This document shows, piece after piece, positions 1-64,000 of a DNA stretch of 64,000 nucleotides. The stretch lies in NCBI GenBank assembly GCA_035524335.1, contig DATKPE010000003.1, positions 2,902 through 66,901 of the forward strand, written 5' to 3'. A program made the position numbers and the translations under genes. The notes under the pieces are model-generated. The model was not told the DNA's origin. It was given only the letters and a program-made list of their open reading frames with translations, and ran no database searches. Numbering within the stretch: position 1 is the first letter of the stretch; each line of letters opens with the position of its first letter. This stretch comes from Bacteroidota bacterium. GTDB taxonomy: Bacteria; Bacteroidota; Ignavibacteria; UBA10030; SZUA-254.

Positions 1-1007
1 TGAATCGGCGTTCCGTCCGGGTTGAAGATCCGGTCGCCGTACAGATAGCCGTTCGTCCGGTAATACCGGGCGGAGGCATAAAAGGTCAGCCGGTCGATTC
101 CCGGAATCGGCCCGCTCAGACTTCCCTCCACGTCATAGGTATCGAACGGACGGAATGTTCCCAGGTTGTAAAAGATCTCATTACTGCTCCGGGAGAGCGA
201 TTGATAGGCCTGTTCATTCAGGTAGATGGGCCTGTTGTTCATGAGATAGCCGTCGGATGAAAGGTGTCCGCCGGTATAGGCCTGGAGGTTGCCGTGAAAT
301 GTCTGATCGCCGTCCTTGGTGACGATATTGACGATGCCCGACATTGCCTGCCCGTACTCCGCATTGAAGGTGCCGCTGATGACCTGGAGTTCCTGGATGG
401 CATTATTGTCGACCTGAACGCTCTGACTGCCGTCGTACGCATCGGAGACGGATATGCCGTCGACCCAGTAGGCCACTTCGTTCGATCGGCCTCCGCGGAT
501 GTGGATGCCTCCGCTCTTGTCGGTCGTGATACCCGACTGCAGTGTGAGAACATCGGTCACTTCGGTGACGGGAAGTGTCTTGATCTGGGTTGCGTCGACG
601 TGGGCCTCGGAGGAGGTGAGATCCTTCTGGATCGCGGCCCGTTCTGCCGTGACGACGATTTCCTTCGAGACTTCGAGGACGGTGGAGGAGAGTTCGATAT
701 CGATCGTTGTCGTCAGGTCGGTGGAAACCTTGACGCCTTCGATTTTCTTCTTGACATACCCGATCGCGGAAGCGATGATGGCATGTTCTCCCGGAGGAAT
801 ATTCAGAATCGCGTAGTAACCGTCGGGATCCGCGGCGGCACCGAGGCTGGTCCCTTCCACGATGATATTGACCCCTGCGAGCGCTTCGTGCGTCTGGCTG
901 TCCCTCACATGGCCGGCGATTTTTCCCGTGGTGCCCGCGGTGAGGGATGTCGGCAGAAGAAGATATGTAAGCAGGAGAACAGCAGGAGGTAGCAAACGAC
1001 GGATCAT
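1..1007 (-). CDS. TonB-dependent outer-membrane receptor, N-terminal part (gene continues beyond left window edge)
   Basis: Not in the ORF track because the frame is open to the window edge. Manual reverse translation from ATG at 1007 gives MIRRLLPPAVLLLTYLLLPTSLTAGTTGKIAGHVRDSQTHEALAGVNIIVEG..PDGYYAILNIPPGEH (signal peptide plus CarboxypepD_reg-like domain). A plug-like stretch follows: IHIRGGRSNEVAYWVDGISV...ELQVISGTFNAEYGQAMSGIVNIVTK. AAGGA lies about 8 nt upstream, and the start is 11 nt after the PPIase stop. Confidence 0.85.
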   Translation of the reverse strand, partial: MIRRLLPPAVLLLTYLLLPTSLTAGTTGKIAGHVRDSQTHEALAGVNIIVEGTSLGAAADPDGYYAILNIPPGEHAIIASAIGYVKKKIEGVKVSTDLTTTIDIELSSTVLEVSKEIVVTAERAAIQKDLTSSEAHVDATQIKTLPVTEVTDVLTLQSGITTDKSGGIHIRGGRSNEVAYWVDGISVSDAYDGSQSVQVDNNAIQELQVISGTFNAEYGQAMSGIVNIVTKDGDQTFHGNLQAYTGGHLSSDGYLMNNRPIYLNEQAYQSLSRSSNEIFYNLGTFRPFDTYDVEGSLSGPIPGIDRLTFYASARYYRTNGYLYGDRIFNPDGTPI

Positions 1008-1018
1008 AGGCTAATCCT

Positions 1019-2722
1019 TCATTGGGATGCTGTGTTCAGACTGATATTTTCGAGTAGTGAATTGTCGATTTGAACATCGGAGTGACCGCGCAGGGCACTG
1101 ACCCCCTGCCGGAGCGCTTCTTGCTTTTTCATAAAGCCGGCGGATTTGATGACGTCGTCGCGCGCCTCTTCAAAGGTCCGGGTGCGCGCATCCGATTTTC
1201 CGTTGATCCTGAAGACGCCGTAGTACGGATCGACGAACAGCGGACCGATGATCGTCCCGATCCGGGCGTGTGCAAACGTATCGGCATATATGCCGTAACT
1301 GGCTTTCGGTCCGTAGCCGAGATCGCCGCCTTTGCGGGCGGCCCATGTCCGGATTGAATTTGCCCGGGCGAGCTGACTGAAATCCTCTCCGTGCACTGCG
1401 CGCCGGTAAAGGCGGGCCGCCTCTTCCTTCGTGCGAACAAGAATTTCCGCGACGTCGATCATGGGCGGCAGACCGTACTGTGCCTGATTTTCAGAGTACT
1501 GCTGACGGAGGAACTGATCGTCCCAGCCGTGCGCACCGACGGTATCCTGAATTGAGGAGGCCCACCGTCGGAGGAAATATTCGTCCGACAACCTTTTCAT
1601 CTGCGCGACGACAGAGGTATCCTTCTCGAGACCTGCATCAATCGCACGTTGCACCATGATATCGCGTGCCGCAAGCCCGAGTGCGAACTTTTTCAGATCG
1701 TCTTCGGAATGAAGGAAACGGCGTTCGCGGTTGGTAGTGTGGCGTAACTTACCAAAAAAATCTTTTAATGTCCACTTTTCGCCCTTCCCAAACTCCATAA
1801 AAAGGGTGTCCGATTTGTCAACCCGCCATGCCTGCTCCGTCGGATACCGCACCGCCGCAGAATCCAGGGCCAGCCGCCATCCGGCAAAGGCCTCTTTCAC
1901 AGCCGATTCATTAAATCGGGCATCCATCGAGCGGACTACCCGGGCCGCACTGCTGTCCAGAACGGCAAATATCTTCCTTTTCGAGACCGCGGCTTCTAGC
2001 TTTTCCTTCACCTTTTCGAATTCGCTCTGGCCCGCAAGCGGCTGGGCATCGACCCGCTCATCGATCCGGATGACCGCCCATCCCACTTTCAGCTTGACCG
2101 GATCGGAAATCTCGCCGATCGGCTGTTCATATCCGACCTTTTCCATCCCTGCTTCCATCTCACCCCAGCCGACAAACCCGAGGTCCCCGCCGTTGCCGGC
2201 GAGGCCCGGGTCGTCGAACACTTCGCGCGCAATCGATTCATACGTTTCGCCGTTCTGGAGACGGTCATGCAGTTTCCAGGCCTCCTCCTCGGTCCTCGCG
2301 TAAACATATCGCGCGTGATATTTCAGACGGGATTTTCTGAATTCCTCCGCCACTTCCTGCCGGGTGATTGTGAGAGTATCGAGGGTAATCCTCTTCGCAT
2401 ACCCCATCGCAAGCGCCTCACGCCGGATATCCTCCAATCGCGTTTCCGCGGCCGAATCCCGATCAAGCCCCTGCCGATGGAGTTCCTCCCTGATCAGAAC
2501 CTCCCCGATCATGTTGTCCAGGATCCGCTTGCGGAGAACGATATTGTCGCGCTGTGACGTTTCCTGAAGGTACTGCTTGTACCGTGTCCGGAAATCCTCC
2601 GCATAGACCGGAGTTCCGTCGACCCGCGCAAGGACAGCTCCCTCCTTTTTATGACATCCCGAGAGAACGACGGCGGCCGCAGTGACGACGAAGAAAGCGA
2701 ATATGCGGCCGGTGCGGATCAT
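1019..2722 (-). CDS. Parvulin-type peptidyl-prolyl isomerase lipoprotein (SurA/PpiD-like, two rotamase domains)
   Basis: 567-aa ORF with a lipobox (VVLSGC). Two PPIC-type signatures are present: GGDLGFVGWGEMEAG and GGDLGYGPKASYG. The start overlaps the GH13 stop in an ATGA (2719-2722). Confidence 0.85.
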   Translation of the reverse strand: MIRTGRIFAFFVVTAAAVVLSGCHKKEGAVLARVDGTPVYAEDFRTRYKQYLQETSQRDNIVLRKRILDNMIGEVLIREELHRQGLDRDSAAETRLEDIRREALAMGYAKRITLDTLTITRQEVAEEFRKSRLKYHARYVYARTEEEAWKLHDRLQNGETYESIAREVFDDPGLAGNGGDLGFVGWGEMEAGMEKVGYEQPIGEISDPVKLKVGWAVIRIDERVDAQPLAGQSEFEKVKEKLEAAVSKRKIFAVLDSSAARVVRSMDARFNESAVKEAFAGWRLALDSAAVRYPTEQAWRVDKSDTLFMEFGKGEKWTLKDFFGKLRHTTNRERRFLHSEDDLKKFALGLAARDIMVQRAIDAGLEKDTSVVAQMKRLSDEYFLRRWASSIQDTVGAHGWDDQFLRQQYSENQAQYGLPPMIDVAEILVRTKEEAARLYRRAVHGEDFSQLARANSIRTWAARKGGDLGYGPKASYGIYADTFAHARIGTIIGPLFVDPYYGVFRINGKSDARTRTFEEARDDVIKSAGFMKKQEALRQGVSALRGHSDVQIDNSLLENISLNTASQ

Positions 2723-4575
2723 TGGATCTCCATCCCGAGAAGAAGCGCCGATCTGGCGGGAACAGTGCAGGAAATATTTCCGCCGCTGACCGGAACCTCT
2801 GCTCCGGTGATCAAATCGCGACAGCCGCGTCCGCCGGCATCGTGAGGGAGCGGAACGTCGATCTGCTGTATGCCGTCCGACCGGTTGAACAGAGCGATCA
2901 CCTTTTCCCTTGCGGTGGAACGGATGAAGGAATAGATATTCTTCGCATCGTCAACCACGTACGGGGCGATCGAACCCGAAACAAGCGCAGAGTGATCCTT
3001 CCGGAGGCGGATCGCCTGGCGGTAAAATGCGTGGAGTTCTTCATCCGGCGTATTCCGGTCGCGCACCCGGGGTTTTCCGAACGGGTGTGTCTGCTCATCG
3101 TCGTACCGATAATCCGACCAGAGCATCGGTTTCCGGCAGTCGGGATCATCCCCTCCCCACATGCCAACTTCGTCGCCATAGTAGATCATCGGAGCGCCCA
3201 GATAGGCCATCTGGAAAAGGATCAGCATTTTCATGTCGCGGATCTGATCCTTCCCCGGCTTCGCCACGTCGTAGTCGGGATTGTCGGGAGGGCCGACCCG
3301 GTGATCATAGGGAAGATCGTGATTGAGAATGTGAGAAAGGAGCCTGTCCGTGTCATGGCTGTCGAGGAGATTCATCAGGACGGCGTCGTTCGCCGCGGGG
3401 TAGTCGCGGAGAAGGGCCTCCAGTCGTGCCGCGAATTCGGTTGCGCTGATGGTCTCCTTCCTGTTCAGAAAATAGGTGTACAGTTCGCGCGCCCACCGGT
3501 AATTCATGACCGCGTCGAATGCATCCCCCTTCAGCCAGGGGGCGGCGTTGAACATTTTGTCCTTCTGCCAGTCCTCCCAGTAAATTTCACCTGTAATATA
3601 GGCGTCCGGGTTGATCGTTTTGACCCAGGAGCGGAACTGTCGCCAGAACCCGAGAGGGACCCTGTCGGCCGCATCCAGCCGCCACCCGTCCACGCCATCG
3701 GCCGGATTCCCGGTATTGTGAGGATCCATCCACCGCCTGACGACCGCATGGATGTACGCCGACGGACCCGGCGCCATCCCGTCGGAGGTTTTTCTGAGTT
3801 CCGGAAGCTCCGGGACGCCGAACCAGGACTGGTAGCGAAATTCATCGTCCGGAGTGGCGGGATCGTCCCACTGCCGGATGGTGAACCAATCCCGGTAGTG
3901 CGAGTTCTGCTGGTGTTCGCGAACGTCGCGGAATGCCCAGAAGGTCATGCCGACGTGGTTGAACACACCGTCGATGATGATCCTGATATGCCGCCGGTGC
4001 GCTTCCCGGACAAGCCGGAGGAAGAGGGTATCGGCCGAGGTCCACTTCCAGGTAGCGGGATCGTCGGGCTGTTCAGCGGCGATCAGGCGGGCATCGCCCG
4101 CCGGATCGGGTCCGAAATTTTTGTCGACGTGATGATAGGACGCCGCATCGTATTTGTGGAGCGACGGGGACTGAAAGATCGGGGTGAGATAGATCGCGTT
4201 GATCCCGAGGTCTGCGAGGTAATCGAGCCTGTCGATGATGCCGGCAATGTCGCCGCCGTAACGGCGGAGCTGGCAGTTGAAGTAGAATCCCTGGGAATCG
4301 GCCCGTTCCCACGGCTGAAGGCTGAACCAGTCGGAAGTCCAGGAACTCCGGCGCCAGCCGGCGGGTTCGGCATGCGGCCAGCTGCCGCGGAGGTCCGCGA
4401 GAACCGGATCATTTAATGTATCGCCGTTGCGGAATCGTTCGGGAAATATCTGATACCAGATGGCTGACCGGGCCCAGCCGGGGACAGCGGAGACATCTGC
4501 GGAGGGAACCTGAGAAAAACAGCTGGAGAAAAAAACACACCCCAGAATAAAAACCCAACCCCTGTGTTCTCGCAT
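2719..4575 (-). CDS. GH13 alpha-amylase-family glycosidase (neopullulanase/cyclomaltodextrinase-like)
   Basis: Track ORF 2719..4731 trimmed to ATG 4575 (MREHRGWVFILGCVFFSSCFS signal). GH13 conserved regions are present: GINAIYLTPIF, IRIIIDGVFNHVG, DGWRLDAADRVP, YITGEIYWE, LLDSHDTDR. Confidence 0.9.
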   Translation of the reverse strand: MREHRGWVFILGCVFFSSCFSQVPSADVSAVPGWARSAIWYQIFPERFRNGDTLNDPVLADLRGSWPHAEPAGWRRSSWTSDWFSLQPWERADSQGFYFNCQLRRYGGDIAGIIDRLDYLADLGINAIYLTPIFQSPSLHKYDAASYHHVDKNFGPDPAGDARLIAAEQPDDPATWKWTSADTLFLRLVREAHRRHIRIIIDGVFNHVGMTFWAFRDVREHQQNSHYRDWFTIRQWDDPATPDDEFRYQSWFGVPELPELRKTSDGMAPGPSAYIHAVVRRWMDPHNTGNPADGVDGWRLDAADRVPLGFWRQFRSWVKTINPDAYITGEIYWEDWQKDKMFNAAPWLKGDAFDAVMNYRWARELYTYFLNRKETISATEFAARLEALLRDYPAANDAVLMNLLDSHDTDRLLSHILNHDLPYDHRVGPPDNPDYDVAKPGKDQIRDMKMLILFQMAYLGAPMIYYGDEVGMWGGDDPDCRKPMLWSDYRYDDEQTHPFGKPRVRDRNTPDEELHAFYRQAIRLRKDHSALVSGSIAPYVVDDAKNIYSFIRSTAREKVIALFNRSDGIQQIDVPLPHDAGGRGCRDLITGAEVPVSGGNISCTVPARSALLLGMEIQ

Positions 4576-4624
4576 TATGACATTACTGCTTTCACGGCAC
4601 GTGGTGAAGTAATACCTGGATGGG

Positions 4625-4653
4625 AAAATAGAAAATTTCCACTGTAAAGTCAA
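4625..4653 (-). promoter_or_regulatory. Sigma70-like promoter for the GH13-PPIase-TBDR unit (TTGACT-N17-TATTTT)
   Basis: On the minus strand the sequence reads aaaaaaatTTTGACTttacagtggaaattttcTATTTT. The -35 is at 4648-4653 and the -10 at 4625-4630, with an exact 17-nt spacer and an A/T tract upstream. It lies about 45 nt upstream of ATG 4575. Confidence 0.45.
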
Positions 4654-4681
4654 AATTTTTTTGCGATTTCCGGCGATATAT

Positions 4682-4710
4682 TTGTGATTCCCCAGGAGAA
4701 ACAGTATATT
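4682..4710 (+). promoter_or_regulatory. Sigma70-like promoter for the MalK-type ATPase/GH31 unit (TTGTGA-N17-TATATT)
   Basis: -35 ttgtga at 4682-4687, a 17-nt spacer, and -10 tatatt at 4705-4710. It sits about 40 nt upstream of ATG 4750, which is preceded by aaaaggaaa. Confidence 0.4.
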
Positions 4711-4749
4711 ACGCCTCAACGCTCGCCGCATTCCGAAAAAGGAAATTCC

Positions 4750-5847
4750 ATGGGTCAGGTTCGCTTAGAACATGTCTTCAAACGGTACGACAGCCACACT
4801 GTCGTGAAGGATGTTTCACTCGAAATCCGGGACAAGGAATTCGTCGTTCTGGTCGGTCCGTCCGGCTGTGGCAAATCAACGACGCTCCGGATGATCGCCG
4901 GTCTCGAGGAAATCAGCGACGGGACCATCGCCATCGATCAGACGGTGGTGAACGATGTGCCGCCGAAAGACCGCGACATCGCCATGGTCTTCCAGAACTA
5001 CGCGCTCTACCCTCACATGACGGTCTACGAGAATCTCGCGTTCGGTCTGAAGATGAGGAAATATGCCCGGGCGGATATCGACGTGCGGGTCAAGGAAGCG
5101 GCGGAAATCCTCGGTATCGGGGAGATGTTGGAGCGGAAACCGAAGGCGCTCTCCGGCGGTCAGCGCCAGCGCGTCGCCCTCGGCAGAGCCATCGTCCGCC
5201 GGCCGAAGGTCTTCCTCTTCGATGAGCCGCTCAGCAACCTCGACGCGAATCTCCGCGTCCAGATGCGGACCGAGATCTCCCGCCTGCATAAACAGCTCCA
5301 GACCACCATGATCTACGTCACCCACGACCAGATCGAAGCGATGTCGATGGGCGACCGGATCGTCGTGATGAAAGACGGTATCGTTCAGCAGGTCGATACT
5401 CCCCTGACCATCTACAATACCCCCGCCAACCAGTTCGTCGCGGGCTTCATCGGCAGTCCCACCATGAATTTTTTCAGCGGCCGCATCCGGACGACGACCC
5501 AGGCTCAGTTTACCACATCCGACAGTTCTGTCTCGCTCGCGCTTTCCCCGGCCGCGGTGAAGCGGCTCAGCCAGCACGACGGCCAGGAGGTCGTCCTCGG
5601 CGTCCGTCCGGAGCATATTCTTTCGCGTCCGGTCTCCTCCGCGGCGACCCCGGTCGAAGTTGGCATCGAAGTCACCGAACCGGTCGGGAACGAAATCTTC
5701 CTCTACTTTACGCTCGGATCGGGGAAAAGCCAGTATATTTCCCGCATCCCCTCGGATATTGTGCCGCAGGTGCGGAAACCATTCACGCTCTATTTTGATT
5801 CGGAGAAATTTCACTTTTTCCATCCCGGCACCGGACAGGCGCTCTGA
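4750..5847 (+). CDS. ABC sugar-transporter ATP-binding protein (MalK/MsiK/UgpC type), no cognate permease or binding protein nearby
   Basis: Track ORF trimmed to ATG 4750 (MGQVRLEHVFKRY). Walker A GPSGCGKST, signature LSGGQRQRVALGRA and Walker B VFLFDEPLSNLD are present. The C-terminal half resembles a MalK-like regulatory (TOBE) domain. Confidence 0.9.
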   Translation: MGQVRLEHVFKRYDSHTVVKDVSLEIRDKEFVVLVGPSGCGKSTTLRMIAGLEEISDGTIAIDQTVVNDVPPKDRDIAMVFQNYALYPHMTVYENLAFGLKMRKYARADIDVRVKEAAEILGIGEMLERKPKALSGGQRQRVALGRAIVRRPKVFLFDEPLSNLDANLRVQMRTEISRLHKQLQTTMIYVTHDQIEAMSMGDRIVVMKDGIVQQVDTPLTIYNTPANQFVAGFIGSPTMNFFSGRIRTTTQAQFTTSDSSVSLALSPAAVKRLSQHDGQEVVLGVRPEHILSRPVSSAATPVEVGIEVTEPVGNEIFLYFTLGSGKSQYISRIPSDIVPQVRKPFTLYFDSEKFHFFHPGTGQAL

Positions 5848-5891
5848 CCCGCCGGAGACCGGCATCGCTCACACGCACGCCCATTTTCACC

Positions 5892-8339
5892 ATGTCCAGC
5901 CGCTTCCCTGCTGTAATTCTGATCCTCTGTCTTCTGCCGGCCTCCCTGAATGCTCAGTGGCAATCGGCGGGCGCCGTCTCTTCCTGGAAGAAAACCGCCG
6001 CCGGTCTCATCCTCCAGCTTCCGCCGGCGGCTCTCGAGATTCAGATCGTCACCCCGGCGGTCGTCCGCGTTCGTTTTTCACCCACCGGCCGCTTTACGTC
6101 AGACAGTTCCTGGGCGGTCATCGGCAGGCCCGGGACGCCCGAATTCCGAGCTGAAGAAACCCCCACGCACATCCGCATCCTGACCGGCGATCTGCGGCTG
6201 GATATCGGAAAGTCACCCTGCCGCCTCTCGGTCTCGACAGCAGACGGAACATTTCTCTTCGCCGACGATACGCTCCGGGGAACCGGCTGGTCAGGATCCG
6301 CGGTCACCGTCTGGAAACAGATTTCCGCCGGAGAACATTTTTACGGTCTCGGGGAAAAATCGAACGCCTTCGAAAAGTCGGGTTCCGCTCTCTCCATGTG
6401 GAATTCAGACATCCCGGCGTACTCGGAGAATACCGATCCGCTCTACCAGGATATTCCTTTCTACTACGCAATCCGGGATTCCCTTTCGTACGGCGTGTTC
6501 CTCGACAATCCCTCCTTTTCACACTTCATATTTGGCAAGGAAGACCGCTCGCTCGCCTCGTTCGGCGTTTCCGGCGGCGATCTCAACTACTATCTGATCT
6601 ACGGCCCTTCACCGAGGGAGGTCCTGCGCCGGTTCACCGACCTGACCGGTAGAATGCACCTTCCGCCGCTCTGGAGCCTCGGCTATCAGCAGTGCCGGTG
6701 GAGCTATTATCCCGAACGGCGCGTGCGGGAAATCGCATCGACGTTCCGGTCGAAGAAAATTCCGTGCGATGCGATCTACCTCGATATCCATTACATGGAC
6801 GGGTACCGGGTCTTCACCTGGGATACGGCCAGATTTCCCTCCCCCTCCGCGATGGTTGCGGACCTCAAAAAGGACGGCTTCAAGACCGTCGTTATCATCG
6901 ATCCCGGCATCAAGGCGGATTCGTCCTATTCCGCATACCGCGACGGGGAACGGAACCGGGTTTTTGTCCAGAACGCCGACGGATCGGAGTTCATCGGAAA
7001 AGTCTGGCCCGGTGACTGTGTGTTCCCCGATTTTACGCGCGCCTCCGCCCGCAGCTGGTGGGGCTCTCTCTACGAGGGCCTCATCGCGGCCGGCGTCCGA
7101 GGATTCTGGAACGACATGAACGAGCCTTCCGTCTTCGACGGGCCGCAAAAAACATTTCCGTTGAATGCCCGCGCTGACGACCACGGCATTCCTTCCGATC
7201 ACGCCGCTACCCATAATGTGTACGGCATGCAGATGGTCCGCGCGACATATGAAGGTGTCCGGCGCCTCCGCCCGGACGAACGGCCCTTTGTCCTTACCAG
7301 AGCCAATTATGCAGGCGGTCAGCGGTACTCCGCCGCCTGGACCGGCGACAACGTCTCCAGCTGGGAACATCTCAGGCTCGGCATCAGGATCTGCCTCGGC
7401 ATGAGCATCTGCGGCCAGCCCTTCACCGGAACCGACATCGGCGGTTTCATCGGCATGCCGACCGGTGAACTTTATGCCCGATGGCTCGAATTCGGCGTTT
7501 TCTCCCCGCTTATGCGGAGCCATGCCGAGATCAACAGCCCGAACAAAGAACCGTGGGAGTACGGTCCCGACTTCGAAGCGGTGAACCGGAAAACCATCGA
7601 ACTGCGCTATCAGCTCCTCCCCTACATTTATTCGGCGTTCAGAAATTCTGCCGAAACCGGCGACGCCATCATGCGACCGCTGGTCTTCGATTATCCGGCA
7701 GATCCCCGGACCGCCCTGTGTGACGATGAGTTCATGTTCGGAATTGCTCTCCTCGCCGCCCCGGTGACCGAGCCGGGCCAGTCGGCACGCACCGTCTATC
7801 TCCCCGCGGGAACCTGGTACGATTTCCATACCGGCAACCGGACCGCCGGAGGCGCTGAGGTGACCTCTGCGGCGCCGATCGGCAGGATACCCGTCTTTGT
7901 CAAAGCCGGCACCATCGTCCCGACACAGCCTGCGGAGCAGTACGTGGGCGAAAAACCGCCCGACCGGATAACGCTGACGGTCTACCCCGACCGGGGAACA
8001 GCAGAGGGAGCGCTCTACGAGGACGACGGGATTTCGTTCGATTATATGAATGGGAATTACGCGGAAAGAACGGTCCATCTCGGAAGCGGGGCCGCTTCCG
8101 ATACGCTTGCACTGAGCGAGCCATCCGGGACGTACACCCCGCCTCCCCGTCTCCTAGAATTCCGGATCCTCGGGAGAGATTCCGTTCCCCCGTCGGTGAG
8201 GCGGGGATCATCCCCCTTCCGGCAGATGACCGGCAGATCTGCGGGAGAGGAAGGATGGGAATTCCGCCCGGCGGAGCATGAGTTGATTCTCCGGGTCCGG
8301 GACAGTTTCCGGCATGAAGTATTTCTGATCGGCCGTTGA
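5892..8339 (+). CDS. GH31 alpha-glucosidase, secreted
   Basis: Signal peptide MSSRFPAVILILCLLPASLNA. GH31 motifs are present: CDAIYLDIHYMDGYRVFTWD, GFWNDMNEPSVF, AAWTGDNVSSWEHL. Confidence 0.9.
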   Translation: MSSRFPAVILILCLLPASLNAQWQSAGAVSSWKKTAAGLILQLPPAALEIQIVTPAVVRVRFSPTGRFTSDSSWAVIGRPGTPEFRAEETPTHIRILTGDLRLDIGKSPCRLSVSTADGTFLFADDTLRGTGWSGSAVTVWKQISAGEHFYGLGEKSNAFEKSGSALSMWNSDIPAYSENTDPLYQDIPFYYAIRDSLSYGVFLDNPSFSHFIFGKEDRSLASFGVSGGDLNYYLIYGPSPREVLRRFTDLTGRMHLPPLWSLGYQQCRWSYYPERRVREIASTFRSKKIPCDAIYLDIHYMDGYRVFTWDTARFPSPSAMVADLKKDGFKTVVIIDPGIKADSSYSAYRDGERNRVFVQNADGSEFIGKVWPGDCVFPDFTRASARSWWGSLYEGLIAAGVRGFWNDMNEPSVFDGPQKTFPLNARADDHGIPSDHAATHNVYGMQMVRATYEGVRRLRPDERPFVLTRANYAGGQRYSAAWTGDNVSSWEHLRLGIRICLGMSICGQPFTGTDIGGFIGMPTGELYARWLEFGVFSPLMRSHAEINSPNKEPWEYGPDFEAVNRKTIELRYQLLPYIYSAFRNSAETGDAIMRPLVFDYPADPRTALCDDEFMFGIALLAAPVTEPGQSARTVYLPAGTWYDFHTGNRTAGGAEVTSAAPIGRIPVFVKAGTIVPTQPAEQYVGEKPPDRITLTVYPDRGTAEGALYEDDGISFDYMNGNYAERTVHLGSGAASDTLALSEPSGTYTPPPRLLEFRILGRDSVPPSVRRGSSPFRQMTGRSAGEEGWEFRPAEHELILRVRDSFRHEVFLIGR

Positions 8340-8346
8340 ACGCCGT

Positions 8347-10503
8347 CTACTGCTTTCCCGGAAAATAATACTTCCGGGAGTACTCCATCACCATCCGGTG
8401 CGTGTTATAAACTGGTATGATGGTCTGGAGAGCGCTCCTGACCCTCGCAATCCATTTCTTCGGAATCCCGGATTTATCGGTATCGTAGAACGCAGGGATG
8501 AGATCCTTACTGAGAACGGTGTAGAGAGCGTCTGCGTCCCGTTTGTCGATCTCTTCCTGGGTCATCCCTTCATCCGATTTTGCCCCGAACGCCCAGCCGT
8601 TCTTGCCGTTGTAGGCCTCCGCCCACCAGCCGTCCAGGATACTGCAGTGCAGTCCGAGATTGATGGCGATCTTTTCCCCGCTCGTGCCGCTCGCTTCGAG
8701 CGGCCGCCGCGGTGTATTCAGCCAGACGTCACAGCCCGACACGAGCGTGCGCGCGACGTTCATGTCGTAATTCTCGACAAAGACGACCTTGCCGTGGAAG
8801 GGATGATCCTTGGTAATCTCGATGATTTTCCGGAGAAACGCTTTTCCGTCGCTGTCGCGCGGATGGGCTTTACCGGCAAAGATCAGCTGGAGCGGACGCT
8901 GGGGATCGTTGAAGAGATCGATGGCCCGCTGGAGGTTGGAAAAAATGAGCGGCGCCCGTTTATACGGTGCAAACCGCCGTGCATATCCGATCGTGAGCGC
9001 ATCGAAGGAAAAAAGGTGATACAGTGCATCGTGACCCGTCACGGCGCCGACCGTCATCTGCCGCGCGGCGCGGGTCCGCAGAAATTCGAGCATCTGCCGC
9101 CTCAGCTGATAGCGGAGCGACCAGAGTTCCTCATCCGACACAATCGTCGGATCTGCGACATGGTGCCAGAATTTTTCGTCGTGCAGGTGTTCCTTCCATC
9201 CGTGGGAATTATGGCGCTCCCAGAAGTCCCATGAGGTGCGCGATGCCCAGGTCGGGATATGGACGCCGTTGGTGATATACCCGATCGGGACGGCACTCGT
9301 CCCGAGGGAGGGATAGAGATCCTTCCACATCTCCCGGGACACCTCGCCGTGGATCCTGCTCACGCCGTTCGCTCCCCGGGATAATTTCAGGCCGAGGACG
9401 GTCATGGTGAATTCGCCCGGGTCTTTCTCGCCGGGGATGTTGCCGTATGCCATGAGGTCCGCGATCGTCAGTTCCATCGCCTCGGCGTACGGTTTCATGG
9501 TGAATTCGAACAGGTCGGTCGGGAACCGGTCATGCCCTGCGGGGACCGGGGTATGGGTCGTGAAGATGCACTGTCCGCGGACCTTCTTTTCGGCCGCACT
9601 CTTCCGTTCACCCCGATCGAGTTGTTCGCGGAGGAGTTCCAGCGTCAGAAATGCCGCATGTCCCTCGTTCATATGAAACACCGTCGGGGAGAGTCCGAGG
9701 GCGCGGATGAACCGGACGCCGCCGATGCCGAGGACGATTTCCTGGCGAATGCGGGTGTTCATGTCGCCGCCGTAGGCGAGCCCGGTGAGGCCGCGGAAAT
9801 CGGTGTCGTTGTTCGGGACGTCGGTATCGAGAAGATAGACGGTCGAGCGTCCGACTTCAACCTTCCAGCCCTGAAAATATACGATGCTGTTCCCGATGGC
9901 CACATTGCAGAGCACCGGCTTTCCCGCCTTGTTCGTCACCAGCTCGACCGGGACGGTGGCCGGATTGGTGGAAGGATAGTGCTCCACCTGCATGCCGTTC
10001 TGGTCGACTTTCTGCTGGAAATATCCCTGGCGGTAAAACAATCCGATCCCGACAAACGGGATTGCAAGATCGCTCGCCGATTTTACATGATCCCCGGCAA
10101 GAATGCCGAGTCCCCCCGAATAGAACGGGAGACATTCATGGAAACCGAACTCCGCGCAGAAGTAGGCAACGAGATCGTTCTTTCCGATGTGGGTATGTTC
10201 CCGGCGGACAACCGGCGTCTGCCGCATGTACTCCTGAAATGTCGCGACTGCATGGACAACCCTGTCGAAGAACGCCTTATCGCCGAGACGTGCCGTAAGT
10301 TCCGACTCTGAAACTTCCGCCAGAACGGCAACCGGGTTGTGATTGGAATTCTCCCACAACAGGGGAGAAAGCTCCTCGAACACCCTCTGCGCCGGGGGAT
10401 TCCAGCTCCACCACAGATTCCGCGCCAGACTGTGGAGGTGTGTGATGAGATCGGGACTCCGGGGCGCCGCCCCGTCCCTGGATTTCGCTGTCTGCTTGCT
10501 CAT
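8347..10503 (-). CDS. glgP: Alpha-glucan phosphorylase (GT35, DUF3417-type N-terminus)
   Basis: Track ORF trimmed to ATG 10503 (MSKQTAKS). N-terminal LARNLWWSWNP signature. The PLP-lysine region reads EASGTSGEKIAINLG. Convergent with GH31, with only a 7-nt gap. Confidence 0.9.
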   Translation of the reverse strand: MSKQTAKSRDGAAPRSPDLITHLHSLARNLWWSWNPPAQRVFEELSPLLWENSNHNPVAVLAEVSESELTARLGDKAFFDRVVHAVATFQEYMRQTPVVRREHTHIGKNDLVAYFCAEFGFHECLPFYSGGLGILAGDHVKSASDLAIPFVGIGLFYRQGYFQQKVDQNGMQVEHYPSTNPATVPVELVTNKAGKPVLCNVAIGNSIVYFQGWKVEVGRSTVYLLDTDVPNNDTDFRGLTGLAYGGDMNTRIRQEIVLGIGGVRFIRALGLSPTVFHMNEGHAAFLTLELLREQLDRGERKSAAEKKVRGQCIFTTHTPVPAGHDRFPTDLFEFTMKPYAEAMELTIADLMAYGNIPGEKDPGEFTMTVLGLKLSRGANGVSRIHGEVSREMWKDLYPSLGTSAVPIGYITNGVHIPTWASRTSWDFWERHNSHGWKEHLHDEKFWHHVADPTIVSDEELWSLRYQLRRQMLEFLRTRAARQMTVGAVTGHDALYHLFSFDALTIGYARRFAPYKRAPLIFSNLQRAIDLFNDPQRPLQLIFAGKAHPRDSDGKAFLRKIIEITKDHPFHGKVVFVENYDMNVARTLVSGCDVWLNTPRRPLEASGTSGEKIAINLGLHCSILDGWWAEAYNGKNGWAFGAKSDEGMTQEEIDKRDADALYTVLSKDLIPAFYDTDKSGIPKKWIARVRSALQTIIPVYNTHRMVMEYSRKYYFPGKQ

Positions 10504-10734
10504 TGTCGGCTCGTATTGTTGAAATAATGTCGACAAATGTATAAAAAATAAATTGATTCTCAAAGCGTACCGCACGACCAGACGGAACGCGGGTTCCAGG
10601 GACCTCCATCCTTCTTGGTCTTGCGGATTATTTTTTGTACGTTCGGTGAGTGAAACGATCCTTTTGCTCCGTGGAGTTCATTCCCCGACCCGCGCGCGGT
10701 TTCTTTTCCCGCGCCGGCATCCCATGACCCGCAG

Positions 10735-12195
10735 ATGATCTCCCCTCTCACGCTCCTCAGGCGAAACATCTACGGGTGCACCGTCGCCTGTCTCTCCCTG
10801 ATCGCCCTCCTCCTCAGACTCTATCAGCTCGATGCACAGAGTCTCTGGAACGATGAGATGTTCACCATGCAGGTTGCCGGGCTCCCCTTCGGCGGTATCC
10901 GGGAATGTCTGAGTGTCTCGTACCATCATCCGCCGCTCTTTTTTTACGCCACGGCCGCGGTCATCCGCTGGCTCGGCACGTCGGCCTGGTCGCTCCGGCT
11001 TCTTCCGGCCCTGTGCGGCGCCGCAACCGTCCCGCTTCTCGCCGTTCTCGGAGACAGGCTGTACCGCCGGCCGGCCGGCCTCCTCGCCGGACTGATCTGC
11101 CTCGTGTCGCCGTTCCATCTCGCCTATTCCCAGGAGGCCAGACCGTATGCGCTTGCGGGTTTCCTCGCCCTTCTCAGCGCCGGACTCTTTCTTCTCCTCC
11201 GCCGCAGGTGGAGCACCTCCTCCGCGGTCGGGCTCCTCCTTGCAGACATCGCGCTCCTCTATTCCCACCACTGGGGAGTTTTCGTCGTCGCCGCTGAGGC
11301 TCTCATCGCCTTTCTTGTCCCGTCCGGGGAGCCGAAATTCCGGAACCGGTTCGCGCTTCTGCTCACCGGAACAGTATTGTTGTATCTCCCCGGAATTTCC
11401 CTGGCGGCGCATCAGGCCGGCACCGGAATGCATGACGGATGGACCTGGGTCGATCCGCCCGGACCCATGAACCTGATCAACACCTTCCGGGCCTTCAGCG
11501 GCAGTTATTTCAGGATGGCCACGTCCGTCTTCATGACGGGAGGACCGATCGGAACGGTCGCAATGGGATCGCTTCTCATTCTCCTCGGGACCGCTATCCT
11601 CCCCCTCCTGCGCGGGCAGGCCGCATACCTGGTTCCCGGTGCATTGCTCCTCCTCCTGATTCTGCTTCTGCCCTTCGGCGTGTCGTTCTTCCGGCCGGAG
11701 ATTTTTGTCTGGTTCCGGTACACCTTCATCGCCTTCCCCCTTTTCTGCCTCCTCCTCGGTGCGATCGCGGCAGAGGCCCGGTCTCCCGGAGCGGCTGCGG
11801 CGTCCCTGTTTGTTTTTCTGCTGACGGAGGGATTCGGGACAACGATTTATTTCAGCGGGTGGAGCAAGAGCAATGTGCAGGAGGTCTGCGATTATGTCGC
11901 CTCAACGGCCCCTCCGGAGACGGATTTCATCATCCGGCCTGCATCGTTCGCGCCGTTGTTCGGTTATTACTACCGCGGGCGAATTCCGCAGACCGACGAG
12001 GCGTACCTCGACCAGCCGCTCGGCGAAGTTGTCGATACCGCCCGGTCCTTTGTCTACGTTTCGCTCGATGTACCGAACCCGATCCGGGATTACATGAACG
12101 GGCATTTCCGGATCGTCGCCCGGCGTCTGTTTCCCGGAGAGGCACATCTCGGATGGTGGGTGTGCATCTACGCACAGCCTCCCGACAGCGATTGA
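10735..12195 (+). CDS. GT39/ArnT-like polytopic membrane glycosyltransferase (PMT_2-type)
   Basis: 486 aa with about 11 predicted TM segments. The first-loop acidic motif is typical of ArnT/PMT-like GT-C enzymes (LRLYQLDAQSLWNDEMF). There is a soluble C-terminal domain. Confidence 0.7.
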   Translation: MISPLTLLRRNIYGCTVACLSLIALLLRLYQLDAQSLWNDEMFTMQVAGLPFGGIRECLSVSYHHPPLFFYATAAVIRWLGTSAWSLRLLPALCGAATVPLLAVLGDRLYRRPAGLLAGLICLVSPFHLAYSQEARPYALAGFLALLSAGLFLLLRRRWSTSSAVGLLLADIALLYSHHWGVFVVAAEALIAFLVPSGEPKFRNRFALLLTGTVLLYLPGISLAAHQAGTGMHDGWTWVDPPGPMNLINTFRAFSGSYFRMATSVFMTGGPIGTVAMGSLLILLGTAILPLLRGQAAYLVPGALLLLLILLLPFGVSFFRPEIFVWFRYTFIAFPLFCLLLGAIAAEARSPGAAAASLFVFLLTEGFGTTIYFSGWSKSNVQEVCDYVASTAPPETDFIIRPASFAPLFGYYYRGRIPQTDEAYLDQPLGEVVDTARSFVYVSLDVPNPIRDYMNGHFRIVARRLFPGEAHLGWWVCIYAQPPDSD

Positions 12196-12201
12196 CGCGG
12201 G

Positions 12202-13482
12202 TTACTTCACGTTCGGCTGGACATCAAACCTCACCGTCTTCACCCACGTCCGTTTTTCCTTTTTGATCAGATCCAGATAGATCGCTTTTCCGACGATGTA
12301 GATCCAGAACTGACAGTAGGTGAAATACATGACGAAGGTGAGGAGCACATTCTTCGTTTTGTCCTCCCGGTCGTAGGACAATGCGAGGAGGATTTCGAGG
12401 TGAAAGAGAACGAGGGCCACGAGCCAGACCGTGGTGTACGGTCCCGGAAGCGTGATGGAGACGACGTTGAAGAGGCCGAGGAGAAAGAGGGCGTCCGAAC
12501 TGACGATCGCGACGAGAAACACGTAATAGAGCGAGAGGAGGTAGAGGAGTTCGACGGCGAGAAACTTGTTCTTGAAGGCCGATATTTCCCTGATGAATTT
12601 TTTCCCGACGTAATTGTTGCCCCGCACCCAGCGGGTCCGCTGTTTGATCCAGACCTTCCATGATTCCGGTTCCTGTTCGTAGGTGACCGAATACGGAACG
12701 AACTTGATGCGGAATCCCTCCATGTAGATCCGGATCGAGAGCTCCGAATCTTCCGTGATCGCGTCCTCGTCCCACCCCTTCAGCTTGTCGAGCAGTTCGC
12801 GCCGGATGACGAGATTCGTTCCCGGAAGGGTCGAGATCTTGAAGAGGAGCCATCGGCCCGCCTGAAGCATGTTCTGAAAGCTGAGCGTCTCGATGTTGAT
12901 GAAGCGTGTGAGGAAGTTCCTGTTTTTATTGACGGTGCGGAATTTTCCGAGGACCCCGCCGAGGGATGGGTCAATGAGAAGCTGGGCCATCAGATACTTG
13001 AGCGCGTGCGGATGGGGCGTGTTGTCCGCATCATAGACGGCGATGAAGCGCGCGTCGGTCTGACGGAGACCGATGTTCAGTGCGCGTGATTTTCCCTTCC
13101 CCCCCTCGCCCTGCGGGACATTGTAGAGCCGGACGCGCGGATCGCGCCGTGCGAACTCCGCGACGATATCCGCCGTGCCGTCGGTCGATCCGTCGTTGAT
13201 CACCAGGATGTCGAGGCACTCGGGGGGATATTCCAGACGGGTCATTGCATCGACCGTATAGCCGATCACCTTTTCCTCGTTGTGGGCGGGGATGAGGACC
13301 GAAACTTTCGGATACTCGAAGGTCATTCCGTCGATCCGCTTTTTTTCCTTCCGGGAGTTCCGGTAATGAAAGAAGCCCGCCAGCGTCAGAATCAGCTGGT
13401 AGGCGATCATGAACCAGATCATGATGACCGAAATGAGGAAAACGATGCTGAGATCAAGTTCGAGAAGCGACTGGCTGGGCAT
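12202..13482 (-). CDS. Processive family-2 glycosyltransferase (PgaC/YdaM/cellulose-synthase-like polysaccharide synthase)
   Basis: Track ORF trimmed to ATG 13482, 2 nt after the upstream stop. A GT-A domain is flanked by TM helices. Motifs: VSVLIPAHNEE, VINDGSTDGT, AVYDADN, and QRTRWVRGN (QxxRW). Confidence 0.85.
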   Translation of the reverse strand: MPSQSLLELDLSIVFLISVIMIWFMIAYQLILTLAGFFHYRNSRKEKKRIDGMTFEYPKVSVLIPAHNEEKVIGYTVDAMTRLEYPPECLDILVINDGSTDGTADIVAEFARRDPRVRLYNVPQGEGGKGKSRALNIGLRQTDARFIAVYDADNTPHPHALKYLMAQLLIDPSLGGVLGKFRTVNKNRNFLTRFINIETLSFQNMLQAGRWLLFKISTLPGTNLVIRRELLDKLKGWDEDAITEDSELSIRIYMEGFRIKFVPYSVTYEQEPESWKVWIKQRTRWVRGNNYVGKKFIREISAFKNKFLAVELLYLLSLYYVFLVAIVSSDALFLLGLFNVVSITLPGPYTTVWLVALVLFHLEILLALSYDREDKTKNVLLTFVMYFTYCQFWIYIVGKAIYLDLIKKEKRTWVKTVRFDVQPNVK

Positions 13483-13484
13483 GG

Positions 13485-16400
13485 TCAGGCAAGATCGTCG
13501 TGTGAGCGGGATAACCGGACGACGGAATAGAATGTCAGCAGCGCCGCTCCGGAGAGCATGCCGAATCCGACAATGATCCAGGACGACCAGAAGCTGGTAA
13601 TGTCGACGCCGTACGAAACGCTGGTCTCCAGCACCGCGATGACGGTATGGGATCCGGGGGGAAAGATCAGACTGAACCGGCGATATCCCTCCAGCGGTTC
13701 GGCGGTGATTTCCTTTCCGTCGAGAAAGACCGCGAACGGCCGGTGGCTGAAGGATGCGATACAGCGGGTGGAGGACCAATAGCCGAAATTGACGCTCCGG
13801 CTGGAGGTGGTCAGACTGGTCAGTCTGCCCGTGATCGACAGCAGTTTTCCCCCGGTCGGCCGGGAAGAAAATGGATCACCGGCGTGCAGTTCCGCCGTCA
13901 GGGTATGTTCCCCGGGGGGTATGAGAAATGAACCGCGGTCCGACGTGATCCGGTCCCCCGTTTCCATTCTGAGCGCGGCATAGGCGGGTGAAAGCTCCAT
14001 CACCACAGGGAAGGGCGAGCTGAGGCGCCAGCCGCCCGGGATCCGGAGGAGCTTCGCACGGGCGGATGCGGCATAGGGAATCATCCGGAGATCCTGCGGG
14101 CGGACGCTCGATTCGGAATAGACGGAAAACCGGTCTGCGCCGAGCGCGGCGGCATGGGCAAGCTGATACGCCTCGATGCCGGTCTGGACGAGGGTCGGAA
14201 ACGCCGTTTCCTTCTTCTCGGGCCGGTAGGAAAGAATATTGAGATCGAGCATGAAATCCTTCCCGGGAAGAATCAGCGTCCGGTACCGCTGTCCCATCGC
14301 ATTGTACCGGCGGGGATCCTTATCCCATTCCGACTGCGGGTCCTCCACCTGGAGCGTAAAATTGTACCTCCCCATGAGCTGGATGATGCGGGAGATGTCG
14401 ACGCCGTGATTCGGCCGGAGCTTCGGACTGCCGAGGTTGTCCATCGCCGTCACGATGATATCGAGGTGCGGTTTGGCGGCCCTCAGCTGGGTGAGCATCT
14501 GGAGAAATTCCTCATGAAGGCGGGTGAGGACATCGACGCGGAAATCCTCGAACTGTTTCCACGCCACCGGGTTCGTCTTCCAGAACGAGGGCGAGAGCGG
14601 ATCGAGGATCTGCGCCGGGTCATACCCGTACTTCTTCCGGAAGAGCTCGCGGGCGGAAGGATGCATGGGCGTCAGCAGTTTCGGATCGCGCGGGCCGTCG
14701 CCCGCGTCGAAATAGAGTTCCGCGATGTTGACCCCGTCCCAGTCGTATTTCCGGAGAAAATCGGTAAAGACGTTCTTCACCGCCGCGAGACACTCGGGAC
14801 TGGTCAGGGCGACGGGATACCTCCATGAGGGCCGGATCGCCTCCCCCTTGTAATTCTGCTCCTGCCATTCCGGATGCTCCGTCCAGAATTTTTCCGAAAC
14901 CTGCGGAGGGTCGAGCCAGGCGTAGACGAGAATGCCGTTTGCGTGACAGAGGGAGATCAGCCTGCCGTAGTTGTAGGTCCAGGTCGGATACTGGTGCCAG
15001 CCGACCACGTGGACGATCCGGACACCGTCGGCGGTCCAGCGTTTGACGAGATCCTCGATGCTCATGTTGTGCCGGTATCCGTCGTCGAAATAGACTTCCA
15101 GATTGTCGCGGCGGAGTATCGGGGCAAGAAGGAAATATTTCCGGATATATTCGAATAGGTAGGGGAACCGGCTGTACCCGCCGTTGCTCACCGGATCGAA
15201 CCTGATTCCGAAATAGATGAATTTCCCCTTCCCGTAGGTCCGCCCCATCACGACCGGCGCATCGGTCTTTTCATCGGCGCAGAAGACTTCATCCGATCGT
15301 TCGACATCGAACCGACTCATGATGTCGGATCTGTTGAGCACAAGAGGATCCTCGGGAAACAGACGGTCGCGCATCCGTTCGATCTTGATCGTACTGCTGG
15401 CAAATTTCACCCCGAGCTCTTCCGCAAGACCGTTCTTGCCGTCCGTGATCAGATTTCCACCGTTCTCGAGGAACAGCACCACCTTGTCATAATCGGTGTT
15501 GGCAAGATGTTCCACCGTGTTATACGGAACGATCAGCAGGTTATACGGGGTAAGATCGGCGATCGAATCCCCCGCCATGGTATCGACCTGAATATTGAGG
15601 GAATTGAATGCGGACGCAAAGCTGGCCTGGTCGTTCGCCGCGGCGCCGCGGAGATGCCTGTCCCAGACCAGCGCGACCCTCGCCTCCGAGAGCGATCGTT
15701 CACCGGCGAACATGTTCTCCCAGAGCGATTTCACCTGGAGCGACATGTTTTCAGCGAACCCGAGTTCCGTCTGGCGGTATTCCGACGGCTCGGCAATATA
15801 GATCTGTCCGTCGGGAACCGAGACGAACTTCTGCACCGCGCCCGAGATGCGGTCCTTCGATATTTCCCAGCGGTCGACCTTCCCATCCGGCCTCAGCCAC
15901 GTCTCCCGCAGATACTGCCCGTCCAGCCGGAGCGTAATCGAATCGTCCCCGGTGGCGACGATATGGTCCGGAAGGTGAACGACATTGTTTTCATTCTTCA
16001 CATCCATGAAGGTGTACCCGAGATCCTGGATGCTGTCGACATATTCCTCCATGTAGCGCTGATCGATGAAGGGATGGATGAAGCAGGAGGCGAAGCCGTC
16101 GCGGACATTCAGCTGAGCGCGGGCCCCGCGGATCAGCGCATGGACGGCTTTCTCCTCCACATCGGCATTGCTGTCGAGGGGAATGTAGCCGAGATTCTCC
16201 GGCAGAATCCGCTGTCCGAAGAGATCCTTTTCGATGATATAGGGAAAATACTGGCTGTAATCGGAGTTATCGATGACGAGCCGCTGTTCCATCGCGGTGC
16301 TGAAGAATTCCGGAAAGACGGAATAGTCGAGCTGTGAGGCGGTGTAATGCGGGGTTTCCCAGATGAGCGGAAAGATGTCGTTTTTCCAGCACTCCTCCAG

Positions 16401-17438
16401 TCCCGCCCGGAGCTTCTTCTCGACGTACTCGCGCGAATCGTTCTTGATCTTTTTATCCAGACTTCCGTCCCAGAATTCATAATCGGTCGCCGTCACACCG
16501 AGATACTGGTGCGTCTTGCCGTGCATGACGATCGTCGCACCCCGTGCGATCATATAATGAAGCGCATCGACGAATTCGGGTTTGTCCGAGAGGCTCAGGC
16601 GGATATCCTGGCCCGGATCGACAAAAAACGGGATGATTCCGACCAGAAACGGTATATGTTTCGAATACAAAAGGTCGGCGATGTCCCGGAGACGGGAGGG
16701 ATTTTCAAACACATCGACATCCTCGATGCGCAGGAGCGCCCGGTGACTTTCCTCATGCTGCTCGCCCAGGATGTCGTGCAGAAGGTCGGCGAAATAGATG
16801 TACCGGTCGGTTTCGGTTGCCGAGGCGAAGGGTGAATCCGCAAAATAGAGAAAATTTCCGCTCCGGATGAAATACGGGTACTCGCGCCGGGCCGTGGACG
16901 AGTAGGCGGTTGCCACAAGCTCCGCTTTTTTCGGATTTGTGACCGAGATCAGGTTGAGATTCGGCTCCCCTTTGGTGAACGTTTTTTTCCCGACCCGGAC
17001 GAAATCGAAATGCATGAGGGAATCGAATGTCACAAAACTGAATCCGTATTTTGCCGGCAGATCGTACAGTCTGGCGAAGCGGTCAATTCCCGTGTTCATC
17101 CAGATGACCTGCTTTGCCGTTCCGGCGATGTCGCGCATGAACCGTTCGGGAGGATCGCAGTGTTTCGTGAAACCGATGAAGAAGACGATATCGTATCCGT
17201 TCAATTCGCCCTGGGCATAGGCATCGACGCCCTTGATGCGGAACGAAGCGGTGAAATGCCCCATGAGCATGCCAAGCTGACGCGCATCCCCGCGGGCCAT
17301 ATTGGACGGGACATCGCTCCCTTCGAAGAGAATGAGCACCTTTTTCGGTGCCGGCGGAGGGGCAGTTCCCCCCTGTCGGGGGAAACAGTTCCCTGCGGCG
17401 AGGAGAACGATGAGGAATATCTGAATGAGACGGTTCAT
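13485..17438 (-). CDS. 1317-aa secreted/anchored exopolysaccharide-processing fusion protein (DUF2334 deacetylase-like plus GH-like TIM-barrel region plus C-terminal TM anchor)
   Basis: Track ORF trimmed to ATG 17438 (MNRLIQIFLIVLLAAGNCF signal), just downstream of a sigma70-like promoter. A DUF2334/PgaB-YdaL-like stretch is present: LLRIEDVDVFENPSRLRDIADLLYSKHIPFLVGIIPFFVDPG...IVMHGKTHQY. A GH-like stretch follows: VHVVGWHQYPTWTYNYGRLISLCHANGILVYAWLDPPQVSEKFWTEHPEWQ...WDGVNIAELYFDAG. The C-terminal TM segment is FWSSWIIVGFGMLSGAALLTFYSVV. Domain names come from memory of family signatures. Confidence 0.65.
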   Translation of the reverse strand: MNRLIQIFLIVLLAAGNCFPRQGGTAPPPAPKKVLILFEGSDVPSNMARGDARQLGMLMGHFTASFRIKGVDAYAQGELNGYDIVFFIGFTKHCDPPERFMRDIAGTAKQVIWMNTGIDRFARLYDLPAKYGFSFVTFDSLMHFDFVRVGKKTFTKGEPNLNLISVTNPKKAELVATAYSSTARREYPYFIRSGNFLYFADSPFASATETDRYIYFADLLHDILGEQHEESHRALLRIEDVDVFENPSRLRDIADLLYSKHIPFLVGIIPFFVDPGQDIRLSLSDKPEFVDALHYMIARGATIVMHGKTHQYLGVTATDYEFWDGSLDKKIKNDSREYVEKKLRAGLEECWKNDIFPLIWETPHYTASQLDYSVFPEFFSTAMEQRLVIDNSDYSQYFPYIIEKDLFGQRILPENLGYIPLDSNADVEEKAVHALIRGARAQLNVRDGFASCFIHPFIDQRYMEEYVDSIQDLGYTFMDVKNENNVVHLPDHIVATGDDSITLRLDGQYLRETWLRPDGKVDRWEISKDRISGAVQKFVSVPDGQIYIAEPSEYRQTELGFAENMSLQVKSLWENMFAGERSLSEARVALVWDRHLRGAAANDQASFASAFNSLNIQVDTMAGDSIADLTPYNLLIVPYNTVEHLANTDYDKVVLFLENGGNLITDGKNGLAEELGVKFASSTIKIERMRDRLFPEDPLVLNRSDIMSRFDVERSDEVFCADEKTDAPVVMGRTYGKGKFIYFGIRFDPVSNGGYSRFPYLFEYIRKYFLLAPILRRDNLEVYFDDGYRHNMSIEDLVKRWTADGVRIVHVVGWHQYPTWTYNYGRLISLCHANGILVYAWLDPPQVSEKFWTEHPEWQEQNYKGEAIRPSWRYPVALTSPECLAAVKNVFTDFLRKYDWDGVNIAELYFDAGDGPRDPKLLTPMHPSARELFRKKYGYDPAQILDPLSPSFWKTNPVAWKQFEDFRVDVLTRLHEEFLQMLTQLRAAKPHLDIIVTAMDNLGSPKLRPNHGVDISRIIQLMGRYNFTLQVEDPQSEWDKDPRRYNAMGQRYRTLILPGKDFMLDLNILSYRPEKKETAFPTLVQTGIEAYQLAHAAALGADRFSVYSESSVRPQDLRMIPYAASARAKLLRIPGGWRLSSPFPVVMELSPAYAALRMETGDRITSDRGSFLIPPGEHTLTAELHAGDPFSSRPTGGKLLSITGRLTSLTTSSRSVNFGYWSSTRCIASFSHRPFAVFLDGKEITAEPLEGYRRFSLIFPPGSHTVIAVLETSVSYGVDITSFWSSWIIVGFGMLSGAALLTFYSVVRLSRSHDDLA

Positions 17439-17449
17439 CACGATAATAT

Positions 17450-17495
17450 CTTCAAAAACAAGCAGAATTATACACTTTTTGAAGGTCAAAATCAA
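17450..17495 (-). promoter_or_regulatory. Sigma70-like promoter (TTGATT-N17-TATAAT) with a perfect 9-bp dyad bracketing the -10 box, upstream of the EPS operon
   Basis: Minus strand: -35 TTGATT at 17490-17495, an exact 17-nt spacer, and consensus -10 TATAAT at 17467-17472. The inverted repeat CTTCAAAAA (17450-17458) / TTTTTGAAG (17476-17484) has a 17-nt spacer that contains the -10. The element lies 5 nt after the pepF stop and about 30 nt before ATG 17438. Confidence 0.5.
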
Positions 17496-17499
17496 ACAT

Positions 17500-19323
17500 T
17501 TACATCTCCCGCCGTACCCCCGATGATGAACCGGGGTTGAGCCGTTCGAGTTCGGCAAGGGCGGCTTCGTAGACGCCGAACGCGTTTTCGATCGGTTCGG
17601 GCGTCGAAAGGTCGACGCCGGCGCGCTTTAGAAGCGCGAGCGGAAAATCGCTTCCCCCGCTTTTGAGCATTGCCAGATACCGATCGGCGGCGTCCGGCGG
17701 GCCGGTCAGAACCATCTGCGACAGCGCCTGCGCCGAACAGAATCCTGTCGCGTACTTATAGACGTAATAACTGTTGTAGAAATGCGGTATCCGCATCCAT
17801 CCTATTTCGATCTCCCTGTCGAGGACGGCGGCGTCTCCGTAATAATCGCGGTGCAGACCGAAGTAGATTTCGTTGAGCGTCGCGAGAGTCAGCGGTTCGC
17901 CCTGTTCGGCCCGTGTGTGGACGACCATTTCGAACTCGGCGAAGAGCGTCTGGACAATGACGGTCCCGCGGAATCCCTCCAGAAAGTGGGCAAGGAGATA
18001 GATCCGGCGTTCCCGGTCTGTCGTCGTCCCGAGCAGATGGCTGAGGAGGAGCGCTTCATTGAATGTCGAGGCGATTTCTGCGATCGCGATGGAATAGCCT
18101 GCATACTGATACGGCTGTGCCGCGTTGGAATAGTGAGTGTGAACGGCATGTCCCATTTCGTGGGCGAGTGTGAACACCCCATTGAGCGTCGGTTCGTAGT
18201 TCAGGAGCATATACGGATGGCAGTCGTACACACCCCAGCTGTAGGCGCCGCTGTGTTTTCCCCGGCTTTCGTACACATCGATCCACCGCTCCGTGAGCGC
18301 GCGTTCGACGATCCGGCCGTACTCCGCTCCGAGAGGTTTCAGCGCTGACCGGACGAGCGCCGCCGCTTCCTCGTAGGAAGGATGCCACTGAAGTTCGGGC
18401 ACAAGCGGCACGGCGAAATCGTAGGGGTGGAGCTCAGAAAGCTGAAGAACCCGGGACCGGAGCCGGAGGTAACGCCGGAAGAGCGGGAGGAATTTCCGGA
18501 CCGTGCCGATGAGATTGGTATAGACCCGTTCACCGATATCGTCGTCGAAGAGTCCCATGGCGAGTGACGACCGGTACCCGTAGATCTTCCGGTAGAAGAT
18601 ATCCTTCTGGACATTCGCGTTGAAGAGGCTCGCGATGGTATTCTGCTGACGGCGGTAGGAGGAATAATGCGCCGCGAAGGCGTCGGCTCTGACCCGCCGG
18701 TCGGTCGATTCGAGAAATTTGCTGTAGCGGGCATGGGTCAATTCGACTTCAGTCATTGTCTCATCACGGATGGACGGGAATTTCATGTCGGCGTCGTTGA
18801 CCATGGAATAGACATTCGACGGAATCTGGGTAAGTATTCCGGCCTGCGCCATGATGGCCTCCTGCTCTTTCGGCAGGGTATGCGGTTTGCGGCGGAGGAT
18901 TTTCTCCATGCTGAAACGGTACCCGTTCAACTCCGGAGCCCCCGACCAGGCAGTGAGTTGTTCGACAGGATTGGAGAGGATCTCGGGCTCGATGAACGAC
19001 CCCGCCTCCCTGACCTGAATCAGAAGATGGTCGACACGGTTCACAGGCCCCTGACGATCGGAATCGGCGGTATCCTCATGGTGCCGCAGGTAGGCAAAAA
19101 AATAGAGTTTCTCGGCATCCCGGGAGACCGCGTCGAGAGCTTTAAAACAGGCCGCAATGGCCGCGGGCGAGGATAGCGTTCCTTCGAATTTCCGGATCCC
19201 GGGCAGGGATGCGGTAACACGGGCAAAGGCGGTTTCCCACTCTTCCAGGGAACCGTACAAATCGGCCAGGTTCCAGCAGTATTGAGGATCGATCGCAGAG
19301 CGATTCCGGAGCTCTTTCATCAT
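17500..19323 (-). CDS. pepF: Oligoendopeptidase F (M3B metallopeptidase)
   Basis: 607 aa. The HEMGHAVH zinc motif sits in M3B-like context (TLAHEMGHAVHTHYS). Length and N-terminus are typical of PepF. Confidence 0.9.
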   Translation of the reverse strand: MMKELRNRSAIDPQYCWNLADLYGSLEEWETAFARVTASLPGIRKFEGTLSSPAAIAACFKALDAVSRDAEKLYFFAYLRHHEDTADSDRQGPVNRVDHLLIQVREAGSFIEPEILSNPVEQLTAWSGAPELNGYRFSMEKILRRKPHTLPKEQEAIMAQAGILTQIPSNVYSMVNDADMKFPSIRDETMTEVELTHARYSKFLESTDRRVRADAFAAHYSSYRRQQNTIASLFNANVQKDIFYRKIYGYRSSLAMGLFDDDIGERVYTNLIGTVRKFLPLFRRYLRLRSRVLQLSELHPYDFAVPLVPELQWHPSYEEAAALVRSALKPLGAEYGRIVERALTERWIDVYESRGKHSGAYSWGVYDCHPYMLLNYEPTLNGVFTLAHEMGHAVHTHYSNAAQPYQYAGYSIAIAEIASTFNEALLLSHLLGTTTDRERRIYLLAHFLEGFRGTVIVQTLFAEFEMVVHTRAEQGEPLTLATLNEIYFGLHRDYYGDAAVLDREIEIGWMRIPHFYNSYYVYKYATGFCSAQALSQMVLTGPPDAADRYLAMLKSGGSDFPLALLKRAGVDLSTPEPIENAFGVYEAALAELERLNPGSSSGVRREM

Positions 19324-19520
19324 TCACTTTCTTGTGTGGCACGCAATATATCAATTATTTCCCAAATTCCTGAATACTCTGCCGGCGAGCTCCAGCGGGG
19401 GCGGTCATCGCACAACCGGGATCGTGAAGCGGCAGAATCAAACGGTGAGATCGGGAATCTGCAATTTGTATTTTCAATCCTTTTCCATAAATTTCACGAC
19501 ACTTCAACATCCAGGAGACT

Positions 19521-21404
19521 ATGAATACAGGAAAATACCGTCGGTTGCTGACTTTTTCCCTGCTTCTCTGCCTCATCGGCGCCGCAACCGTCCGGAGCGA
19601 GCGTCCGGGAACAGCACACCCTGTGATTCTCTGCCTTTCGGCGCATCCGGACGATGAAGACGGGGTCGCGCTCGTGTACTGCGGTCATCTGCTCCATGCG
19701 ACAACCTACAGCGTCTTTTTCACCCGCGGCGAGGGGGGGCAGAATGAAACGGGATCGGAACTCGATGCGGATCTCGGCGAGATCAGGACAAGGGAAACGC
19801 TCGGCGCCTCCGCCATCCTTGGATCAAAAATATTTTTTCTCGGATTTCCGGATTTCGGATTCTCGAAAACAGCGCGGGAGACCTTTTCCCGCTGGGGCGG
19901 CCATGATACCGTTCTCGCACGGCTTGTGCGGATCATCAGAGCCCTTCAGCCGGATGTGATCATCACCAATCACGATACGATAACGAGTCCGCCACAGCGT
20001 CAGCATGGCAATCACCAGGCGGTCGGGATTACGGCCTACGAGGCATTTTCACTCGCCGCCGACCCGACATTCCACCCCGAACAGCTCCGGGAGCCCGGCA
20101 TCGTGCCCTGGCAGACGAAAAAGCTTTTCTTCCGCGCCCGCGACACCTCCCATGCGTTGCAGACCGTTTCACTCGACGGCAGTATCAAGGACACCTCGGG
20201 AGAATCGTTCGTTGCAATCGCATTCCGGGCGCTCGCCCAGCATCGCTCCCAGGGGATGGACAGAATCAACCGCGATTCAATTCCCCAGCGCTTTCTCCGG
20301 CACGATTACCTTCTCATCCGGAGTGACAGAAACTATCCGTTCGACAAGCACGACCTTTTTTCGGGTATCACGCCGGCGGAGCGGGATCCGATTACGATTC
20401 CGACAGCGGCCGACATCCCGCCGCCGCCGCTCGAAATCCGGAGTGAGAATCCGGTCTATCCGATAGACCTCCCCAGACTCGAACATGAATCCTCCGACGA
20501 CAGGGTGATCTATATCCGTCTCCGGAACAACACGTCGTCGAAACTGGCCGGATCGCTCCTGCTCACGAACGGCACCGACACGCTCGGTTCACAGCGTCTC
20601 GTCATGAAGCCGGGTGATGCCGCCAAACAGTTCAGCGTCCCTCTTCCGGTCCCGAACTCGGACCGGCCGCTGACACTCTCGCTGGCGGCAGATGTCGCGG
20701 ACAAGGAAAATCACAGGTATTTCGCCTCCTGTCCCGTCACCGTCGAACGGGTGCGTCTCACGGTACCGCCCCATCTCAATGTCGGCCTGGTCAAATCGTA
20801 CGACAGGACGACCGAGGATGTTCTCACCTGGCTGCAGATTCCGTACACACTGCTCGATTCGGCCTCTCTCGCCTCGGCCGATCTCGGATCGTTCAGCACC
20901 ATCATCCTGGATCTCCGGGCATATGCCTACCGCACCGACGCGGTGCAGTACAACGACCGCCTGCTCAAATATGCGGTTGACGGCGGCAACCTGATCTGCT
21001 TCTATCACAAGCCGGGGGACTGGAACGGAAAGAACCTCGCACCGTACCGTATCACACTTACGGGTGAACGGGTGACCGAGGAGGATGCTCCGGTCAAAAA
21101 GCTTCTGCCCGATAATTCCCTATTCAAGAGGCCGAACGCCATCGACGATGGGGCATGGGATGGGTGGGTGCAGGAGCGGAACATTTACCTCCCGTCGAAC
21201 GACACGTCCCTGACCTCGGTAAACTACCTCCGGCTGCTTGCGACGAGCGATGAGGGAGAGAATCAGCCCCCCACCTCCCTGCTGACCTGCCGGTACGGCG
21301 CCGGGAGATACACCTACACTTCGCTTGCGCTCTACCGTCAGCTGAAGAATGGAAACGAGGGGGCGCTCCGGCTGTTCTGCAATCTGCTCGCGCGGAATGA
21401 ATGA
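19521..21404 (+). CDS. PIG-L/LmbE-family N-acetylglucosaminyl deacetylase with C-terminal GATase1-like domain, secreted
   Basis: Signal peptide. The LSAHPDDEDG metal-binding motif of the LmbE family is present. A long C-terminal extension includes STIILDLRAYAYRTDAVQYNDRLLKYAVDGGNLICFYHK. Confidence 0.8.
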   Translation: MNTGKYRRLLTFSLLLCLIGAATVRSERPGTAHPVILCLSAHPDDEDGVALVYCGHLLHATTYSVFFTRGEGGQNETGSELDADLGEIRTRETLGASAILGSKIFFLGFPDFGFSKTARETFSRWGGHDTVLARLVRIIRALQPDVIITNHDTITSPPQRQHGNHQAVGITAYEAFSLAADPTFHPEQLREPGIVPWQTKKLFFRARDTSHALQTVSLDGSIKDTSGESFVAIAFRALAQHRSQGMDRINRDSIPQRFLRHDYLLIRSDRNYPFDKHDLFSGITPAERDPITIPTAADIPPPPLEIRSENPVYPIDLPRLEHESSDDRVIYIRLRNNTSSKLAGSLLLTNGTDTLGSQRLVMKPGDAAKQFSVPLPVPNSDRPLTLSLAADVADKENHRYFASCPVTVERVRLTVPPHLNVGLVKSYDRTTEDVLTWLQIPYTLLDSASLASADLGSFSTIILDLRAYAYRTDAVQYNDRLLKYAVDGGNLICFYHKPGDWNGKNLAPYRITLTGERVTEEDAPVKKLLPDNSLFKRPNAIDDGAWDGWVQERNIYLPSNDTSLTSVNYLRLLATSDEGENQPPTSLLTCRYGAGRYTYTSLALYRQLKNGNEGALRLFCNLLARNE

Positions 21405-22872
21405 CCCGGCGCGGAACGGGGGCCCCGACGGCGGACTGATCCGGGGCATCGGGCTGGGAAGTGCGGTCGGCCTGAACATGATCGATATGATCGGGGTCGG
21501 CCCGTTCATCACCATCCCTCTGATCGTATCGGCAATGGGAGGTCCGCAGGCGCTGGCGGGCTGGATTGCAGGCGCACTGCTGGCGATGTGCGACGGGCTC
21601 GTATGGGCGGAGCTTGCCGCTGCCATTCCCGGAACCGGCGGTTCCTACAGGTACCTCAGGGAAATATACAACCCGGAAACCGCGGGGAGGCTTTTTGCGT
21701 TTCTCTTCCTCTGGCAGTTGAGTTTCAGCGCGCCTCTCTCGATCGCCTCGGGATGTGTCGGGCTGGCCCAGTATGCCTCCTACCTCTGGCCCGCGCTCGC
21801 TCCGCCGCTTTTCCGCATCCCCCTCGGAATCCCCCTCCAGCTTCTCGGCGGTCTGCAGGGGACGCTCGAGATCAGCGGCGCCACCTTCATCGCGATGTCT
21901 GCCTGCGCCGCCGCGGTCTTCCTTCTCTATCGCAGAATAACCGTCGTCACCCGTGTGACAAATTTTCTCTGGATAGGGGTCTGCCTCACCATCCTCTGGA
22001 TCATCGCCACGGGGGTCGCGCATTTCGACCGCCATCTTGCATTTTCCTTTCCGGACGGAGCGTTCAGCCTTTCCTCAGGATTCCTGACGGGACTCGGTGC
22101 GGGGATGCTCGTGGCCGTGTACGACTACTGGGGATACTACAACATCTGTTTCCTTGCGGGTGAGGTTCGCCGGCCCGAACGGACCATTCCCCGGGCGATC
22201 CTCATCTCCATCGCTCTGGTCTCTGTTCTTTACCTCACGATGAATCTCTCGATCCTCGGGTCGCTCCCCTGGCAGCAGATCATCGCATCGACCCATTCCG
22301 AGAGCTACCGTTATCTCATTGCGGTCTTCATGGAACGCTTCTACGGCGGGACGGGGGCGTCGATCGCGACGGTCCTCATCATGTGGACGGCTTTCGCATC
22401 GGTCTGTTCCCTCCTTCTCGGATACTCCCGGATCCCGTATGCGGCGGCCCGCGAGGGGGATTATTTCAGGCTGTTCTCCGCCGTGCACCCGAAGGACCAG
22501 TTCCCGACCGTGTCCCTTCTGATGCTCGGCGGGGTCGCCGTTCTCTTCTGCTTTTTCCGTCTGGCCGACCTTATCGCGGCGCTCGTCGTCATCCGGATTG
22601 TCATCCAGTTCATCACCCAGACGATCGGTCTGGTTGTCTACCGGTTCCGCCGTCCGGCGGCTGAACGACCGTTCAGGGTCTGGCTCTATCCCCTTCCGGT
22701 TCTCCTGACGCTGGCGGGCTTCAGCTATATTCTCTTCATGAGGAAAAATTTTCTGCAGGAATTCCGGTATGCTGTCGTTCTCATCATCGCCGGGAGCGTG
22801 ATTTTTCTCATCCGTTCGAAACGCACCGGTCTCTGGCCGTTCCGCCCCTCCGGCGCTCCATCCGGAAAGTAG
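21397..22872 (+). CDS. APC-superfamily amino-acid permease
   Basis: Track ORF trimmed to ATG 21397 (MNDPARNGG), overlapping the LmbE stop by 8 nt. About 12 TM helices. The N-terminal GSAVGLNMIDMIGVGPFITIPL stretch is typical of APC carriers. Confidence 0.8.
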   Translation: MNDPARNGGPDGGLIRGIGLGSAVGLNMIDMIGVGPFITIPLIVSAMGGPQALAGWIAGALLAMCDGLVWAELAAAIPGTGGSYRYLREIYNPETAGRLFAFLFLWQLSFSAPLSIASGCVGLAQYASYLWPALAPPLFRIPLGIPLQLLGGLQGTLEISGATFIAMSACAAAVFLLYRRITVVTRVTNFLWIGVCLTILWIIATGVAHFDRHLAFSFPDGAFSLSSGFLTGLGAGMLVAVYDYWGYYNICFLAGEVRRPERTIPRAILISIALVSVLYLTMNLSILGSLPWQQIIASTHSESYRYLIAVFMERFYGGTGASIATVLIMWTAFASVCSLLLGYSRIPYAAAREGDYFRLFSAVHPKDQFPTVSLLMLGGVAVLFCFFRLADLIAALVVIRIVIQFITQTIGLVVYRFRRPAAERPFRVWLYPLPVLLTLAGFSYILFMRKNFLQEFRYAVVLIIAGSVIFLIRSKRTGLWPFRPSGAPSGK

Positions 22873-22876
22873 TCCT

Positions 22877-23875
22877 TCACTTCACCAGGTACTCGGCATC
22901 AACGACGGAAGCCCGGCCGTCGCGCCAGAGGGAGTACTGAAGGCCCTTCCGGTAGCTGAGTGCGCCGATTTCCCCCCGCTTGTTCAGCGCAATGAAACCG
23001 GCGAGAAAATTATCGACATCCTTGTATTTCGGCTGTCGGGAGATGATGCGGTCGATGGCCATCTTGCAGGCATCCTGGGGGGGAACGCCGTTCCTCATCG
23101 CTTCCACAATGAGAAAACTGCCGGCGACCTTGATCACCGCCTCGCCGAGTCCGGTTGACGTGGCTCCGCCGATGTCGCTGTCGACGTAGAGACCCGCCCC
23201 GATCACCGGAGAATCGCCCACGCGGCCGTGCATCTTCCAGGCCGCCCCGCTGGTGGAACAGCCCCCGGCCATGTTGCCCTTCCTGTCCATCAGGATCATC
23301 CCGATCGTGTCATGATTTGTCCGGTCGATCGGCGGCTGGTAACCGCTCTGTTTGAGCCAATCCGCGTACGCTTTTTTTGCGGTGTCGGTCAGCAGATCCT
23401 CCCGGGGAAAACCTTCGGCCTGCGCGAACTGCAGAGCGCCGTCGCCGGCGAGGATGACATGGGGCGTCTTCTCGAGAACCCGGCGTGCAACGGCGAGAGG
23501 ATGCATGATATGCTCGAGAAACATCACCGATCCTGCATTGCCATGCTCGTCCATCACGCACGCGTCGAGCGTCAGATGGCCGTCCCGGTCCGGGAACCCG
23601 CCCCGGCCGACGCTCGTGATTTTCGGGTCGGCTTCGACAAGAGCGATGCCCCGTTCGAGGGCATCCAGCAGGCTTCCTCCCTCCTCCAGCGTCCGGACGG
23701 CAGTCTGATTCACCGGCTGATTGAAGTTCCAGGTGTGAAGCGCAATGGGTCCCGTTCCGGAAGCCGGCGGAGGGGGAGAACCCGTTCCTCCGAAAGCCAT
23801 CAGCCGTTCCGCCGGAACCATCGCCGCCACCGCTCCGGCGGCGGTCACCTTTCGCAGAAATTCCTGTCGTTTCAT
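22877..23875 (-). CDS. Glycosylasparaginase / N4-(beta-N-acetylglucosaminyl)-L-asparaginase (Ntn-hydrolase, asparaginase_2 family)
   Basis: Track ORF trimmed to ATG 23875 (MKRQEFLRKVTAAGAVAAMV export signal). The autoproteolytic HDTIGMILMD motif is present, along with GAGLYVD and GLGEAVI blocks. Confidence 0.85.
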   Translation of the reverse strand: MKRQEFLRKVTAAGAVAAMVPAERLMAFGGTGSPPPPASGTGPIALHTWNFNQPVNQTAVRTLEEGGSLLDALERGIALVEADPKITSVGRGGFPDRDGHLTLDACVMDEHGNAGSVMFLEHIMHPLAVARRVLEKTPHVILAGDGALQFAQAEGFPREDLLTDTAKKAYADWLKQSGYQPPIDRTNHDTIGMILMDRKGNMAGGCSTSGAAWKMHGRVGDSPVIGAGLYVDSDIGGATSTGLGEAVIKVAGSFLIVEAMRNGVPPQDACKMAIDRIISRQPKYKDVDNFLAGFIALNKRGEIGALSYRKGLQYSLWRDGRASVVDAEYLVK

Positions 23876-23888
23876 GTCGGCCTTTCTC

Positions 23889-26800
23889 CTAATTGAGCTT
23901 TGCAATCAATGCGCCGGTGACCCGGTCGATCAGCAGGAGCAGAGTCCTTCCGCCCTGAACCGTCACTCCGGCGGCGGTACCGGTTGCGAGATGACGGACC
24001 GAAAGGTCCACCGGGGCATCGGTCTCAGAAATCAACGCACAGAATATCGCCCGGCCGCACGTGACGGGTACGGCGGCGACGAGCGGCGTATCGGGTTCGA
24101 TCGAAACAAAGCGTGTGACGTGTGCGGCGCGAAGAACCCCGTCGTATATGGTTTCTGTCACGCCGGATGAGTCCGACAGCTCCACCGGCACCGGCGACCA
24201 GATCATCACCCCTTTTCCGTAGCGGAGTTCGTGTACCGCGGCTGTTCCGGTCCCGCTGACGACCGCTTTTTCAACTCTCTGTATCTTGTCGCCGCGGAAG
24301 TCGAGAATATGCCTTTTTCCCTCAAAGACAATCTCCTCTTCCTGCGCTACAGGCGCGACCCGAGCCGTCAGGTTGAATTTCCCGAGACGCGGGACATCCA
24401 TCCAGTGATCGTCCGTCTCGACCGGGCCGGAAATAAAAACGGTCGCCCCATTGTCCACAGCAGTCAGGAGCGACGACCATGCCCGTTCGCTGATGAGCCG
24501 GGCGGCGGGATAGAAGACCGCTTTCACCGTCGGAGCGATGGAGATTTCCCCGCTGTCCATCGCGCTCGCAACGACGACGTGCGATCGGCCGGTGAGAGTC
24601 CTGACGGCCCGCTTTGTGGCGTCCGCCGTATTGCTTCGCTGGGAATATAGACCCGCCTCCGGGATCAGAAGAAGGACCTCGGGGGCGGCAGGTTCTGAAA
24701 AATAGTCCGCGAATTTACGGAAAAACCCGGCAGAGCGCCGGAGAGGGAGAAGCTCCGGCTTCGCGGTTCCGTCCGGACGAAAGATACCGATCGCGGCCTC
24801 ATTATCAGAATTCATGTAGGGATTTGCATTCCACAGCCATTCGATGAACCCTGCGCCTCCCGCGGCGAGCGCAACGGCAAGCTTTCGCTCCAGAAGCCGG
24901 CTCGCATCCTCTTCGCTCCTCCATGGGGCACGGGTGTTCGTCTCATAATACATAACCCCCGTTTCCTCGACAAGATTCGCCTTTCCTGCCTTATGCGTGA
25001 CGATGCTGTCCCATGCTAGGTCGTCGTTGAGCCACCAATTGTGGACGGAGGTAAAGTCGACGGAACCGCCGAACTTCTGATTATTGGGGCTCTCGCCCGT
25101 TCCCCCCTCATCCTGTCCGATCGTCACGAGCTGGTCCGGGTTTCCCTCATTCCGGATCGTTTCCCGCATCACCGAGACCCAATTCAGAAACATCACTTCC
25201 GCAAACCGCCTGTATTCCATCGCCTTGATCGGATGCCGGTCGGTGTAAATCGCAACTTCTTCAAAATCGCCGGGTGTCGGAAGATCGCCGGCGCTTCCGG
25301 AATGTTCCCGGAACCATTCATCCGGCCCGGGCCGGTTCTCTGCGGCCGCACCACGCGATATTTCGGCGATATATTCCGACCATGCGGCCCGTTCAAAGCG
25401 GTCATAGTTCGGGCGTGTTTCCCACAAATGTGCCGGATTGCAGAAGGAGGGTTCGTTGATAATGTCCCAGATCAGCGGTTTGACGCGGCGATACCGTGAG
25501 ACAATGGCGGCAACGAACTGTTTCTGAGCGGCGACCGAACGTGGGTCGAGGTAGGGATTTTCCCCGCCCCATGCCTCGGGAAGGAATGCGAACAGTGTGA
25601 AAATGACTGGAATTTCGTGCGCGAGCGCGGTGAGAATAAACGCATCGATCGCTCTCAAAACCTGTTCAGACACCACACCGCTATCAAACATGATGTTTCG
25701 CCACCCCGTCCAGATGCCGGTCCGGATCATGTTGATGCCGGCGCTTTTCATTTCCGCAAAATCTCTATCCCAGAGCGCAGGATTCGGCTCGAACAGAAAT
25801 TTCCGCTGGACATCGGATGCCATGTAGGTCGTTCCGGTGACGGGGAACAGTTTACCATTCCTGTACAGATAATTTTCATCCGCGGAGATTCTGTCGCCGC
25901 CGGAAAGAACCCGGTCATCGTACACCCAGAAACCATTTGAGGCTCGCCGCTCGCATTGTCCGCCTGATGGGGATGAACAGGCGAGTACTCCCTCCAGACG
26001 ATAGAGACCGGTGTTGAGCTGTTCCCCGGGATGAGGAAAATCGAATCCGATGACGATCGGATCCGGTTGCCGGGGAACGCTGACGCTCACGGAGGATATC
26101 CTGCGGCCGCTCCGGTCCTTCAGGACGGCATCAAACCGCTCGGGCTGTATCCTCTCTCCCGGACCGCCGTGACACAGGATGTGTGCGGTAAACGAGGGTC
26201 TTTCCCCCTGATGATATGCCGCAAAGGAAGGAATGATGCGGAATTCGACCGGATGAAGCGCCGAGAAGCGCACAAGTCTGCGGATCGCCGAGGCATTCAG
26301 CGTGCCTGTCAGGGTGGCAAATGTCCATGTTCCCCCTGCGCAGTCGCCGAGCAGACGTTCAATGACAACGAAGGGCGCCGCAATCCGCACTCCCTCGTGA
26401 TCGATCGCGCAGGAGAGGGAGCGGATCCGCGCATCTCTCGGTCCGGAACTGCCGTCCTCCGCCGGAAAGTCTTTTGACGACGTGAAACGGCAGTACAGTT
26501 CATCGATCCGCACTGCCGTAAACTCATCGTGTTCGGGGACCTCCGCCTCCACCTCGCTGTTCCGCACATACGTCGTGATGTCAGAAACATCGACCGGGAA
26601 GGACGCCGTTATGCCGAATCTCTGATAATATCCCGCCTGTCCCGCTTCCCTTCTCCAGCCGTTTCCACTGCGGGCCACCGGAGACGCAAGCGGCGTTCCG
26701 CCGAGGTTCAGCCAGTTACCGCCGGCGACGAGGTATGTCTCCAGCGCGGAATAGATCTCCGCCGGAAATGCGGATCCATACGGATTGACGAACAGATCGA

Positions 26801-27071
26801 AACTGCCCGATGTGAGCGCGCGGGCCACTTCCCCGACGGTGAGAAAAACGGCATCGACATCACGAAGTCCTTCCGTCAGCACCTCCCGTGAAAGGGGGAT
26901 TTCAACACGATCCCCGGGGAACGAAGGATCGAACAGGACCGCGGTCTTCAGCCGTCCCGATCCGGTTCGCGGTTCAGTTCCGCGGCCTTGTGAAAATGGA
27001 GAGGGAAGGATGAATCCGGCCGCCGTGACCTTCCCGAGCGAGGTGAGAAATTTTCTCCGATCATATCCCAT
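23889..27071 (-). CDS. 1060-aa Tat-exported clan GH-A glycoside hydrolase (GH5/GH42-like TIM barrel flanked by GATase1-like domains)
   Basis: Twin-arginine signal MGYDRRKFLTSLGKVTAAGF. The acid/base region reads LIWDIINEPSF and the nucleophile region ANLVEETGVMY. The N- and C-terminal flanks (about 380 and 330 aa) have no assignable catalytic motifs. Confidence 0.6.
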   Translation of the reverse strand: MGYDRRKFLTSLGKVTAAGFILPSPFSQGRGTEPRTGSGRLKTAVLFDPSFPGDRVEIPLSREVLTEGLRDVDAVFLTVGEVARALTSGSFDLFVNPYGSAFPAEIYSALETYLVAGGNWLNLGGTPLASPVARSGNGWRREAGQAGYYQRFGITASFPVDVSDITTYVRNSEVEAEVPEHDEFTAVRIDELYCRFTSSKDFPAEDGSSGPRDARIRSLSCAIDHEGVRIAAPFVVIERLLGDCAGGTWTFATLTGTLNASAIRRLVRFSALHPVEFRIIPSFAAYHQGERPSFTAHILCHGGPGERIQPERFDAVLKDRSGRRISSVSVSVPRQPDPIVIGFDFPHPGEQLNTGLYRLEGVLACSSPSGGQCERRASNGFWVYDDRVLSGGDRISADENYLYRNGKLFPVTGTTYMASDVQRKFLFEPNPALWDRDFAEMKSAGINMIRTGIWTGWRNIMFDSGVVSEQVLRAIDAFILTALAHEIPVIFTLFAFLPEAWGGENPYLDPRSVAAQKQFVAAIVSRYRRVKPLIWDIINEPSFCNPAHLWETRPNYDRFERAAWSEYIAEISRGAAAENRPGPDEWFREHSGSAGDLPTPGDFEEVAIYTDRHPIKAMEYRRFAEVMFLNWVSVMRETIRNEGNPDQLVTIGQDEGGTGESPNNQKFGGSVDFTSVHNWWLNDDLAWDSIVTHKAGKANLVEETGVMYYETNTRAPWRSEEDASRLLERKLAVALAAGGAGFIEWLWNANPYMNSDNEAAIGIFRPDGTAKPELLPLRRSAGFFRKFADYFSEPAAPEVLLLIPEAGLYSQRSNTADATKRAVRTLTGRSHVVVASAMDSGEISIAPTVKAVFYPAARLISERAWSSLLTAVDNGATVFISGPVETDDHWMDVPRLGKFNLTARVAPVAQEEEIVFEGKRHILDFRGDKIQRVEKAVVSGTGTAAVHELRYGKGVMIWSPVPVELSDSSGVTETIYDGVLRAAHVTRFVSIEPDTPLVAAVPVTCGRAIFCALISETDAPVDLSVRHLATGTAAGVTVQGGRTLLLLIDRVTGALIAKLN

Positions 27072-27087
27072 GGATGTGCCCGATCGT

Positions 27088-30021
27088 CTATTTCCGGAAA
27101 CCGACCGTCAGTTCGTCTGCAAAAAGCCATGCCTTTCCGCCCGCGCCGCGATGCCATGACGGGCAGATCCCGACGTTTTTCGCGAAGACCCGGATGAAAC
27201 GGGCCCTCTTCCCGCCGGTTTCACCGCTGAACCGGAAGACAGAAGGCTGAACATCGGTCGCGGGGGTGTGGTTTACGATCCGGACCGGATCGCCGAACGT
27301 CCTGCCGTCGACGGAGAAAGTGAACTCGACATATTCCGGGTAGAATATCCACGAATCGACGTCCTGGAGACAGCCGAGGGAGACGGCATCGATGCTGTCG
27401 AGGGTGCCCAGATCGAGTACCGCGTCCAGATCGTTCATTTCATACCCCTGCCATGCGCCGAGGCGGAAATTGGGACCGCCCATTATTCCATCGATCAGCG
27501 CATTCTCCCCTCCGCCGGTGTACTGCTGGCTGTACCGGCTGTTCAGGAGGAGTGTGCCGATATTCCGGTGTTTTCTGAAATCGCCCGTTGTCACACCGCT
27601 TCTGCGTCCATCGGCGGCGATGGAGATGGCTTTCAGAACCGCCGTTTCGCGGAGTGTCAGTGGGTGAACAAAGACAGCGGATGATTCACCCGGCGTCGAT
27701 CCGTCGAGGGTGTAGCGGATGGTCATGGCGGGGACTGATGAAAGAATTCCGACCGTCAGCGAGTCGGTAAACGTCGCCGCACCGGTGGAAAAGTACGGCG
27801 CTGGAATGATCCGGCGGGAAAGAGTGGTGGGAAGGGCGTCTTCCGGCCCCCGCCCCCAGGACGAGGCGGACCCGTCGCCGAGGGTGTACTCCAGCGATCC
27901 TCCGCGGCGTATGAACCCGTGCTTAACGAACGCCCGGGAGTACGGTCTCCCGTTCATTTGCGCCGCCGTGATAGACGAGGCCGATGCGCTCCGCCCGCGG
28001 GAGATCAGCGTGAATGTCGATCCCGCATCTGTGTGCAGACGGACAGTGTCGAAGAGGGGTGCCGAACACCAGTAGCGCGGATCTCCCGGACAGGTCTCGT
28101 ACAGTCCGATGGAACTCATGACATACCATGCGGACATCTGACCGCAGTCGTCGTTGCCGCAGAGGCCGTCGGGTTGGGCGGAATAAAGAGAATCGCAGAT
28201 TCTGCGGACGACGACCGAGGTTTTCCATGGCTGGCCGGTCATATCGTAGAGAAACGCCATATGATGGCTCGGTTCATTCCCCTGGGCATACTGACCGACC
28301 AGCCCGGAGATATCATCCTGTTTTCGTCCGGTGAGTTCCGGACTGGAGAGGAAGAGGGAATCGAGGCGCGAGGCGAGCGCGGAGGGTCCGCCCAGAAGGC
28401 CGGCCAGTCCGGCGATATCGTGAGGAACGAACATCGAGGCCTGCCACGGATTCGCTTCGGTGTAGTGCACGGTCACGGATGTGGGATCGAACGGTTCGAC
28501 CCATGCGCCGTTGACTCTGGCTCGCATGAATCGTGTTCCCGGATCGAAGACATTGAGATAGGACGATGCCCGCGCGTAAAACTGCCCGCTGAGGTCCCTC
28601 CTGCCGAGCGAATCGGCGAACAGGGCTATGCACCAGTCGTCATAAGCGTATTCGAGCGTCTTCGAGACGGATTCCCCCTCCCGGTCGCCGGGAATATAGC
28701 CGTTTGTCCGGTAGTCGGTGAGGCTGAACTGGTCGGCCATGGCGCTGTGGACCATCGCGCGGAGAGCCAGCTGTGCATCAAAACCCCGGATGCCTTTCAT
28801 ATAGGCGTCGACGATGACGGGAACCGCATGATAGCCGATCATCGTCCAGGTTTCGTTCGAGGCGAGCTCCCAGACCGGCAGAAACCCGGATTCCTCATAC
28901 TTGGCCAGGAGGGAACGGACCATGTCGAGTGTCCGTGCGCTGTCCAGGATGGTGAGGAGCGGGTGCTCGGCGCGGAAGGTGTCCCAGAGGGAATAGACCG
29001 TATACATCGTGAAGCCGTGGGCGGTGTGAATCGCTCCATCCATGCCGCGGTAAGATCCGTCGACGTCGCTGAAAATGTTCGGGGCGAGAAGTGCGTGATA
29101 GAGGGCGGTGTAGAAGGTTGACCGACGGCCGCTCCGTTCACCCGAAACCTCGATTCTGGAAAGTTCGGATTCCCAGGCCGTCGCCGCCCGCGCGGCATAG
29201 CGTTCGAAATTCCCTCCCACCGCCTCCGCCGCCAGATTTTTTTCCGCCCCATTGACCCCCGTCGACGACAGGGCGACTTTTACCAGAACCGGTCCGGGTC
29301 GCTTCATCCGAAAGCGAAGCAGTGCCCGGAGATTTGTCCCCGACAGCGTATCGGTGAAACGGGCGGGGACGGAATCCCGCAGGAGAACGACGGAGGAAAA
29401 CGGACGCGAGAAGACGGCGGTGAAATAGATAATCTGATCCTTTGCCCAACCGTTGGACCGGCGCATTCCCGCGATCTCATGATCATTCACGACGTGAAGC
29501 CATGAGTCGATGACGCGGTCCGGTCCAAGTCCGTGATGCAGATCGATGGTGAGATATGCGCTGTCGGTCGCGGGGTAGGAATAACGGTGAATGCCGACCC
29601 TGGGAGTTGCGGTCAGCTCCGCCGTCAGCCGCTGGTCATAAAACCGAACGCGGTAATACCCGGGCGAAGCCGATTCATCCGCGTGGGAAAACTTCAGAGC
29701 TCCGGGCCGGGGCGCTCCGACCGACGGTGTGATGAGGATATCGCCGTAGTCCGCGACACCGGTTCCGCTCAGATGTGTGTGGCTGAAACCGAGAATGACC
29801 GAATCGGTGTAATGGTATCCGGCGCAGGCATCCCAGCCCTCGACGCGGGTGTCGGGACTGAGCTGGACCATACCGAACGGGAGCGTCGCTCCGGGGAAGG
29901 TATGGCCGTGGCCGGCTGTGCCGGTGAACGGATTGACAAACCGGAGATGGCTGTTCCGGCCTCCGCCGTATCCGGGAATAACAGCCAGAAAAAACGAGAT
30001 CAGCAGAATCAGGCGTCTCAT
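27088..30021 (-). CDS. GH92 alpha-mannosidase with C-terminal CHB_HEX_C-like plus F5/8-type-C (discoidin-like) tail
   Basis: Signal peptide. The GH92 N-terminal signature is FVNPFTGTAGHGHTFPGATLPFGMVQLSPDT. GNEPSHHMAFLY and GNDDCGQMSAWY blocks are present. The tail contains IRYTLDGSTPGESS ... ARFIRVFAKNVG...AWLFADEL. Confidence 0.9.
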   Translation of the reverse strand: MRRLILLISFFLAVIPGYGGGRNSHLRFVNPFTGTAGHGHTFPGATLPFGMVQLSPDTRVEGWDACAGYHYTDSVILGFSHTHLSGTGVADYGDILITPSVGAPRPGALKFSHADESASPGYYRVRFYDQRLTAELTATPRVGIHRYSYPATDSAYLTIDLHHGLGPDRVIDSWLHVVNDHEIAGMRRSNGWAKDQIIYFTAVFSRPFSSVVLLRDSVPARFTDTLSGTNLRALLRFRMKRPGPVLVKVALSSTGVNGAEKNLAAEAVGGNFERYAARAATAWESELSRIEVSGERSGRRSTFYTALYHALLAPNIFSDVDGSYRGMDGAIHTAHGFTMYTVYSLWDTFRAEHPLLTILDSARTLDMVRSLLAKYEESGFLPVWELASNETWTMIGYHAVPVIVDAYMKGIRGFDAQLALRAMVHSAMADQFSLTDYRTNGYIPGDREGESVSKTLEYAYDDWCIALFADSLGRRDLSGQFYARASSYLNVFDPGTRFMRARVNGAWVEPFDPTSVTVHYTEANPWQASMFVPHDIAGLAGLLGGPSALASRLDSLFLSSPELTGRKQDDISGLVGQYAQGNEPSHHMAFLYDMTGQPWKTSVVVRRICDSLYSAQPDGLCGNDDCGQMSAWYVMSSIGLYETCPGDPRYWCSAPLFDTVRLHTDAGSTFTLISRGRSASASSITAAQMNGRPYSRAFVKHGFIRRGGSLEYTLGDGSASSWGRGPEDALPTTLSRRIIPAPYFSTGAATFTDSLTVGILSSVPAMTIRYTLDGSTPGESSAVFVHPLTLRETAVLKAISIAADGRRSGVTTGDFRKHRNIGTLLLNSRYSQQYTGGGENALIDGIMGGPNFRLGAWQGYEMNDLDAVLDLGTLDSIDAVSLGCLQDVDSWIFYPEYVEFTFSVDGRTFGDPVRIVNHTPATDVQPSVFRFSGETGGKRARFIRVFAKNVGICPSWHRGAGGKAWLFADELTVGFRK

Positions 30022-30309
30022 GCGAACCGCTCCGGTTGTAAATGTGTCAACGTAAGAAAATTCCGCCTGATATGAAAGTGAAAAAAGGCCCGGTCCGGTG
30101 GTGCCTGCAGGTCAGGAATGGCGTCTCCGAGTAAACCGGCGGTGAGATGGGATATGCTCGATTGTCTGGTCCGGCGGAGAAATCAGTCTGTTTGATGAGA
30201 AAGTGGAAAGTTCCTTCATACATCGGTTTGGACGGGAGGGGGAACTCCCGGATGACTGAAATGACCAGCCTGTTGAAGCCTGTCGGATTTCACCCACCGG
30301 TGCCGGATA

Positions 30310-31374
30310 TCAGCAGATACGGGGCAGTTGTTCACCGGACATCATATCGACAATCCGGTCACCCCCGACGAGGGTTTTCATCGTCACCCTTCCCGGATGC
30401 GTTTCCGTAACGGTACCGATGATCGCGGAACCCTTTCCGGCCGGATTCTTCCGCATGGCGGAAAGGACAGCATCCGCATCCCCGGGGGAAACGAAAACGA
30501 GACATTTTCCCTCGTTGGCGACATAGAGAGGATCGAGACCGAGAAGCTCGCAGGCTGCCCGGACTTCCTCGGTGACGGGGATCGCATGTTCATCGAGGAG
30601 TATGCCGCGCTTTGCCTCCCGGGCGATTTCGTTCAACGCACTTGCCAGTCCCCCGCGCGTCGGATCACGGAGCATGCGGACATTCGGTGAAACGGAATAT
30701 ATATCCTCCACAAGCGTGTTCAGCGGTGCGCAGTCGCTCTCAACCTGAGAACTGAACCGCAGTCCCTCCCTGAACGACATGACAGCGACGCCGTGAAGAC
30801 CGATCGCCCCGTTTATGAGAACGGCATCACCCGGCCGTACCGCCGCCGGGCTGACCTTCCGGCCGCCCGGGACGAGCCCGATGCCGGCGGTGTTGATATA
30901 AATTTTATCCCCCTTGCCCCGTTCGACGACTTTCGTATCTCCGGTCACTATCGCGACCCCGGCCTGCAATGCCGCTTCATTCATCGAGCGGACGACCCTC
31001 GCCAGATCTTCCATCGGAAATCCCTCTTCGACGATAAAGCCTGCGGAAAGCCAGGCCGGCCGGGCCGCGCACATCGCCAGATCGTTCACCGTTCCGAACA
31101 CTGCGAGACGGCCGATATCCCCTCCGGGAAAGAATATGGGATTGATGACATACGAGTCGGTGGAGAATGCCAGCCGGACGCCCCCGGCGTCGACGAGCGC
31201 ACCGTCATGAAGTGGATCGAGGGCGGGATTTGAAAATACGGGGGCGATCAGCTCGCGGATGAGCTGATCGGTGAGCTTTCCCCCGCTCCCGTGCGCGAGC
31301 AGAATCTGCGGATACCGCTGAAGCGGCACCGGACAGACCGGCCCGGTAAATGGGTGACTGTTGTCGTTTCCCAT
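30310..31374 (-). CDS. hypE: [NiFe]-hydrogenase maturation protein HypE (carbamoyl dehydratase)
   Basis: Track ORF trimmed to ATG 31374 (MGNDNSHPFTGPVCPVP). PurM-like fold. The protein ends with the diagnostic C-terminal PRIC motif. Confidence 0.95.
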   Translation of the reverse strand: MGNDNSHPFTGPVCPVPLQRYPQILLAHGSGGKLTDQLIRELIAPVFSNPALDPLHDGALVDAGGVRLAFSTDSYVINPIFFPGGDIGRLAVFGTVNDLAMCAARPAWLSAGFIVEEGFPMEDLARVVRSMNEAALQAGVAIVTGDTKVVERGKGDKIYINTAGIGLVPGGRKVSPAAVRPGDAVLINGAIGLHGVAVMSFREGLRFSSQVESDCAPLNTLVEDIYSVSPNVRMLRDPTRGGLASALNEIAREAKRGILLDEHAIPVTEEVRAACELLGLDPLYVANEGKCLVFVSPGDADAVLSAMRKNPAGKGSAIIGTVTETHPGRVTMKTLVGGDRIVDMMSGEQLPRIC

Positions 31375-31391
31375 GATATCACTCCACGATG

Positions 31392-32486
31392 TTAACCCGA
31401 TGCGGAACCGCGATAATGAAAGTAGGCCGCGCACGCACCTTCCGACGACACCATCGGCGCGCCGAGCGGATGCTCCGGCGTACACGCTGTCCCGAAGGCG
31501 GGACATTGACCAGGTTTTTTCAGCCCCCGGAGAACCTCTCCGGCGATGCATGCCGACGATTCGGCCGGGGTGATCGCGCCAACATCGAAAATCCGTTCGG
31601 CGTCGTGGGCATGATATTCCGGACGGAGCTTCAGCCCGCTGTGCGGAATCAGGCCGATCCCCCGCCAGTGGCGGTCGGTCACCTCATACACCTCCGACAT
31701 TAATTTTTTTGCGGCCGCGTTCCCCTCGCGCCGGACAGCGCGCGCGTACTGGTTCTCGACATCGATCCGCCCCTCTTCGAGCTGATGGACCGCCATGGCG
31801 ATTCCCTGAAGAATGTCGACCGGCTCGAAACCGGTGACGACGAAGGGGATCCGGTACCGGTCAGCGAGGGGAAAGTACTCTTCGAAACCCGTCACAGTGC
31901 AGACATGGCCGGCGGCAAGAAATGCCTGAATTGCGTTCGAGGGTGCGTCCAGTATCGCTGATATTGCCGGAGGCACCAGAACGTGCGAACAGAGAACCGA
32001 AAAATTTTTGATTCCGCGAAGCGCCGCCTCCCTGACGGCGGCGGCATTGGCCGGTGCGGTGGTCTCGAAACCGACGGCAAAGAAGACGACATGACGCGCC
32101 CTGTTTTCTTCGGCAATTTTGAGCGCGTCGAGGGGCGAATAGACGATCCGGACGTCGCCCCCGGCGGCCCTGACAGACAATAAATCTGAAGCGGAACCGG
32201 GGACCCTGAGCATATCACCAAATGAGGTAAAGATGACGTCACGCCGGGAGGCGATCGCGATTGCCCGGTCGATCATCTCGAGTGGCGTCACGCAGACCGG
32301 GCACCCCGGTCCGTGGACGAGCGAGACCATGGAGGGAAGAAGGTCTTCCAGTCCGTAGCGGACGATCGTATGCGTCTGGCCGCCGCAGATTTCCATGATC
32401 ACCCATGGTCTGGTCACCCTCCGCCGGATGTCATCGAGACATTTCTCCGCCGTCTCCCGACTGCGATATTCATCAATATATTTCAT
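31392..32486 (-). CDS. hypD: [NiFe]-hydrogenase maturation protein HypD
   Basis: 364 aa. The N-terminus is [15 protein letters not shown] and [10 protein letters not shown] motifs are present. Confidence 0.95.
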
Positions 32487-32501
32487 GAGATCACCGCGTG
32501 C

Positions 32502-32747
32502 TCATTCCGATGCTGGCATGCCGCTGTCACCCATCTCACGGAACAGATCGAGTGTCTTCCGTGCCTCGGCCTCATCCAAAACGCCTATGGCGAATCCGAC
32601 ATGGACAATCACATACTGCCCTGTCTCCGCCTCGGGAACCCATTCAAGACAGACCTCCTTCCGGATGCCGCCGAAGTCGATCTCCCCCATTCTCAGAGGA
32701 CCCGACGCGTCGATGGAAAGAATTTTACCGGGGATCGCGAGACACAT
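32502..32747 (-). CDS. hypC: [NiFe]-hydrogenase maturation chaperone HypC/HupF
   Basis: 81 aa, starting with the invariant MCLAIPG. Confidence 0.95.
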   Translation of the reverse strand: MCLAIPGKILSIDASGPLRMGEIDFGGIRKEVCLEWVPEAETGQYVIVHVGFAIGVLDEAEARKTLDLFREMGDSGMPASE

Positions 32748-32778
32748 TGTCAGATTCCTTTACTTTCGTGATGGCGAT

Positions 32779-35109
32779 TCAGATTGAACTCCGTACGGCC
32801 TGCGCTAATGTGTTCTCCGGAGTGAATCCGCTCCTTTGCATACGGACGGCCGCATACACCTGTCCCAGGGCGATCCCGCCGTCGTTCGGGGGGACGCGCT
32901 GGTGCCAATAGGGCTGGAATTTTTCCTCGCGAAGGCGGTGGACCGACTGCTCCAGCAGTCGCCTGTTCTGGAAACAGCCCCCCGTGAGAACCACCCGTTC
33001 CAGGCCGACGGCACGGGCGACGGCGACGATGCTGTCGGCCAGTGTCGCATGGAACCGTGCCGAAATCCTTCCCGTTGAAATTCCGGCCGAAAGATCCGCC
33101 AGAATCCCGTTTACCATTTCTCGCCAATCGACGATGAGCAGACCGTCTGCTCCGGGAGAGATCGGACATCGGTAGGGAACCTCTGCCGCCGGGTCCCCCG
33201 CAGAAAATTCGAGTTCCATCGCGGCCTGGCCTTCGTATTTCGTGAACTGGCGAAGGCCGGTCAGCGATGCGACGGCGTCGAACAGACGGCCCGCACTCGA
33301 ACACGGAATTGTATGTCTCTTCTCCTTCAGCAACACGGCAAAATTCCTCCGCTCCTCACCGGTGCAGGCGCGGACGGGGGCGAGATCTGTCCGCTCAAAA
33401 AGGCTGTCGCCGAGGAGTTCGGAAAGGACACCGAGGGCGCTCCGCCGGGGTTCCTTCGCCGCCTGGTCGCCTCCAAGAAGCGGAAAAGGACGGAGCGAAG
33501 CTATTCTCCGCCACGAATCATCCTCCACCGCAAAAAACTCTCCGCCCCAGACGGTGCCATCCGTGCCGTAGCCGGAGCCGTCCCAGGAAATGCCGAGGAG
33601 CCGGCCGTCAATCCGGTTGTCTGCCATGCAGGCGGCGACATGGGCATAGTGATGCTGAACCGTTTCGTGCTGAACAGGCATTTCGAGGGCGTACTTCGTC
33701 GAAAGGTAATCGGGGTGCCGGTCCATGACCACCGTCCCAGGGCTGAGCCGGTACATGCCGGCAAGGTCGGTGATCACGGCGGTGAAGGCATCGAACGCCT
33801 GATTCGATTCGAGATCTCCGATATGCTGGCTGAGGAACACATTTTCGCCCGCGGCGACGGCGACGGTATTTTTGAGATGCGCGCCGACGGCCAGAATGGT
33901 TTTCCCGGCCGGGACGTTCAAGCGGATGGGAAGAGGGGCGTAGCCGCGTGCACGGCGGAGAATATACTCCCTGCCGAGCACGATGCGGACGATCGAATCA
34001 TCCACGTGCCGCCGGATCGGTCTGTCGTGGAGCAGAAAATAATCCGCGATCCCGTTCAGGCGCCGGAGCGCCTCCCCGTTGTCGATGCAGATCGGTTCAT
34101 CCGACAGATTTCCGCTCGTCGCGACGACGGGTCGGCCGATTCCGCGGGTGATGAGATGATGCAGAGGATTGGACGGAAGCAGGACGCCAAGCGCGGGATT
34201 TCCGGGGGCAACATCCTCCGCGACAGCGAGCATGCCGGCATCCCACCGCCTCGTCAGAAGCACGATCGGAGATTCCGGTGAGAGGAGTATGCGCTCTTCG
34301 AGCGGCTGAACATCGCAGACCTCCCGTACCTGTCCGATGCCGGGGAACAGGACGGCGAACGGTTTTTCCTCGCGGTGCTTTCTGACGCGGAGCCGCTGGA
34401 CCGCCTCGCGGTTGCCCGCGTCCGCAAGGAGATGGAAACCGCCGACCCCCTTGACTGCGACGATTTTTCCGGCTCTCAGGAGATCACACACCGAAACGAT
34501 CGCATCCGCCGCGGCCGCGATCTGCTTCCCCGATCCGTCGGCCAGACTGATTTCCGGTCCGCAGTCGGGGCAGGCGATCGGTTCCGCGTGAAACCGCCGG
34601 TCCGCGGGGTCCTCGTACTCCTTCCGGCAGGCGTCACACATCGGAAAATGCCGCATCGTGGTCGATGCGCGATCATACGGAAGCCGTTCGATAATCGAGA
34701 ACCGGGGACCGCAGTTGGTGCAGTTGATGAACGGATAGCCGAACCGCCTGTCCGCGGGGTCGGTCATCTCCCTGAGGCAATCCGGACAAACGGCGATATC
34801 GGGCAGAATCAGCGCCTGCGGCTCATCATCCGCCTCGCTCGCCCGAATCTCGAATTTTGAATATCCGGCGGGATCGAGGGAAACGGCTTCACAGCTCTGG
34901 ATGGAGGCGAGCGCAGGCTTCTCTTTTCCGATACGGATCAGAAATTCCGTCAATGAATTTTCCTCCCCCTCCGCCTCGATATAAACGCCCCGGGACGAAT
35001 TGAGGACCCACCCGGTAAGACCGAGGGATGCGGCGAGCCGGTAGATGAACGGCCTGAAACCGACCCCCTGGACTGCACCCCGGATGACGATGTGGCTCCG
35101 CCGGATCAT
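32779..35109 (-). CDS. hypF: Carbamoyltransferase HypF
   Basis: 776 aa. Acylphosphatase domain (VIRGAVQGVGFRPFIYRLA), two CxxC-x18-CxxC zinc-finger pairs, a YrdC-like domain and a Kae1-like domain. Confidence 0.95.
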   Translation of the reverse strand: MIRRSHIVIRGAVQGVGFRPFIYRLAASLGLTGWVLNSSRGVYIEAEGEENSLTEFLIRIGKEKPALASIQSCEAVSLDPAGYSKFEIRASEADDEPQALILPDIAVCPDCLREMTDPADRRFGYPFINCTNCGPRFSIIERLPYDRASTTMRHFPMCDACRKEYEDPADRRFHAEPIACPDCGPEISLADGSGKQIAAAADAIVSVCDLLRAGKIVAVKGVGGFHLLADAGNREAVQRLRVRKHREEKPFAVLFPGIGQVREVCDVQPLEERILLSPESPIVLLTRRWDAGMLAVAEDVAPGNPALGVLLPSNPLHHLITRGIGRPVVATSGNLSDEPICIDNGEALRRLNGIADYFLLHDRPIRRHVDDSIVRIVLGREYILRRARGYAPLPIRLNVPAGKTILAVGAHLKNTVAVAAGENVFLSQHIGDLESNQAFDAFTAVITDLAGMYRLSPGTVVMDRHPDYLSTKYALEMPVQHETVQHHYAHVAACMADNRIDGRLLGISWDGSGYGTDGTVWGGEFFAVEDDSWRRIASLRPFPLLGGDQAAKEPRRSALGVLSELLGDSLFERTDLAPVRACTGEERRNFAVLLKEKRHTIPCSSAGRLFDAVASLTGLRQFTKYEGQAAMELEFSAGDPAAEVPYRCPISPGADGLLIVDWREMVNGILADLSAGISTGRISARFHATLADSIVAVARAVGLERVVLTGGCFQNRRLLEQSVHRLREEKFQPYWHQRVPPNDGGIALGQVYAAVRMQRSGFTPENTLAQAVRSSI

Positions 35110-35762
35110 ACCGTCCCGCGCATCTCCGCTTCCAGCCAGTTACACCAACCGTCGATGCCCTCTCCCGTCGTGCACGAGGTCCGGAAAATCCTCAGCGCAG
35201 GATTCACCGCGCGGGCATTTGATTCCAGCACCCGGATATCACACGGCAGATGAGGAAGGAGATCGATCTTGTTGATGATCAGAACGGCGGAGTTCAGAAA
35301 GACACCCGGATATTTCAGCGGTTTGTCATCCCCCTCCGTCGTGCTCGCGACGACAATTTTCAATTTCTCGCCGAGATCATAGTTCGCAGGACAGACCAGA
35401 TTGCCGACATTTTCAATGATCAGAAGATGTATCGCCTTCAGATCGAGCCTGTCGAGAGCGCTCTGCACAAGAGCGGCGTCGAGGTGACAGCCGCCGCGGG
35501 TGACGATCTGGACGGCGGGAACGTTGTACCGTGCAATCCGCTGTGCATCGAGATCGGTTTGGACGTCCCCTTCGATCACCGCGAGCGGAACACGCGGATG
35601 CAGTCGGGCGATCATCTGTTCAAGAAGGGATGTTTTTCCCGCCCCCGGCGAACTGAGAATGTTGATGCACGTGATGTCGTGCTCAGCGATCCGCGCCCTG
35701 TTGAGAGCGGCTAATTCATCGTTCTTTGCGAGTATGTTCCGTTCGATCGTAATGACACTCAT
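35106..35762 (-). CDS. hypB: Hydrogenase nickel-incorporation GTPase HypB
   Basis: 218 aa. P-loop SSPGAGKTSLLE and the ENVGNLVCP motif are present. No His-rich or CxxCGC N-terminal extension. ATGA overlaps on both sides. Confidence 0.95.
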   Translation of the reverse strand: MSVITIERNILAKNDELAALNRARIAEHDITCINILSSPGAGKTSLLEQMIARLHPRVPLAVIEGDVQTDLDAQRIARYNVPAVQIVTRGGCHLDAALVQSALDRLDLKAIHLLIIENVGNLVCPANYDLGEKLKIVVASTTEGDDKPLKYPGVFLNSAVLIINKIDLLPHLPCDIRVLESNARAVNPALRIFRTSCTTGEGIDGWCNWLEAEMRGTV

Positions 35763-36124
35763 GCACCCTCCGTGGTATCTGCTTCGGCCAGCTCACATTC
35801 CAGCACCTGAAGTTCCATGCCTGATGAGACCGTCATCCCGGGTGATCCGCAGTTCGGGCAGGCTGAAAATATTTCCTCCATCGGCGATTCTGCACCGCAC
35901 GCGGGGCATCGACCGGCAAGAGGTACGGACTCGATCACCAGCATCGAACCCTTGAGACGGGTTTCGCGTTTCATCACATCAAAACAGAATTCCAGCGACT
36001 CGGGCACAACGCCGGCGGCCGAACCGACCCTTATCCTGATCGACCGTACTGATTCAAGCCGGTCCTGCGGACATTGCTGATGTACTATGTCGAGGATATT
36101 CCCTGCTATCGACATCTCATGCAT
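35759..36124 (-). CDS. hypA: Hydrogenase nickel-insertion protein HypA
   Basis: Track ORF trimmed to ATG 36124 (the canonical MHEMSI start). The zinc site is CPACG...CPNCG. Confidence 0.9.
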   Translation of the reverse strand: MHEMSIAGNILDIVHQQCPQDRLESVRSIRIRVGSAAGVVPESLEFCFDVMKRETRLKGSMLVIESVPLAGRCPACGAESPMEEIFSACPNCGSPGMTVSSGMELQVLECELAEADTTEGA

Positions 36125-36301
36125 GGCGGATGAAAGGCTGTTTGAAAGGGATTCCGCAAATAGTGCGCCACGGATTGGCGGAAGGCATCCGCATTTTATC
36201 CCGCCCGGGAGGCAGAAGTGGGGTTTTCTCTCAATATCGCACAATCGGCACCGGCGGTCTCTCAGCGTTGAGAATTGCCTCCGGATCGGTCTGCGGTCTG
36301 G

Positions 36302-37027
36302 TCAGATCGTTCCGAGCATCCGGACGATCGCCGCAACCCGGGCCTTTTCGACGACCCGGTTCTGGCCGAACGAACGCGTGAACGGTCCCTTCGCACGGTC
36401 CGGTTCTCCCTCCACCCCGCTTCCGATGTGAACCTCGCCGGCGCGGGTGGAGCGGAGGAACGGACGCAGGTTTCCGGCATTGATGCCTCCGCCCGGAAGG
36501 ATCGTGACACGCCGGCCGGCCCTGAGAATCAGTGAGCGGATCCGGACCGCTCCCGCGGGCGCGGAGGATTTTCCGCCGGCGGTCAGAAGACGATCGACCC
36601 CCAGATCGGCGAGTTCGTTGAGCGCCTCTACCGGATCCGGCGCAGAATCGAACGCCCGGTGAAATGTGACGCTCATCGGACGGGCGATCCGGACGAGCCC
36701 CGCAGTGCGCTTTCGATCGATGCGGTTTTCCGGGAGGAGAATGCCGAAGACGACGCCGTCGGCTCCGAGATCCTTCGCAACCGCAATGTCCCGGCGCATC
36801 ACCTCCATCTCGGCGGCAGTATAACAGAAATCCCCGGCCCGCGGCCGGATAAGGACATGAATCGGAATCGGCACCGCATCACGCACACCGGCGATGAGTC
36901 CCGCACTCGGGGTGGTTCCGCCCATCGGGCGGTTTGCACAGAGCTCGATGCGGTCGGCGCCTCCTTTGAAGGCCGCCACCGCGTCGTCGACCGACCCGAG
37001 GCAAATCTCAAGTTTAATTCTGTTCAT
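36302..37027 (-). CDS. cutC: CutC-family TIM-barrel protein (annotated 'copper homeostasis', true function unclear)
   Basis: 241 aa. The sequence is MNRIKLEICLGSVDDAVAAFKGGADRIELC ... TFHRAFD ... ILPGGGI, collinear with the CutC family. Confidence 0.85.
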   Translation of the reverse strand: MNRIKLEICLGSVDDAVAAFKGGADRIELCANRPMGGTTPSAGLIAGVRDAVPIPIHVLIRPRAGDFCYTAAEMEVMRRDIAVAKDLGADGVVFGILLPENRIDRKRTAGLVRIARPMSVTFHRAFDSAPDPVEALNELADLGVDRLLTAGGKSSAPAGAVRIRSLILRAGRRVTILPGGGINAGNLRPFLRSTRAGEVHIGSGVEGEPDRAKGPFTRSFGQNRVVEKARVAAIVRMLGTI

Positions 37028-37051
37028 GGGTTCCGGGTCATCCTTCCCGCG

Positions 37052-39364
37052 CTATTTTTCAATCGCCAGCTCATCGACAAAAAGCCACGCGCTGTTCCCT
37101 GAGCCGGGCTTCCCCTCCGGAATCCTGCCGGCATTCCGGGCAACGATGCGGACAAACCGGGCTGACTGCGTGCCGAGATCCAGAGCGATGACCGCCCCGG
37201 ACCTATGGATCTGCATCGAGTCGAGCTCCCCGATCATCGTCATCGAAGCCGAGTCGTTTCCTGCATATACCGTCAGATGCCGTGGCGGATAGATCCAGCT
37301 CGCCTCCGCGCCGACAAATGAGGTGCGCAGGCGGGAAAAGCCGGTGACCGCTCCAAGGTCGATCGTGGCGTCCAGATCAGGTCCCCAGAACCCCAGCCAG
37401 TTCTGTCCGAAGCGGGCCGTATCTCCCCTGATCCCGTCGACAAGGGTGGATGGACCATGGCCCGGATAATTCTGATGAGCGGGCGCGGCAAGCCGGATCG
37501 GTTTCCCTGTCGAGAGCGATATTTCAAACCGCTGACCGGTGATCGCGCTCAGCATGCGGTCGCCCTCCAGATACGCCGCTTTTATGGTAACTGAATGATC
37601 GACCGGAATGGGCGTTTTGTACAGGGTTGACGACGCCGACGGATCGGAACCGTCGAGGGTGTAGCGGATCCCGCCGGAGGTGAACGGTGAATGGAGTTCC
37701 ACGGCGAGTACCTTCCCGGTGCCGGCCGGAACCGGAAGAATCGTGACTTCATACAAGGCGCGGGAATAATTGACACCGATCGAATCGAGAAGCGGCAGGC
37801 CGGCAATGAGCCTCTGCTGAAAGTCGCTGTAGACACGGCTCGATTCCGGCGTCCAGTCCACCTCGGCCAGTGCCGCTGTCCGGGGGTATGCCATATATTC
37901 GACCTGCCGGGGCGTGGGGATATATTCTGTCCACACATTCCCCTGGGCGCCGAGGATATGGCTTTGTTCCTCCGGAGTGAGACCGGACGGAACGGGGTCG
38001 TACGAGTAGACCTTTTCAACCGTGGTATAACCGCCGATGGCGAGCGGTTCGGTCGCAGGATTTCCCTGGTAATAATCGAAATAGCAGTACCCCCCGGGGG
38101 TCATCACGACATCGTGCCGCATCCGCGCCGCGGCGGTTCCTCCTTCGGTTCCGCGCCAGCTCATGACCGCCGCATCGGGGGGAAGGCCCCCTTCCAGAAT
38201 TTCGTCCCAGCCGATGCTCCTCTTCCCTTTGGCTGTGAGGAACTGACCGATCTGCCGGATGAAATAGCTCTGCAGTTCATCCTCATTCTTCAATCCCTCG
38301 CTCTTGATCAGGGCCTGGCAGTGTGCGCACGCCTTCCAGCGGGTTTTCGGCACTTCGTCCCCGCCGATGTGGATGTAGGGGCCGGGGAAAATGTCGCACA
38401 CCTCCGAGAGGACATCTTCCAGGAAAGAGAATGTCTCCTTTTTCGGACAGAAGACATCGTCGTAGACACCCCAGGCCCGGCCGACCTCAAAAGGTCCCCC
38501 GGTACAGGAAAGTGCGGGGTAGGACGCCAGGGCGGCAAGGGCATGTCCCGGCATTTCGATTTCGGGAACGATGGTGACATGCCGGTCGGCGGCATACGAC
38601 ACAAGATCGCGGAGCTGACTCTGGGAATACCATCCGCCGTACCGGAGAGAATCGAATTTCTGCGCGCTGTACGGTCCCACCATCGACCCGGCGCGATACC
38701 CGCCGACCTGCATGAGGCGGGGATATTTCCGGATTTCGATGCGCCATCCCTGATCGTCCGTCAGATGGAGATGGAATGTATTCATCTTGTAGACCGACAT
38801 GAGATCGACGTACTTCTTCAGAAATTCGACCGGGAAGAAATGGCGGCAGACGTCAAGATGGAGGCCGCGCCACCGGAAGCGGGGATAGTCGGTGATCTCG
38901 AGTCCCGGAATTTCGAGTTTCCCGCCCGTCGTGAGGGTGAACAACTGCCGGAGCGTCTGTTCGCCGTAAAATATCCCCGCCGGGCTTCCCCGGAGATTTA
39001 TCCGACGGTCGGTGACGCTCAGATGATATCCTTCCGGGCCGAGGAGGGAGTCGACGGCCGATTCCAGCGTTATGGTGTTGTCCGTCGGAGCGCCTCCGAT
39101 GATGATGCGCACCTCCGCCCGGGTCCGCGCGCCGATCCAGCGGGCAAGAAAGTCAGCTTCAGTTTCGAGTGATCGGTCGAGAGCCCTGATCGCGGTCGTC
39201 CGGGTGATCGTGAAGCTGTCGCCCGTCCTGTGAACGGAGACCGGGAGAGGTATCAGCGGCAGACGATCGGCAGGGCCGGCGGTCGAGGGAGCAGTGCCGA
39301 CGACCAGCAGGATAAAGAAAAGTGATATGACGAGGCGGATATGCAGTTTCATAATCGTGAACAT
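37052..39364 (-). CDS. GH20 beta-N-acetylhexosaminidase with C-terminal CHB_HEX_C-like plus F5/8-type-C tail
   Basis: Track ORF trimmed to ATG 39364 (MFTIMKLHIRLVISLFFILLVVG; ATG 39352 is equally possible). GH20 motifs FHLHLTDDQGWRIEI and IHIGGDEV are present. The tail contains IRYTLDGSDPSASS ... ARFVRIVARNAG...AWLFVDEL. Confidence 0.9.
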   Translation of the reverse strand: MFTIMKLHIRLVISLFFILLVVGTAPSTAGPADRLPLIPLPVSVHRTGDSFTITRTTAIRALDRSLETEADFLARWIGARTRAEVRIIIGGAPTDNTITLESAVDSLLGPEGYHLSVTDRRINLRGSPAGIFYGEQTLRQLFTLTTGGKLEIPGLEITDYPRFRWRGLHLDVCRHFFPVEFLKKYVDLMSVYKMNTFHLHLTDDQGWRIEIRKYPRLMQVGGYRAGSMVGPYSAQKFDSLRYGGWYSQSQLRDLVSYAADRHVTIVPEIEMPGHALAALASYPALSCTGGPFEVGRAWGVYDDVFCPKKETFSFLEDVLSEVCDIFPGPYIHIGGDEVPKTRWKACAHCQALIKSEGLKNEDELQSYFIRQIGQFLTAKGKRSIGWDEILEGGLPPDAAVMSWRGTEGGTAAARMRHDVVMTPGGYCYFDYYQGNPATEPLAIGGYTTVEKVYSYDPVPSGLTPEEQSHILGAQGNVWTEYIPTPRQVEYMAYPRTAALAEVDWTPESSRVYSDFQQRLIAGLPLLDSIGVNYSRALYEVTILPVPAGTGKVLAVELHSPFTSGGIRYTLDGSDPSASSTLYKTPIPVDHSVTIKAAYLEGDRMLSAITGQRFEISLSTGKPIRLAAPAHQNYPGHGPSTLVDGIRGDTARFGQNWLGFWGPDLDATIDLGAVTGFSRLRTSFVGAEASWIYPPRHLTVYAGNDSASMTMIGELDSMQIHRSGAVIALDLGTQSARFVRIVARNAGRIPEGKPGSGNSAWLFVDELAIEK

Positions 39365-39401
39365 ACGAAGACGGCGCGCTCCGGGCAAGTATGGAGGGCA
39401 T

Positions 39402-40208
39402 TCATCCCGGATTCCGGCCGTACTTGACGGCAATCAGCTGGGCCGCGATGCTGACGGCGATTTCTTCGGGAGTATGCGAGCCGATGGAAATTCCCACCGG
39501 GGCGAAGACCGGTGCGAGCAGTTTCCGGTCGATTCCGTCCGCGAGGAGCCGGTCGAAGAGTTCCCGGACCTTTTTCGCACTGCCGAGGAGTCCAAGATAC
39601 CGGCACTCTTTGCCGAGGCAGGCCCGGATAGCCTGTTCATCATACTTGTGCCCGTGTGTCATGATGACGATGAAGGTCTCCGGAGAAAATTCGATATGTT
39701 CTGCGATATCGCGGATAGGGGTACAGACGGTGCGGGAGGCGCCCGGATGTTTTTGTGCCGTCGACCACTCCTCCCGGTCGTCGAGCACCGTGACGGTGAA
39801 ACCGCACCGAGATGCGAGCGATGAAAGAGCGGCGCCGCAGTGTCCGCCGCCGACGATGTACAGCGGCGCTCCGGTGAACAGCGGCTCGATGAGAATTTCC
39901 TGCCATCCTCCGCACACCATGCCGGTCTTCTCGGCATCCGCGCCGCCGTCGCCAAGATCATAGCACCAATGCGCAAGCAGAGCCGGCCGTTCCCGCATGA
40001 TCCGGTCGATGACTCTGCGTTCGATCTCCCCGCCTCCCACGGTCCCCGCGCGCCGTCCCGTCCGGTCGACGATCATCTTCATGCCCGGTTCCACCGGCGT
40101 TGAACCGTCTGTCGCAATGACCGTCGCGATCCAGACCGGCGTCCGCCGGAGTTCCGCGTCGGCGAGCAGGCCGTAGAACGCCGCCGGGCCGCTTCCGTCA
40201 TCAATCAT
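39402..40208 (-). CDS. xdhC: XdhC/CoxI-family molybdenum-hydroxylase maturation (Mo-cofactor insertion/sulfuration) protein
   Basis: Track ORF trimmed to ATG 40208 (MIDDGSGPAAFYGLL), 10 nt after the mocA stop. An N-terminal XdhC_CoxI-like segment (VIATDGSTPVEPGMKM) is followed by a Rossmann segment (LYIVGGGHCGAALSSLASRCGFTVTVLDDREEW). Confidence 0.8.
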   Translation of the reverse strand: MIDDGSGPAAFYGLLADAELRRTPVWIATVIATDGSTPVEPGMKMIVDRTGRRAGTVGGGEIERRVIDRIMRERPALLAHWCYDLGDGGADAEKTGMVCGGWQEILIEPLFTGAPLYIVGGGHCGAALSSLASRCGFTVTVLDDREEWSTAQKHPGASRTVCTPIRDIAEHIEFSPETFIVIMTHGHKYDEQAIRACLGKECRYLGLLGSAKKVRELFDRLLADGIDRKLLAPVFAPVGISIGSHTPEEIAVSIAAQLIAVKYGRNPG

Positions 40209-40218
40209 ATCATGCCTC

Positions 40219-40818
40219 TCATCGTTCGACAGCAGTATTGAACCTGGCCGCATCGGCCGGTGAGTTGAGGTTTCCGAGAATGCCGATGTCCCTGCAGGCG
40301 GTGTAGCAGATCTCCGATCCCGTTCCATGCAGTACATCCTTCAGCCGAAGGCCCTTGTCCGCCCGCAGTATCCGGGCAAAGAGATTCCGGGGAATCACGA
40401 TCGGATGACCAGCCTGACGGTTCAGCGAGGGAATGATGACTGCCTCCGGCCGCAGAGCCGATTTGTGCAGGAGCAGCTCATAGGTGGCCGGCGCCACGAG
40501 CGGATGATCGACCGGTATCAGGATCACCTTCTGCTTGCCGGCAAAATGAGCGAGGCCGACTTGCACGGAGGAGAGCATTCCGGATTCGGGCGACGGATTG
40601 ACGGCGACCGGAAGATTCGGGAAGGTATCCGCGATCCAGTCCGTGTCGGCCGGTCTCAGAATACAGATCAGGTCCGTCACGCCGGCTGCGGCAACCGCGT
40701 CGGTGATCCGTTCAATGAAATAGACGCCCCCCGCCTTCATCCGTACTTTCGGGGTGCCCATGCGGGCGCCGTTGCCGGCCGCAAGAACGATGGCTCCGAC
40801 CGATCCTGTCCCGGTCAT
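40219..40818 (-). CDS. mocA: MobA-like nucleotidyltransferase, MocA-type molybdenum cofactor cytidylyltransferase
   Basis: 199 aa. The N-terminal AIVLAAGNGARMGTPKV motif matches the NTP_transf_3/MocA family. ATGA overlap with the upstream PLP-enzyme gene. Confidence 0.75.
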   Translation of the reverse strand: MTGTGSVGAIVLAAGNGARMGTPKVRMKAGGVYFIERITDAVAAAGVTDLICILRPADTDWIADTFPNLPVAVNPSPESGMLSSVQVGLAHFAGKQKVILIPVDHPLVAPATYELLLHKSALRPEAVIIPSLNRQAGHPIVIPRNLFARILRADKGLRLKDVLHGTGSEICYTACRDIGILGNLNSPADAARFNTAVER

Positions 40819-42275
40819 CCGCCGGACCCTGTACGCCTGTTGAATTCACCGATCATGCTTTCAATCCGGGCGGATTCATTCACAAACACATCGTGCCAGA
40901 ATTCGGGCGACCATTGGCGGTTCAATTCCTCCAGCGATTTTCCCTGCTGTTCCACCCACGTATAGTATTTGAGATTGTGAATCGCCTTCCGATCATAATA
41001 CCCGAGTTCCCGGAAAAAGTCAATCCTCTGGTGAAGAAGAGCCGCACCGTGATCGGCGGCGGCGTGCATGAGGGAATAGTTCCCTTTCTCGCCGCGCAGT
41101 TCCAGAAGCCGGGAACCGTACATCTCCGTCGAATCGGTAAAAATGGTAAAAATAACGTCCTGCGGTCCAAGCTCGTAATATCGCGCGGTTTTTATCGCCG
41201 CAAGCAGGTTGCCTATCCCCGAGATGCCAAGGAGCGGCAGGTTCGGGAGTATGGATGGATTGACGCCGATGGAGGTGAGGTACCGGACTCCCTCCGGTTC
41301 ATTGAAGAGCCGGAGAACCCTCATGCAATCCTCGTCGTCCACCGCCGCGATGCAGTCGGTATTCCGGACATTGTGGACCCAGGGCACATGTTTGTCCCCG
41401 ATGCCCTCGATCCGGTGTGCGCCGAATCCGTTCATCAGAAGCGTCGGGCACTGAAGCGCTTCCGCGGCCACGACCTGCAGGCGGGGAAACTGCATTTTCA
41501 GATAATCGCCTGCGGCAATGGTGCCGGCGGAACCGGTGGCGGAGACGAATGCCGCCGGTGAAGCCGACACCCCGCGGAGAGAGCGGAAAACCTCCTCCAC
41601 CGCAGGACCGGTGACATTGTAATGAAAGATCGGATTGCCGAATTCCTCGAATTGATTGAAGATGACATTCCGGGGATCTTCCTTCAGTTCCCAGCACTTG
41701 TCGTATATCTCCTTCACGTTCGATTCGCAACCGGGGGTCGCGATCACCTCGGCGCCGATCTTTTTCAGCCATTCGAACCGTTCCTTCGACATCTGTTCGG
41801 GAAGGATCGCGATCGGCGTGCACCCGAGCACCGCGCAGTCGAACGCACCGCCCCGGCAGTAATTGCCGGTGGAGGGCCAGACCGCTTTATGGACAGCGGG
41901 ATCGAACTCGCCCGATACCAGCCGGGGCACCAGACATCCGAACGCAGCCCCCACCTTGTGCGCACCGGTGGGAAAATATTTTCCGACCAGGCCGATGATC
42001 CGGGCCGGGACGCCGGTGATCGAGGAGGGAATTTCGAGCTGATTGACACTCCCGAATCCGCCGGTCGCAATATCGTTCTTCCAGGTGATGCGGAAAAGAT
42101 TCAGCGGGTCGACATCCCACAGACCGATGCGGGACAGTTTCGCCACGAGGCCGGGGGGCAGGCTTCCGGGGTCGCGCATCTGCCGGAAGGTCGGGATCGT
42201 GATGCCCCGTTCGCGGCACCGGGCCGCGGTTCGTGCGATGACGGCGTCGCGCGCCGATTGACTGACTACTGCCAT
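40815..42275 (-). CDS. Atypically long (486 aa) fold-type-II PLP-dependent enzyme (Trp-synthase-beta/cysteine-synthase superfamily), function unknown
   Basis: The candidate PLP-lysine block YFPTGAHKVGAAFG is TrpB-like (TGAHK). STGNYCRGGAFDCAVLGC is followed by a GSAGT-like loop (ATGSAGTIAAG). An N-terminal extension of about 100 aa and a C-terminal extension of about 130 aa surround the core. Strong SD (GGAGAGAGGAGAG) upstream. Confidence 0.6.
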   Translation of the reverse strand: MAVVSQSARDAVIARTAARCRERGITIPTFRQMRDPGSLPPGLVAKLSRIGLWDVDPLNLFRITWKNDIATGGFGSVNQLEIPSSITGVPARIIGLVGKYFPTGAHKVGAAFGCLVPRLVSGEFDPAVHKAVWPSTGNYCRGGAFDCAVLGCTPIAILPEQMSKERFEWLKKIGAEVIATPGCESNVKEIYDKCWELKEDPRNVIFNQFEEFGNPIFHYNVTGPAVEEVFRSLRGVSASPAAFVSATGSAGTIAAGDYLKMQFPRLQVVAAEALQCPTLLMNGFGAHRIEGIGDKHVPWVHNVRNTDCIAAVDDEDCMRVLRLFNEPEGVRYLTSIGVNPSILPNLPLLGISGIGNLLAAIKTARYYELGPQDVIFTIFTDSTEMYGSRLLELRGEKGNYSLMHAAADHGAALLHQRIDFFRELGYYDRKAIHNLKYYTWVEQQGKSLEELNRQWSPEFWHDVFVNESARIESMIGEFNRRTGSGG

Positions 42276-42293
42276 GTGCTCTCTCCTCTCTCC

Positions 42294-43463
42294 TTAACGT
42301 GTGACAGCGTGCCGGAGGAACGATCCGACATCCTTTTTCCGCGACATCAGGATCATCGCGGCGATGACGAACGGCTTGAAGCTTGCCTCACGGTACGTGG
42401 CAAGCCGGTAGCGTTCGAAGACATTCTTCGCGACCTCTCCCTGGGCACAGCTCACGCCCGAAATATCGGCAGGCAGACAGTGCATATAGAGCGCATTCCC
42501 GCCTGCGGTCAGCCGCATCCGGCTGTCGGTACATTCCCAGGAGGTATATCGCGCATTGTTCGCAAGACACTCCTTCTCCAGCGCGGCAAGCCCCGTCTTG
42601 TCCGATTTTTTCAGCAGTTCGGTTCTCCGTTCCATGACCTGCAGGGGCGCCCACGATTTCGGATAGACGATGTCTGCATTCCGGAAGGCGTCCTCCATCG
42701 TCGGCGCGATCTCGAATGTTCCCCCGCTTGCCGGAGCCTGCCGGCGCGCACGCTCCACGACATCGGGGAGCAGGTCATACCCCGGTGGCGCCGCCAGGGA
42801 AACGTGCATGCCGAATCGCGTCATCAGCCCGATGATCCCCTGCGGCACCGAGAGCGGCTTGCCGTAACTCGGCGAATATGCCCAGGTCATGGCGATCTTT
42901 TTTCCCCGGAGCGCCTCCGCGGATCCGAAATGCGTGATGAGGTGGACGAGGTCTGCCATGGCCTGTGTCGGATGATCGATATCGCACTGAAGATTGATGA
43001 CGGTCGGCCGCTGGTGCAGCACGCCTGCGTCGTATCCCTCGCCGACGGCGTCACTGACCTCGCGCATGTAGGAATTGCCCTCCCCCAGATACATATCATC
43101 CCGGATGCCGATCACCTCGGTCAGAAACGAGATCATATTCGCGGTCTCCCGCACGGTCTCGCCGTGGGAGATCTGCGACTTTTCCTCGTCCAGATCTGCG
43201 AGCGCAAGTCCCAGCGCGTTGACGGCAGATGCGAAGCTGAAGCGGGTCCGGGTCGATTTGTCCCTGAAGACCGATATCGCGAGACCTGTGTCGTAGAGCC
43301 GGAATGATTTGCCGTGCCGGTGCATTTCGCTCAATATTTCCGCGAGCAGGGCGAGGGTGCGGATATCCTCATCCGACTTGTCCCAGGTGAGAAGAAAGTC
43401 TTCTCCGAAACTGCCGGCGGGCGCGGGTTGACAGCGTTCAATAAGCGTGTGGAGATGGGTCAT
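42294..43463 (-). CDS. ygeW: YgeW-family knotted carbamoyltransferase
   Basis: 389 aa, collinear with E. coli YgeW as remembered. Matching blocks: DFLLTWDKS, ISVFRDKSTRTRFSFASA, HGETVRETANMISF, KKIAMTWAYSPSYGKPLSVPQGIIGLMTRFGM, YMHCLPADISGVSC. Confidence 0.9.
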   Translation of the reverse strand: MTHLHTLIERCQPAPAGSFGEDFLLTWDKSDEDIRTLALLAEILSEMHRHGKSFRLYDTGLAISVFRDKSTRTRFSFASAVNALGLALADLDEEKSQISHGETVRETANMISFLTEVIGIRDDMYLGEGNSYMREVSDAVGEGYDAGVLHQRPTVINLQCDIDHPTQAMADLVHLITHFGSAEALRGKKIAMTWAYSPSYGKPLSVPQGIIGLMTRFGMHVSLAAPPGYDLLPDVVERARRQAPASGGTFEIAPTMEDAFRNADIVYPKSWAPLQVMERRTELLKKSDKTGLAALEKECLANNARYTSWECTDSRMRLTAGGNALYMHCLPADISGVSCAQGEVAKNVFERYRLATYREASFKPFVIAAMILMSRKKDVGSFLRHAVTR

Positions 43464-43472
43464 AGGTATCCG

Positions 43473-43967
43473 TCATGAATTGAAGGAATGGGAACGGAGC
43501 GCGTGCTCCTGATAGTACGGGATCACCGACTCGACGGCATCGACGATCTGCTGGTATCCGGTACAGCGGCAGAGATTGCCGTAGAGGGCACGGCGGATCT
43601 GATCACGGGTCGGGTTCGGATGCCGGAGAAGAAACGCATGCGCCGTCAGGATCATTCCGGGCGTGCAGAACCCGCATTGGACGGCTCCGGCCGAGATAAA
43701 CGCCTCCTGAAGCGGGTGGAGCGTACCGTCGGTCCGGGCCATACCCTCGATGGTAAGGATTTCAGCGCCCTCCACCTCGGCAAGGCGGCGGGTGCAGATT
43801 TTCATCGGCTCGTCGTTGATGAGGATGGTACAGGCGCCGCAGGCGCCGATATCGCACGCATTTTTGGTGCCCGTCAGACCGAGATCTTCCCGGAGAAAAT
43901 CGACCAGACGTTTTCCGGCGAGTGTTTCGTCGGCAAAGACGGTTTTTCCGTTCACGGAAAATTTCAT
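43473..43967 (-). CDS. [2Fe-2S]-binding small subunit of a molybdenum hydroxylase (CoxS/XdhC-Ecoli type)
   Basis: 164 aa. Plant-type cluster motif CDIGACGACTILIN and second cluster motif CRCTGYQQI. ATGA overlap with the Mo-subunit gene. Confidence 0.9.
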   Translation of the reverse strand: MKFSVNGKTVFADETLAGKRLVDFLREDLGLTGTKNACDIGACGACTILINDEPMKICTRRLAEVEGAEILTIEGMARTDGTLHPLQEAFISAGAVQCGFCTPGMILTAHAFLLRHPNPTRDQIRRALYGNLCRCTGYQQIVDAVESVIPYYQEHALRSHSFNS

Positions 43968-46255
43968 GCCTGCACCTCCTCCCGCCGGGGAACCTTCGTC
44001 TGGACCGGAAACCGGATCGGCAGACTGTAGAACCGCCGGCCGGTCGCATTGCAGACCGCGTTGGCGATTGCCGGCGCCATGATTTCATTTGCCGGTTCAC
44101 CCAGACTCTTCGCGCCGGAGGGCGATACCGGATCGTGATTCTCGATGATGATCGCCTTCATCGGCGGAAGATCCAGCGTGCGGGATATCCGGTAGGTGTT
44201 GAGATTTCTGTTGGCGATGATGCCATTGTCGGATTTGACTTCTTCGTGCAGTGCGTAGCCGATGCTCATGGCCATACCGCCATAAATCTGTCCGAGCACC
44301 ATCTCCCGGTTCACCGCCCTGCCGATATCGTGTGCGGCGACCGCATTGAGAAGCCGGATTTTGCCGGTTGTCCTGTTCACCGTCAGTTCGACGGCCTGAC
44401 AGCCGTAGACCCAGGTGAAATATGCCTTTCCCTGGCCGGTATGCTCATCCCACGTCACCTGCGGCGCGCGGTAGACGCCGAGAGCGTACGGAAACTGCTG
44501 ATGACTGTACATATAGGCGATCGCCTCGCTAAAGGAGACCGATTCGCCGTTCGCGGCGCGGACTCTTCCCCCGGAAAATGTGACTCCCTCCGGAACAGTC
44601 GACAGCTGTTCAGCCACCGACCGCGCGATCGTCCGCTTCAGCTCCGCTGCGGCCTGACACACCGCTCCCCCGCCCATGATCGTCCCCCGCGAAGCGACCG
44701 TGGTGCCGCTGTCGGGTATGACGGATGTCGACGACCTGCGGTACCGGATCGTATCCGCCGGGATCCCGAGCTCCTCCGCGAGGAGCAGGATCATCGCCGT
44801 TTCAGATCCCTGTCCGTTTTCATGGACGCCCGCCTCCAGGATGACGGAGCCGTCGGCCTGCACGTTGACGATCGCTGCGCAGAAATCGACTCCCTCGGCA
44901 CCCAGACTGACTCCCCGGTAGCTCATTGCGAGCCCGATGCCGTACATCTCCTCCTCCGTTCCCTCCCCGCGGGTCGCCCGCTTGAGCTTCGTCTCATAAT
45001 CAATCTCTTTCAGAACCGCATCGAGCACCTGACCCATCGCAACAGTGTGGGTATCGAGCTTCTGGCCCGTGATGGTGACGCTGTTCTGCTTCACCATGTT
45101 GAGTTTCCGGAACGCCACCGCCGACATGCCGAGTTTTTCCGCCGCAAGCTCCACCATCTGCTCGACGACGAAATTCATCTGCGGCGATCCGAAGCCTCGC
45201 ATCGCGCCGGTCACGACATTGTTCGTGTAGACGCCGGTCGTATCGCATTGGACGTTCCCGACCACGTACGGACCACAGCACTGCACCGTCGACCTCCAGG
45301 TCACCCAGGGAGTCACCGAGCAATACGCACCTCCGTCTGCCACAATGGTGCATCTGACAGCCGTGATTTTTCCCGATCTGGTCACCCCCATCGCATAATG
45401 GACTTTATAGGGGTGCCGCTTGTAGCTCTCCCGGATCGACCAGTCCCGCGTATATCTGATTTTCACCGGCCTGCCGGTAAGTCTCGCCGCGAGTGCGGCA
45501 CGTGCGCAGACCACGGCGGCGGTGTCATCCTTGCCGCCGAACCCGCCGCCCAGCGGCGTACCGACGATCTCGATATCGGCAAGCGGTACGCCCAGACACG
45601 CCGCGGTGAAACGCCGTGTGCTGAACGGATGCTGCATACTGCCGTATATTTCGATAACTCCGTCTCCCCGCGGTATGGCGACGGCCACCTCCGTTTCCAT
45701 GTACGCATGCTCGACGAACTGCGTCTGAAAATCGTGCTCGAGGATGACATCGGCCTCCCGCATTCCCCGTTCGGCATCCCCCCTGCGGACCCTGTGCGTG
45801 TTGATGACGTTCGATCCGTGCTGTTCGTGAATGAGCGGTGCGCCGGGGGCCAGTGCATCGGTCGGATCCAGCACCCGCGGGAGGGGCTCCGCATCGAGAC
45901 GGACGTATTTCGCGGCCTGCATCGCGGCTTCGCGCGATTCCGCCACGACCACGGCGATCACGTCACCGTTATATCTGATTTTGTCGTCCGCAAAGATCCT
46001 GTAATCGCGGATGATCTGCCCGACCCGGTTGGAACCGGGAACATCCCGCGCGGTCAGAACACGCACGACGCCGGGGCATCGTTCCGCCTCCGCCGTTTCG
46101 ATCGACCGGATCCTGGCGTGCACTTCGTCGCTGTACACCGGAACCGCATGCAGGAGATCCGCAAAATGCAGATCGTCCGTAAACTTCGCCGCACCGGTCA
46201 CTTTGGCCCGCACGTCATTGCGCCAGCCTGAATTGGTCAACCCGGACATAACCAT
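43964..46255 (-). CDS. Molybdopterin-binding large subunit of a xanthine-dehydrogenase-family hydroxylase (no FAD subunit adjacent)
   Basis: 763 aa. KVTGAAKFTDD N-terminus, with GGGFGGKDD, MRGFGSPQ and PSGAKSLGEP blocks. The start is ATG 46255 or 46249, overlapping the hyuA-like stop by 13-19 nt. Confidence 0.85.
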   Translation of the reverse strand: MVMSGLTNSGWRNDVRAKVTGAAKFTDDLHFADLLHAVPVYSDEVHARIRSIETAEAERCPGVVRVLTARDVPGSNRVGQIIRDYRIFADDKIRYNGDVIAVVVAESREAAMQAAKYVRLDAEPLPRVLDPTDALAPGAPLIHEQHGSNVINTHRVRRGDAERGMREADVILEHDFQTQFVEHAYMETEVAVAIPRGDGVIEIYGSMQHPFSTRRFTAACLGVPLADIEIVGTPLGGGFGGKDDTAAVVCARAALAARLTGRPVKIRYTRDWSIRESYKRHPYKVHYAMGVTRSGKITAVRCTIVADGGAYCSVTPWVTWRSTVQCCGPYVVGNVQCDTTGVYTNNVVTGAMRGFGSPQMNFVVEQMVELAAEKLGMSAVAFRKLNMVKQNSVTITGQKLDTHTVAMGQVLDAVLKEIDYETKLKRATRGEGTEEEMYGIGLAMSYRGVSLGAEGVDFCAAIVNVQADGSVILEAGVHENGQGSETAMILLLAEELGIPADTIRYRRSSTSVIPDSGTTVASRGTIMGGGAVCQAAAELKRTIARSVAEQLSTVPEGVTFSGGRVRAANGESVSFSEAIAYMYSHQQFPYALGVYRAPQVTWDEHTGQGKAYFTWVYGCQAVELTVNRTTGKIRLLNAVAAHDIGRAVNREMVLGQIYGGMAMSIGYALHEEVKSDNGIIANRNLNTYRISRTLDLPPMKAIIIENHDPVSPSGAKSLGEPANEIMAPAIANAVCNATGRRFYSLPIRFPVQTKVPRREEVQA

Positions 46256-47592
46256 TTCCCTTTCGGTTCTGTTCCCGGAATAAGTTCATTTTTCCTCACG
46301 ACCTCACGCCCGCCCAGAAAGACATGCTCGAAGCTCAGCGTCGAATGCCGGTCCGGATAGGTTTCATGGACGTTGCTGATGGAGGACCAGACCGGCCTTT
46401 TCCCTCCCTGCGGATCGACAACGGCAATATCTGCGTCTGCACCGGGACGGAGGCTTCCCTTTCGCGGAAAGACGCCGAGCAGTTCTGCTGGCGCGGCGGA
46501 ACAGTGACGCGCCATCGCCCGGAATGCCTGATCCCCCCGGGGACGGAAAAGATCGAAGACGATGTGGGACAATGCGCCGATCCCTGCCACGCCGTTGGGA
46601 ATCATGCGGATATCAGAAACCGGCCGGTCCTTGTCCGCGCGCATGAACGCACAGTGATCGGTCGCAAAAAGATCGATGCTCCCTTCGCCGGCGTAAACGG
46701 CGAGTTTCCGCCGCCGCCCCTCGTCTCTCAGGGGGGGTGAACAGAGCCAGCGATGACCGCCGGGCCGCGTGAGAACATCCTCGCTGTGGACGATATACTG
46801 CGGACAGGTTTCGCAGGTGATCGACTGTGACCCGCGCGCCGCGGCAATCAGTTCGACGCCTTCGGGGGTGGAGACATGGACGATATGGATCCGTGCATTT
46901 TCGGCTCTGGCGATTCCGATGAGCCGCTCAATCGCCACGATTTCTGCCTCGGGAGGACGAAGAAGTGTGTGCGTGAACGGCTCACGGAGCGGATACAGAT
47001 CCGACGGTATCCCTTGCAGAACAGCCTCGTCTTCGCAGTGGATCAGAAACCGCACTCCTCTCCCCGCCAGCCGCCGGAACAGAGACACTATGTCATCATA
47101 GGAGGCATAGATCCCGGCGTGCTTATAGGTCGTGTAGAGTTTGATCGACCGGAATCCGCTGTCGACCGCGGTCACAATGTCGCCCCAGCCCTGTTCGTCA
47201 AACCGTGTCGGCGTCAGGTGCCAGAAATAATCGGTGAAGCAGTTCCGTTCCGCTTTGGAGCGCGCCCGTCCGATCGCTTCGCCCAGCCGTTCCTGCCCGG
47301 ATTGGGTGATGAAGGTCGCGATGGCGGTGATGCCGTTCCGGACCGCCGCTTCGGTCCCGCTTCGATACCCGTCGGCCAGAGGATATCCGCCGATAACATC
47401 ATCCAGATGCGTATGGATGTCAATCAGGCCGGGCAGGACAAATTTCCCGCCGGCATCGATAATCTCATCGGCATCGGACGACGGGAGCGCCTCGCCGATC
47501 AAACTGATGACGCGGTTTTCAACGGCGAGATCGGCTTTTCGCAATCCCTCGTCCAGACAGACAACGCCGTTTTTTATTATCAGCATGCTCAT
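46237..47592 (-). CDS. Cyclic amidohydrolase, D-hydantoinase/dihydropyrimidinase family (HyuA/YgeZ-like)
   Basis: 451 aa. The metal-binding motif is PGLIDIHTHL. The carboxylated-Lys region is SIKLYTTY. HIVHVS, ETCPQY and ATDHCAF blocks are present. Confidence 0.8.
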   Translation of the reverse strand: MSMLIIKNGVVCLDEGLRKADLAVENRVISLIGEALPSSDADEIIDAGGKFVLPGLIDIHTHLDDVIGGYPLADGYRSGTEAAVRNGITAIATFITQSGQERLGEAIGRARSKAERNCFTDYFWHLTPTRFDEQGWGDIVTAVDSGFRSIKLYTTYKHAGIYASYDDIVSLFRRLAGRGVRFLIHCEDEAVLQGIPSDLYPLREPFTHTLLRPPEAEIVAIERLIGIARAENARIHIVHVSTPEGVELIAAARGSQSITCETCPQYIVHSEDVLTRPGGHRWLCSPPLRDEGRRRKLAVYAGEGSIDLFATDHCAFMRADKDRPVSDIRMIPNGVAGIGALSHIVFDLFRPRGDQAFRAMARHCSAAPAELLGVFPRKGSLRPGADADIAVVDPQGGKRPVWSSISNVHETYPDRHSTLSFEHVFLGGREVVRKNELIPGTEPKGKWLCPG

Positions 47593-48812
47593 GGTATCCG
47601 CAGAGAAGCCAGAACATCCTCGTCCGCCGGAATGGTACGCGGAACGGGAAGTGATCTCATCGGCGCGTCGATATCCTTCAGCCCATGCCCCGTGATAAGG
47701 AGAACGACCTGCTCCGAGGGATGAAGTGCTCCCGCCGCGGCGATTTTTCTGACGCCTGCGACCACGGCCGCGGCGGCAGGTTCCGCAAATATTCCCTCGC
47801 TCTGCGCAAGAAGCCGCTGTCCCTCCAGGATCTCCCGGTCCGTCACGATAACCGTCCCTCCGGAAGTGGCAAGGACAGCTTCCCGGGCCAGGTGAGCGTT
47901 CGACGGAACGGAGACGGAGATCGAATCCGCAATCGTGTCCGGTTTCTGCGCACTGCGATATACCCCGGAGAGGATATACCGATGAATCGCCGAGGAAGTG
48001 TTCGCCTGTACGGAAAACAGCCGCGGCATTTTTTTGATCACCCGCGCCTGAAGCAGATCGTAAAAGGCCTTGTAGACTCCGAACAGGATGACGCCATCCC
48101 CCACGGGAATAAAAATCGTATCGGGGACCTTCCAGCCGTTCTGGGCAAAGATTTCAAAACCGACTGTTTTCTTCCCCTCGATGGTCAGGGGATGATAACC
48201 GGTATTCCGGTTCAGACCCCCGCGCAGTTTCGTAAAGGCGAGCGACATCCGGAACGCATCATCATACGTTCCCCTGACCGGAAACACCTTTGCCCCGAAC
48301 ATGAGCATCTGGACCAGTTTGGCTTTCGGCGCCTTCTCGGGGACGAAGATGACCGCACGGCGGTGTGCCGATGCCGCAACCGCTGCGAGCGCGCTCGCCG
48401 CGTTGCCGGTGGAGGCGGTGACGACCGTCGGGGCCCGCAGTCGGCCGGCTTCGGCAACTACCAGAAACGATGCGCGGTCCTTCAGGGAGCCGCTGGGATT
48501 GAGTCCATCGTTCTTGAGCCAGAGATGCCTGCACCCGATTGCTTTGCCGAGTCCGCCCGCGGGCGTGAAAGGAGTGTTCCCGACCGGATACGGAGGATAA
48601 TATTTCGACTCCACTGCGGAAAAAAGATCCCACCGGGCATTCGACCGGGAGAATTTTTTCCGGATGGTCTCGTAATCAAACTCTGCGGTCAGGACGCCGC
48701 AGAGGGGTTCGCCCGGTTTCCAGAGATGTTCGCACGTCGGGCAGAGATACCGTACTTCATTCCGCCTGTACGACGCCCCGCAATGAGAACAGCGATATCT
48801 GAATTCTGTCAT
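47589..48812 (-). CDS. Threonine-synthase-like fold-type-II PLP enzyme with N-terminal zinc ribbon
   Basis: 407 aa. The N-terminal zinc ribbon is CSHCG...CPTCEH. The PLP-lysine block is NPSGSLKDRAS. STGNAASALAA and PVGDGV blocks are also present. ATGA overlap with the hyuA-like start. Confidence 0.7.
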   Translation of the reverse strand: MTEFRYRCSHCGASYRRNEVRYLCPTCEHLWKPGEPLCGVLTAEFDYETIRKKFSRSNARWDLFSAVESKYYPPYPVGNTPFTPAGGLGKAIGCRHLWLKNDGLNPSGSLKDRASFLVVAEAGRLRAPTVVTASTGNAASALAAVAASAHRRAVIFVPEKAPKAKLVQMLMFGAKVFPVRGTYDDAFRMSLAFTKLRGGLNRNTGYHPLTIEGKKTVGFEIFAQNGWKVPDTIFIPVGDGVILFGVYKAFYDLLQARVIKKMPRLFSVQANTSSAIHRYILSGVYRSAQKPDTIADSISVSVPSNAHLAREAVLATSGGTVIVTDREILEGQRLLAQSEGIFAEPAAAAVVAGVRKIAAAGALHPSEQVVLLITGHGLKDIDAPMRSLPVPRTIPADEDVLASLRIP

Positions 48813-48829
48813 GGAATGTCCCCTGCCTC

Positions 48830-50038
48830 TCAGATCTTTCCGTTCATCCTGGCAATAAACGCCGCATAGAATGAAGAAGCGGCGCTCAGGTGTTCGACGG
48901 GGCAGGCCTCGTTCGCCGCATGGGCGTAGACTTCATTACCCGGCCCGAGACCGAAACAGGGAATCCCGTGCATACCGGCAATGGCGACCCCGTTCGTGCT
49001 GAAGGTCCATTTGCCGACGACCGGTTCGCGCCCGATCGTCGCGCGGTACGCCTCGACTGCCTGCCGCAGATAGGGGGACGATTCCTCCATCACCCATGTG
49101 GGAAAGTATTTCTCCGTCTGATAGACTTTGCCGGTGTAGGCACGTTCAGCATACGTCAGGACGGAGACCTGGGCGTCGGGGTAGCCGGCCGTCCGGGCTG
49201 CGGCCTGAACTTCCGCGATGGCGCTTTCCTTCGTTTCGCCCGCGGTCAGCCGGCGGTCCAGATGAATGCCGGCACCGTCGGGGACGGCGCACAGCGAGGG
49301 GGACGACGAGACCGATTCCGTCACGGTGACGGTTCCCTTGCCGAGGAACGGATCGGACCGCAGACGTTCATTCAGTTTTTCGATCTCGAGCGCGATGCGC
49401 GCGATTTTGTAGATCGCGTTATCCCCCCGTTCGGGTGCGGAGCCGTGACAGCTTTTTCCCTTCACATCGACGTGCATCTCCATTCTGCCGCGATGTCCGC
49501 GGTAAATGTTGAGATTCGTCGGCTCCGTGATGATGACAAGCTCCGGCCGGAGGCGCTCTTCTTTGATGAGATACTGCCAGCAGAGCCCGTCACAATCCTC
49601 CTCCATGACGGTGCCGGTCAGGTAGACCGAAAACTGATCGTTCAAATTCAGTTCCTTCACGAGCGAGGCGGCGCTGATCATGCAGGCCATCCCCCCCTTC
49701 TGGTCGACCGTCCCCCTTCCCCAGATTTTTCCTTCCGCCACTTTCGGGACGAAGGGATTCGAATGCCACTGATCCAGATCGCCGGGATAGACCGTATCGA
49801 TGTGCGCATCGAACGCGATGGCTCTCGGTCCACGACCGATCCGCCCGATGATGCTTCCCAGGCCGTCGATCCTGATCTCTTCCACCCCCGCCCGTTCCAT
49901 TTCACGCCGGATCACGTCGACGACATCCTTTTCCTTGCCGGAAAACGACTGCGTTTTCACGAGCTCGGATAAAATCCGCACCGTCTCGGGCTCCTGCTCC
50001 TTTGCACGCCGCTGAATATTCTGATAGAGAGTCTCCAT
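48830..50038 (-). CDS. ygeY: YgeY-family M20 metallohydrolase
   Basis: 402 aa, collinear with E. coli YgeY as remembered. Matching blocks: AFDAHIDTV, GRGTVDQKGGMA, GTVMEEDCDGLCWQY, YRGHRGRMEMHVDVKGKSCHGSAPERGDNAIYK, KWTFSTNGV. Confidence 0.9.
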   Translation of the reverse strand: METLYQNIQRRAKEQEPETVRILSELVKTQSFSGKEKDVVDVIRREMERAGVEEIRIDGLGSIIGRIGRGPRAIAFDAHIDTVYPGDLDQWHSNPFVPKVAEGKIWGRGTVDQKGGMACMISAASLVKELNLNDQFSVYLTGTVMEEDCDGLCWQYLIKEERLRPELVIITEPTNLNIYRGHRGRMEMHVDVKGKSCHGSAPERGDNAIYKIARIALEIEKLNERLRSDPFLGKGTVTVTESVSSSPSLCAVPDGAGIHLDRRLTAGETKESAIAEVQAAARTAGYPDAQVSVLTYAERAYTGKVYQTEKYFPTWVMEESSPYLRQAVEAYRATIGREPVVGKWTFSTNGVAIAGMHGIPCFGLGPGNEVYAHAANEACPVEHLSAASSFYAAFIARMNGKI

Positions 50039-50047
50039 ACTGCTCCT

Positions 50048-51403
50048 TTATGTTTGCGAAGATGAAAGCCGCTTCCACACTGCGGCGGCAAGCTCACGGG
50101 ATCGCCGGCAGATGCGCTCCTCGTCAATGGTGTCCGGAAATCGTTTTCCCTCCATGCGTATCTGCCCCGCCACCACGGTCGTATCGACCTCCGCATGCGC
50201 CATCCCGTACAGCAGGTGTCCGCAGAAATTTGCCCGGGTCAGCGGCGTCGTCGGCAAATAGTCGAGGAGGATGACATCCCCGGCGGCGCCCGGCGCGATG
50301 GTTCCGATCGGCAGTCCGAAAAGACGTTCCGCGATTTTCGGATTGTTGTCGAGGAGCGCGCTTGAAATCTCCCCGAAACCCCTGGAGGGACCGCCGGCGC
50401 GAAGATGCTGGGCCCAGACGCCCGCACGCGCCTCTTCGGGCATCCGGGCAGTCATTGCATCAGTTCCGAGGCCCACAAGCACACCCCGTTCCGCCAGGAG
50501 CGGGATATCGGCGATGCCGACGCCGTTGTTCAGATTCGACTGCGGATTATGGACCGCGATCGAATCCGTGCCGGCAAGGAGATCGATCTCGGAAGCCGAA
50601 AGATGCACACAATGTGCGGCGATCGTCCGGGGACCCAGAATGCCGTAATGGTTGAGACGTTCGACAACCTTCATTCCGAATTCCCGCCCGGTGATTTCCT
50701 GATCGGCAGATCCCTCCGCGCAATGAATATGAAATCCGCTCCCTATCGATCTTCCGGCTTCCGCCGCGTCCCGGAGCGTCGCCTCGCCGAGCGTGAAGCT
50801 GGCATGGAGGCCGAACAATCCGCCGATCAGCCCGCCGTTTTGTTCCCTGCAGTGCTTCAGAAACGAGACGTTTTCCGCGATGCCGTCCGCCGCGACATCC
50901 CGTCCGTCTCGATCCGATACCTCATAGCAGAGACAGGTCCGGATTCCGGTCATGGAGGCCGCATCTTCAAGAGCCGTGAGCGATCCTTCGACCGACCGGG
51001 GACTGGCATGATGATCGATCACCGTCGTCGTCCCGTGACGGATCGAATCGAGATAGAGCAGGAGTGCGCTGTACGCGCAATCCTCAAGCGTCAGCACGGA
51101 GTCGAGCTTCCACCAGAGATTGTGAAGAATATCAGGGAAACCAGCCGATGGCCGGATGCCGGGAATTCCGCGCGCGAAGGCGCTGTAGCCGTGGGTGTGG
51201 GCATTGATGAAACCGGGGAGCAGAATCTTTCCCCGGGCGTCGAGCGTCCTGTCCGGCCTGACCGGAGGCCGATGATCCGACACCAGGCCCGTGATCACAC
51301 CGCCCTCTATCAGAAGGCCATGATCGGCAAGCAGTTCTCCGGCCGATCCTCCGGTCCAGATCGTTGCGTGGTCAATAAAAAGACTGCCGTCGCCCGGTTT
51401 CAT
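50048..51403 (-). CDS. ssnA: SsnA-family aminohydrolase (amidohydrolase superfamily, chlorohydrolase-like)
   Basis: 451 aa. Blocks: LPGFINAHTHGYS, LHNLWWKLD, TTTVIDHHASP, FHIHCAEG, GLGTD. The start directly abuts the upstream stop (51403/51404). Confidence 0.85.
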   Translation of the reverse strand: MKPGDGSLFIDHATIWTGGSAGELLADHGLLIEGGVITGLVSDHRPPVRPDRTLDARGKILLPGFINAHTHGYSAFARGIPGIRPSAGFPDILHNLWWKLDSVLTLEDCAYSALLLYLDSIRHGTTTVIDHHASPRSVEGSLTALEDAASMTGIRTCLCYEVSDRDGRDVAADGIAENVSFLKHCREQNGGLIGGLFGLHASFTLGEATLRDAAEAGRSIGSGFHIHCAEGSADQEITGREFGMKVVERLNHYGILGPRTIAAHCVHLSASEIDLLAGTDSIAVHNPQSNLNNGVGIADIPLLAERGVLVGLGTDAMTARMPEEARAGVWAQHLRAGGPSRGFGEISSALLDNNPKIAERLFGLPIGTIAPGAAGDVILLDYLPTTPLTRANFCGHLLYGMAHAEVDTTVVAGQIRMEGKRFPDTIDEERICRRSRELAAAVWKRLSSSQT

Positions 51404-53905
51404 TCATCCCTCCCTGAACACCGACAGTTCCGCCCGGGATCTCGGTCTCATCGCGATCGCGCCCGAAAAACATTTCTGTGCACAGAGCGAACAGCCGACA
51501 CAGAGAGACGGATCGAACTCCGGGACGATGCGCCGGTTCATCGTGATCGCGAGATAGGGACAGCGCGCGCAGTTTCCGCAGTGACAGCAGAGACTCTCCG
51601 TCACGGCCGGGATCGTCCTGGTGGCCGGAAGCATGTCGAAAGGAATGATCGGCTGGGGAAGGGACGAACCGATGAGATCTCCGACCGACGCATATCCACG
51701 GGCATGGAGAAAATGGCTGAGACCGGAGTGCAGTTCATCGACGATCCCGAGGCCGTATTTCATCACGATGGTACAGCACTGCACCGTTTCAGCTCCCAGG
51801 GCGAGGAGCCGTGCCGCTCCTCTGTAATCCATGACCCCGCCGTTTGCTGAAATCGGGACACCGAGCCCCGATGCCTTCGCAACCACGAGGCTGGTTATCG
51901 GGAGAACACCTTCACCGGACATGCCGATGACGACTCCCTCCTCCCGCGCACCGTTCCCCTGCGTGCGGTAGGCCATCGCCGGAAAACTGTTCGCCAGTGT
52001 GATGCCGGCCTTTTTGCCCGGATATTTGCGGAGGACGTCCGCGATTGCCGTCACGATCGGCCCGATCGCCGTCACCGCACCTGTCAGCTTGAAGAGCTTG
52101 GGAATCTCCGGATCGCCCGATTCCATGACCCACCCGACAATCCGGGCTGTCAGCTCCGCATCCTGCGAGACCATGTCACCCTTCGTTCCGTCTCCCCCCT
52201 GAGGGCAGGAGAGGCTGTACTCGACTCCCATCGCACCGGCCCGTTCCAGCTTCGCGGTGTTCGCCTGCCAGACGCGGCGATCGGCTGTCTCACGGCCGCT
52301 CACCGGTCCGCCGGTCGAACCGAGGGTCAGGCGGTCGGGATATTCTCTGACAAGCCGTTCAATTTCACGGCAAACCCTGTCGAGCTGATGTCCCGAAACG
52401 TTGTCGCAGTTTCCGTACGTGGACGGCGCGAGAACGTACATGTATTCGGAGGGAATGTGAATGGGGACCCTGTCGAATGCGGTTTTCATCACTCCGCCCG
52501 CCCAGCCGCGTTCATAGGCGGCGCGCATCTGTGCATACCCGTCGGTATGCGGCGCGGCGGAAAGAAGGAACGGCGACGCAATCGCTTTTCCAAAAAACTT
52601 TGTCGTCAGACCGACCGGAAGCCCGGAAACACCTTCCATGATGACGGGCGCCGGTGCGGAATTGCACGGGCGTTTCTTTGCGGTGCCTCTCAGATACCTG
52701 TCGGCACAATCAGCCGCCTTCTTCCCTGATGCCACCGCTTCAACGACCGTTGAGGATTCTCCTGTGAGATCTCCCGCGTAAAACAGTCCCGGGGTTTTCT
52801 GCCTCGCCGTCCGGGAAACCGCGCCTATCGCGGTAATCACAATATCGAATTCCCGGAAATACGGCGGTTCTGCTTTCCGGGGGTGGAAATTTTCGGGGTG
52901 ATCTGACGCTCCCGGCCGGAGAGTAAGGTGTACAAGCCGGAGTCCGCGGACCTTCCTGCCTGCGCAGACAAGTTCCACCGGACGGGTACTGCCCGTCACT
53001 TCAATGTTCTCTTCGACCAGCATTTCCCGTTCGGCGGCGGTCAGAGGCATATTCAAAGGCCTCCGCCGGTAGATCAGCTCGACATGTGCGGCGCCGCGGC
53101 GCTTTGCGGTCACTGCACAATCGACCGCAACCGCGCCGCCCCCGATCACCGCCACCTTCAGGTTCCTTATTTTTCTCCGGTACTTCGGCGAAAGAAAAGT
53201 CTCCCATCCTATTGCTTTCCCGGCGCCGGGAATGTCCAGTCGAACCGGCTCCTCCTGACCGGATGCGATGATCACCGCTCTGCAGGAACTCCCCAGCATC
53301 CGCTCCGGGTGCCCGATCTTCTGAGCATACATGAATCTGACGCTACCAAGCGACCGGATGAATTCTATATCGGCATCGATGAACCCGCCGGCGAGACGAA
53401 AACCGGGAATGAGACGGGTCATGCCGCCGGCATGGTTCGATGTTTCATGAATTGTCACCGCATAGCCGCGACGGGTAAGAACCGCTGCGGCGGCAAGCCC
53501 TGCCGGACCGGCGCCGATGACCGCGACATTCTCCCCGTTCCCGGGAACAGACCCGACCCTGAGCGGACCAGCATTCCGGGCCCGGGTGATGATGGTCGCC
53601 TGGACCGCGGGAATTGCAACAGGAGTAGTAAAGCCGTTGTAGACACACGCCTTCATGCAGAACTGATCCGGACAGACGATGCCGCAGACAGTTCCCAGGG
53701 GATTCGCACCCAGAATCATCAGGGCCGACCGGCGAAAATCCGCCGCTGTGCCGCCGCGGGCCGCCATGATAAAATCGGCGGGGGAGCAGTGAGCCGGGCA
53801 TGCCTCCCGGCACGGCTTCTCCTCGCAATATTCACACTTCACCAGCTCAGCTTTCAGCTGTGCGTCGGTGAGAATTCCCGGAAGATGCGTCGGTTTTCTT
53901 GTCAC
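51404..53905 (-). CDS. Fused Fe-S flavoenzyme: GltD/PreT-like NAD(P)H-FAD module plus dihydropyrimidine-dehydrogenase/PreA-like TIM barrel plus 2x[4Fe-4S] ferredoxin tail (DPD/YgfK-like reductase)
   Basis: 833 aa. GTG start inside a GTGA overlap with the xdhB stop. The N-terminal Cys cluster is CEYCEEKPCREACPAHC. The two dinucleotide folds are VAVIGAGPAGLAAA and VAVIGGGAVAVDCA. The DPD-type active-site loop is YSLSCPQGGDG. The C-terminal clusters are CCHCGNCARCP and CVGCSLCAQKC. Confidence 0.8.
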   Translation of the reverse strand: MTRKPTHLPGILTDAQLKAELVKCEYCEEKPCREACPAHCSPADFIMAARGGTAADFRRSALMILGANPLGTVCGIVCPDQFCMKACVYNGFTTPVAIPAVQATIITRARNAGPLRVGSVPGNGENVAVIGAGPAGLAAAAVLTRRGYAVTIHETSNHAGGMTRLIPGFRLAGGFIDADIEFIRSLGSVRFMYAQKIGHPERMLGSSCRAVIIASGQEEPVRLDIPGAGKAIGWETFLSPKYRRKIRNLKVAVIGGGAVAVDCAVTAKRRGAAHVELIYRRRPLNMPLTAAEREMLVEENIEVTGSTRPVELVCAGRKVRGLRLVHLTLRPGASDHPENFHPRKAEPPYFREFDIVITAIGAVSRTARQKTPGLFYAGDLTGESSTVVEAVASGKKAADCADRYLRGTAKKRPCNSAPAPVIMEGVSGLPVGLTTKFFGKAIASPFLLSAAPHTDGYAQMRAAYERGWAGGVMKTAFDRVPIHIPSEYMYVLAPSTYGNCDNVSGHQLDRVCREIERLVREYPDRLTLGSTGGPVSGRETADRRVWQANTAKLERAGAMGVEYSLSCPQGGDGTKGDMVSQDAELTARIVGWVMESGDPEIPKLFKLTGAVTAIGPIVTAIADVLRKYPGKKAGITLANSFPAMAYRTQGNGAREEGVVIGMSGEGVLPITSLVVAKASGLGVPISANGGVMDYRGAARLLALGAETVQCCTIVMKYGLGIVDELHSGLSHFLHARGYASVGDLIGSSLPQPIIPFDMLPATRTIPAVTESLCCHCGNCARCPYLAITMNRRIVPEFDPSLCVGCSLCAQKCFSGAIAMRPRSRAELSVFREG

Positions 53906-56241
53906 GGCAGGATCCTTCTCCCGATGATCGATGGTCCCTGAAGATGTTCCACCGCCGCAAGTATCACTTCGTTGGTCGCAGGGAGTGAAAACGGGGGCTC
54001 TTCGGTTCCGTTTCCCGCTGACGCGACGGCATCCTTGATCGCCAGCCAGACGGACAATGCCAGCATGAGCGGCGGCTCGCCGACAGCCTTGCTGTTGAAA
54101 ATCGTCCCGGTGTTCGGCACGCCGGACAGGAGTTCGACATGGAACTCCTTCGGGATGCTCCGGATGGTCGGGATCTTGTACGTATCAGGAGAATGGGTCA
54201 GAAGCTGGCCCCCTGCGTCCCACACGATCTCCTCCGTCGTACACCACCCCACCCCCTGAACAAATCCACCCTGCACCTGGCCCATGTCGATGCCGGGATT
54301 GATCGGATCTCCCGCGTCATGGACGATATCGGTGCGAAGCAGTGTATGACCGCCGGTCAGAAGATCAACCTCCACCTCGCTCACCGCGGCGCCATACGCG
54401 AAGTAATGGAACGGATTCCCTTTTCCCCTGATTTTATCCCATCCGATCGACGGGGTTCTGTAGTATCCGGCCGCACTCAGGCTTATCTGCCGCCGGTACA
54501 GCAGGTCAACCACCTCCGGAAACGCCATCGTACGATCGGGGTGGTCCGCATCGGTCACTGTGTTGAGTTTGAAGCGGAGCGCCGGCGGATGCGACGGAAG
54601 GTCAGGATGCAATTCGGTAAAATACCGCGCCAGTTCCGCCGACATCCGGTCCCTGATCGCCGCAACCGCTTCAGCGACCGCCATTCCGTTCAGATCGGCC
54701 CCGGATGATGCCGCCGTCGCCGAGGTATTCGGTACTTTGGACGTATCGGTCGGTCCGACCGTCACCCGCGCCGGGTCGATGCCGAAACACTCCGCGGCGA
54801 TCTGTCGGATTTTTGTGTGCAGTCCCTGCCCCATCTCCGTTCCGCCGTGGGAGACAAGCACGGTGCCGTCTGCATAGACGTGGACAAGCGCGCCCGCCTG
54901 GTTCAGGAAGGTCGTGGTGAATGAGATGCCGAATTTCACCGGCGTCAGGGCGAGCCCGCGCTTCACAAACCTGTGCGCGGCGTTGAACGCGGCAAGTCCC
55001 TTCCGTCTTTCCCGGTACCGGGAAGAGACCAGAAGGCGATCCACAATAAGCGGAAGCCGGTTGTCGCGGACGGGCTGTTCGTAGGGAGTCAGATGGCGGG
55101 GCGGGGAAGCGTAAAAATTCCGGAGCCGGACGTCAAGAGGATCCTTCCCGAGCGTGCGCGCAATTCTGTCGAGGATCGTTTCAATGACCGCCATACCCTG
55201 GGGCCCGCCGAAACCCCGGAATGCGGTGTTCGAAGGATGGTTGGTTTTCCAGACCCGGGCAGTGATCTCCACGGCGGGAAGAAAGTAGGCGTTGTCGCAG
55301 TGGAGCATGGCGCGCTCCATGATCGCGAAGGAGAGATCGGTTGCCATCCCGGCGTCGCTGTTTAATTCCATCCGAACGGCGAGAAGCGTTCCCTCTTCAT
55401 CGAATCCGGCCGCATACCGGGCAAGAAACGGATGCCGTTTGCCCGTGATGCACATATCATCATCCCGGTTGAGGCGAATTTTGACCGGCGCACCGCAGGC
55501 ATTGCTCAGGAGCGCGCTCCAGCACGCGACATGGTTGGCCTGTGTTTCCTTCCCGCCGAAACCGCCTCCCATCCTGCGAACCTCCACCGTCACGGCCGAC
55601 CGGGATATGCCGAGGACCTCCGCCACAAGCGCCTGCGTCTCGGATGGGTGCTGGGTGGAGCAGTAGAGGTGAAATGTCCTGTTCTCCCCGGGTATGCAGA
55701 GGGAGACCTGCGTCTCGAGGTACCAGTGCTCGGCGGCTCCGGTCCGGAGTTCGCCGCTGATATTCAGCGGAGCGGCATCCAGCGCGGCCGCAACATCACC
55801 GCGGCCCATTGTGCGGGGCGGGCCGAGAAGAGCGTCGTGTGCGACGGCCTCCTCAAAGGACAGAACCGGGGGCTCCGGCACATATTCCGCTGTAATCAGC
55901 CGCTCGGCCTCGCGGCATTGTGCGGACGTTTCGGCGGCGATGAGGAAGACCGCCTGACCGATACACGATACTCTCCCCTCGGCCAGACACGCTTCATCCT
56001 TCACCACCGGTCCCATCTGATTGTGCCCGGGAATATCGGATGCGGAAAGAACCGCATGGACTCCCTCCACCTTCCGCGCCGCGGTAAGATCGTACGACCG
56101 GAGCGTCCCGTTCGCGATGGGACTCGTCACCACCCGGCCGATAAGAGTTCGCTCCGTGAGCGGCAGATCGTCGACGAACCGGGCTTCCCCCGTGACATGC
56201 TGGCGTGAACTTTCGTGCGGCAGTGTCTGTCCGACGGTCAT
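53902..56241 (-). CDS. xdhB: Xanthine dehydrogenase molybdopterin-binding subunit (Rhodobacter XdhB type)
   Basis: 779 aa. HVTGEARFVDD N-terminus, with RRMGGGFGGKETQ, AFRGFGGPQGM and KAVGEPPLML blocks. Confidence 0.9.
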   Translation of the reverse strand: MTVGQTLPHESSRQHVTGEARFVDDLPLTERTLIGRVVTSPIANGTLRSYDLTAARKVEGVHAVLSASDIPGHNQMGPVVKDEACLAEGRVSCIGQAVFLIAAETSAQCREAERLITAEYVPEPPVLSFEEAVAHDALLGPPRTMGRGDVAAALDAAPLNISGELRTGAAEHWYLETQVSLCIPGENRTFHLYCSTQHPSETQALVAEVLGISRSAVTVEVRRMGGGFGGKETQANHVACWSALLSNACGAPVKIRLNRDDDMCITGKRHPFLARYAAGFDEEGTLLAVRMELNSDAGMATDLSFAIMERAMLHCDNAYFLPAVEITARVWKTNHPSNTAFRGFGGPQGMAVIETILDRIARTLGKDPLDVRLRNFYASPPRHLTPYEQPVRDNRLPLIVDRLLVSSRYRERRKGLAAFNAAHRFVKRGLALTPVKFGISFTTTFLNQAGALVHVYADGTVLVSHGGTEMGQGLHTKIRQIAAECFGIDPARVTVGPTDTSKVPNTSATAASSGADLNGMAVAEAVAAIRDRMSAELARYFTELHPDLPSHPPALRFKLNTVTDADHPDRTMAFPEVVDLLYRRQISLSAAGYYRTPSIGWDKIRGKGNPFHYFAYGAAVSEVEVDLLTGGHTLLRTDIVHDAGDPINPGIDMGQVQGGFVQGVGWCTTEEIVWDAGGQLLTHSPDTYKIPTIRSIPKEFHVELLSGVPNTGTIFNSKAVGEPPLMLALSVWLAIKDAVASAGNGTEEPPFSLPATNEVILAAVEHLQGPSIIGRRILP

Positions 56242-57698
56242 GATCGCATCCCTCCCGCCGCGACATGATCACTGTAGAATTTCAGCAGAAGATTGCGCGC
56301 CACCCGCGTCCGGAAGTGCGCCGATCCTCTCACGTCCGTCAACGGCCGGAACTCGTCCGCAAGCATTTCCATCGCTCCGGCGATCAGATCCTCCGAGAGA
56401 ATGTTTCCCTCGAGGACCGATTCGGCGGACCGTGCACGCCGGGGACGGTCATCCATTCCTCCATAGGCAAGGATCACACCCGAAACGTTCCCGCGCTCCG
56501 TCTGGCGGAATCGGACAGCACAACTTACAGCGGCGATATCGACATCGGGCCGGCGGGAAACCTTGTACCAGTACAGATGTTCGTCGGCGCCGGGCAGAGG
56601 CAGGACGACCGCCGTTACCAGTTCGGCGGCTCCGCGCGCCGTCTTCCGGTATCCGACGATGAATTGCTCAACCGGCACCCGACGCCTCCCGCCGCGACCG
56701 GCGAGTTCGACCTCCGCTCCGAGCGCGATGAGAAGCGGCACCGTGTCTCCAACGGGCGAGGCCGTCGACAGATTTCCCCCAAGCGTTGCAAGATTCCGGA
56801 TCTGATGGGAACCAAACGTCTCTGCCAGCGTTCGGAGAACCGGGATGACGTCTCCGGCATTTCGGGCGATCTCGTTGATCGTCATGCCGGCTCCCAGACG
56901 GAGAGAGTTCCCCTCCCTCCGCCACCCGTGAAGTTCCTCCACCGCCGAAAGATCCAGAATTACCGGTAACTGCTCGAATTTCTTGGTGACTCTCAGTGCG
57001 ACATCGGTGGCTCCGTTGATAATCACCGCCTCCGTCGTATCGGCGAGAAACGCAAGCGCCTCGGCGAGTGACGACGGGCGGGCGTATTTCCGGCCGCCGC
57101 TCTCGAGCAGGAGATTCCCGGCGTGGAGAGTCCGCAGGGACTCCAGGCAGGTCCGGTTTTCCTCAGCTTCGCTCACCGGGTCGTACCGCTCGTAGGCCTT
57201 CGCCACGCCGTTCAGGATCGACTGATAGCCGGTGCACCGGCAGAGATTTCCGACCAGAGCATCTTCCACCTCGGTCCTCGACGGGCGCGGATTGTTTTTC
57301 CAGAGATTGTAGAGCGACATCACTATCCCGGGGGTGCAGTATCCGCATTGACTGCCGTGGGAGTGCATGAGGGCGTCCTGCAGGGGATGAAGCTTCCCGC
57401 GCATGCGGGCAAGATATTCCACCGTCAGGAGAAGCCGACCGTGGAGCATCGGAAGAAACAGAAGACAGGAATTTACGGCGCGAAAGCGGATCTCCCGATC
57501 GGGGCCGATATCGGCAAGGACAACGGTACATGCCCCGCAGTCTCCTTCCGCACATCCCTCCTTCGTTCCGCGATACTCCGGGCATGAACGGAGATATTCC
57601 AGCACGGTCGTCGTCACCGTGTATCCTGCATCGTTCGGAAAGTCGATCCTTCGCGTTTCCCCGTTCAGGGAAAATATGACCGATCGTTCCGCGTTCAT
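56238..57698 (-). CDS. xdhA: Xanthine dehydrogenase small subunit (2x[2Fe-2S] plus FAD-binding domains, Rhodobacter XdhA type)
   Basis: 486 aa. Cluster motifs CAEGDCGACTV and CRCTGYQSI, followed by an FAD_binding_5-like domain (ATLGGNLSTASPVGD). SD gaaAGGAGGgag lies immediately upstream of ATG 57698. Confidence 0.9.
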   Translation of the reverse strand: MNAERSVIFSLNGETRRIDFPNDAGYTVTTTVLEYLRSCPEYRGTKEGCAEGDCGACTVVLADIGPDREIRFRAVNSCLLFLPMLHGRLLLTVEYLARMRGKLHPLQDALMHSHGSQCGYCTPGIVMSLYNLWKNNPRPSRTEVEDALVGNLCRCTGYQSILNGVAKAYERYDPVSEAEENRTCLESLRTLHAGNLLLESGGRKYARPSSLAEALAFLADTTEAVIINGATDVALRVTKKFEQLPVILDLSAVEELHGWRREGNSLRLGAGMTINEIARNAGDVIPVLRTLAETFGSHQIRNLATLGGNLSTASPVGDTVPLLIALGAEVELAGRGGRRRVPVEQFIVGYRKTARGAAELVTAVVLPLPGADEHLYWYKVSRRPDVDIAAVSCAVRFRQTERGNVSGVILAYGGMDDRPRRARSAESVLEGNILSEDLIAGAMEMLADEFRPLTDVRGSAHFRTRVARNLLLKFYSDHVAAGGMRS

Positions 57699-57838
57699 CT
57701 CCCTCCTTTCAGATGATGGGAGATGATTTCAGTTCCTTCAAATTTCAGCATGTAATTCGTTCGTACAGCCGGTATTGGTACAAAATTTGTGCCGTATGTC
57801 GAAAAAGAACGATTCTGGAAAGATGATGGCAGGAACGT

Positions 57839-57871
57839 GGATAAATATCTCCATCTTGGGGAGATTTATCC
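57839..57871. promoter_or_regulatory. Imperfect inverted repeat GGATAAATATCTCC-N7-GGAGATTTATCC; half-site GATAAATATC repeated at 57930-57939
   Basis: Read directly from the sequence: 6 + 6 bp of pairing with a 2-nt bulge and a 7-nt loop. The same 10-mer, GATAAATATC, occurs at 57840-57849 and at 57930-57939. Located 140-240 nt upstream of xdhA in the low-GC spacer. Confidence 0.35.
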
Positions 57872-58424
57872 GGTAAGAGAGGTATGATGGTCCATCAAAA
57901 TAAGAAAAGCAGCATGCAATTTCAATATTGATAAATATCCGCCTCAAGTCTTTTCAGAACCGATTCAGGTATCTTTCGATTTGGAAATTCAATATCCCCT
58001 GTTTTTATACCATACGGAATCAAAGGATGGTTATAGCACCGGCACACCGATTCGGTATCTGCTGTTCTTTTTTCTCACGAGCCGATACGTCACGAAATTG
58101 TCCACCGGAAATTGTCCCGAATGGAGGCGGGGCACGGACGATATCCGGCCGCTCCCGGTATTCCGGCGGGTACAGAAACCACTGGGGGGAACATCGACGG
58201 ATTGATTCTGCAATGGTGAAATCACATTCGGTGACGGTCGAGAGGTGTTCCTGAAGATTCGTGTATGCGGTCGTGCGTCTGGAATTTATTTTGAAACGGA
58301 TATGGCCGTGATACGGTAAATTTTGGAATTGCACCGTGTAATAATTAATTTCCTGATATATGACTGAAAATCGCAGTGCGGGTATGATCCGGTACGTCTC
58401 TTCACCGGCCGGAGATATCCGGAT

Positions 58425-59765
58425 ATGAGCGGGCAGACCTCATCCGGCGGCGGCGCGCCCGCGGGCGTCATGATGACGTTCCGCACGCTCCGCTACCGGA
58501 ATTACCGGCTGTTCTTTACCGGTCAGCTGATATCCCTTATCGGCACCTGGATGCAGCAGCTCGCTCTCACCTGGCTGATTTACCGGCTCACCAATTCCGC
58601 CTTTCTCCTCGGCATCGCAGGATTCGCAGGACAGATCCCGATGTTCCTGTTCGGGTCGATTGCGGGCGTGATCGCCGACCGGATCAACAAGCACCGGATC
58701 CTGGTCATCACCCAGACGCTCTCGATGATCCAGGCGATCGTTCTCGCATTCCTCACGCTCAGCGGCAGCATTCAGGTCTGGCACATCCTCCCCCTGATGG
58801 TGTTTCTCGGCATGGTGAATGCGTTCGACATGCCGACACGGCAGTCGTTCGTTCTCGAGATGATCGAAAACAAGGAGGACCTCGGCAATGCGATCGCGCT
58901 CAACTCATCCATGTTCAACGGCGCCCGGCTGATCGGTCCTGCGATTGCGGGAATACTCATCGGCACGATCGGCGAAGGCGGCTGTTTCATTCTCAATGCG
59001 GTCAGCTTCGTCGCGGTCATCATTGCGCTCCTGGCGATGAAGCTGAAGCCCATGAAGCCGGTCGCCCATCACCCGAGCATTCTCCACGGATTGAAGGAAG
59101 GCTTCCGGTATGTGACAACCTTCAAACCGATCACCTACATCCTCTCGCTGATCGCGATCATGAGCCTGATCGGCATTCCTTTCACCACGCTCATGCCGGT
59201 ATTTGCCCGGGACATCCTCCACGGAGGGCCTCATACCCTCGGGTTTCTGATGGGCGCTCACGGTATCGGCGCGCTTCTCGGCGCGGCGACCCTGGCGTCG
59301 CGTAAAAACGTCCGGGGCCTCACCCGGTGGATCGCAGGCGCCGCGTTTACCTTTGCTGCGGGGCTTACCCTCTTTGCCTTTTCCACCAACCAGTGGCTCT
59401 CTCTCTCACTCCTCATCGTGGTCGGTTACGGCATGATGGTGCAGATCGCCTCCTGCAACACCATCATTCAGACGGTGGCGGACGACGATAAACGCGGGAG
59501 GGTGATGAGCTTCTACACTGTGGCATTCACGGGGATGAGCCCGTTCGGCAGTCTGCTGATCGGAGCGCTCGCGAGCCGGATCGGAGCGCCGTGGTCTCTC
59601 GCGATCAGCGGAATCCTCTGCGTCGGTGCGGCGGTATTTTTCGTGGTCAAACTGCCGGTCATCCGGAAAGAAATCCACCCCGTCTACCGGAAGATCGGCA
59701 TCATCCAGGATTCCCCCGCCGAGGATATCCCCGCCGCGCCGGTGCCTGTTCCGGAGGATCAATGA
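58425..59765 (+). CDS. MFS transporter (EntS/MFS_3-like, 12 TM)
   Basis: 446 aa. The N-terminus is FRTLRYRNYRLFFTGQLISLIGTWMQQLALTWLIY...GSIAGVIADRINKHRIL, typical of this MFS subfamily. Confidence 0.8.
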   Translation: MSGQTSSGGGAPAGVMMTFRTLRYRNYRLFFTGQLISLIGTWMQQLALTWLIYRLTNSAFLLGIAGFAGQIPMFLFGSIAGVIADRINKHRILVITQTLSMIQAIVLAFLTLSGSIQVWHILPLMVFLGMVNAFDMPTRQSFVLEMIENKEDLGNAIALNSSMFNGARLIGPAIAGILIGTIGEGGCFILNAVSFVAVIIALLAMKLKPMKPVAHHPSILHGLKEGFRYVTTFKPITYILSLIAIMSLIGIPFTTLMPVFARDILHGGPHTLGFLMGAHGIGALLGAATLASRKNVRGLTRWIAGAAFTFAAGLTLFAFSTNQWLSLSLLIVVGYGMMVQIASCNTIIQTVADDDKRGRVMSFYTVAFTGMSPFGSLLIGALASRIGAPWSLAISGILCVGAAVFFVVKLPVIRKEIHPVYRKIGIIQDSPAEDIPAAPVPVPEDQ

Positions 59766-59811
59766 TCCGCCCGTTCCTGTTGCAGAGAAGTTCACTCCCG
59801 CGCGACCGGAG

Positions 59812-61095
59812 ATGACCGAGGCGCCGGGCCGCTGGGACAGGCGGAATTTCATTCTCAACGCTCTCGAGGGAGCCCTGTACGTTGTGGGGACCTCGATGAT
59901 CTCCGGGCAGACAGTCCTTCCGGCGCTGGTCTTCCACCTCGGCGGCGGCTCCGGCATCCTCGCACTCCTGAGCATCATCAATCTTGCGGGCGTCTATCTT
60001 CCCCAGCTTCCCGCCGCGCGATACGGCAGGCACCTCGCACGGAAAAAAGTCTGGGTGGTCGGCTTCGGCTTCCTCCAGCGGCTCTTCATCCTCATGATCG
60101 GCCTCGTCCTTCTCTTCTCCACCGGAACGGACAACGGACGAACGCTGGTGCTCTTCCTCTGCCTTTACGGCCTCAATCAGATCATCGTCGGCGTCACCTC
60201 CCCCGTCTGGTTCGACTTTTACGCAAAGCTGATACGGCGGCACTTCCGCGGCCGGTCGATGGGCGCCCGCACGGCGCTCGCCGGACTCATGTCGCTCGGT
60301 GCGACGGTCCTCCTGACCTACATCCTCACGGCATATGCCTTCCCCCTCAACTTCGCGATCCTGTTCCTCATCGCCTTCTTCTTCGAACTGCTGTCGATCA
60401 TCCTGCAGGCGCTCCTCGTTGAGGAGGAACCGAGCCCCGTGGAAGCCCGGAGCTCGCTCCCGGACTATCTCCGCTCTGTCCGGAACCTGTTGAAAACCAA
60501 CAGGAGTTTCCGCAGATTTCTGACCGCCTCCGCGGTGGTCGTCCTCGGAACACTGCCGGTCGGTTTTTTCACGGTCTACGGTATCTCCCGGTTTCATCTC
60601 ACCGAAGGGGCGGCGGGCCGGTTCACGCTGGTCATGGTCACCGGTCAGATCTTCGGAGCGGTCGTGATCGGTTATGCCGCCGACCATCTCGGGAACAAGA
60701 TCGCACTCACCGCCACGGTCTCGGCGCTCCTGCTGGCGGGCCTGACCGCCCTCGCCGCACCGACGGCAGGGTTGTACGCGGGTGTCTTTTTTCTGCTGGG
60801 GATTTACCTCGGGTCGGAGATGATGCTCAGGTACAACTTCGCGATAGAATTCGGACCTCCTGAACAGCGTTCGACGCTCATCGGCCTGATGAATACCCTG
60901 ATGGCCCCCTTCTATGCGATCGCGCTTTGCGGCGGGTGGATCATCTCTCTGTGGGGTTATCAGGGGGTGTTCACGCTGGGGGCGCTCTGCACCATCGCCG
61001 GACTTCTCTACCTCATCGTCGCCGTCCGGGAACCCCGCCCTCCCGCCACGATGCCCGGCAAAAACCGGAATTCCTCCCGCACCAGCGGAGAATGA
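59812..61095 (+). CDS. MFS-type transporter (second, divergent paralogue-like copy)
   Basis: Track ORF 59626.. trimmed to ATG 59812 (MTEAPGRWDRRNF) to remove overlap with the upstream gene. About 12 hydrophobic helices. The stop codon directly abuts the copA stop (TGATCA). Confidence 0.7.
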   Translation: MTEAPGRWDRRNFILNALEGALYVVGTSMISGQTVLPALVFHLGGGSGILALLSIINLAGVYLPQLPAARYGRHLARKKVWVVGFGFLQRLFILMIGLVLLFSTGTDNGRTLVLFLCLYGLNQIIVGVTSPVWFDFYAKLIRRHFRGRSMGARTALAGLMSLGATVLLTYILTAYAFPLNFAILFLIAFFFELLSIILQALLVEEEPSPVEARSSLPDYLRSVRNLLKTNRSFRRFLTASAVVVLGTLPVGFFTVYGISRFHLTEGAAGRFTLVMVTGQIFGAVVIGYAADHLGNKIALTATVSALLLAGLTALAAPTAGLYAGVFFLLGIYLGSEMMLRYNFAIEFGPPEQRSTLIGLMNTLMAPFYAIALCGGWIISLWGYQGVFTLGALCTIAGLLYLIVAVREPRPPATMPGKNRNSSRTSGE

Positions 61096-63330
61096 TCAGA
61101 CCTTTCCGCGCCGGAGACGAAGTGAGTTCGTCACGACGCTGACCGAACTGAACGCCATCGCCCCGGCGGCGATCATCGGATTCAGGAGTCCCGCCGCAGC
61201 AAGCGGTATCCCGACGGCGTTGTAGAAAAATGCCCAGAACAGGTTTTGGCGGATCGTCCGGAGCGTGCGCCGGGAGATGCGAATCGCCTCCCCGACCCCC
61301 CGGAGATCGTTCCGCATGAGCGTGATGCCGGCCGTTGCGATCGCCACGTCGATCCCCCCTCCCATGGCAATTCCCACATCCGCCGATGCAAGAGCCGGTG
61401 CGTCATTGATGCCGTCCCCGACCATCGCGACGCGTTTTCCTTCCGCTTTCAGCCCTTCGACAACCGCCGCTTTTCCTTCCGGAAGAACCTCCGCTATCAC
61501 GCGTTCGATCCGCGCTTCGCGCGCCATCCGTTCAGCTCTCGGCCGACGGTCACCGGTCAGAAGCACCGTCGCGATTCCCATGCTGTTCAGCTGTTGAACG
61601 GCGTCCCGGGCCGTTTCGTTGAGCTGTTCCTCCATCCGGATGAACCCTGCCAGACGTCCGCCGACGGCAACCGCAACCACCGATTGACCATCTCCCGGTC
61701 CGTCGTCCTCACCATCGTCGGGCACGCCGATCCCGCGGTCGCGGAGGAACGCGGGATTTCCCACGATCACCTCCAAATCCCCGACCCGGGCCGCCATACC
61801 CTTGCCCGGAAATTGTTCCGGGTCGGCGGCATCCGGTACCGTGACACGCGCTTCGGCGGCGTGACGGACGACAGACTTTGCAAACGGATGGGGCGAGTGA
61901 CGTTCCACAGCAGCCGCCAGTCGAAGTACTTCCTCCGCCGTCCGGGTTCCGACGGGTTGTATCCTGCCCACCGCCGGCGCACCGGTGGTCACCGTTCCGG
62001 TCTTGTCGAAAATCACCGTATCAACCGAACCGGCCCGCTGAAGCTGTTCGGCATCGCGGATCAGAATCCCGCGTGCGGCCGCCCGTCCGCTTCCCGTGAT
62101 CACCGCGGCGGGCGTGGCCAGACCAAGCGCACACGGACAGGCGATGACCAGAACTGCGATGAAATTCATGAGCGCGACCGGAACCGGCGCTCCCCCGATG
62201 GTCAGCCAGAAGAGAAACGTCGCCGCGGCAATCCCGATGACGGCCGGAACGAATACACCGGCTACACGATCTGCCAGCGCCTGGACGGGCGCCCTCGATC
62301 CCTGCGCCTCTTCGACGAGACGGATCATGCGGGCGATCACGGTATCCTTCCCGACGGCGGTCGCCGTCATCACCACCGTTCCGTCGGCGACCAGAGAACC
62401 TGCGGTGAGCCGGTCCCCCTTCTGTTTCGGGACCGGACCGCTTTCGCCGGTGATGAGGGACTCATCGATGGCGGCAGAGCCGTCATTCAATCGGCCGTCC
62501 ACCGGCACCTTCTCTCCCGGGCGTACCATGAGGACATCACCCGGCACAACCTGCGATACCGGAATTTCGCGTTCTCCGTCCTGCCGGAGAACGATTGCCA
62601 TTACCGGCTGGCCTGCGAGAAGCCGGGAGATTCCCTCACCGGTCTTTTTCTTTGCCCGGGCCTCGAGCATTCTGCCGAGCAGGACGAGCGCGATGATCAT
62701 AACCGCCGTATCGAGGTACATTCCCGTGGCTGCGGACCCGAATGAGGCCGGCCGGAGGAACGACAGAAGGGTCGCAAGATACGCCGACCCGGCTCCGACC
62801 GACACAAGGGTGTTCATATCGGCCGAGCCGCGGAGGAGAAGCTTCACCGCAGACAGAAAAAACCGCCTCCCCGGCCAGACCAGCACGAGTGTCGCCGCCG
62901 CCAGCGCTATCAGATCGGCCGGCCGGCTCTCGGGACGTGCACCCGAACCGCCGACAGGTTTCATTTCCATGAAACCGATGAGCATGACCAGCGCGGCGAG
63001 CGCAGCGGCGACCAGAAACTCCATCCGGAGTTTCCGGTGAGATCCGGCATTACCAGGCATGGATAATTCCGCGCCCGATTCCGGCGAAGGCAGGACCAGG
63101 CGATATCCTGCGCGATCGAGCTCGCCGGCGAGGCTGGCAAGCGTCGTTTCGGAGGGATCATAGACGATCGACACCTTTTCCGTCGCGAAGTTCACAACCG
63201 CGCCGCTGACCCCTTTGGCGGCCGTGAGCGTCTTTTCCACCCGGCGGACACAGCTTGCACAGGTCATGCCTTCCACCGGCAGGAGAACCGAGGATGTCTC
63301 CGCCGGACCGTGACGGGACACAGATTCCAT
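61096..63330 (-). CDS. copA: Copper-translocating P1B-type ATPase
   Basis: 744 aa. One N-terminal HMA domain (GMTCASCVRRVE). The membrane CPC motif reads ACPCALGLATP. The phosphorylation site is FDKTGTVT. The GDGINDAPAL hinge is present. Confidence 0.95.
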   Translation of the reverse strand: MESVSRHGPAETSSVLLPVEGMTCASCVRRVEKTLTAAKGVSGAVVNFATEKVSIVYDPSETTLASLAGELDRAGYRLVLPSPESGAELSMPGNAGSHRKLRMEFLVAAALAALVMLIGFMEMKPVGGSGARPESRPADLIALAAATLVLVWPGRRFFLSAVKLLLRGSADMNTLVSVGAGSAYLATLLSFLRPASFGSAATGMYLDTAVMIIALVLLGRMLEARAKKKTGEGISRLLAGQPVMAIVLRQDGEREIPVSQVVPGDVLMVRPGEKVPVDGRLNDGSAAIDESLITGESGPVPKQKGDRLTAGSLVADGTVVMTATAVGKDTVIARMIRLVEEAQGSRAPVQALADRVAGVFVPAVIGIAAATFLFWLTIGGAPVPVALMNFIAVLVIACPCALGLATPAAVITGSGRAAARGILIRDAEQLQRAGSVDTVIFDKTGTVTTGAPAVGRIQPVGTRTAEEVLRLAAAVERHSPHPFAKSVVRHAAEARVTVPDAADPEQFPGKGMAARVGDLEVIVGNPAFLRDRGIGVPDDGEDDGPGDGQSVVAVAVGGRLAGFIRMEEQLNETARDAVQQLNSMGIATVLLTGDRRPRAERMAREARIERVIAEVLPEGKAAVVEGLKAEGKRVAMVGDGINDAPALASADVGIAMGGGIDVAIATAGITLMRNDLRGVGEAIRISRRTLRTIRQNLFWAFFYNAVGIPLAAAGLLNPMIAAGAMAFSSVSVVTNSLRLRRGKV

Positions 63331-63539
63331 TACGACATTCCCAGGATGCTGAAACCCGCTTCCTCGATCACGGCCGAGATGCGCTCCGGAGTCATGGCCC
63401 CCTCTTCGTACGACACTTTCGCCGTCCCCACGGTAACGTCGTGCACCCTGACCTTTTCAAGCGCCGCAAGATGATCCGTGACCGCCTTGACGCAATGCTG
63501 ACAGCTCATCCCCCCGATAACGATATTCAGAGTTTTCAT
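63330..63539 (-). CDS. copZ: Heavy-metal-associated copper chaperone
   Basis: 69 aa with MKTLNIVIGGMSCQHCVKAV (MxCxxC). Its TAA stop overlaps the copA ATG by 1 nt (TAATG). Confidence 0.9.
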   Translation of the reverse strand: MKTLNIVIGGMSCQHCVKAVTDHLAALEKVRVHDVTVGTAKVSYEEGAMTPERISAVIEEAGFSILGMS

Positions 63540-63652
63540 GCGAGTTCCTTCGAAGTCTCAATACCCCAATATCGGGAAATTTTCCGTCTTCTGTCTTACA
63601 CGATTCGTCAAGAAATGTTACAGATTTCCCCGGACCGGGGCGAGGGAGCCGT

Positions 63653-64000
63653 TCAGCTCCGTCCGACAGTATCGATCGGGCGGCGCGGGACGGCTGTCTG
63701 ACGCAGAAATGCGGATGGGGTCATACCGGTGACTTTCCGGAACTGCCCCGAGAGATGTGCGACACTGCTGTAGCCGAGGATGTAGGCGATTTCGGTAAGC
63801 GTGGTATCCCCGTATTTGAGGAGTTCCTTCACCCGTTCGATTCGCTGGAGAATCAGGTAGTGTTCGATCGTGATGTTTTCGACAGACGAAAACAGGGCGC
63901 TCAGGGCGGCATACCGTTCACCGACCTCGCGTTCGATATAGACCGAGTCCTTGACCCGCACCGGTGTCGTCCGTTCGTCGATCTGCACGCGCCGGATGAC
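63653..64000 (-). CDS. AraC-family transcriptional regulator, C-terminal HTH part (5' end beyond right window edge)
   Basis: The frame stays open upstream of the track's GTG at 63988, through to position 64000. The double-HTH region is ITIEHYLILQRIERVKELLKYGDTTLTEIAYILGYSSVAHLSGQFRKVTGMTPSAF. Confidence 0.75.
   Translation of the reverse strand, partial: VIRRVQIDERTTPVRVKDSVYIEREVGERYAALSALFSSVENITIEHYLILQRIERVKELLKYGDTTLTEIAYILGYSSVAHLSGQFRKVTGMTPSAFLRQTAVPRRPIDTVGRS

Follow-up and report, generated by a model that had tools for sequence, protein, structure and literature searches.

A 13-gene operon predicted to encode an environmental variant of the reductive urate pathway without YgeX

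Organization of the operon

ORF listing and junction analysis of the window (the whole 64,000-nucleotide stretch analysed) identified 13 consecutive minus-strand genes running from 57698 to 39402 and spaced by -19 to +18 nt, as had been read in the original prediction. In transcription order the first 11 junctions measure -4, -4, 0, +9, +17, -4, -19, -4, +9, +18 and -4 nt, with the 0-nt gap separating the reductase gene from ssnA; the five 4-nt stop/start overlaps described earlier lie at 56238-41, 53902-05 (GTG start), 47589-92, 43964-67 and 40815-18. The last junction, between the MocA-like and XdhC-like genes, is +10 nt if the latter starts at ATG 40208, which has the better upstream context, and -119 nt with the longest ORF, starting at 40337. 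GC content is uniform throughout (0.58-0.62), so the operon carries no island signature. The features, with model scores, are:

57699..58424: divergent AT-rich intergenic region, 726 nt, upstream of the operon and facing a divergent MFS gene (sequence read directly)
56238..57698, minus strand: XdhA, xanthine dehydrogenase small subunit (2x[2Fe-2S] and FAD domain); TIGR02963 498.1, cut-off 467
53902..56241, minus strand: XdhB, xanthine dehydrogenase molybdopterin subunit; TIGR02965 1016.2, cut-off 849.5
51404..53905, minus strand: DPD-type (PreT-PreA fusion) Fe-S flavoenzyme, 833 aa; Pfam Fer4_20, Pyr_redox_2 and Fer4 above cut-offs
50048..51403, minus strand: SsnA amidohydrolase; PRK07203 474.8, cut-off 444
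48830..50038, minus strand: YgeY M20 hydrolase; PRK13004 526.7, cut-off 321
47589..48812, minus strand: ThrC-like PLP enzyme with an N-terminal CxxC...CxxC segment; PALP 240.7
46237..47592, minus strand: HyuA-like cyclic amidohydrolase (hydantoinase/dihydropyrimidinase family); TIGR02033 278.9, under the cut-off of 393
43964..46255, minus strand: large subunit of a second Mo hydroxylase, 763 aa; Pfam Ald_Xan_dh_C, MoCoBD_1 and MoCoBD_2
43473..43967, minus strand: small subunit of the second Mo enzyme, 2x[2Fe-2S], 164 aa; NCBIfam matches all [2Fe-2S] subunits, all below cut-off
42294..43463, minus strand: YgeW knotted carbamoyltransferase; PRK07200 624.2, cut-off 453
40815..42275, minus strand: CysK/CBS-fold PLP enzyme, 486 aa, with extra N- and C-terminal helices; cysK TIGR01139 109.9, far under the cut-off of 350.95
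40219..40818, minus strand: MocA-like NTP transferase (molybdenum cofactor nucleotidylyltransferase); TIGR03310 92.7 (below 186), NF045665 112 (below 315)
39402..40208, minus strand: XdhC-family Mo-cofactor insertion/maturation protein; Pfam XdhC_C and XdhC_CoxI, NF045664 217 (below 350)

The intergenic region presumably holds the operon promoter and leader; it contains one sigma-70-like site (57925-57897, minus strand), and an Rfam search of it returned no match. The XdhA start is preceded by a Shine-Dalgarno-like GGAGGGAG. On the 3' side, a GH20 hexosaminidase gene (candidate starts 39433, 39388 and 39364) and then cutC follow on the same strand, and no terminator-like site was found between them and the operon, making 39402 a functional boundary rather than a demonstrated transcriptional end.

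The predicted presence of XdhAB in the operon was borne out, with both subunits passing their NCBIfam cut-offs. XdhB contains the motifs GGKE, FRGFG and GEPP, the sites of Glu802, Arg880 and Glu1261 in bovine XOR. The signature genes are likewise real: SsnA, YgeY and YgeW pass NCBIfam cut-offs and, by BLASTP against E. coli K-12, share 34%, 49% and 62% identity with their namesakes, and the HyuA-like protein is 32% identical to HyuA. Six-frame searches of the window found no homologue of YgeX or carbamate kinase, both reported absent before, nor of YqeB or YqeC, in agreement with the earlier view that XdhC-like and MocA-like proteins serve maturation instead. Carbamate kinase and a nucleobase permease were sought both here and in overlapping-contig stretches reaching roughly 10 kb past each end of the window, and neither was found.

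Distribution of the cluster

The gene composition had been thought unusual, but it is not a one-off: the same gene set in near-identical order recurs in Ignavibacteriae, Verrucomicrobiota, KSB1, Myxococcota and other phyla, with XdhAB adjacent to the cluster in 11 surveyed loci. As a marker, the CysK-like gene picks out at least 583 species genomes, all among the matches listed being MAGs; they belong to Ignavibacteriota, Bacteroidota, Verrucomicrobiota, Acidobacteriota and other phyla. Among the loci that extend 8 kb or more to both sides of this gene (39 in all), we found YgeW in 36, Mo large and Fe-S subunits in 32, SsnA, YgeY and the ThrC-like gene in 29 each, and YgeX in only 3. Xanthine permease, adenine deaminase and nucleoside hydrolase are purine-related neighbours in related loci, and HyuA is absent from many related clusters that are otherwise complete. 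In the surveyed neighbourhoods, YgeW is immediately followed by the CysK-like gene in 46 of 69 loci, and the ThrC-like gene comes after YgeY in 21 of 38.

A predicted route from oxopurines to pyruvate

The enzymology of such clusters, described as only partly resolved in the original prediction, was resolved in 2025 by two studies that reconstituted the conversion of urate, through 2,8-dioxopurine, its dihydro form, ureidomethylhydantoin, 2,3-diureidopropionate, a monoureide and diaminopropionate, to pyruvate with enzymes from E. coli, C. difficile and C. sporogenes (PMC12507026; bioRxiv 10.1101/2025.04.24.650524). The outline given earlier, ending in a C3 acid, ammonia and carbamoyl phosphate, was broadly right in its chemistry but did not foresee the role that the published pathway gives to the second Mo enzyme.

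With the E. coli uricolytic cluster (ygeW-ygeX-ygeY-hyuA-yqeA / ygfK-ssnA-ygfM-xdhD; PMC12507026; bioRxiv 10.1101/2025.04.24.650524), the operon shares orthologue-level SsnA, YgeY and YgeW, a HyuA-family hydrolase, MocA, a Mo hydroxylase and an Fe-S flavoenzyme reductase next to SsnA, and a nearby XDH. It differs in lacking YgeX, YqeA, YqeB, YqeC, YgfM and YgfK, in having the 833-aa DPD-type fusion reductase and two extra PLP enzymes, in its two-subunit Mo enzyme without FAD, only 28% identical to XdhD, and in joining everything with XdhAB in one 13-gene unit. The clostridial version (C. difficile UacX/UacY; C. sporogenes DOPDH XdhAC) resembles the operon in its PydA/DPD-homologous reductase in place of YgfK, its Mo enzyme without an FAD subunit and, possibly, a carbamate kinase encoded elsewhere, all three of which thereby have published precedents. 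However, UacX is without the FAD/NAD(P)H module of the operon reductase, clostridial clusters retain YgeX and are selenium-dependent (SelD, YqeB/C), and C. difficile uses the hydrolase UacY instead of YgeW, which the operon keeps. XdhA and XdhB pass the equivalog models based on Rhodobacter capsulatus XdhAB(C) and keep the motifs of the Glu/Arg/Glu active-site residues, and the operon likewise has an XdhC-family protein; the difference is that XDH here belongs to an operon for reductive catabolism that also encodes another Mo hydroxylase.

Gene identities, gene order, conservation across phyla and a remodelled ThrC pocket (see below) are directly established, and we think it probable that the operon encodes a variant reductive urate (2,8-dioxopurine) pathway from oxopurines to pyruvate, complete but for carbamate kinase, each enzyme activity being a prediction. 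Several points count against this assignment: curated cut-offs are missed by the HyuA-like, DPD-type, MocA-like and XdhC-like proteins, many related clusters have no HyuA, carbamate kinase and a nucleobase permease were not found in the stretches searched, and the second Mo large subunit is distant from XdhD. XdhAB would oxidize hypoxanthine and xanthine to urate, with its FAD domain handing the electrons on to NAD+. The second, FAD-less Mo enzyme, its cofactor matured by the MocA-like and XdhC-like proteins, would then reductively remove the 6-oxo group to give 2,8-dioxopurine, whose pyrimidine ring would be reduced by the 833-aa flavoenzyme with NAD(P)H. By analogy with the published biochemistry of their orthologues, SsnA would open the reduced ring to ureidomethylhydantoin, the HyuA-like hydrolase would open the hydantoin ring to 2,3-diureidopropionate, YgeW would phosphorolyse one ureido group to carbamoyl phosphate, from which a carbamate kinase encoded elsewhere could form ATP, and YgeY would hydrolyse the other to leave 2,3-diaminopropionate. 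PLP-dependent β-elimination, with the ThrC-like enzyme as main lyase in the role of YgeX, would convert this C3 amino acid to pyruvate and ammonia. With XdhAB on the same transcript, hypoxanthine fermentation would be redox-neutral, as two 2-electron oxidations would feed two 2-electron reductions.

The second Mo enzyme and its maturation

On the basis of context, we propose that the second Mo enzyme is a reductive urate 6-dehydroxylase in the role of XdhD/DOPDH. Its small subunit is 45% identical to E. coli XdhC, and no FAD subunit is encoded for it in the operon. The large subunit misses every NCBIfam equivalog cut-off; among solved structures, it is most closely related to R. capsulatus XdhB and 4-hydroxybenzoyl-CoA reductase. 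Its regiospecificity is not readable from sequence, given 28% identity to XdhD and Asp243, Arg353 and Glu720 at motif positions where XdhD has Gln, Gln and Glu.

The enzyme could instead hydroxylate purines or 8-oxopurines, or its substrate could be another oxo-heterocycle, in which case the operon would serve a different or additional N-heterocycle with an entry point and intermediates unlike the published pathway. Consistent with this, the large subunit is equally far from E. coli XdhA and XdhD (29% and 28%), scores about equally against 4-hydroxybenzoyl-CoA reductase and XDH, and has active-site residues unlike those of XdhD, and related clusters are often without HyuA. Yet SsnA and YgeW are close to characterised enzymes, the pathway literature treats SsnA as a robust marker for the uricolytic gene cluster, and the urate-making XdhAB is co-transcribed here and adjacent in the 11 related loci, so we consider this explanation unlikely.

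The XdhC-family protein shares 31% identity with the N-terminal half of YqeB, and YqeB and YqeC homologues are absent from most related loci. The MocA-like and XdhC-like maturation set appears to be selenium-independent, a new feature of the cluster.

The CysK-like PLP enzyme

An AlphaFold2 model of the CysK-like enzyme (pLDDT 78) matched O-acetylserine sulfhydrylases in Foldseek with a TM-score of around 0.8; solved relatives are about 28% identical. The enzyme shares the CysK/CBS fold and that family's PLP lysine, Asn loop, Gln and HxIxGIG-type lid motif; it differs in around 70 N-terminal and 90 C-terminal extra residues, in the PLP motif PTGAHKVGAA, in an invariant Cys140-Arg141 after the Asn loop and in the constant location of its gene in a purine cluster. 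Lys107, Asn138, Arg141, Gln208 and Ser352 do not vary across 32 sequences; the PLP lysine, the Gln and the Asn loop that binds the carboxylate are all invariant. Other CysK/CBS enzymes form or cleave C-N and C-O bonds at the β-carbon of alanine; SbnA and CmnB are diaminopropionate synthases, and DcsD is a further β-replacement enzyme.

From its context, we propose that the CysK-like enzyme carries out a second β-elimination or β-replacement on a β-N-substituted alanine made at the carbamoyltransferase step, which would be β-ureidoalanine (albizziin) or one diaminopropionate enantiomer. Albizziin is an aza-isostere of O-acetylserine. The YgeW product is albizziin according to Li et al. and 3-amino-2-ureidopropanoate according to Liu et al.; the latter, having no free α-amino group, would not be a substrate for a CysK-type enzyme. 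Clusters free of Mo enzymes (L014, L017 and L020) keep the CysK-like gene with two carbamoyltransferases, carbamate kinase and a ThrC-like gene, a pattern that puts the two PLP enzymes at the pathway's ureido-amino-acid end. The CysK-like gene also occurs together with a genuine YgeX in three loci (L046, L062 and L070), one of which has a ThrC-like gene as well, so the idea that the two PLP enzymes simply replace YgeX is too simple.

A non-catabolic role has also to be weighed, in which the CysK-like protein is a maturation factor, supplying sulfide for the Mo=S ligand in the manner of a cysteine desulfhydrase and, with the XdhC-like and MocA-like proteins, standing in for the selenium system of gut bacteria (YqeB/YqeC/SelD). 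Its gene lies directly upstream of MocA and XdhC here and is followed by MocA in 20 loci, YqeB and YqeC are missing as described above, and some CysK-fold enzymes make H2S (Foldseek matches Fn1220 and Fn1055). Against it, known Mo-cofactor sulfurases are fold-type-I NifS-like enzymes; the gene persists with no Mo enzyme within 10 kb in L014 and L017, beside carbamoyltransferases and carbamate kinase; its commonest neighbour is a carbamoyltransferase (the 46 of 69 loci above); and in L046, L062 and L070 it lies about 7 kb from coexisting XdhC/YqeB/YqeC genes. We give this possibility a low probability and favour the catabolic role.

The reductase and the hydrolases

The 833-aa PreT-PreA-type reductase proved to have the full DPD architecture: it aligns over the whole length of pig DPD, its best solved relative, including the LSCP motif (Cys567), which in the pig enzyme holds the catalytic Cys671, with only DHO_dh just under its Pfam cut-off (23.2 versus 27). 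It misses all curated cut-offs (PreA, 182.6 versus 335). The YgfK-type protein named in the original prediction is not present; this assignment was rejected for the DPD-type reductase, which scores 123 against a TIGR03315 cut-off of 835. Its context leads us to propose a role as 2,8-dioxopurine reductase, equivalent to YgfK/UacX.

The reductive pyrimidine pathway (PydA/DPD or PreT-PreA, PydB dihydropyrimidinase and PydC ureidopropionase) likewise proceeds from ring reduction through hydrolytic opening to ureido removal with related enzyme families, whereas the proposed operon substrate is a bicyclic oxopurine, with two rings and two ureido groups, and the operon adds Mo enzymes, a carbamoyltransferase and PLP lyases. 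Were the core such a pathway, uracil or thymine would be the substrate reduced by the DPD-type enzyme, the HyuA-like protein and SsnA would be dihydropyrimidinases, YgeY would be a β-ureidopropionase and purine oxidation by the Mo enzymes would be a separate process. The reductase architecture fits, dihydropyrimidinase is the best NCBIfam match of the HyuA-like protein, and carbamoyl-amino-acid hydrolases occur among M20 enzymes. This reading is nonetheless very improbable, because SsnA, YgeY and YgeW pass the urate-cluster equivalog cut-offs while the PreA and dihydropyrimidinase models are missed, a pyrimidine pathway requires no carbamoyltransferase, second Mo enzyme or PLP lyases, 2,8-dioxopurine reduction by a PydA homologue has already been shown in C. 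difficile, and the cluster is conserved with Mo enzymes and purine-related neighbours.

The ThrC-like PLP enzyme

The best solved relatives of the ThrC-like enzyme are threonine synthases (1e-51); it has the fold of the Thermus thermophilus (1UIM) and Aquifex (2ZSJ) enzymes, carries their PLP lysine motif SxKDR and shows around 180 bits of similarity. However, where ThrC has Thr88, Asn154, Ser155, Arg160 and Asn188, this protein has Ala138, Thr204, Gly205, Thr210 and Asp239, and all five phosphate-site residues are lost in 44 of 44 cluster-linked homologues, Ala138 and Asp239 being invariant among them. Judged by these residues and its catabolic context, the enzyme is not a threonine synthase. 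The ThrC-like gene is missing from two of the three loci that have a true diaminopropionate ammonia-lyase (PRK08206 305, cut-off 276), and its context suggests a diaminopropionate (or β-ureidoalanine) lyase in place of YgeX.

That the two PLP genes are an ordinary biosynthetic threonine synthase and cysteine synthase, present by chance, as their public annotation and the narrowly passed thrC model (TIGR00260, 181.5 versus 167.1) would have it, is scarcely credible given the phosphate-site replacements in all 44 homologues, the far-missed cysK model (110 versus 351) of a 486-aa protein with extra domains, and the conservation of both genes within the catabolic cluster across many phyla.

Together, these features make the operon a probable example of an environmental, widely distributed form of the anaerobic urate-to-pyruvate (2,8-dioxopurine) pathway without YgeX. 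New to this pathway type are two conserved PLP enzyme families with predicted roles and an apparently selenium-independent maturation set.

A 13-gene minus-strand operon in a probable polysaccharide degrader

The six-frame ORF listing and the junction analysis bore out the original prediction of a single block of 13 consecutive genes, all on the minus strand, running from 57698 to 39402 (XdhA, XdhB, an 833-aa reductase, SsnA, YgeY, a ThrC-like protein, a HyuA-like protein, a second molybdenum large subunit, its Fe-S subunit, YgeW, a CysK-like protein, a MocA-like protein and an XdhC-like protein), together with the coordinates predicted for five 4-nt stop/start overlaps. The junctions measure -4, -4, 0, +9, +17, -4, -19, -4, +9, +18 and -4 nt, with a final one of +10 nt given an XdhC-like start at ATG 40208, and GC content is even across the operon (0.58-0.62). 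The genes surrounding the operon in the window are as follows:

58425-61095, plus strand: two MFS transporters, divergent from the operon
36302-39433, minus strand: GH20 beta-hexosaminidase gene and cutC, directly 3' of the XdhC-like gene
30310-36244, minus strand: [NiFe]-hydrogenase maturation genes hypA-hypB-hypF-(gap)-hypD-hypE, 3 kb downstream of the purine operon
2719-30021: carbohydrate-active genes (GH13 amylase, MalK-like ABC ATPase, GH31, alpha-glucan phosphorylase, GT2, GH92)

Upstream, an AT-rich region of 726 nt with one sigma-70-like site lies opposite the divergent MFS gene. An Rfam scan of the whole window returned zero matches, and thus no purine or Moco riboswitch in this leader. 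A search for sigma-54 promoters, motivated by the YgeV-type regulation in E. coli, yielded a 2-mismatch site (CGGCAC-N5-TTGT, 57794-57779, minus strand, around 80 nt upstream of xdhA) that we rejected, as the window holds 11 such matches versus 16.8 expected by chance. The first of the two MFS transporters is EntS/efflux-like and falls outside the NCS2 nucleobase family, and no dedicated purine or urate permease was found in the window. At its downstream side the block is open: next on the minus strand come the GH20 hexosaminidase gene and cutC, without a terminator-like site in between, and a terminator scan detected no boundary 3' of the XdhC-like gene. These two genes are functionally unrelated to the operon yet may be co-transcribed with it. 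Within the hyp cluster, the gap at 32486-32779 possibly holds hypC; HypF consumes carbamoyl phosphate.

The closest matches of the operon proteins are scattered over several phyla. The best named relatives of the glucan phosphorylase in the window are MAGs of Ignavibacteriales and Bacteroidota (63-70% identity), and contigs overlapping the ends of the window encode Por_Secre_tail proteins and a SusC-like TonB receptor. Together with the glycoside hydrolases and the hyp genes, these features suggest that the host is an uncultured polysaccharide degrader of the Bacteroidota/Ignavibacteriota group and a facultative or strict anaerobe. Also encoded in the 2719-30021 region are an isoaspartyl peptidase, an amino-acid permease and a protein of 1060 aa that matches GH5 (cellulase) weakly.

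The operon is a probable variant of a reconstituted pathway

Gene identities were assigned with curated NCBIfam cut-offs and by BLASTP against the annotated E. coli K-12 region. The signature genes of the original prediction stood, with scores above curated cut-offs for XdhA (TIGR02963, 498.1 versus 467), XdhB (TIGR02965, 1016.2 versus 849.5), SsnA (PRK07203, 474.8 versus 444; borderline on TIGR03314, 454.9 versus 455.5), YgeY (PRK13004, 526.7 versus 321) and YgeW (PRK07200, 624.2 versus 453; TIGR03316, 599.8 versus 500). Identity to the E. coli counterpart was 34% for SsnA, 49% for YgeY and 62% for YgeW. The HyuA-like cyclic amidohydrolase (TIGR02033, 278.9 versus 393; 32% identity to E. coli HyuA) remained under every curated cut-off, as did the 833-aa reductase, both subunits of the second molybdenum enzyme, and the MocA-like, XdhC-like and CysK-like proteins.

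Six-frame searches agreed with the predicted absence of YgeX and carbamate kinase from the window. No YgeX homologue was found in the 64 kb by tblastn with E. coli YgeX and the lyase of a Thermoanaerobaculia locus (L070) as queries, and no carbamate kinase was found in the window, either with E. coli and related-locus queries or with Pfam and NCBIfam models on the remaining ORFs, or in the contig flanks. The window likewise lacks an ATCase-like transferase, YqeC and a full-length YqeB, and BLASTP with the E. coli K-12 region gave YgeX, YqeA and YqeC no counterpart among the operon proteins. Diaminopropionate ammonia-lyase models were absent from all 8 matches of the CysK-like protein and from the best 25 of the 40 matches of the ThrC-like protein.

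The statement that the enzymology of this cluster is only partly resolved is out of date, as two 2025 studies, discussed in a commentary, reconstituted the pathway (PMC12507026; bioRxiv 10.1101/2025.04.24.650524; PMC12990295). In these sources urate is converted to 2,8-dioxopurine by XdhD-YgfM or the clostridial molybdenum enzyme DOPDH, the ring is reduced by YgfK or, in C. difficile, by the PydA homologue UacX, SsnA opens the ring to ureidomethylhydantoin and HyuA forms 2,3-diureidopropionate; YgeW then uses phosphate to release carbamoyl phosphate and a monoureide, YgeY yields 2,3-diaminopropionate, YgeX produces pyruvate and ammonia, and ATP is harvested by carbamate kinase, which can be encoded elsewhere (PMC12507026; bioRxiv 10.1101/2025.04.24.650524; PMC12990295). 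The pathway is reported from gut bacteria, with enrichment in Bacillota and host-associated habitats; YqeB/YqeC and SelD accompany the cluster in every gut strain examined, and the C. sporogenes pathway requires selenium and SelD (PMC12507026; bioRxiv 10.1101/2025.04.24.650524; PMC12990295).

The interpretation in the original prediction is upheld in part; we regard the operon as a variant of a known pathway and not as a new kind of system. What is new are two conserved PLP families without an assigned function, named threonine synthase and cysteine synthase in the public annotations examined; a ring reductase that appears to be DPD-type over its full length; and a maturation set of XdhC and MocA type where YqeB/YqeC would be expected. 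The two PLP families and the phyla described below go unmentioned in both 2025 papers (PMC12507026; bioRxiv 10.1101/2025.04.24.650524), and Li et al. counted any PF00291 neighbour as YgeX.

XdhAB, a candidate urate dehydroxylase and a DPD-type reductase

By sequence, XdhB is a bona fide xanthine dehydrogenase. It keeps the motifs GGKE, FRGFG and GEPP, which we take to hold Glu802, Arg880 and Glu1261 of bovine XOR. At the same three positions the second molybdenum large subunit (763 aa, 43964-46255, minus strand) has Asp243, Arg353 and Glu720, and E. coli XdhD has Gln, Gln and Glu. This subunit shares 29% identity with E. coli XdhA and 28% with XdhD by BLASTP, and among solved structures it is closest to R. 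capsulatus XdhB and to 4-hydroxybenzoyl-CoA reductase, a reductive dehydroxylase. With its 164-aa Fe-S partner (43473-43967, minus strand) it makes up an enzyme without an FAD subunit, like the clostridial one. Reconstitution of the pathway gives this second enzyme an obvious candidate role, and on genomic context we predict it to be a urate 6-dehydroxylase. For the Glu606 feature of XdhD proposed by Li et al., the aligned column holds Asp400 in the window protein and likewise Asp in 24 of 26 close homologues. The residue sits in a loop that has an insertion in XdhD, and we drew nothing from this column, the alignment being too uncertain here.

The reductase scores 123 on the YgfK model against a cut-off of 835, and 182.6 on the PreA model NF006183, under its cut-off of 335. 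Three collinear stretches of its 833 residues align to residues 74-996 of pig DPD, and Pfam domains agree, with the domain order of DPD throughout: N-terminal Fe-S, FAD, NAD(P)H, FMN barrel and a C-terminal ferredoxin-like (2x[4Fe-4S]) domain. The FMN barrel retains an LSCP motif (Cys567), which in pig DPD holds the catalytic Cys671. In comparison with YgfK and with the FAD-less UacX, from which it is set apart by description, the protein would represent a third form of the ring reductase. Its gene abuts ssnA with a gap of 0 nt, and the two are also neighbours in other organisms with the pathway. Conversion of hypoxanthine to urate would release four electrons and that of urate to dihydro-2,8-dioxopurine would take up four, so that co-transcription of XdhAB with the reductive enzymes would make hypoxanthine fermentation redox-neutral.

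The cluster type is widespread in uncultured lineages

Database relatives of the CysK-like protein number more than 8000, the best 120 of them at 71-79% identity, and a scan of one genome per species confirmed at least 583 loci. All 80 loci kept are MAGs, from Ignavibacteriota, Bacteroidota, Verrucomicrobiota, Acidobacteriota (Holophagae, Terriglobia, Thermoanaerobaculia), Myxococcota, KSB1, Cloacimonadota, Elusimicrobiota and others, and their isolate names indicate sampling of groundwater, peat, lakes and bioreactors. Related loci were annotated with the 13 proteins of the window and with the E. coli proteins as references. In 46 of 69 loci the gene directly 5' of the CysK-like gene encodes YgeW. 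Where at least 8 kb of sequence flanks the CysK-like gene on either side (39 loci), YgeW is present in 36, the molybdenum and Fe-S subunits in 32, and SsnA, YgeY and the ThrC-like protein in 29 each; carbamate kinase is found in 9 and YgeX in only 3. Carbamate kinase occurs in 15 related loci overall, YqeB/YqeC in only 3 of 86, and a Rhodobacter-type XdhB is adjacent in 11.

The window order from the reductase to the CysK-like gene is repeated one for one in an Ignavibacteriae contig (L001) and a 4.6-Mb genome (L088). Other arrangements include a locus in which PreT and PreA are split and the molybdenum enzyme has FAD (L003), and a Holophagae/Thermoanaerobaculia form with YgfK, carbamate kinase, true YgeX, YqeB and YqeC. 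A split form comprises reductase-SsnA-(YgeY)-ThrC-like (L090, L091) as its first part and HyuA-Mo-FeS-YgeW-CysK-like-MocA-XdhC (L015, L033, L077, L081) as its second; in the window both sub-operons are fused, with XdhAB in front. The HyuA-type hydantoinase is missing from many otherwise complete clusters (L003, L013, L019, L072, L011, L036, L041, L053 and L089), with YgeY missing as well from L089. In L070, a 294-aa ORF without an NCBIfam match (6512-7396) lies between a xanthine permease and HyuA. Two groups of genes flank the operon of L088:

L088 2598-4796: IlvA-type serine/threonine dehydratase and carbamate kinase, divergent from the operon
L088 18311-21227: adenine deaminase and NCS2 permease, just after the operon

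The 403-aa PALP gene beside this carbamate kinase was considered as a YgeX and rejected, being an IlvA-type dehydratase; as a single case, it might signal a serine intermediate.

The ThrC-like protein has lost the phosphate site of threonine synthases

The closest solved relatives of the ThrC-like protein (47589-48812, minus strand) are threonine synthases (1e-51), and it just passes TIGR00260 (181.5 versus 167.1) and fails PRK08197 (234.8 versus 303). We aligned it with four solved ThrCs and 44 cluster-linked homologues. The PLP lysine is kept in the family. The positions of T. thermophilus Thr88, Asn154, Ser155, Arg160 and Asn188, invariant in the four solved ThrCs, have all changed, in the protein of the window as in each of the 44 homologues, to Ala (44/44), Thr/Ser, Ala/Gly, Thr/Leu/Cys and Asp (44/44), respectively. 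Omi et al. reportedly described these five residues in 2003 as the phosphate site for O-phosphohomoserine; the numbering fits the 1UIM sequence as aligned. Because all five phosphate-site positions are replaced, we conclude from the alignment that the protein is not a threonine synthase and that its predicted leaving-group pocket has turned from a cationic into a neutral or acidic one. Where its relatives carry a name, both JGI and NCBI call them 'threonine synthase'; as the family is without the phosphate site, this label is probably a systematic misannotation.

In 21 of 38 loci the ThrC-like gene comes after that of YgeY, the enzyme that yields diaminopropionate, and it is absent from two of the three loci with a genuine diaminopropionate ammonia-lyase (PRK08206, 305 versus 276). 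On these grounds and that of the remodelled pocket, we tentatively propose, at somewhat under even chances, that the ThrC-like protein acts as a functional stand-in for YgeX. As an alternative to this role on diaminopropionate, it may instead eliminate urea from albizziin. A metagenome scan anchored on the ThrC-like protein returned only three loci: the source contig, one short contig and one 25% match.

The CysK-like protein is the most conserved member of the cluster

The CysK-like protein (40815-42275, minus strand), the most conserved of the cluster proteins, scores far under the cut-off of TIGR01139 (109.9 versus 350.95). At 486 aa, compared to the roughly 300 aa typical of CysK/CysM, it carries extra terminal helices, with about 70 additional residues at the N terminus and about 90 at the C terminus. 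Its predicted fold is that of O-acetylserine sulfhydrylase (AlphaFold2 pLDDT of 78; target-normalised Foldseek TM-score of around 0.8), and a profile search of the family against the PDB found nothing nearer than generic CysK and CBS, in agreement with Foldseek. In 32 sequences from more than eight phyla, the lysine of PTGAHK107VGAA, STGN138, Cys140-Arg141, Gln208, the phosphate loop and Ser352 are invariant, K107 being the Schiff-base lysine and STGN138 the carboxylate-binding loop. The protein is very likely, on its residues and fold, an active enzyme on an alpha-amino acid with a beta leaving group. Where its relatives carry a name, JGI calls them 'cysteine synthase (A)' and NCBI only 'pyridoxal-phosphate dependent enzyme'.

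Because three loci carry both the CysK-like gene and a true YgeX, mere substitution for YgeX is too simple an account of this gene. In Terriglobia (L014, L017) it forms a module with ATCase-like and OTCase-like carbamoyltransferases, carbamate kinase and the ThrC-like protein; the flanking genes are unrelated, and the molybdenum enzyme, SsnA and YgeY were not found nearby. In L020, the same five genes are joined to reductase-SsnA-YgeY:

L014 10001-16334, also in L017: CysK-like, ATCase-like, OTCase-like, carbamate kinase and ThrC-like genes
L020 10001-16290: the same five-gene module

These contexts place both PLP enzymes at the ureido-amino-acid end of the pathway. The ATCase-like second transferase is present in 10 loci. 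The L014-type module may scavenge diureido- or ureido-propionate, giving two carbamoyl phosphates.

In our preferred reading, the substrate of the CysK-like enzyme would be a beta-N-substituted alanine arising from the carbamoyltransferase step, either albizziin, an aza-isostere of O-acetylserine, or one diaminopropionate enantiomer. By using up the product, the enzyme would pull forward the phosphorolysis by YgeW, noted by Li et al. to be unfavourable. The product of YgeW is albizziin according to Li et al. versus 3-amino-2-ureidopropanoate according to Liu et al., and the pull would operate only if albizziin is released, failing for the latter compound. A role in Mo=S sulfuration, with which the position of the gene beside MocA and XdhC would fit, is a weaker explanation, because the CysK-like protein is also present in Mo-free clusters.

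Discussion

Taken further, the two PLP proteins could be new activities that mark out an environmental branch of anaerobic purine catabolism able to do without YgeX and probably without selenium, in which the CysK-like protein is an albizziin (beta-ureidoalanine) urea-lyase or a beta-replacement enzyme coupled to YgeW, pulling phosphorolysis, and the ThrC-derived protein is a new diaminopropionate ammonia-lyase. We consider this combined proposal unlikely, though far from negligible. If true, the substrate and stereochemical preferences of the PLP enzymes would settle whether the intermediates have D or L configuration and which of the ureido groups is taken off by YgeW. Among the open questions named in the commentary on the reconstituted pathway are the order in which the ureido groups are cleaved, the stereochemistry and what donates electrons to the molybdenum enzyme (PMC12990295), and a variant that splits the terminal steps between enzymes offers a useful handle on all three. 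Should the molybdenum enzyme work without selenium, as we infer, it could interest engineers of uricolytic probiotics.

The literature centres on Bacillota and host-associated habitats, a picture from which the spread of the cluster over environmental phyla departs. Because the cluster type extends through uncultured lineages from groundwater, peat, lake and bioreactor samples, reductive purine fermentation may be a common route of nitrogen and carbon recycling in anoxic environments.

Follow-up and report, generated by a model that had tools for sequence, protein, structure and literature searches.

The stretch of DNA analysed (the window) spans 64,000 nucleotides and contains a 486-residue fold-type-II PLP enzyme, here termed PALP486, which forms a long and uncharacterised branch within the CysK family. 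The open reading frame was found between the positions given in the original prediction but reads on the minus strand; on the plus strand the frame is closed (Table 1). It is far beyond chance expectation, with homologues numbering in the thousands and the best of these at E = 0. The ygeW stop codon TAA (42296-42294) is followed by 18 nucleotides, GGAGAGAGGAGAGAGCAC, and then by the PALP486 ATG at 42275; the predicted spacing behind a Shine-Dalgarno sequence was therefore borne out, with AGGAG lying in the spacer, as was the predicted overlap (ATGA) of the PALP486 stop with the mocA start. The operon encodes, in order, XdhA, XdhB, a DPD-like reductase, SsnA, YgeY, a ThrC-like enzyme, a hydantoinase, a second Mo subunit (43473-46255), an FeS subunit, YgeW, PALP486, MocA and XdhC.

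Table 1. Features of the PALP486 locus (positions in the window)
Feature	Positions	Strand	Basis or detail
13-gene operon	39402..57698	-	
PALP486, 486-aa fold-type-II PLP enzyme ORF	40815..42275	-	ORF and translation, Pfam PALP, AF2 model, fold
ATGA overlap, PALP486 stop/mocA start	40815..40818	-	stop TGA 40817-40815, mocA ATG 40818-40816
C-terminal helical extension, about residues 390-486	40818..41108	-	absent from CysK
PALP core, residues 102-330	41286..41972	-	CysK-type motifs
K107 codon, predicted PLP Schiff-base lysine	41955..41957	-	in PTGAHKVGAA
N-terminal helical extension, about residues 1-45	42141..42275	-	absent from CysK
18-nt spacer, ygeW stop to PALP486	42276..42293	-	AGGAG Shine-Dalgarno 7 nt before ATG
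YgeW, knotted carbamoyltransferase, upstream neighbour	42294..43463	-	NF005538, 624 bits against cut-off of 453
ThrC-like PLP enzyme, 407 aa, recurrent PALP486 partner in other genomes	47589..48812	-	family assignment

PALP486 scored 65.5 bits against the Pfam PALP profile (PF00291; cut-off 35), and its predicted Schiff-base lysine, K107, aligns to that of a CysK paralogue encoded in the same genome (TGAHKVGAA against TGSIKDRMA). K107 does not vary among 25 orthologues, and its conservation is 90% or more in a 51-sequence alignment that includes remote paralogues. The core motifs comprise a substrate loop (S135-T-G-N-Y-C-R), Q208-F209, a phosphate loop (G248-S-A-G-T) and G291-I-G-D-K-H. Invariance extends to the STGN and GSAGT loops, to Q208 and S352 and to four cysteines (C114, C140, C194 and C276). 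Conserved positions are also present in the N-terminal region (P28, F30 and P36, then P57/N59/L60/R62/W65) and in the C-terminal extension (E423, L424, K436, Y437, W440, E442, W455 and W460).

Profile searches reached no NCBIfam curated family cut-off, in agreement with the earlier failure to match PALP486 to a characterised enzyme. The best models were cysK, cysKM and CBS, with E-values of 1e-31 to 1e-24 (1.3e-31 for cysK), all far under their cut-offs: 109.9 bits against 350.95 for CysK (TIGR01139) and 106.2 against 344.15 for CysKM (TIGR01136). Scores were lower still for SbnA (TIGR03945; 46.3 bits against 349.95) and for DpaL/YgeX (TIGR01747, 11.9 bits against 274; NF006058, 14.6 against 276), and no TrpB family of NCBIfam was hit at E-values up to 0.1. 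Searches of a protein atlas by feature and by shape returned only unnamed clusters of “pyridoxal-phosphate dependent enzyme”, and PALP486 is orthologous to none of the eight characterised enzymes of the published 2,8-dioxopurine set.

The AF2 model of PALP486 has a pLDDT of 95. Its closest fold matches (VIA Z) were Fn1220 (36.3), CapA1 (34.4), OAS-TL (34.0), CmnB (33.7), CBS (32.7) and SbnA (31.4), with lower values for serine/aspartate racemases (25-26), DpaL (23.7) and TrpB (21-22); Foldseek TM scores by target were 0.80-0.86 for the CysK branch. On sequence and predicted structure, PALP486 is thus placed in the CysK/CBS/SbnA branch and not with TrpB or DpaL. The earlier description of the enzyme as TrpB-like holds only for the lysine block PTGAHKVGAA, whereas the protein as a whole is CysK/CBS-like. 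CysK chains cover residues ∼44-389 of the model, and the extensions are therefore ∼45 residues at the N terminus and ∼95 at the C terminus, shorter than the ∼100 and ∼130 residues originally proposed; there are internal insertions in addition.

The CysK branch (the O-acetylserine sulfhydrylase CysK itself, CBS, Fn1220, β-cyanoalanine synthase and DcsD) has the same fold as PALP486 (Z 34-36 over ∼300 residues) and shares the lysine position, carboxylate loop, Q-F motif, Gly-rich phosphate loop and a Ser at PLP N1. Identity to this branch is only 25-29%, however, and PALP486 has GAHKVG in place of SxKDR at the lysine block and GIGDKH in place of GIGAGF in the pocket, in addition to the two extensions. 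Its genomic context is purine catabolism, whereas that of CysK is sulfur assimilation. DcsD, an O-ureidoserine synthase, illustrates that the CysK branch is able to handle a ureido-bearing β-substituent. The formation of Cβ-N bonds of diaminopropionate derivatives is likewise established chemistry of the branch, being carried out by CmnB, SbnA and aspergillomarasmine synthase. SbnA and CmnB, which use O-phosphoserine to make N-substituted 2,3-diaminopropionate, share the fold branch of PALP486, and CmnB gave the longest alignment to the model (residues 13-416). Their chemistry concerns the Cβ-N bond of the diaminopropionate skeleton but is biosynthetic, opposite in direction to that proposed below for PALP486; identity is 16-20%, and no SbnB/CmnK-type partner is present here. 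YgeX/DpaL is also a fold-type-II PLP enzyme of the same pathway cluster but is remote from PALP486 in both profile score and structure.

In size PALP486 had also been likened to OrtB, the PLP subunit of 2-amino-4-ketopentanoate thiolase, which is presumably similar in length and superfamily. As originally noted, no OrtA-like small ORF lies beside PALP486; its neighbours are ygeW and mocA, 18 and −4 nucleotides apart, and there are no ornithine-fermentation genes at the locus. Three distant full-length relatives (P0124, P0157 and P0188) come from short contigs, where a MoaA-like gene is found beside P0124 and the surroundings of the other two are uninformative. P0228 adjoins genes for ATP sulfurylase/APS kinase and a sulfotransferase, and P0230 adjoins another PALP gene of 390 residues. 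No ornithine-fermentation (OrtA/OrtB) context was found around any of these five. The predicted complex of YgeW (A3) and PALP486 (A2) scored 0.00, a value counted neither for nor against association.

About 600 species genomes, spread over more than 15 phyla and including Bacteroidales, encode a PALP486 orthologue (57-79% identity), and the genes almost always lie inside 2,8-dioxopurine (reductive urate) clusters. The gene order is repeated in loci of the Ignavibacteria type, in seven relatives and farther afield in the phylum. Neighbours were clustered as 861 ORFs from 80 PALP486 loci, and no additional recurrent family emerged. Across the 41 long loci, drawn from many phyla, YgfK or a DPD-like reductase was found in 28, SsnA in 27, the XDH Mo subunit in 25, a ThrC-like enzyme and YgeW/OTC in about 20 each, and YgeY in 18; no other family occurred in more than four once MocA, carbamate kinase and the XDH FeS/FAD subunits are set aside. 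About one-quarter of the long loci have no pathway neighbours within 10 kb, and in such loci from Elusimicrobia, Opitutales and others only housekeeping genes surround PALP486.

At the genome level, PALP486 and SsnA are each present in the same 15 of 31 relatives, and PALP486 is present in 11 of the 13 SsnA-positive genomes of a 151-genome sample of the phylum. The gene lies away from the cluster in five genomes, in all of which SsnA is encoded elsewhere. Co-occurrence with ygeW, which the original prediction suggested checking, held only in part: YgeW exceeded its cut-off in just 2 of the 31 relatives, the others carrying a divergent YgeW-like carbamoyltransferase, whereas PALP486 tracks SsnA and the entire pathway. 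In many loci ygeW is directly upstream of PALP486. One locus (L041) is a bare ygeW-PALP486 pair, and another (L088) has the order arcC-ygeW-ygeY-dpaL-PALP486 with no Mo enzyme nearby. A compact operon (L012) combines the genes for Mo, FAD and FeS subunits and for the reductase with those for SsnA, YgeY, a carbamoyltransferase and PALP486, the last being its only PLP enzyme. By co-location and co-occurrence with SsnA, YgfK/DPD-like reductase, Mo hydroxylase, YgeW and YgeY, PALP486 belongs to the 2,8-dioxopurine cluster. In many phyla the gene has retained its linkage to the urate/Mo-hydroxylase cluster, and PALP486 therefore does not fit the description of a housekeeping enzyme without such linkage. 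It is very probably a dedicated member of a variant of the reductive urate pathway.

A second PLP enzyme usually accompanies PALP486. The ThrC-like gene is its immediate neighbour in at least 17 of the 80 loci, and ThrC-like orthologues are present in all 15 PALP486-positive relatives and in 12 of 16 other genomes. Those 16 comprise 11 with the ThrC-like enzyme only, 2 with DpaL only, 1 with both and 2 with neither, a suggestive pattern in a small sample. DpaL was not found in the present genome, which is 100% complete, or in 9 of the 11 PALP486-positive genomes of the phylum sample. It adjoins PALP486 in two loci (L044 and L088), and two genomes (G180 and G192) keep PALP486 although they have DpaL and yielded no ThrC-like gene. 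The sole intact SsnA-positive genome that lacks PALP486 (G065) has an otherwise syntenic operon in which the PALP486 slot is occupied by an additional, canonical CysK-family gene (cysKM 348 bits against a cut-off of 344), distinct from the three other paralogues of that genome and with no orthologue in the 31 relatives. This replacement indicates that CysK-type chemistry is what the operon slot needs.

The anaerobic urate pathway was solved in 2025 for E. coli and Clostridium (10.1101/2025.05.19.654654; 10.1101/2025.04.24.650524). It is complete without PALP486, which neither paper mentions, so that the original designation of a candidate missing step gives way to that of a step which a variant pathway adds or uses as an alternative. 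The intermediates have been proposed to be of R (D) configuration (PMC12990295), and E. coli DpaL takes both isomers. All cluster-bearing gut strains of Liu et al. have YqeBC and SelD, whereas in the present genome there was no SelD over its cut-off, no YqeB and no YqeC. Among PALP486-positive genomes tested, YqeB is missing from 28 of 33; five have both, and in one of these (G178) both are in the same cluster.

That PALP486 is fixed in a widespread, mostly selenium-free variant of the urate pathway suggests a step absent from the published E. coli/Clostridium scheme. The best explanation, tentative as to substrate and reaction, is that PALP486 may be a CysK-type enzyme acting on the Cβ-N bond of albizziin or 2,3-diaminopropionate, by cleavage or exchange. 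An α-amino acid would be bound through the K107 aldimine and the conserved carboxylate loop, and PLP-aminoacrylate would form as the nitrogen-linked β-substituent leaves. The most likely substrates would be the β-N-substituted alanines left after removal of the ureido group or groups of 2,3-diureidopropionate by YgeW and YgeY, namely 2-amino-3-ureidopropionate (albizziin) or 2,3-diaminopropionate. The aminoacrylate could then be hydrolysed to pyruvate and ammonia or be caught by a second nucleophile. PALP486 would work alongside another PLP enzyme (ThrC-like or DpaL) and would be more than YgeX renamed. This reading is based on the fold, catalytic motifs, conservation, gene linkage and genome-level co-occurrence with the pathway. 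Several observations weigh against it. The published pathway needs no such enzyme, and the presence in most cases of YgeY and a second lyase candidate leaves no obvious need for another enzyme acting on albizziin or diaminopropionate. The intermediates are proposed to be R (D), whereas CysK-family enzymes are normally L-specific. The position of PALP486 beside mocA-xdhC in the window would fit a role in cofactor maturation equally well, and the loci devoid of pathway neighbours also count against it.

The original prediction that PALP486 may replace YgeX now appears doubtful. Because a ThrC-like enzyme or DpaL almost always accompanies it, PALP486 is probably no plain YgeX substitute, and it is unlikely to act as the final enzyme of the pathway, a 2,3-diaminopropionate ammonia-lyase that replaces YgeX without being its orthologue while the ThrC-like enzyme does something else. 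The absence of DpaL from this genome and from most of the phylum sample would be explained by such a role, as would the compact operon in which PALP486 is the only PLP enzyme, but DpaL and PALP486 are found side by side or in the same genome elsewhere, and the fold is nearer to β-replacement enzymes than to DpaL. Similar objections make it very unlikely that PALP486 is a racemase or epimerase turning D-albizziin or D-diaminopropionate into the L-isomer required by an L-specific lyase further along the pathway. The proposed R/D intermediates, the existence of fold-type-II racemases (among them the serine/aspartate racemases matched above) and the use of two PLP enzymes where a single E. coli enzyme takes both isomers are consistent with such an activity; fold and motifs are nevertheless nearest to β-replacement enzymes, and PALP486 is kept alongside DpaL even though E. 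coli DpaL accepts both isomers.

A role in cofactor maturation, in which PALP486 would supply sulfur (as sulfide or cysteine) for the Mo=S ligand of the cluster Mo hydroxylases as a selenium-free counterpart of the SelD/YqeB/YqeC route, is quite unlikely. It accords with the cotranslation of PALP486 with mocA and xdhC in the window, with the lack of selenium-trait genes here and of YqeB from most PALP486-positive genomes when set against the gut strains, with the identity of the best structural match (Fn1220 is an H2S-producing CysK homologue) and with the canonical CysK copy in the PALP486 slot of G065. Against it, five genomes keep both PALP486 and YqeB, PALP486 tracks SsnA and is found in modules of the lower pathway that have no Mo enzyme (L088 and L041), and the known Moco sulfurases are fold-type-I NifS-like enzymes. 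Finally, an ordinary cysteine synthase or cystathionine β-synthase present in the operon by chance would match the JGI label of “cysteine synthase” on homologues, but this is extremely improbable given the CysK score (110 bits against 351), the separate CysK/CBS paralogues in the genome and the patchy distribution that follows SsnA (15 of 15 relatives). The failure to reach any NCBIfam cut-off, together with the paralogues, speaks against a housekeeping TrpB2. Rather speculatively, PALP486 and the ThrC-like enzyme could provide a different exit from the pathway, such as sulfide- or phosphate-dependent β-replacement on albizziin or diaminopropionate to yield cysteine or O-phosphoserine, or PALP486 could be a sulfur-delivering factor that frees the urate-reducing Mo enzyme from selenium.

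The anaerobic urate pathway, in which selenium is said to be required and YgeX to catalyse the last step, is being pursued for probiotics against gout and hyperuricaemia. The PALP486 family marks a version of the pathway that is usually without YgeX and without the selenium-trait marker YqeB, and that carries one or two unstudied PLP enzymes instead. Assignment of the reaction would complete the pathway for most environmental and many gut carriers, would bear on stereochemistry and on the order in which the ureido groups are cleaved, would correct a pervasive misannotation as “cysteine synthase” and would improve the calling of urate degraders in metagenomes.

Profile matches place PALP486, the 486-residue fold-type II PLP enzyme encoded between ygeW and mocA, in a 13-gene operon lying entirely on one strand. 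The operon begins with XdhA and XdhB, which both score above cut-offs as bona fide xanthine dehydrogenase, and a fused GltD/PreA-type (DPD-like) reductase; it continues through SsnA, YgeY, a ThrC-like PLP enzyme, a D-hydantoinase and a second molybdenum subunit with its 2Fe-2S subunit, and ends with YgeW, PALP486, MocA and XdhC. It is the reductive uric acid (2,8-dioxopurine) pathway described in 2025, in which XdhD/XdhAC reduces urate to 2,8-dioxopurine and YgfK reduces the ring. [quoted passage not shown] Two molybdenum hydroxylases are encoded in the operon, and the second pair, which has no flavoprotein subunit, is presumably the urate-to-2,8-dioxopurine reductase.

Locations of the features discussed (window positions unless a contig or locus is named)
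Feature	Location	Strand	Remarks
Urate operon	57698 to 39402	minus	13 genes
XdhA/XdhB	53902-57698	minus	first Mo hydroxylase
ThrC-like PLP enzyme	47589-48812	minus	407 aa; passes generic thrC model; paralogue of housekeeping ThrC on contig C47
Second Mo/2Fe-2S pair	43473-46255	minus	second Mo hydroxylase
ygeW stop codon	42296-42294	minus	
PALP486	40815-42275	minus	486 aa; ATG at 42275
Carbamate kinase (YqeA equivalent)	G000:C10:6443-7366		above cut-off; same genome, away from operon
YgeW-like carbamoyltransferase	L012:292-1143		equivalents in L013, L015, L024
PduS-like protein	L013:5919-7850		also L011, L016, L017, L030
YhcG/DUF1016 PDDEXK nuclease	L010:6603-7751; L017:6579-7664; L030:8948-10000		directly beside PALP486
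Remote PALP486 paralogues	L117:7001-8407; L118:5644-8395		full length
CysK-family gene in PALP486 slot	L114:17489-18589		genome G065

The reading frame, its length and its borders were as originally predicted, with the strand now fixed as minus, the plus-strand frame at the same coordinates being full of stops. The 18 nt between the ygeW stop and the PALP486 ATG contain AGGAG, and the PALP486 stop overlaps the mocA start (TGA and ATG share ATGA). The lysine block PTGAHKVGAA is also present, with K107 aligned to the Schiff-base lysine of TGSIKDR in the genome's own CysK paralogue.

The proposal of a TrpB-like core holds for this lysine block, but by profile and fold the remainder belongs to the CysK branch. 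PALP (residues 102-330) is the sole Pfam domain, and the best NCBIfam models were cysK, cysKM and CBS (1e-31 to 1e-24), with scores about one-third of the cut-offs or less; SbnA, DpaL, ThrC and IlvA scored much more weakly, and TrpB was absent from the NCBIfam matches. The closest solved sequences are cysteine synthases, at ∼25-29% identity across the core. With 51 aligned sequences as input, AlphaFold2 gave a very confident model (pLDDT 95, pTM 0.94), and Foldseek and an exhaustive VIA search gave the same ranking of the model's matches, with the CysK branch on top (VIA Z: Fn1220, 36.3; CapA1, 34.4; OAS-TL, 34.0; CmnB, 33.7; CBS, 32.7; SbnA, 31.4), dehydratases and racemases second (25-27), and DpaL (23.7) and TrpB (21-22) below these.

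CysK chains align with model residues ∼44-389, and PALP486 therefore adds ∼45 N-terminal and ∼95 C-terminal helical residues, extensions that are real but smaller than the ∼100 and ∼130 first estimated. Among orthologues, both are as conserved as the core. The pocket motif is GIGDKH, in contrast to GIGAGF in CysK; its counterpart in CBS is GIGYDF. By alignment, GIGDKH would place Asp-Lys-His at the leaving-group or second-substrate site, which suggests a pocket suited to a polar nitrogen substituent. The family is uncharacterized: source labels read “cysteine synthase” or “pyridoxal-phosphate dependent enzyme,” and a literature search found no paper giving it a role. Two remote paralogues (∼34% identical) occur in other contexts, one adjoining ATP sulfurylase/APS kinase and a sulfotransferase, the other divergent from an adjacent 390-residue PALP gene, echoing the long-PALP/short-PALP pairing.

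Homologues of the same length and 70-79% identity are abundant. A pattern scan using one genome per species recovered at least ∼600 PALP486 stretches, the best 80 of which (57-72% identical) come from Ignavibacteriota, Bacteroidota, Acidobacteriota, Verrucomicrobiota, Elusimicrobiota, Planctomycetota, Spirochaetota, Myxococcota-type, Cloacimonadota, Fibrobacterota, Bacillota, Chloroflexota, SAR324 and other genomes. Synteny is identical to the window in two Ignavibacteria-type loci and elsewhere is rearranged but kept. Across the 41 loci that span 15 kb or more, recurring neighbours were YgfK or a DPD-like reductase (28; one confirmed as YgfK at 902 bits), SsnA (27), a Mo subunit (25), ThrC-like (∼20), YgeW/OTC-type (∼20), YgeY (18) and HyuA (10), together with MocA, carbamate kinase and XDH FeS/FAD subunits; no non-pathway family occurred in more than four. 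ThrC-like, YgfK, YgeW and SsnA were the commonest direct neighbours.

Among 31 relatives, 15 carry an orthologue, the very 15 with SsnA; so do 11 of 151 genomes of an even phylum sample, all of which belong to the 13 that gave a match to SsnA. Five genomes with PALP486 outside a cluster all encode SsnA elsewhere. These counts come from related, non-independent genomes, which overstates their statistical weight, but the match with SsnA is striking and the pattern holds across phyla. The predicted linkage with ygeW is thus borne out as co-location with urate clusters, whereas the genome-level match is with SsnA, strict YgeW having turned up in just 2 of these 31. The remaining relatives have a YgeW-like carbamoyltransferase that is divergent (that of L012 is 42% identical over 314 residues aligned by tblastn, scoring 253 bits where the cut-off is 453), and several loci encode two carbamoyltransferases. 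Several relatives also place directly beside PALP486 a PduS-like flavo-FeS protein (Complex1_51K, SLBB, Fer4_17, RnfC_N) and a ∼183-residue candidate that by eye resembles a PduT-type tandem-BMC shell protein; absent from the window, these may serve as a module that feeds electrons to the FAD-less Mo enzyme. A nuclease gene is inserted beside PALP486 in three loci.

That PALP486 is itself the terminal lyase in place of YgeX, as originally suggested, is unlikely. DpaL (YgeX) was not found in this 100% complete genome or in 9 of the 11 PALP486-bearing genomes of the phylum sample, but it directly adjoins PALP486 in a Thermoanaerobaculia locus (L044) and a SAR324 locus (L088; arcC-ygeW-ygeY-dpaL-PALP486), and two genomes (G180 and G192) with DpaL, in which the ThrC-like gene was not found, still keep PALP486. 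ThrC-like orthologues accompany PALP486 in 15 of 15 relatives and 12 of 16 other genomes, are its most frequent direct neighbours in other genomes, including much of Bacteroidales, and tend to alternate with DpaL across genomes. The simplest reading, held loosely in this small sample, is that the ThrC-like enzyme is the usual YgeX stand-in and PALP486 does something extra.

It is improbable that this extra role is sulfur donation for the Mo=S ligand, a reading prompted by the position beside mocA-xdhC and by gaps in the SelD/YqeB/YqeC set. SelD above cut-off, YqeB and YqeC were not found in the complete genome, nor was YqeB in 28 of 33 PALP486-bearing genomes tested, in contrast to the gut strains in which Liu et al. 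found the cluster, all of which have YqeBC and SelD; yet five genomes carry PALP486 with YqeB, and some lower-pathway modules have PALP486 without a Mo enzyme nearby. The urate operon itself appears selenium-independent, contrary to the SelD/YqeBC need described for the published pathway. A racemase is very doubtful.

Only two pathway intermediates offer the free α-amino group required by an enzyme of this kind, albizziin (2-amino-3-ureidopropionate) and 2,3-diaminopropionate. Within the CysK branch, SbnA, CmnB and aspergillomarasmine synthase make or break such Cβ-N bonds and DcsD handles a ureido nucleophile. That PALP486 is a dedicated member of this pathway variant is very likely; for its reaction we propose tentatively, at just under an even chance, a Cβ-N eliminase or replacement enzyme that would act on albizziin or diaminopropionate after removal of one or both ureido groups. 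The main difficulty is the D configuration proposed for the intermediates (PMC12990295).

G065 is the sole intact SsnA-bearing genome of the phylum sample without PALP486. Gene order in its operon matches that of relatives, except that the PALP486 slot, flanked by the PreA-like reductase and YgeY, is filled by an additional canonical CysK-family gene (cysKM, 348 bits; cut-off, 344). This copy is distinct from the other three paralogues of G065 and has no orthologue among the 31 relatives. The slot therefore seems to need CysK-type chemistry, that is, PLP-aminoacrylate formation from a β-substituted alanine, with or without nucleophile capture. The enzyme type and the pathway were already known; their combination and the implied step are new.
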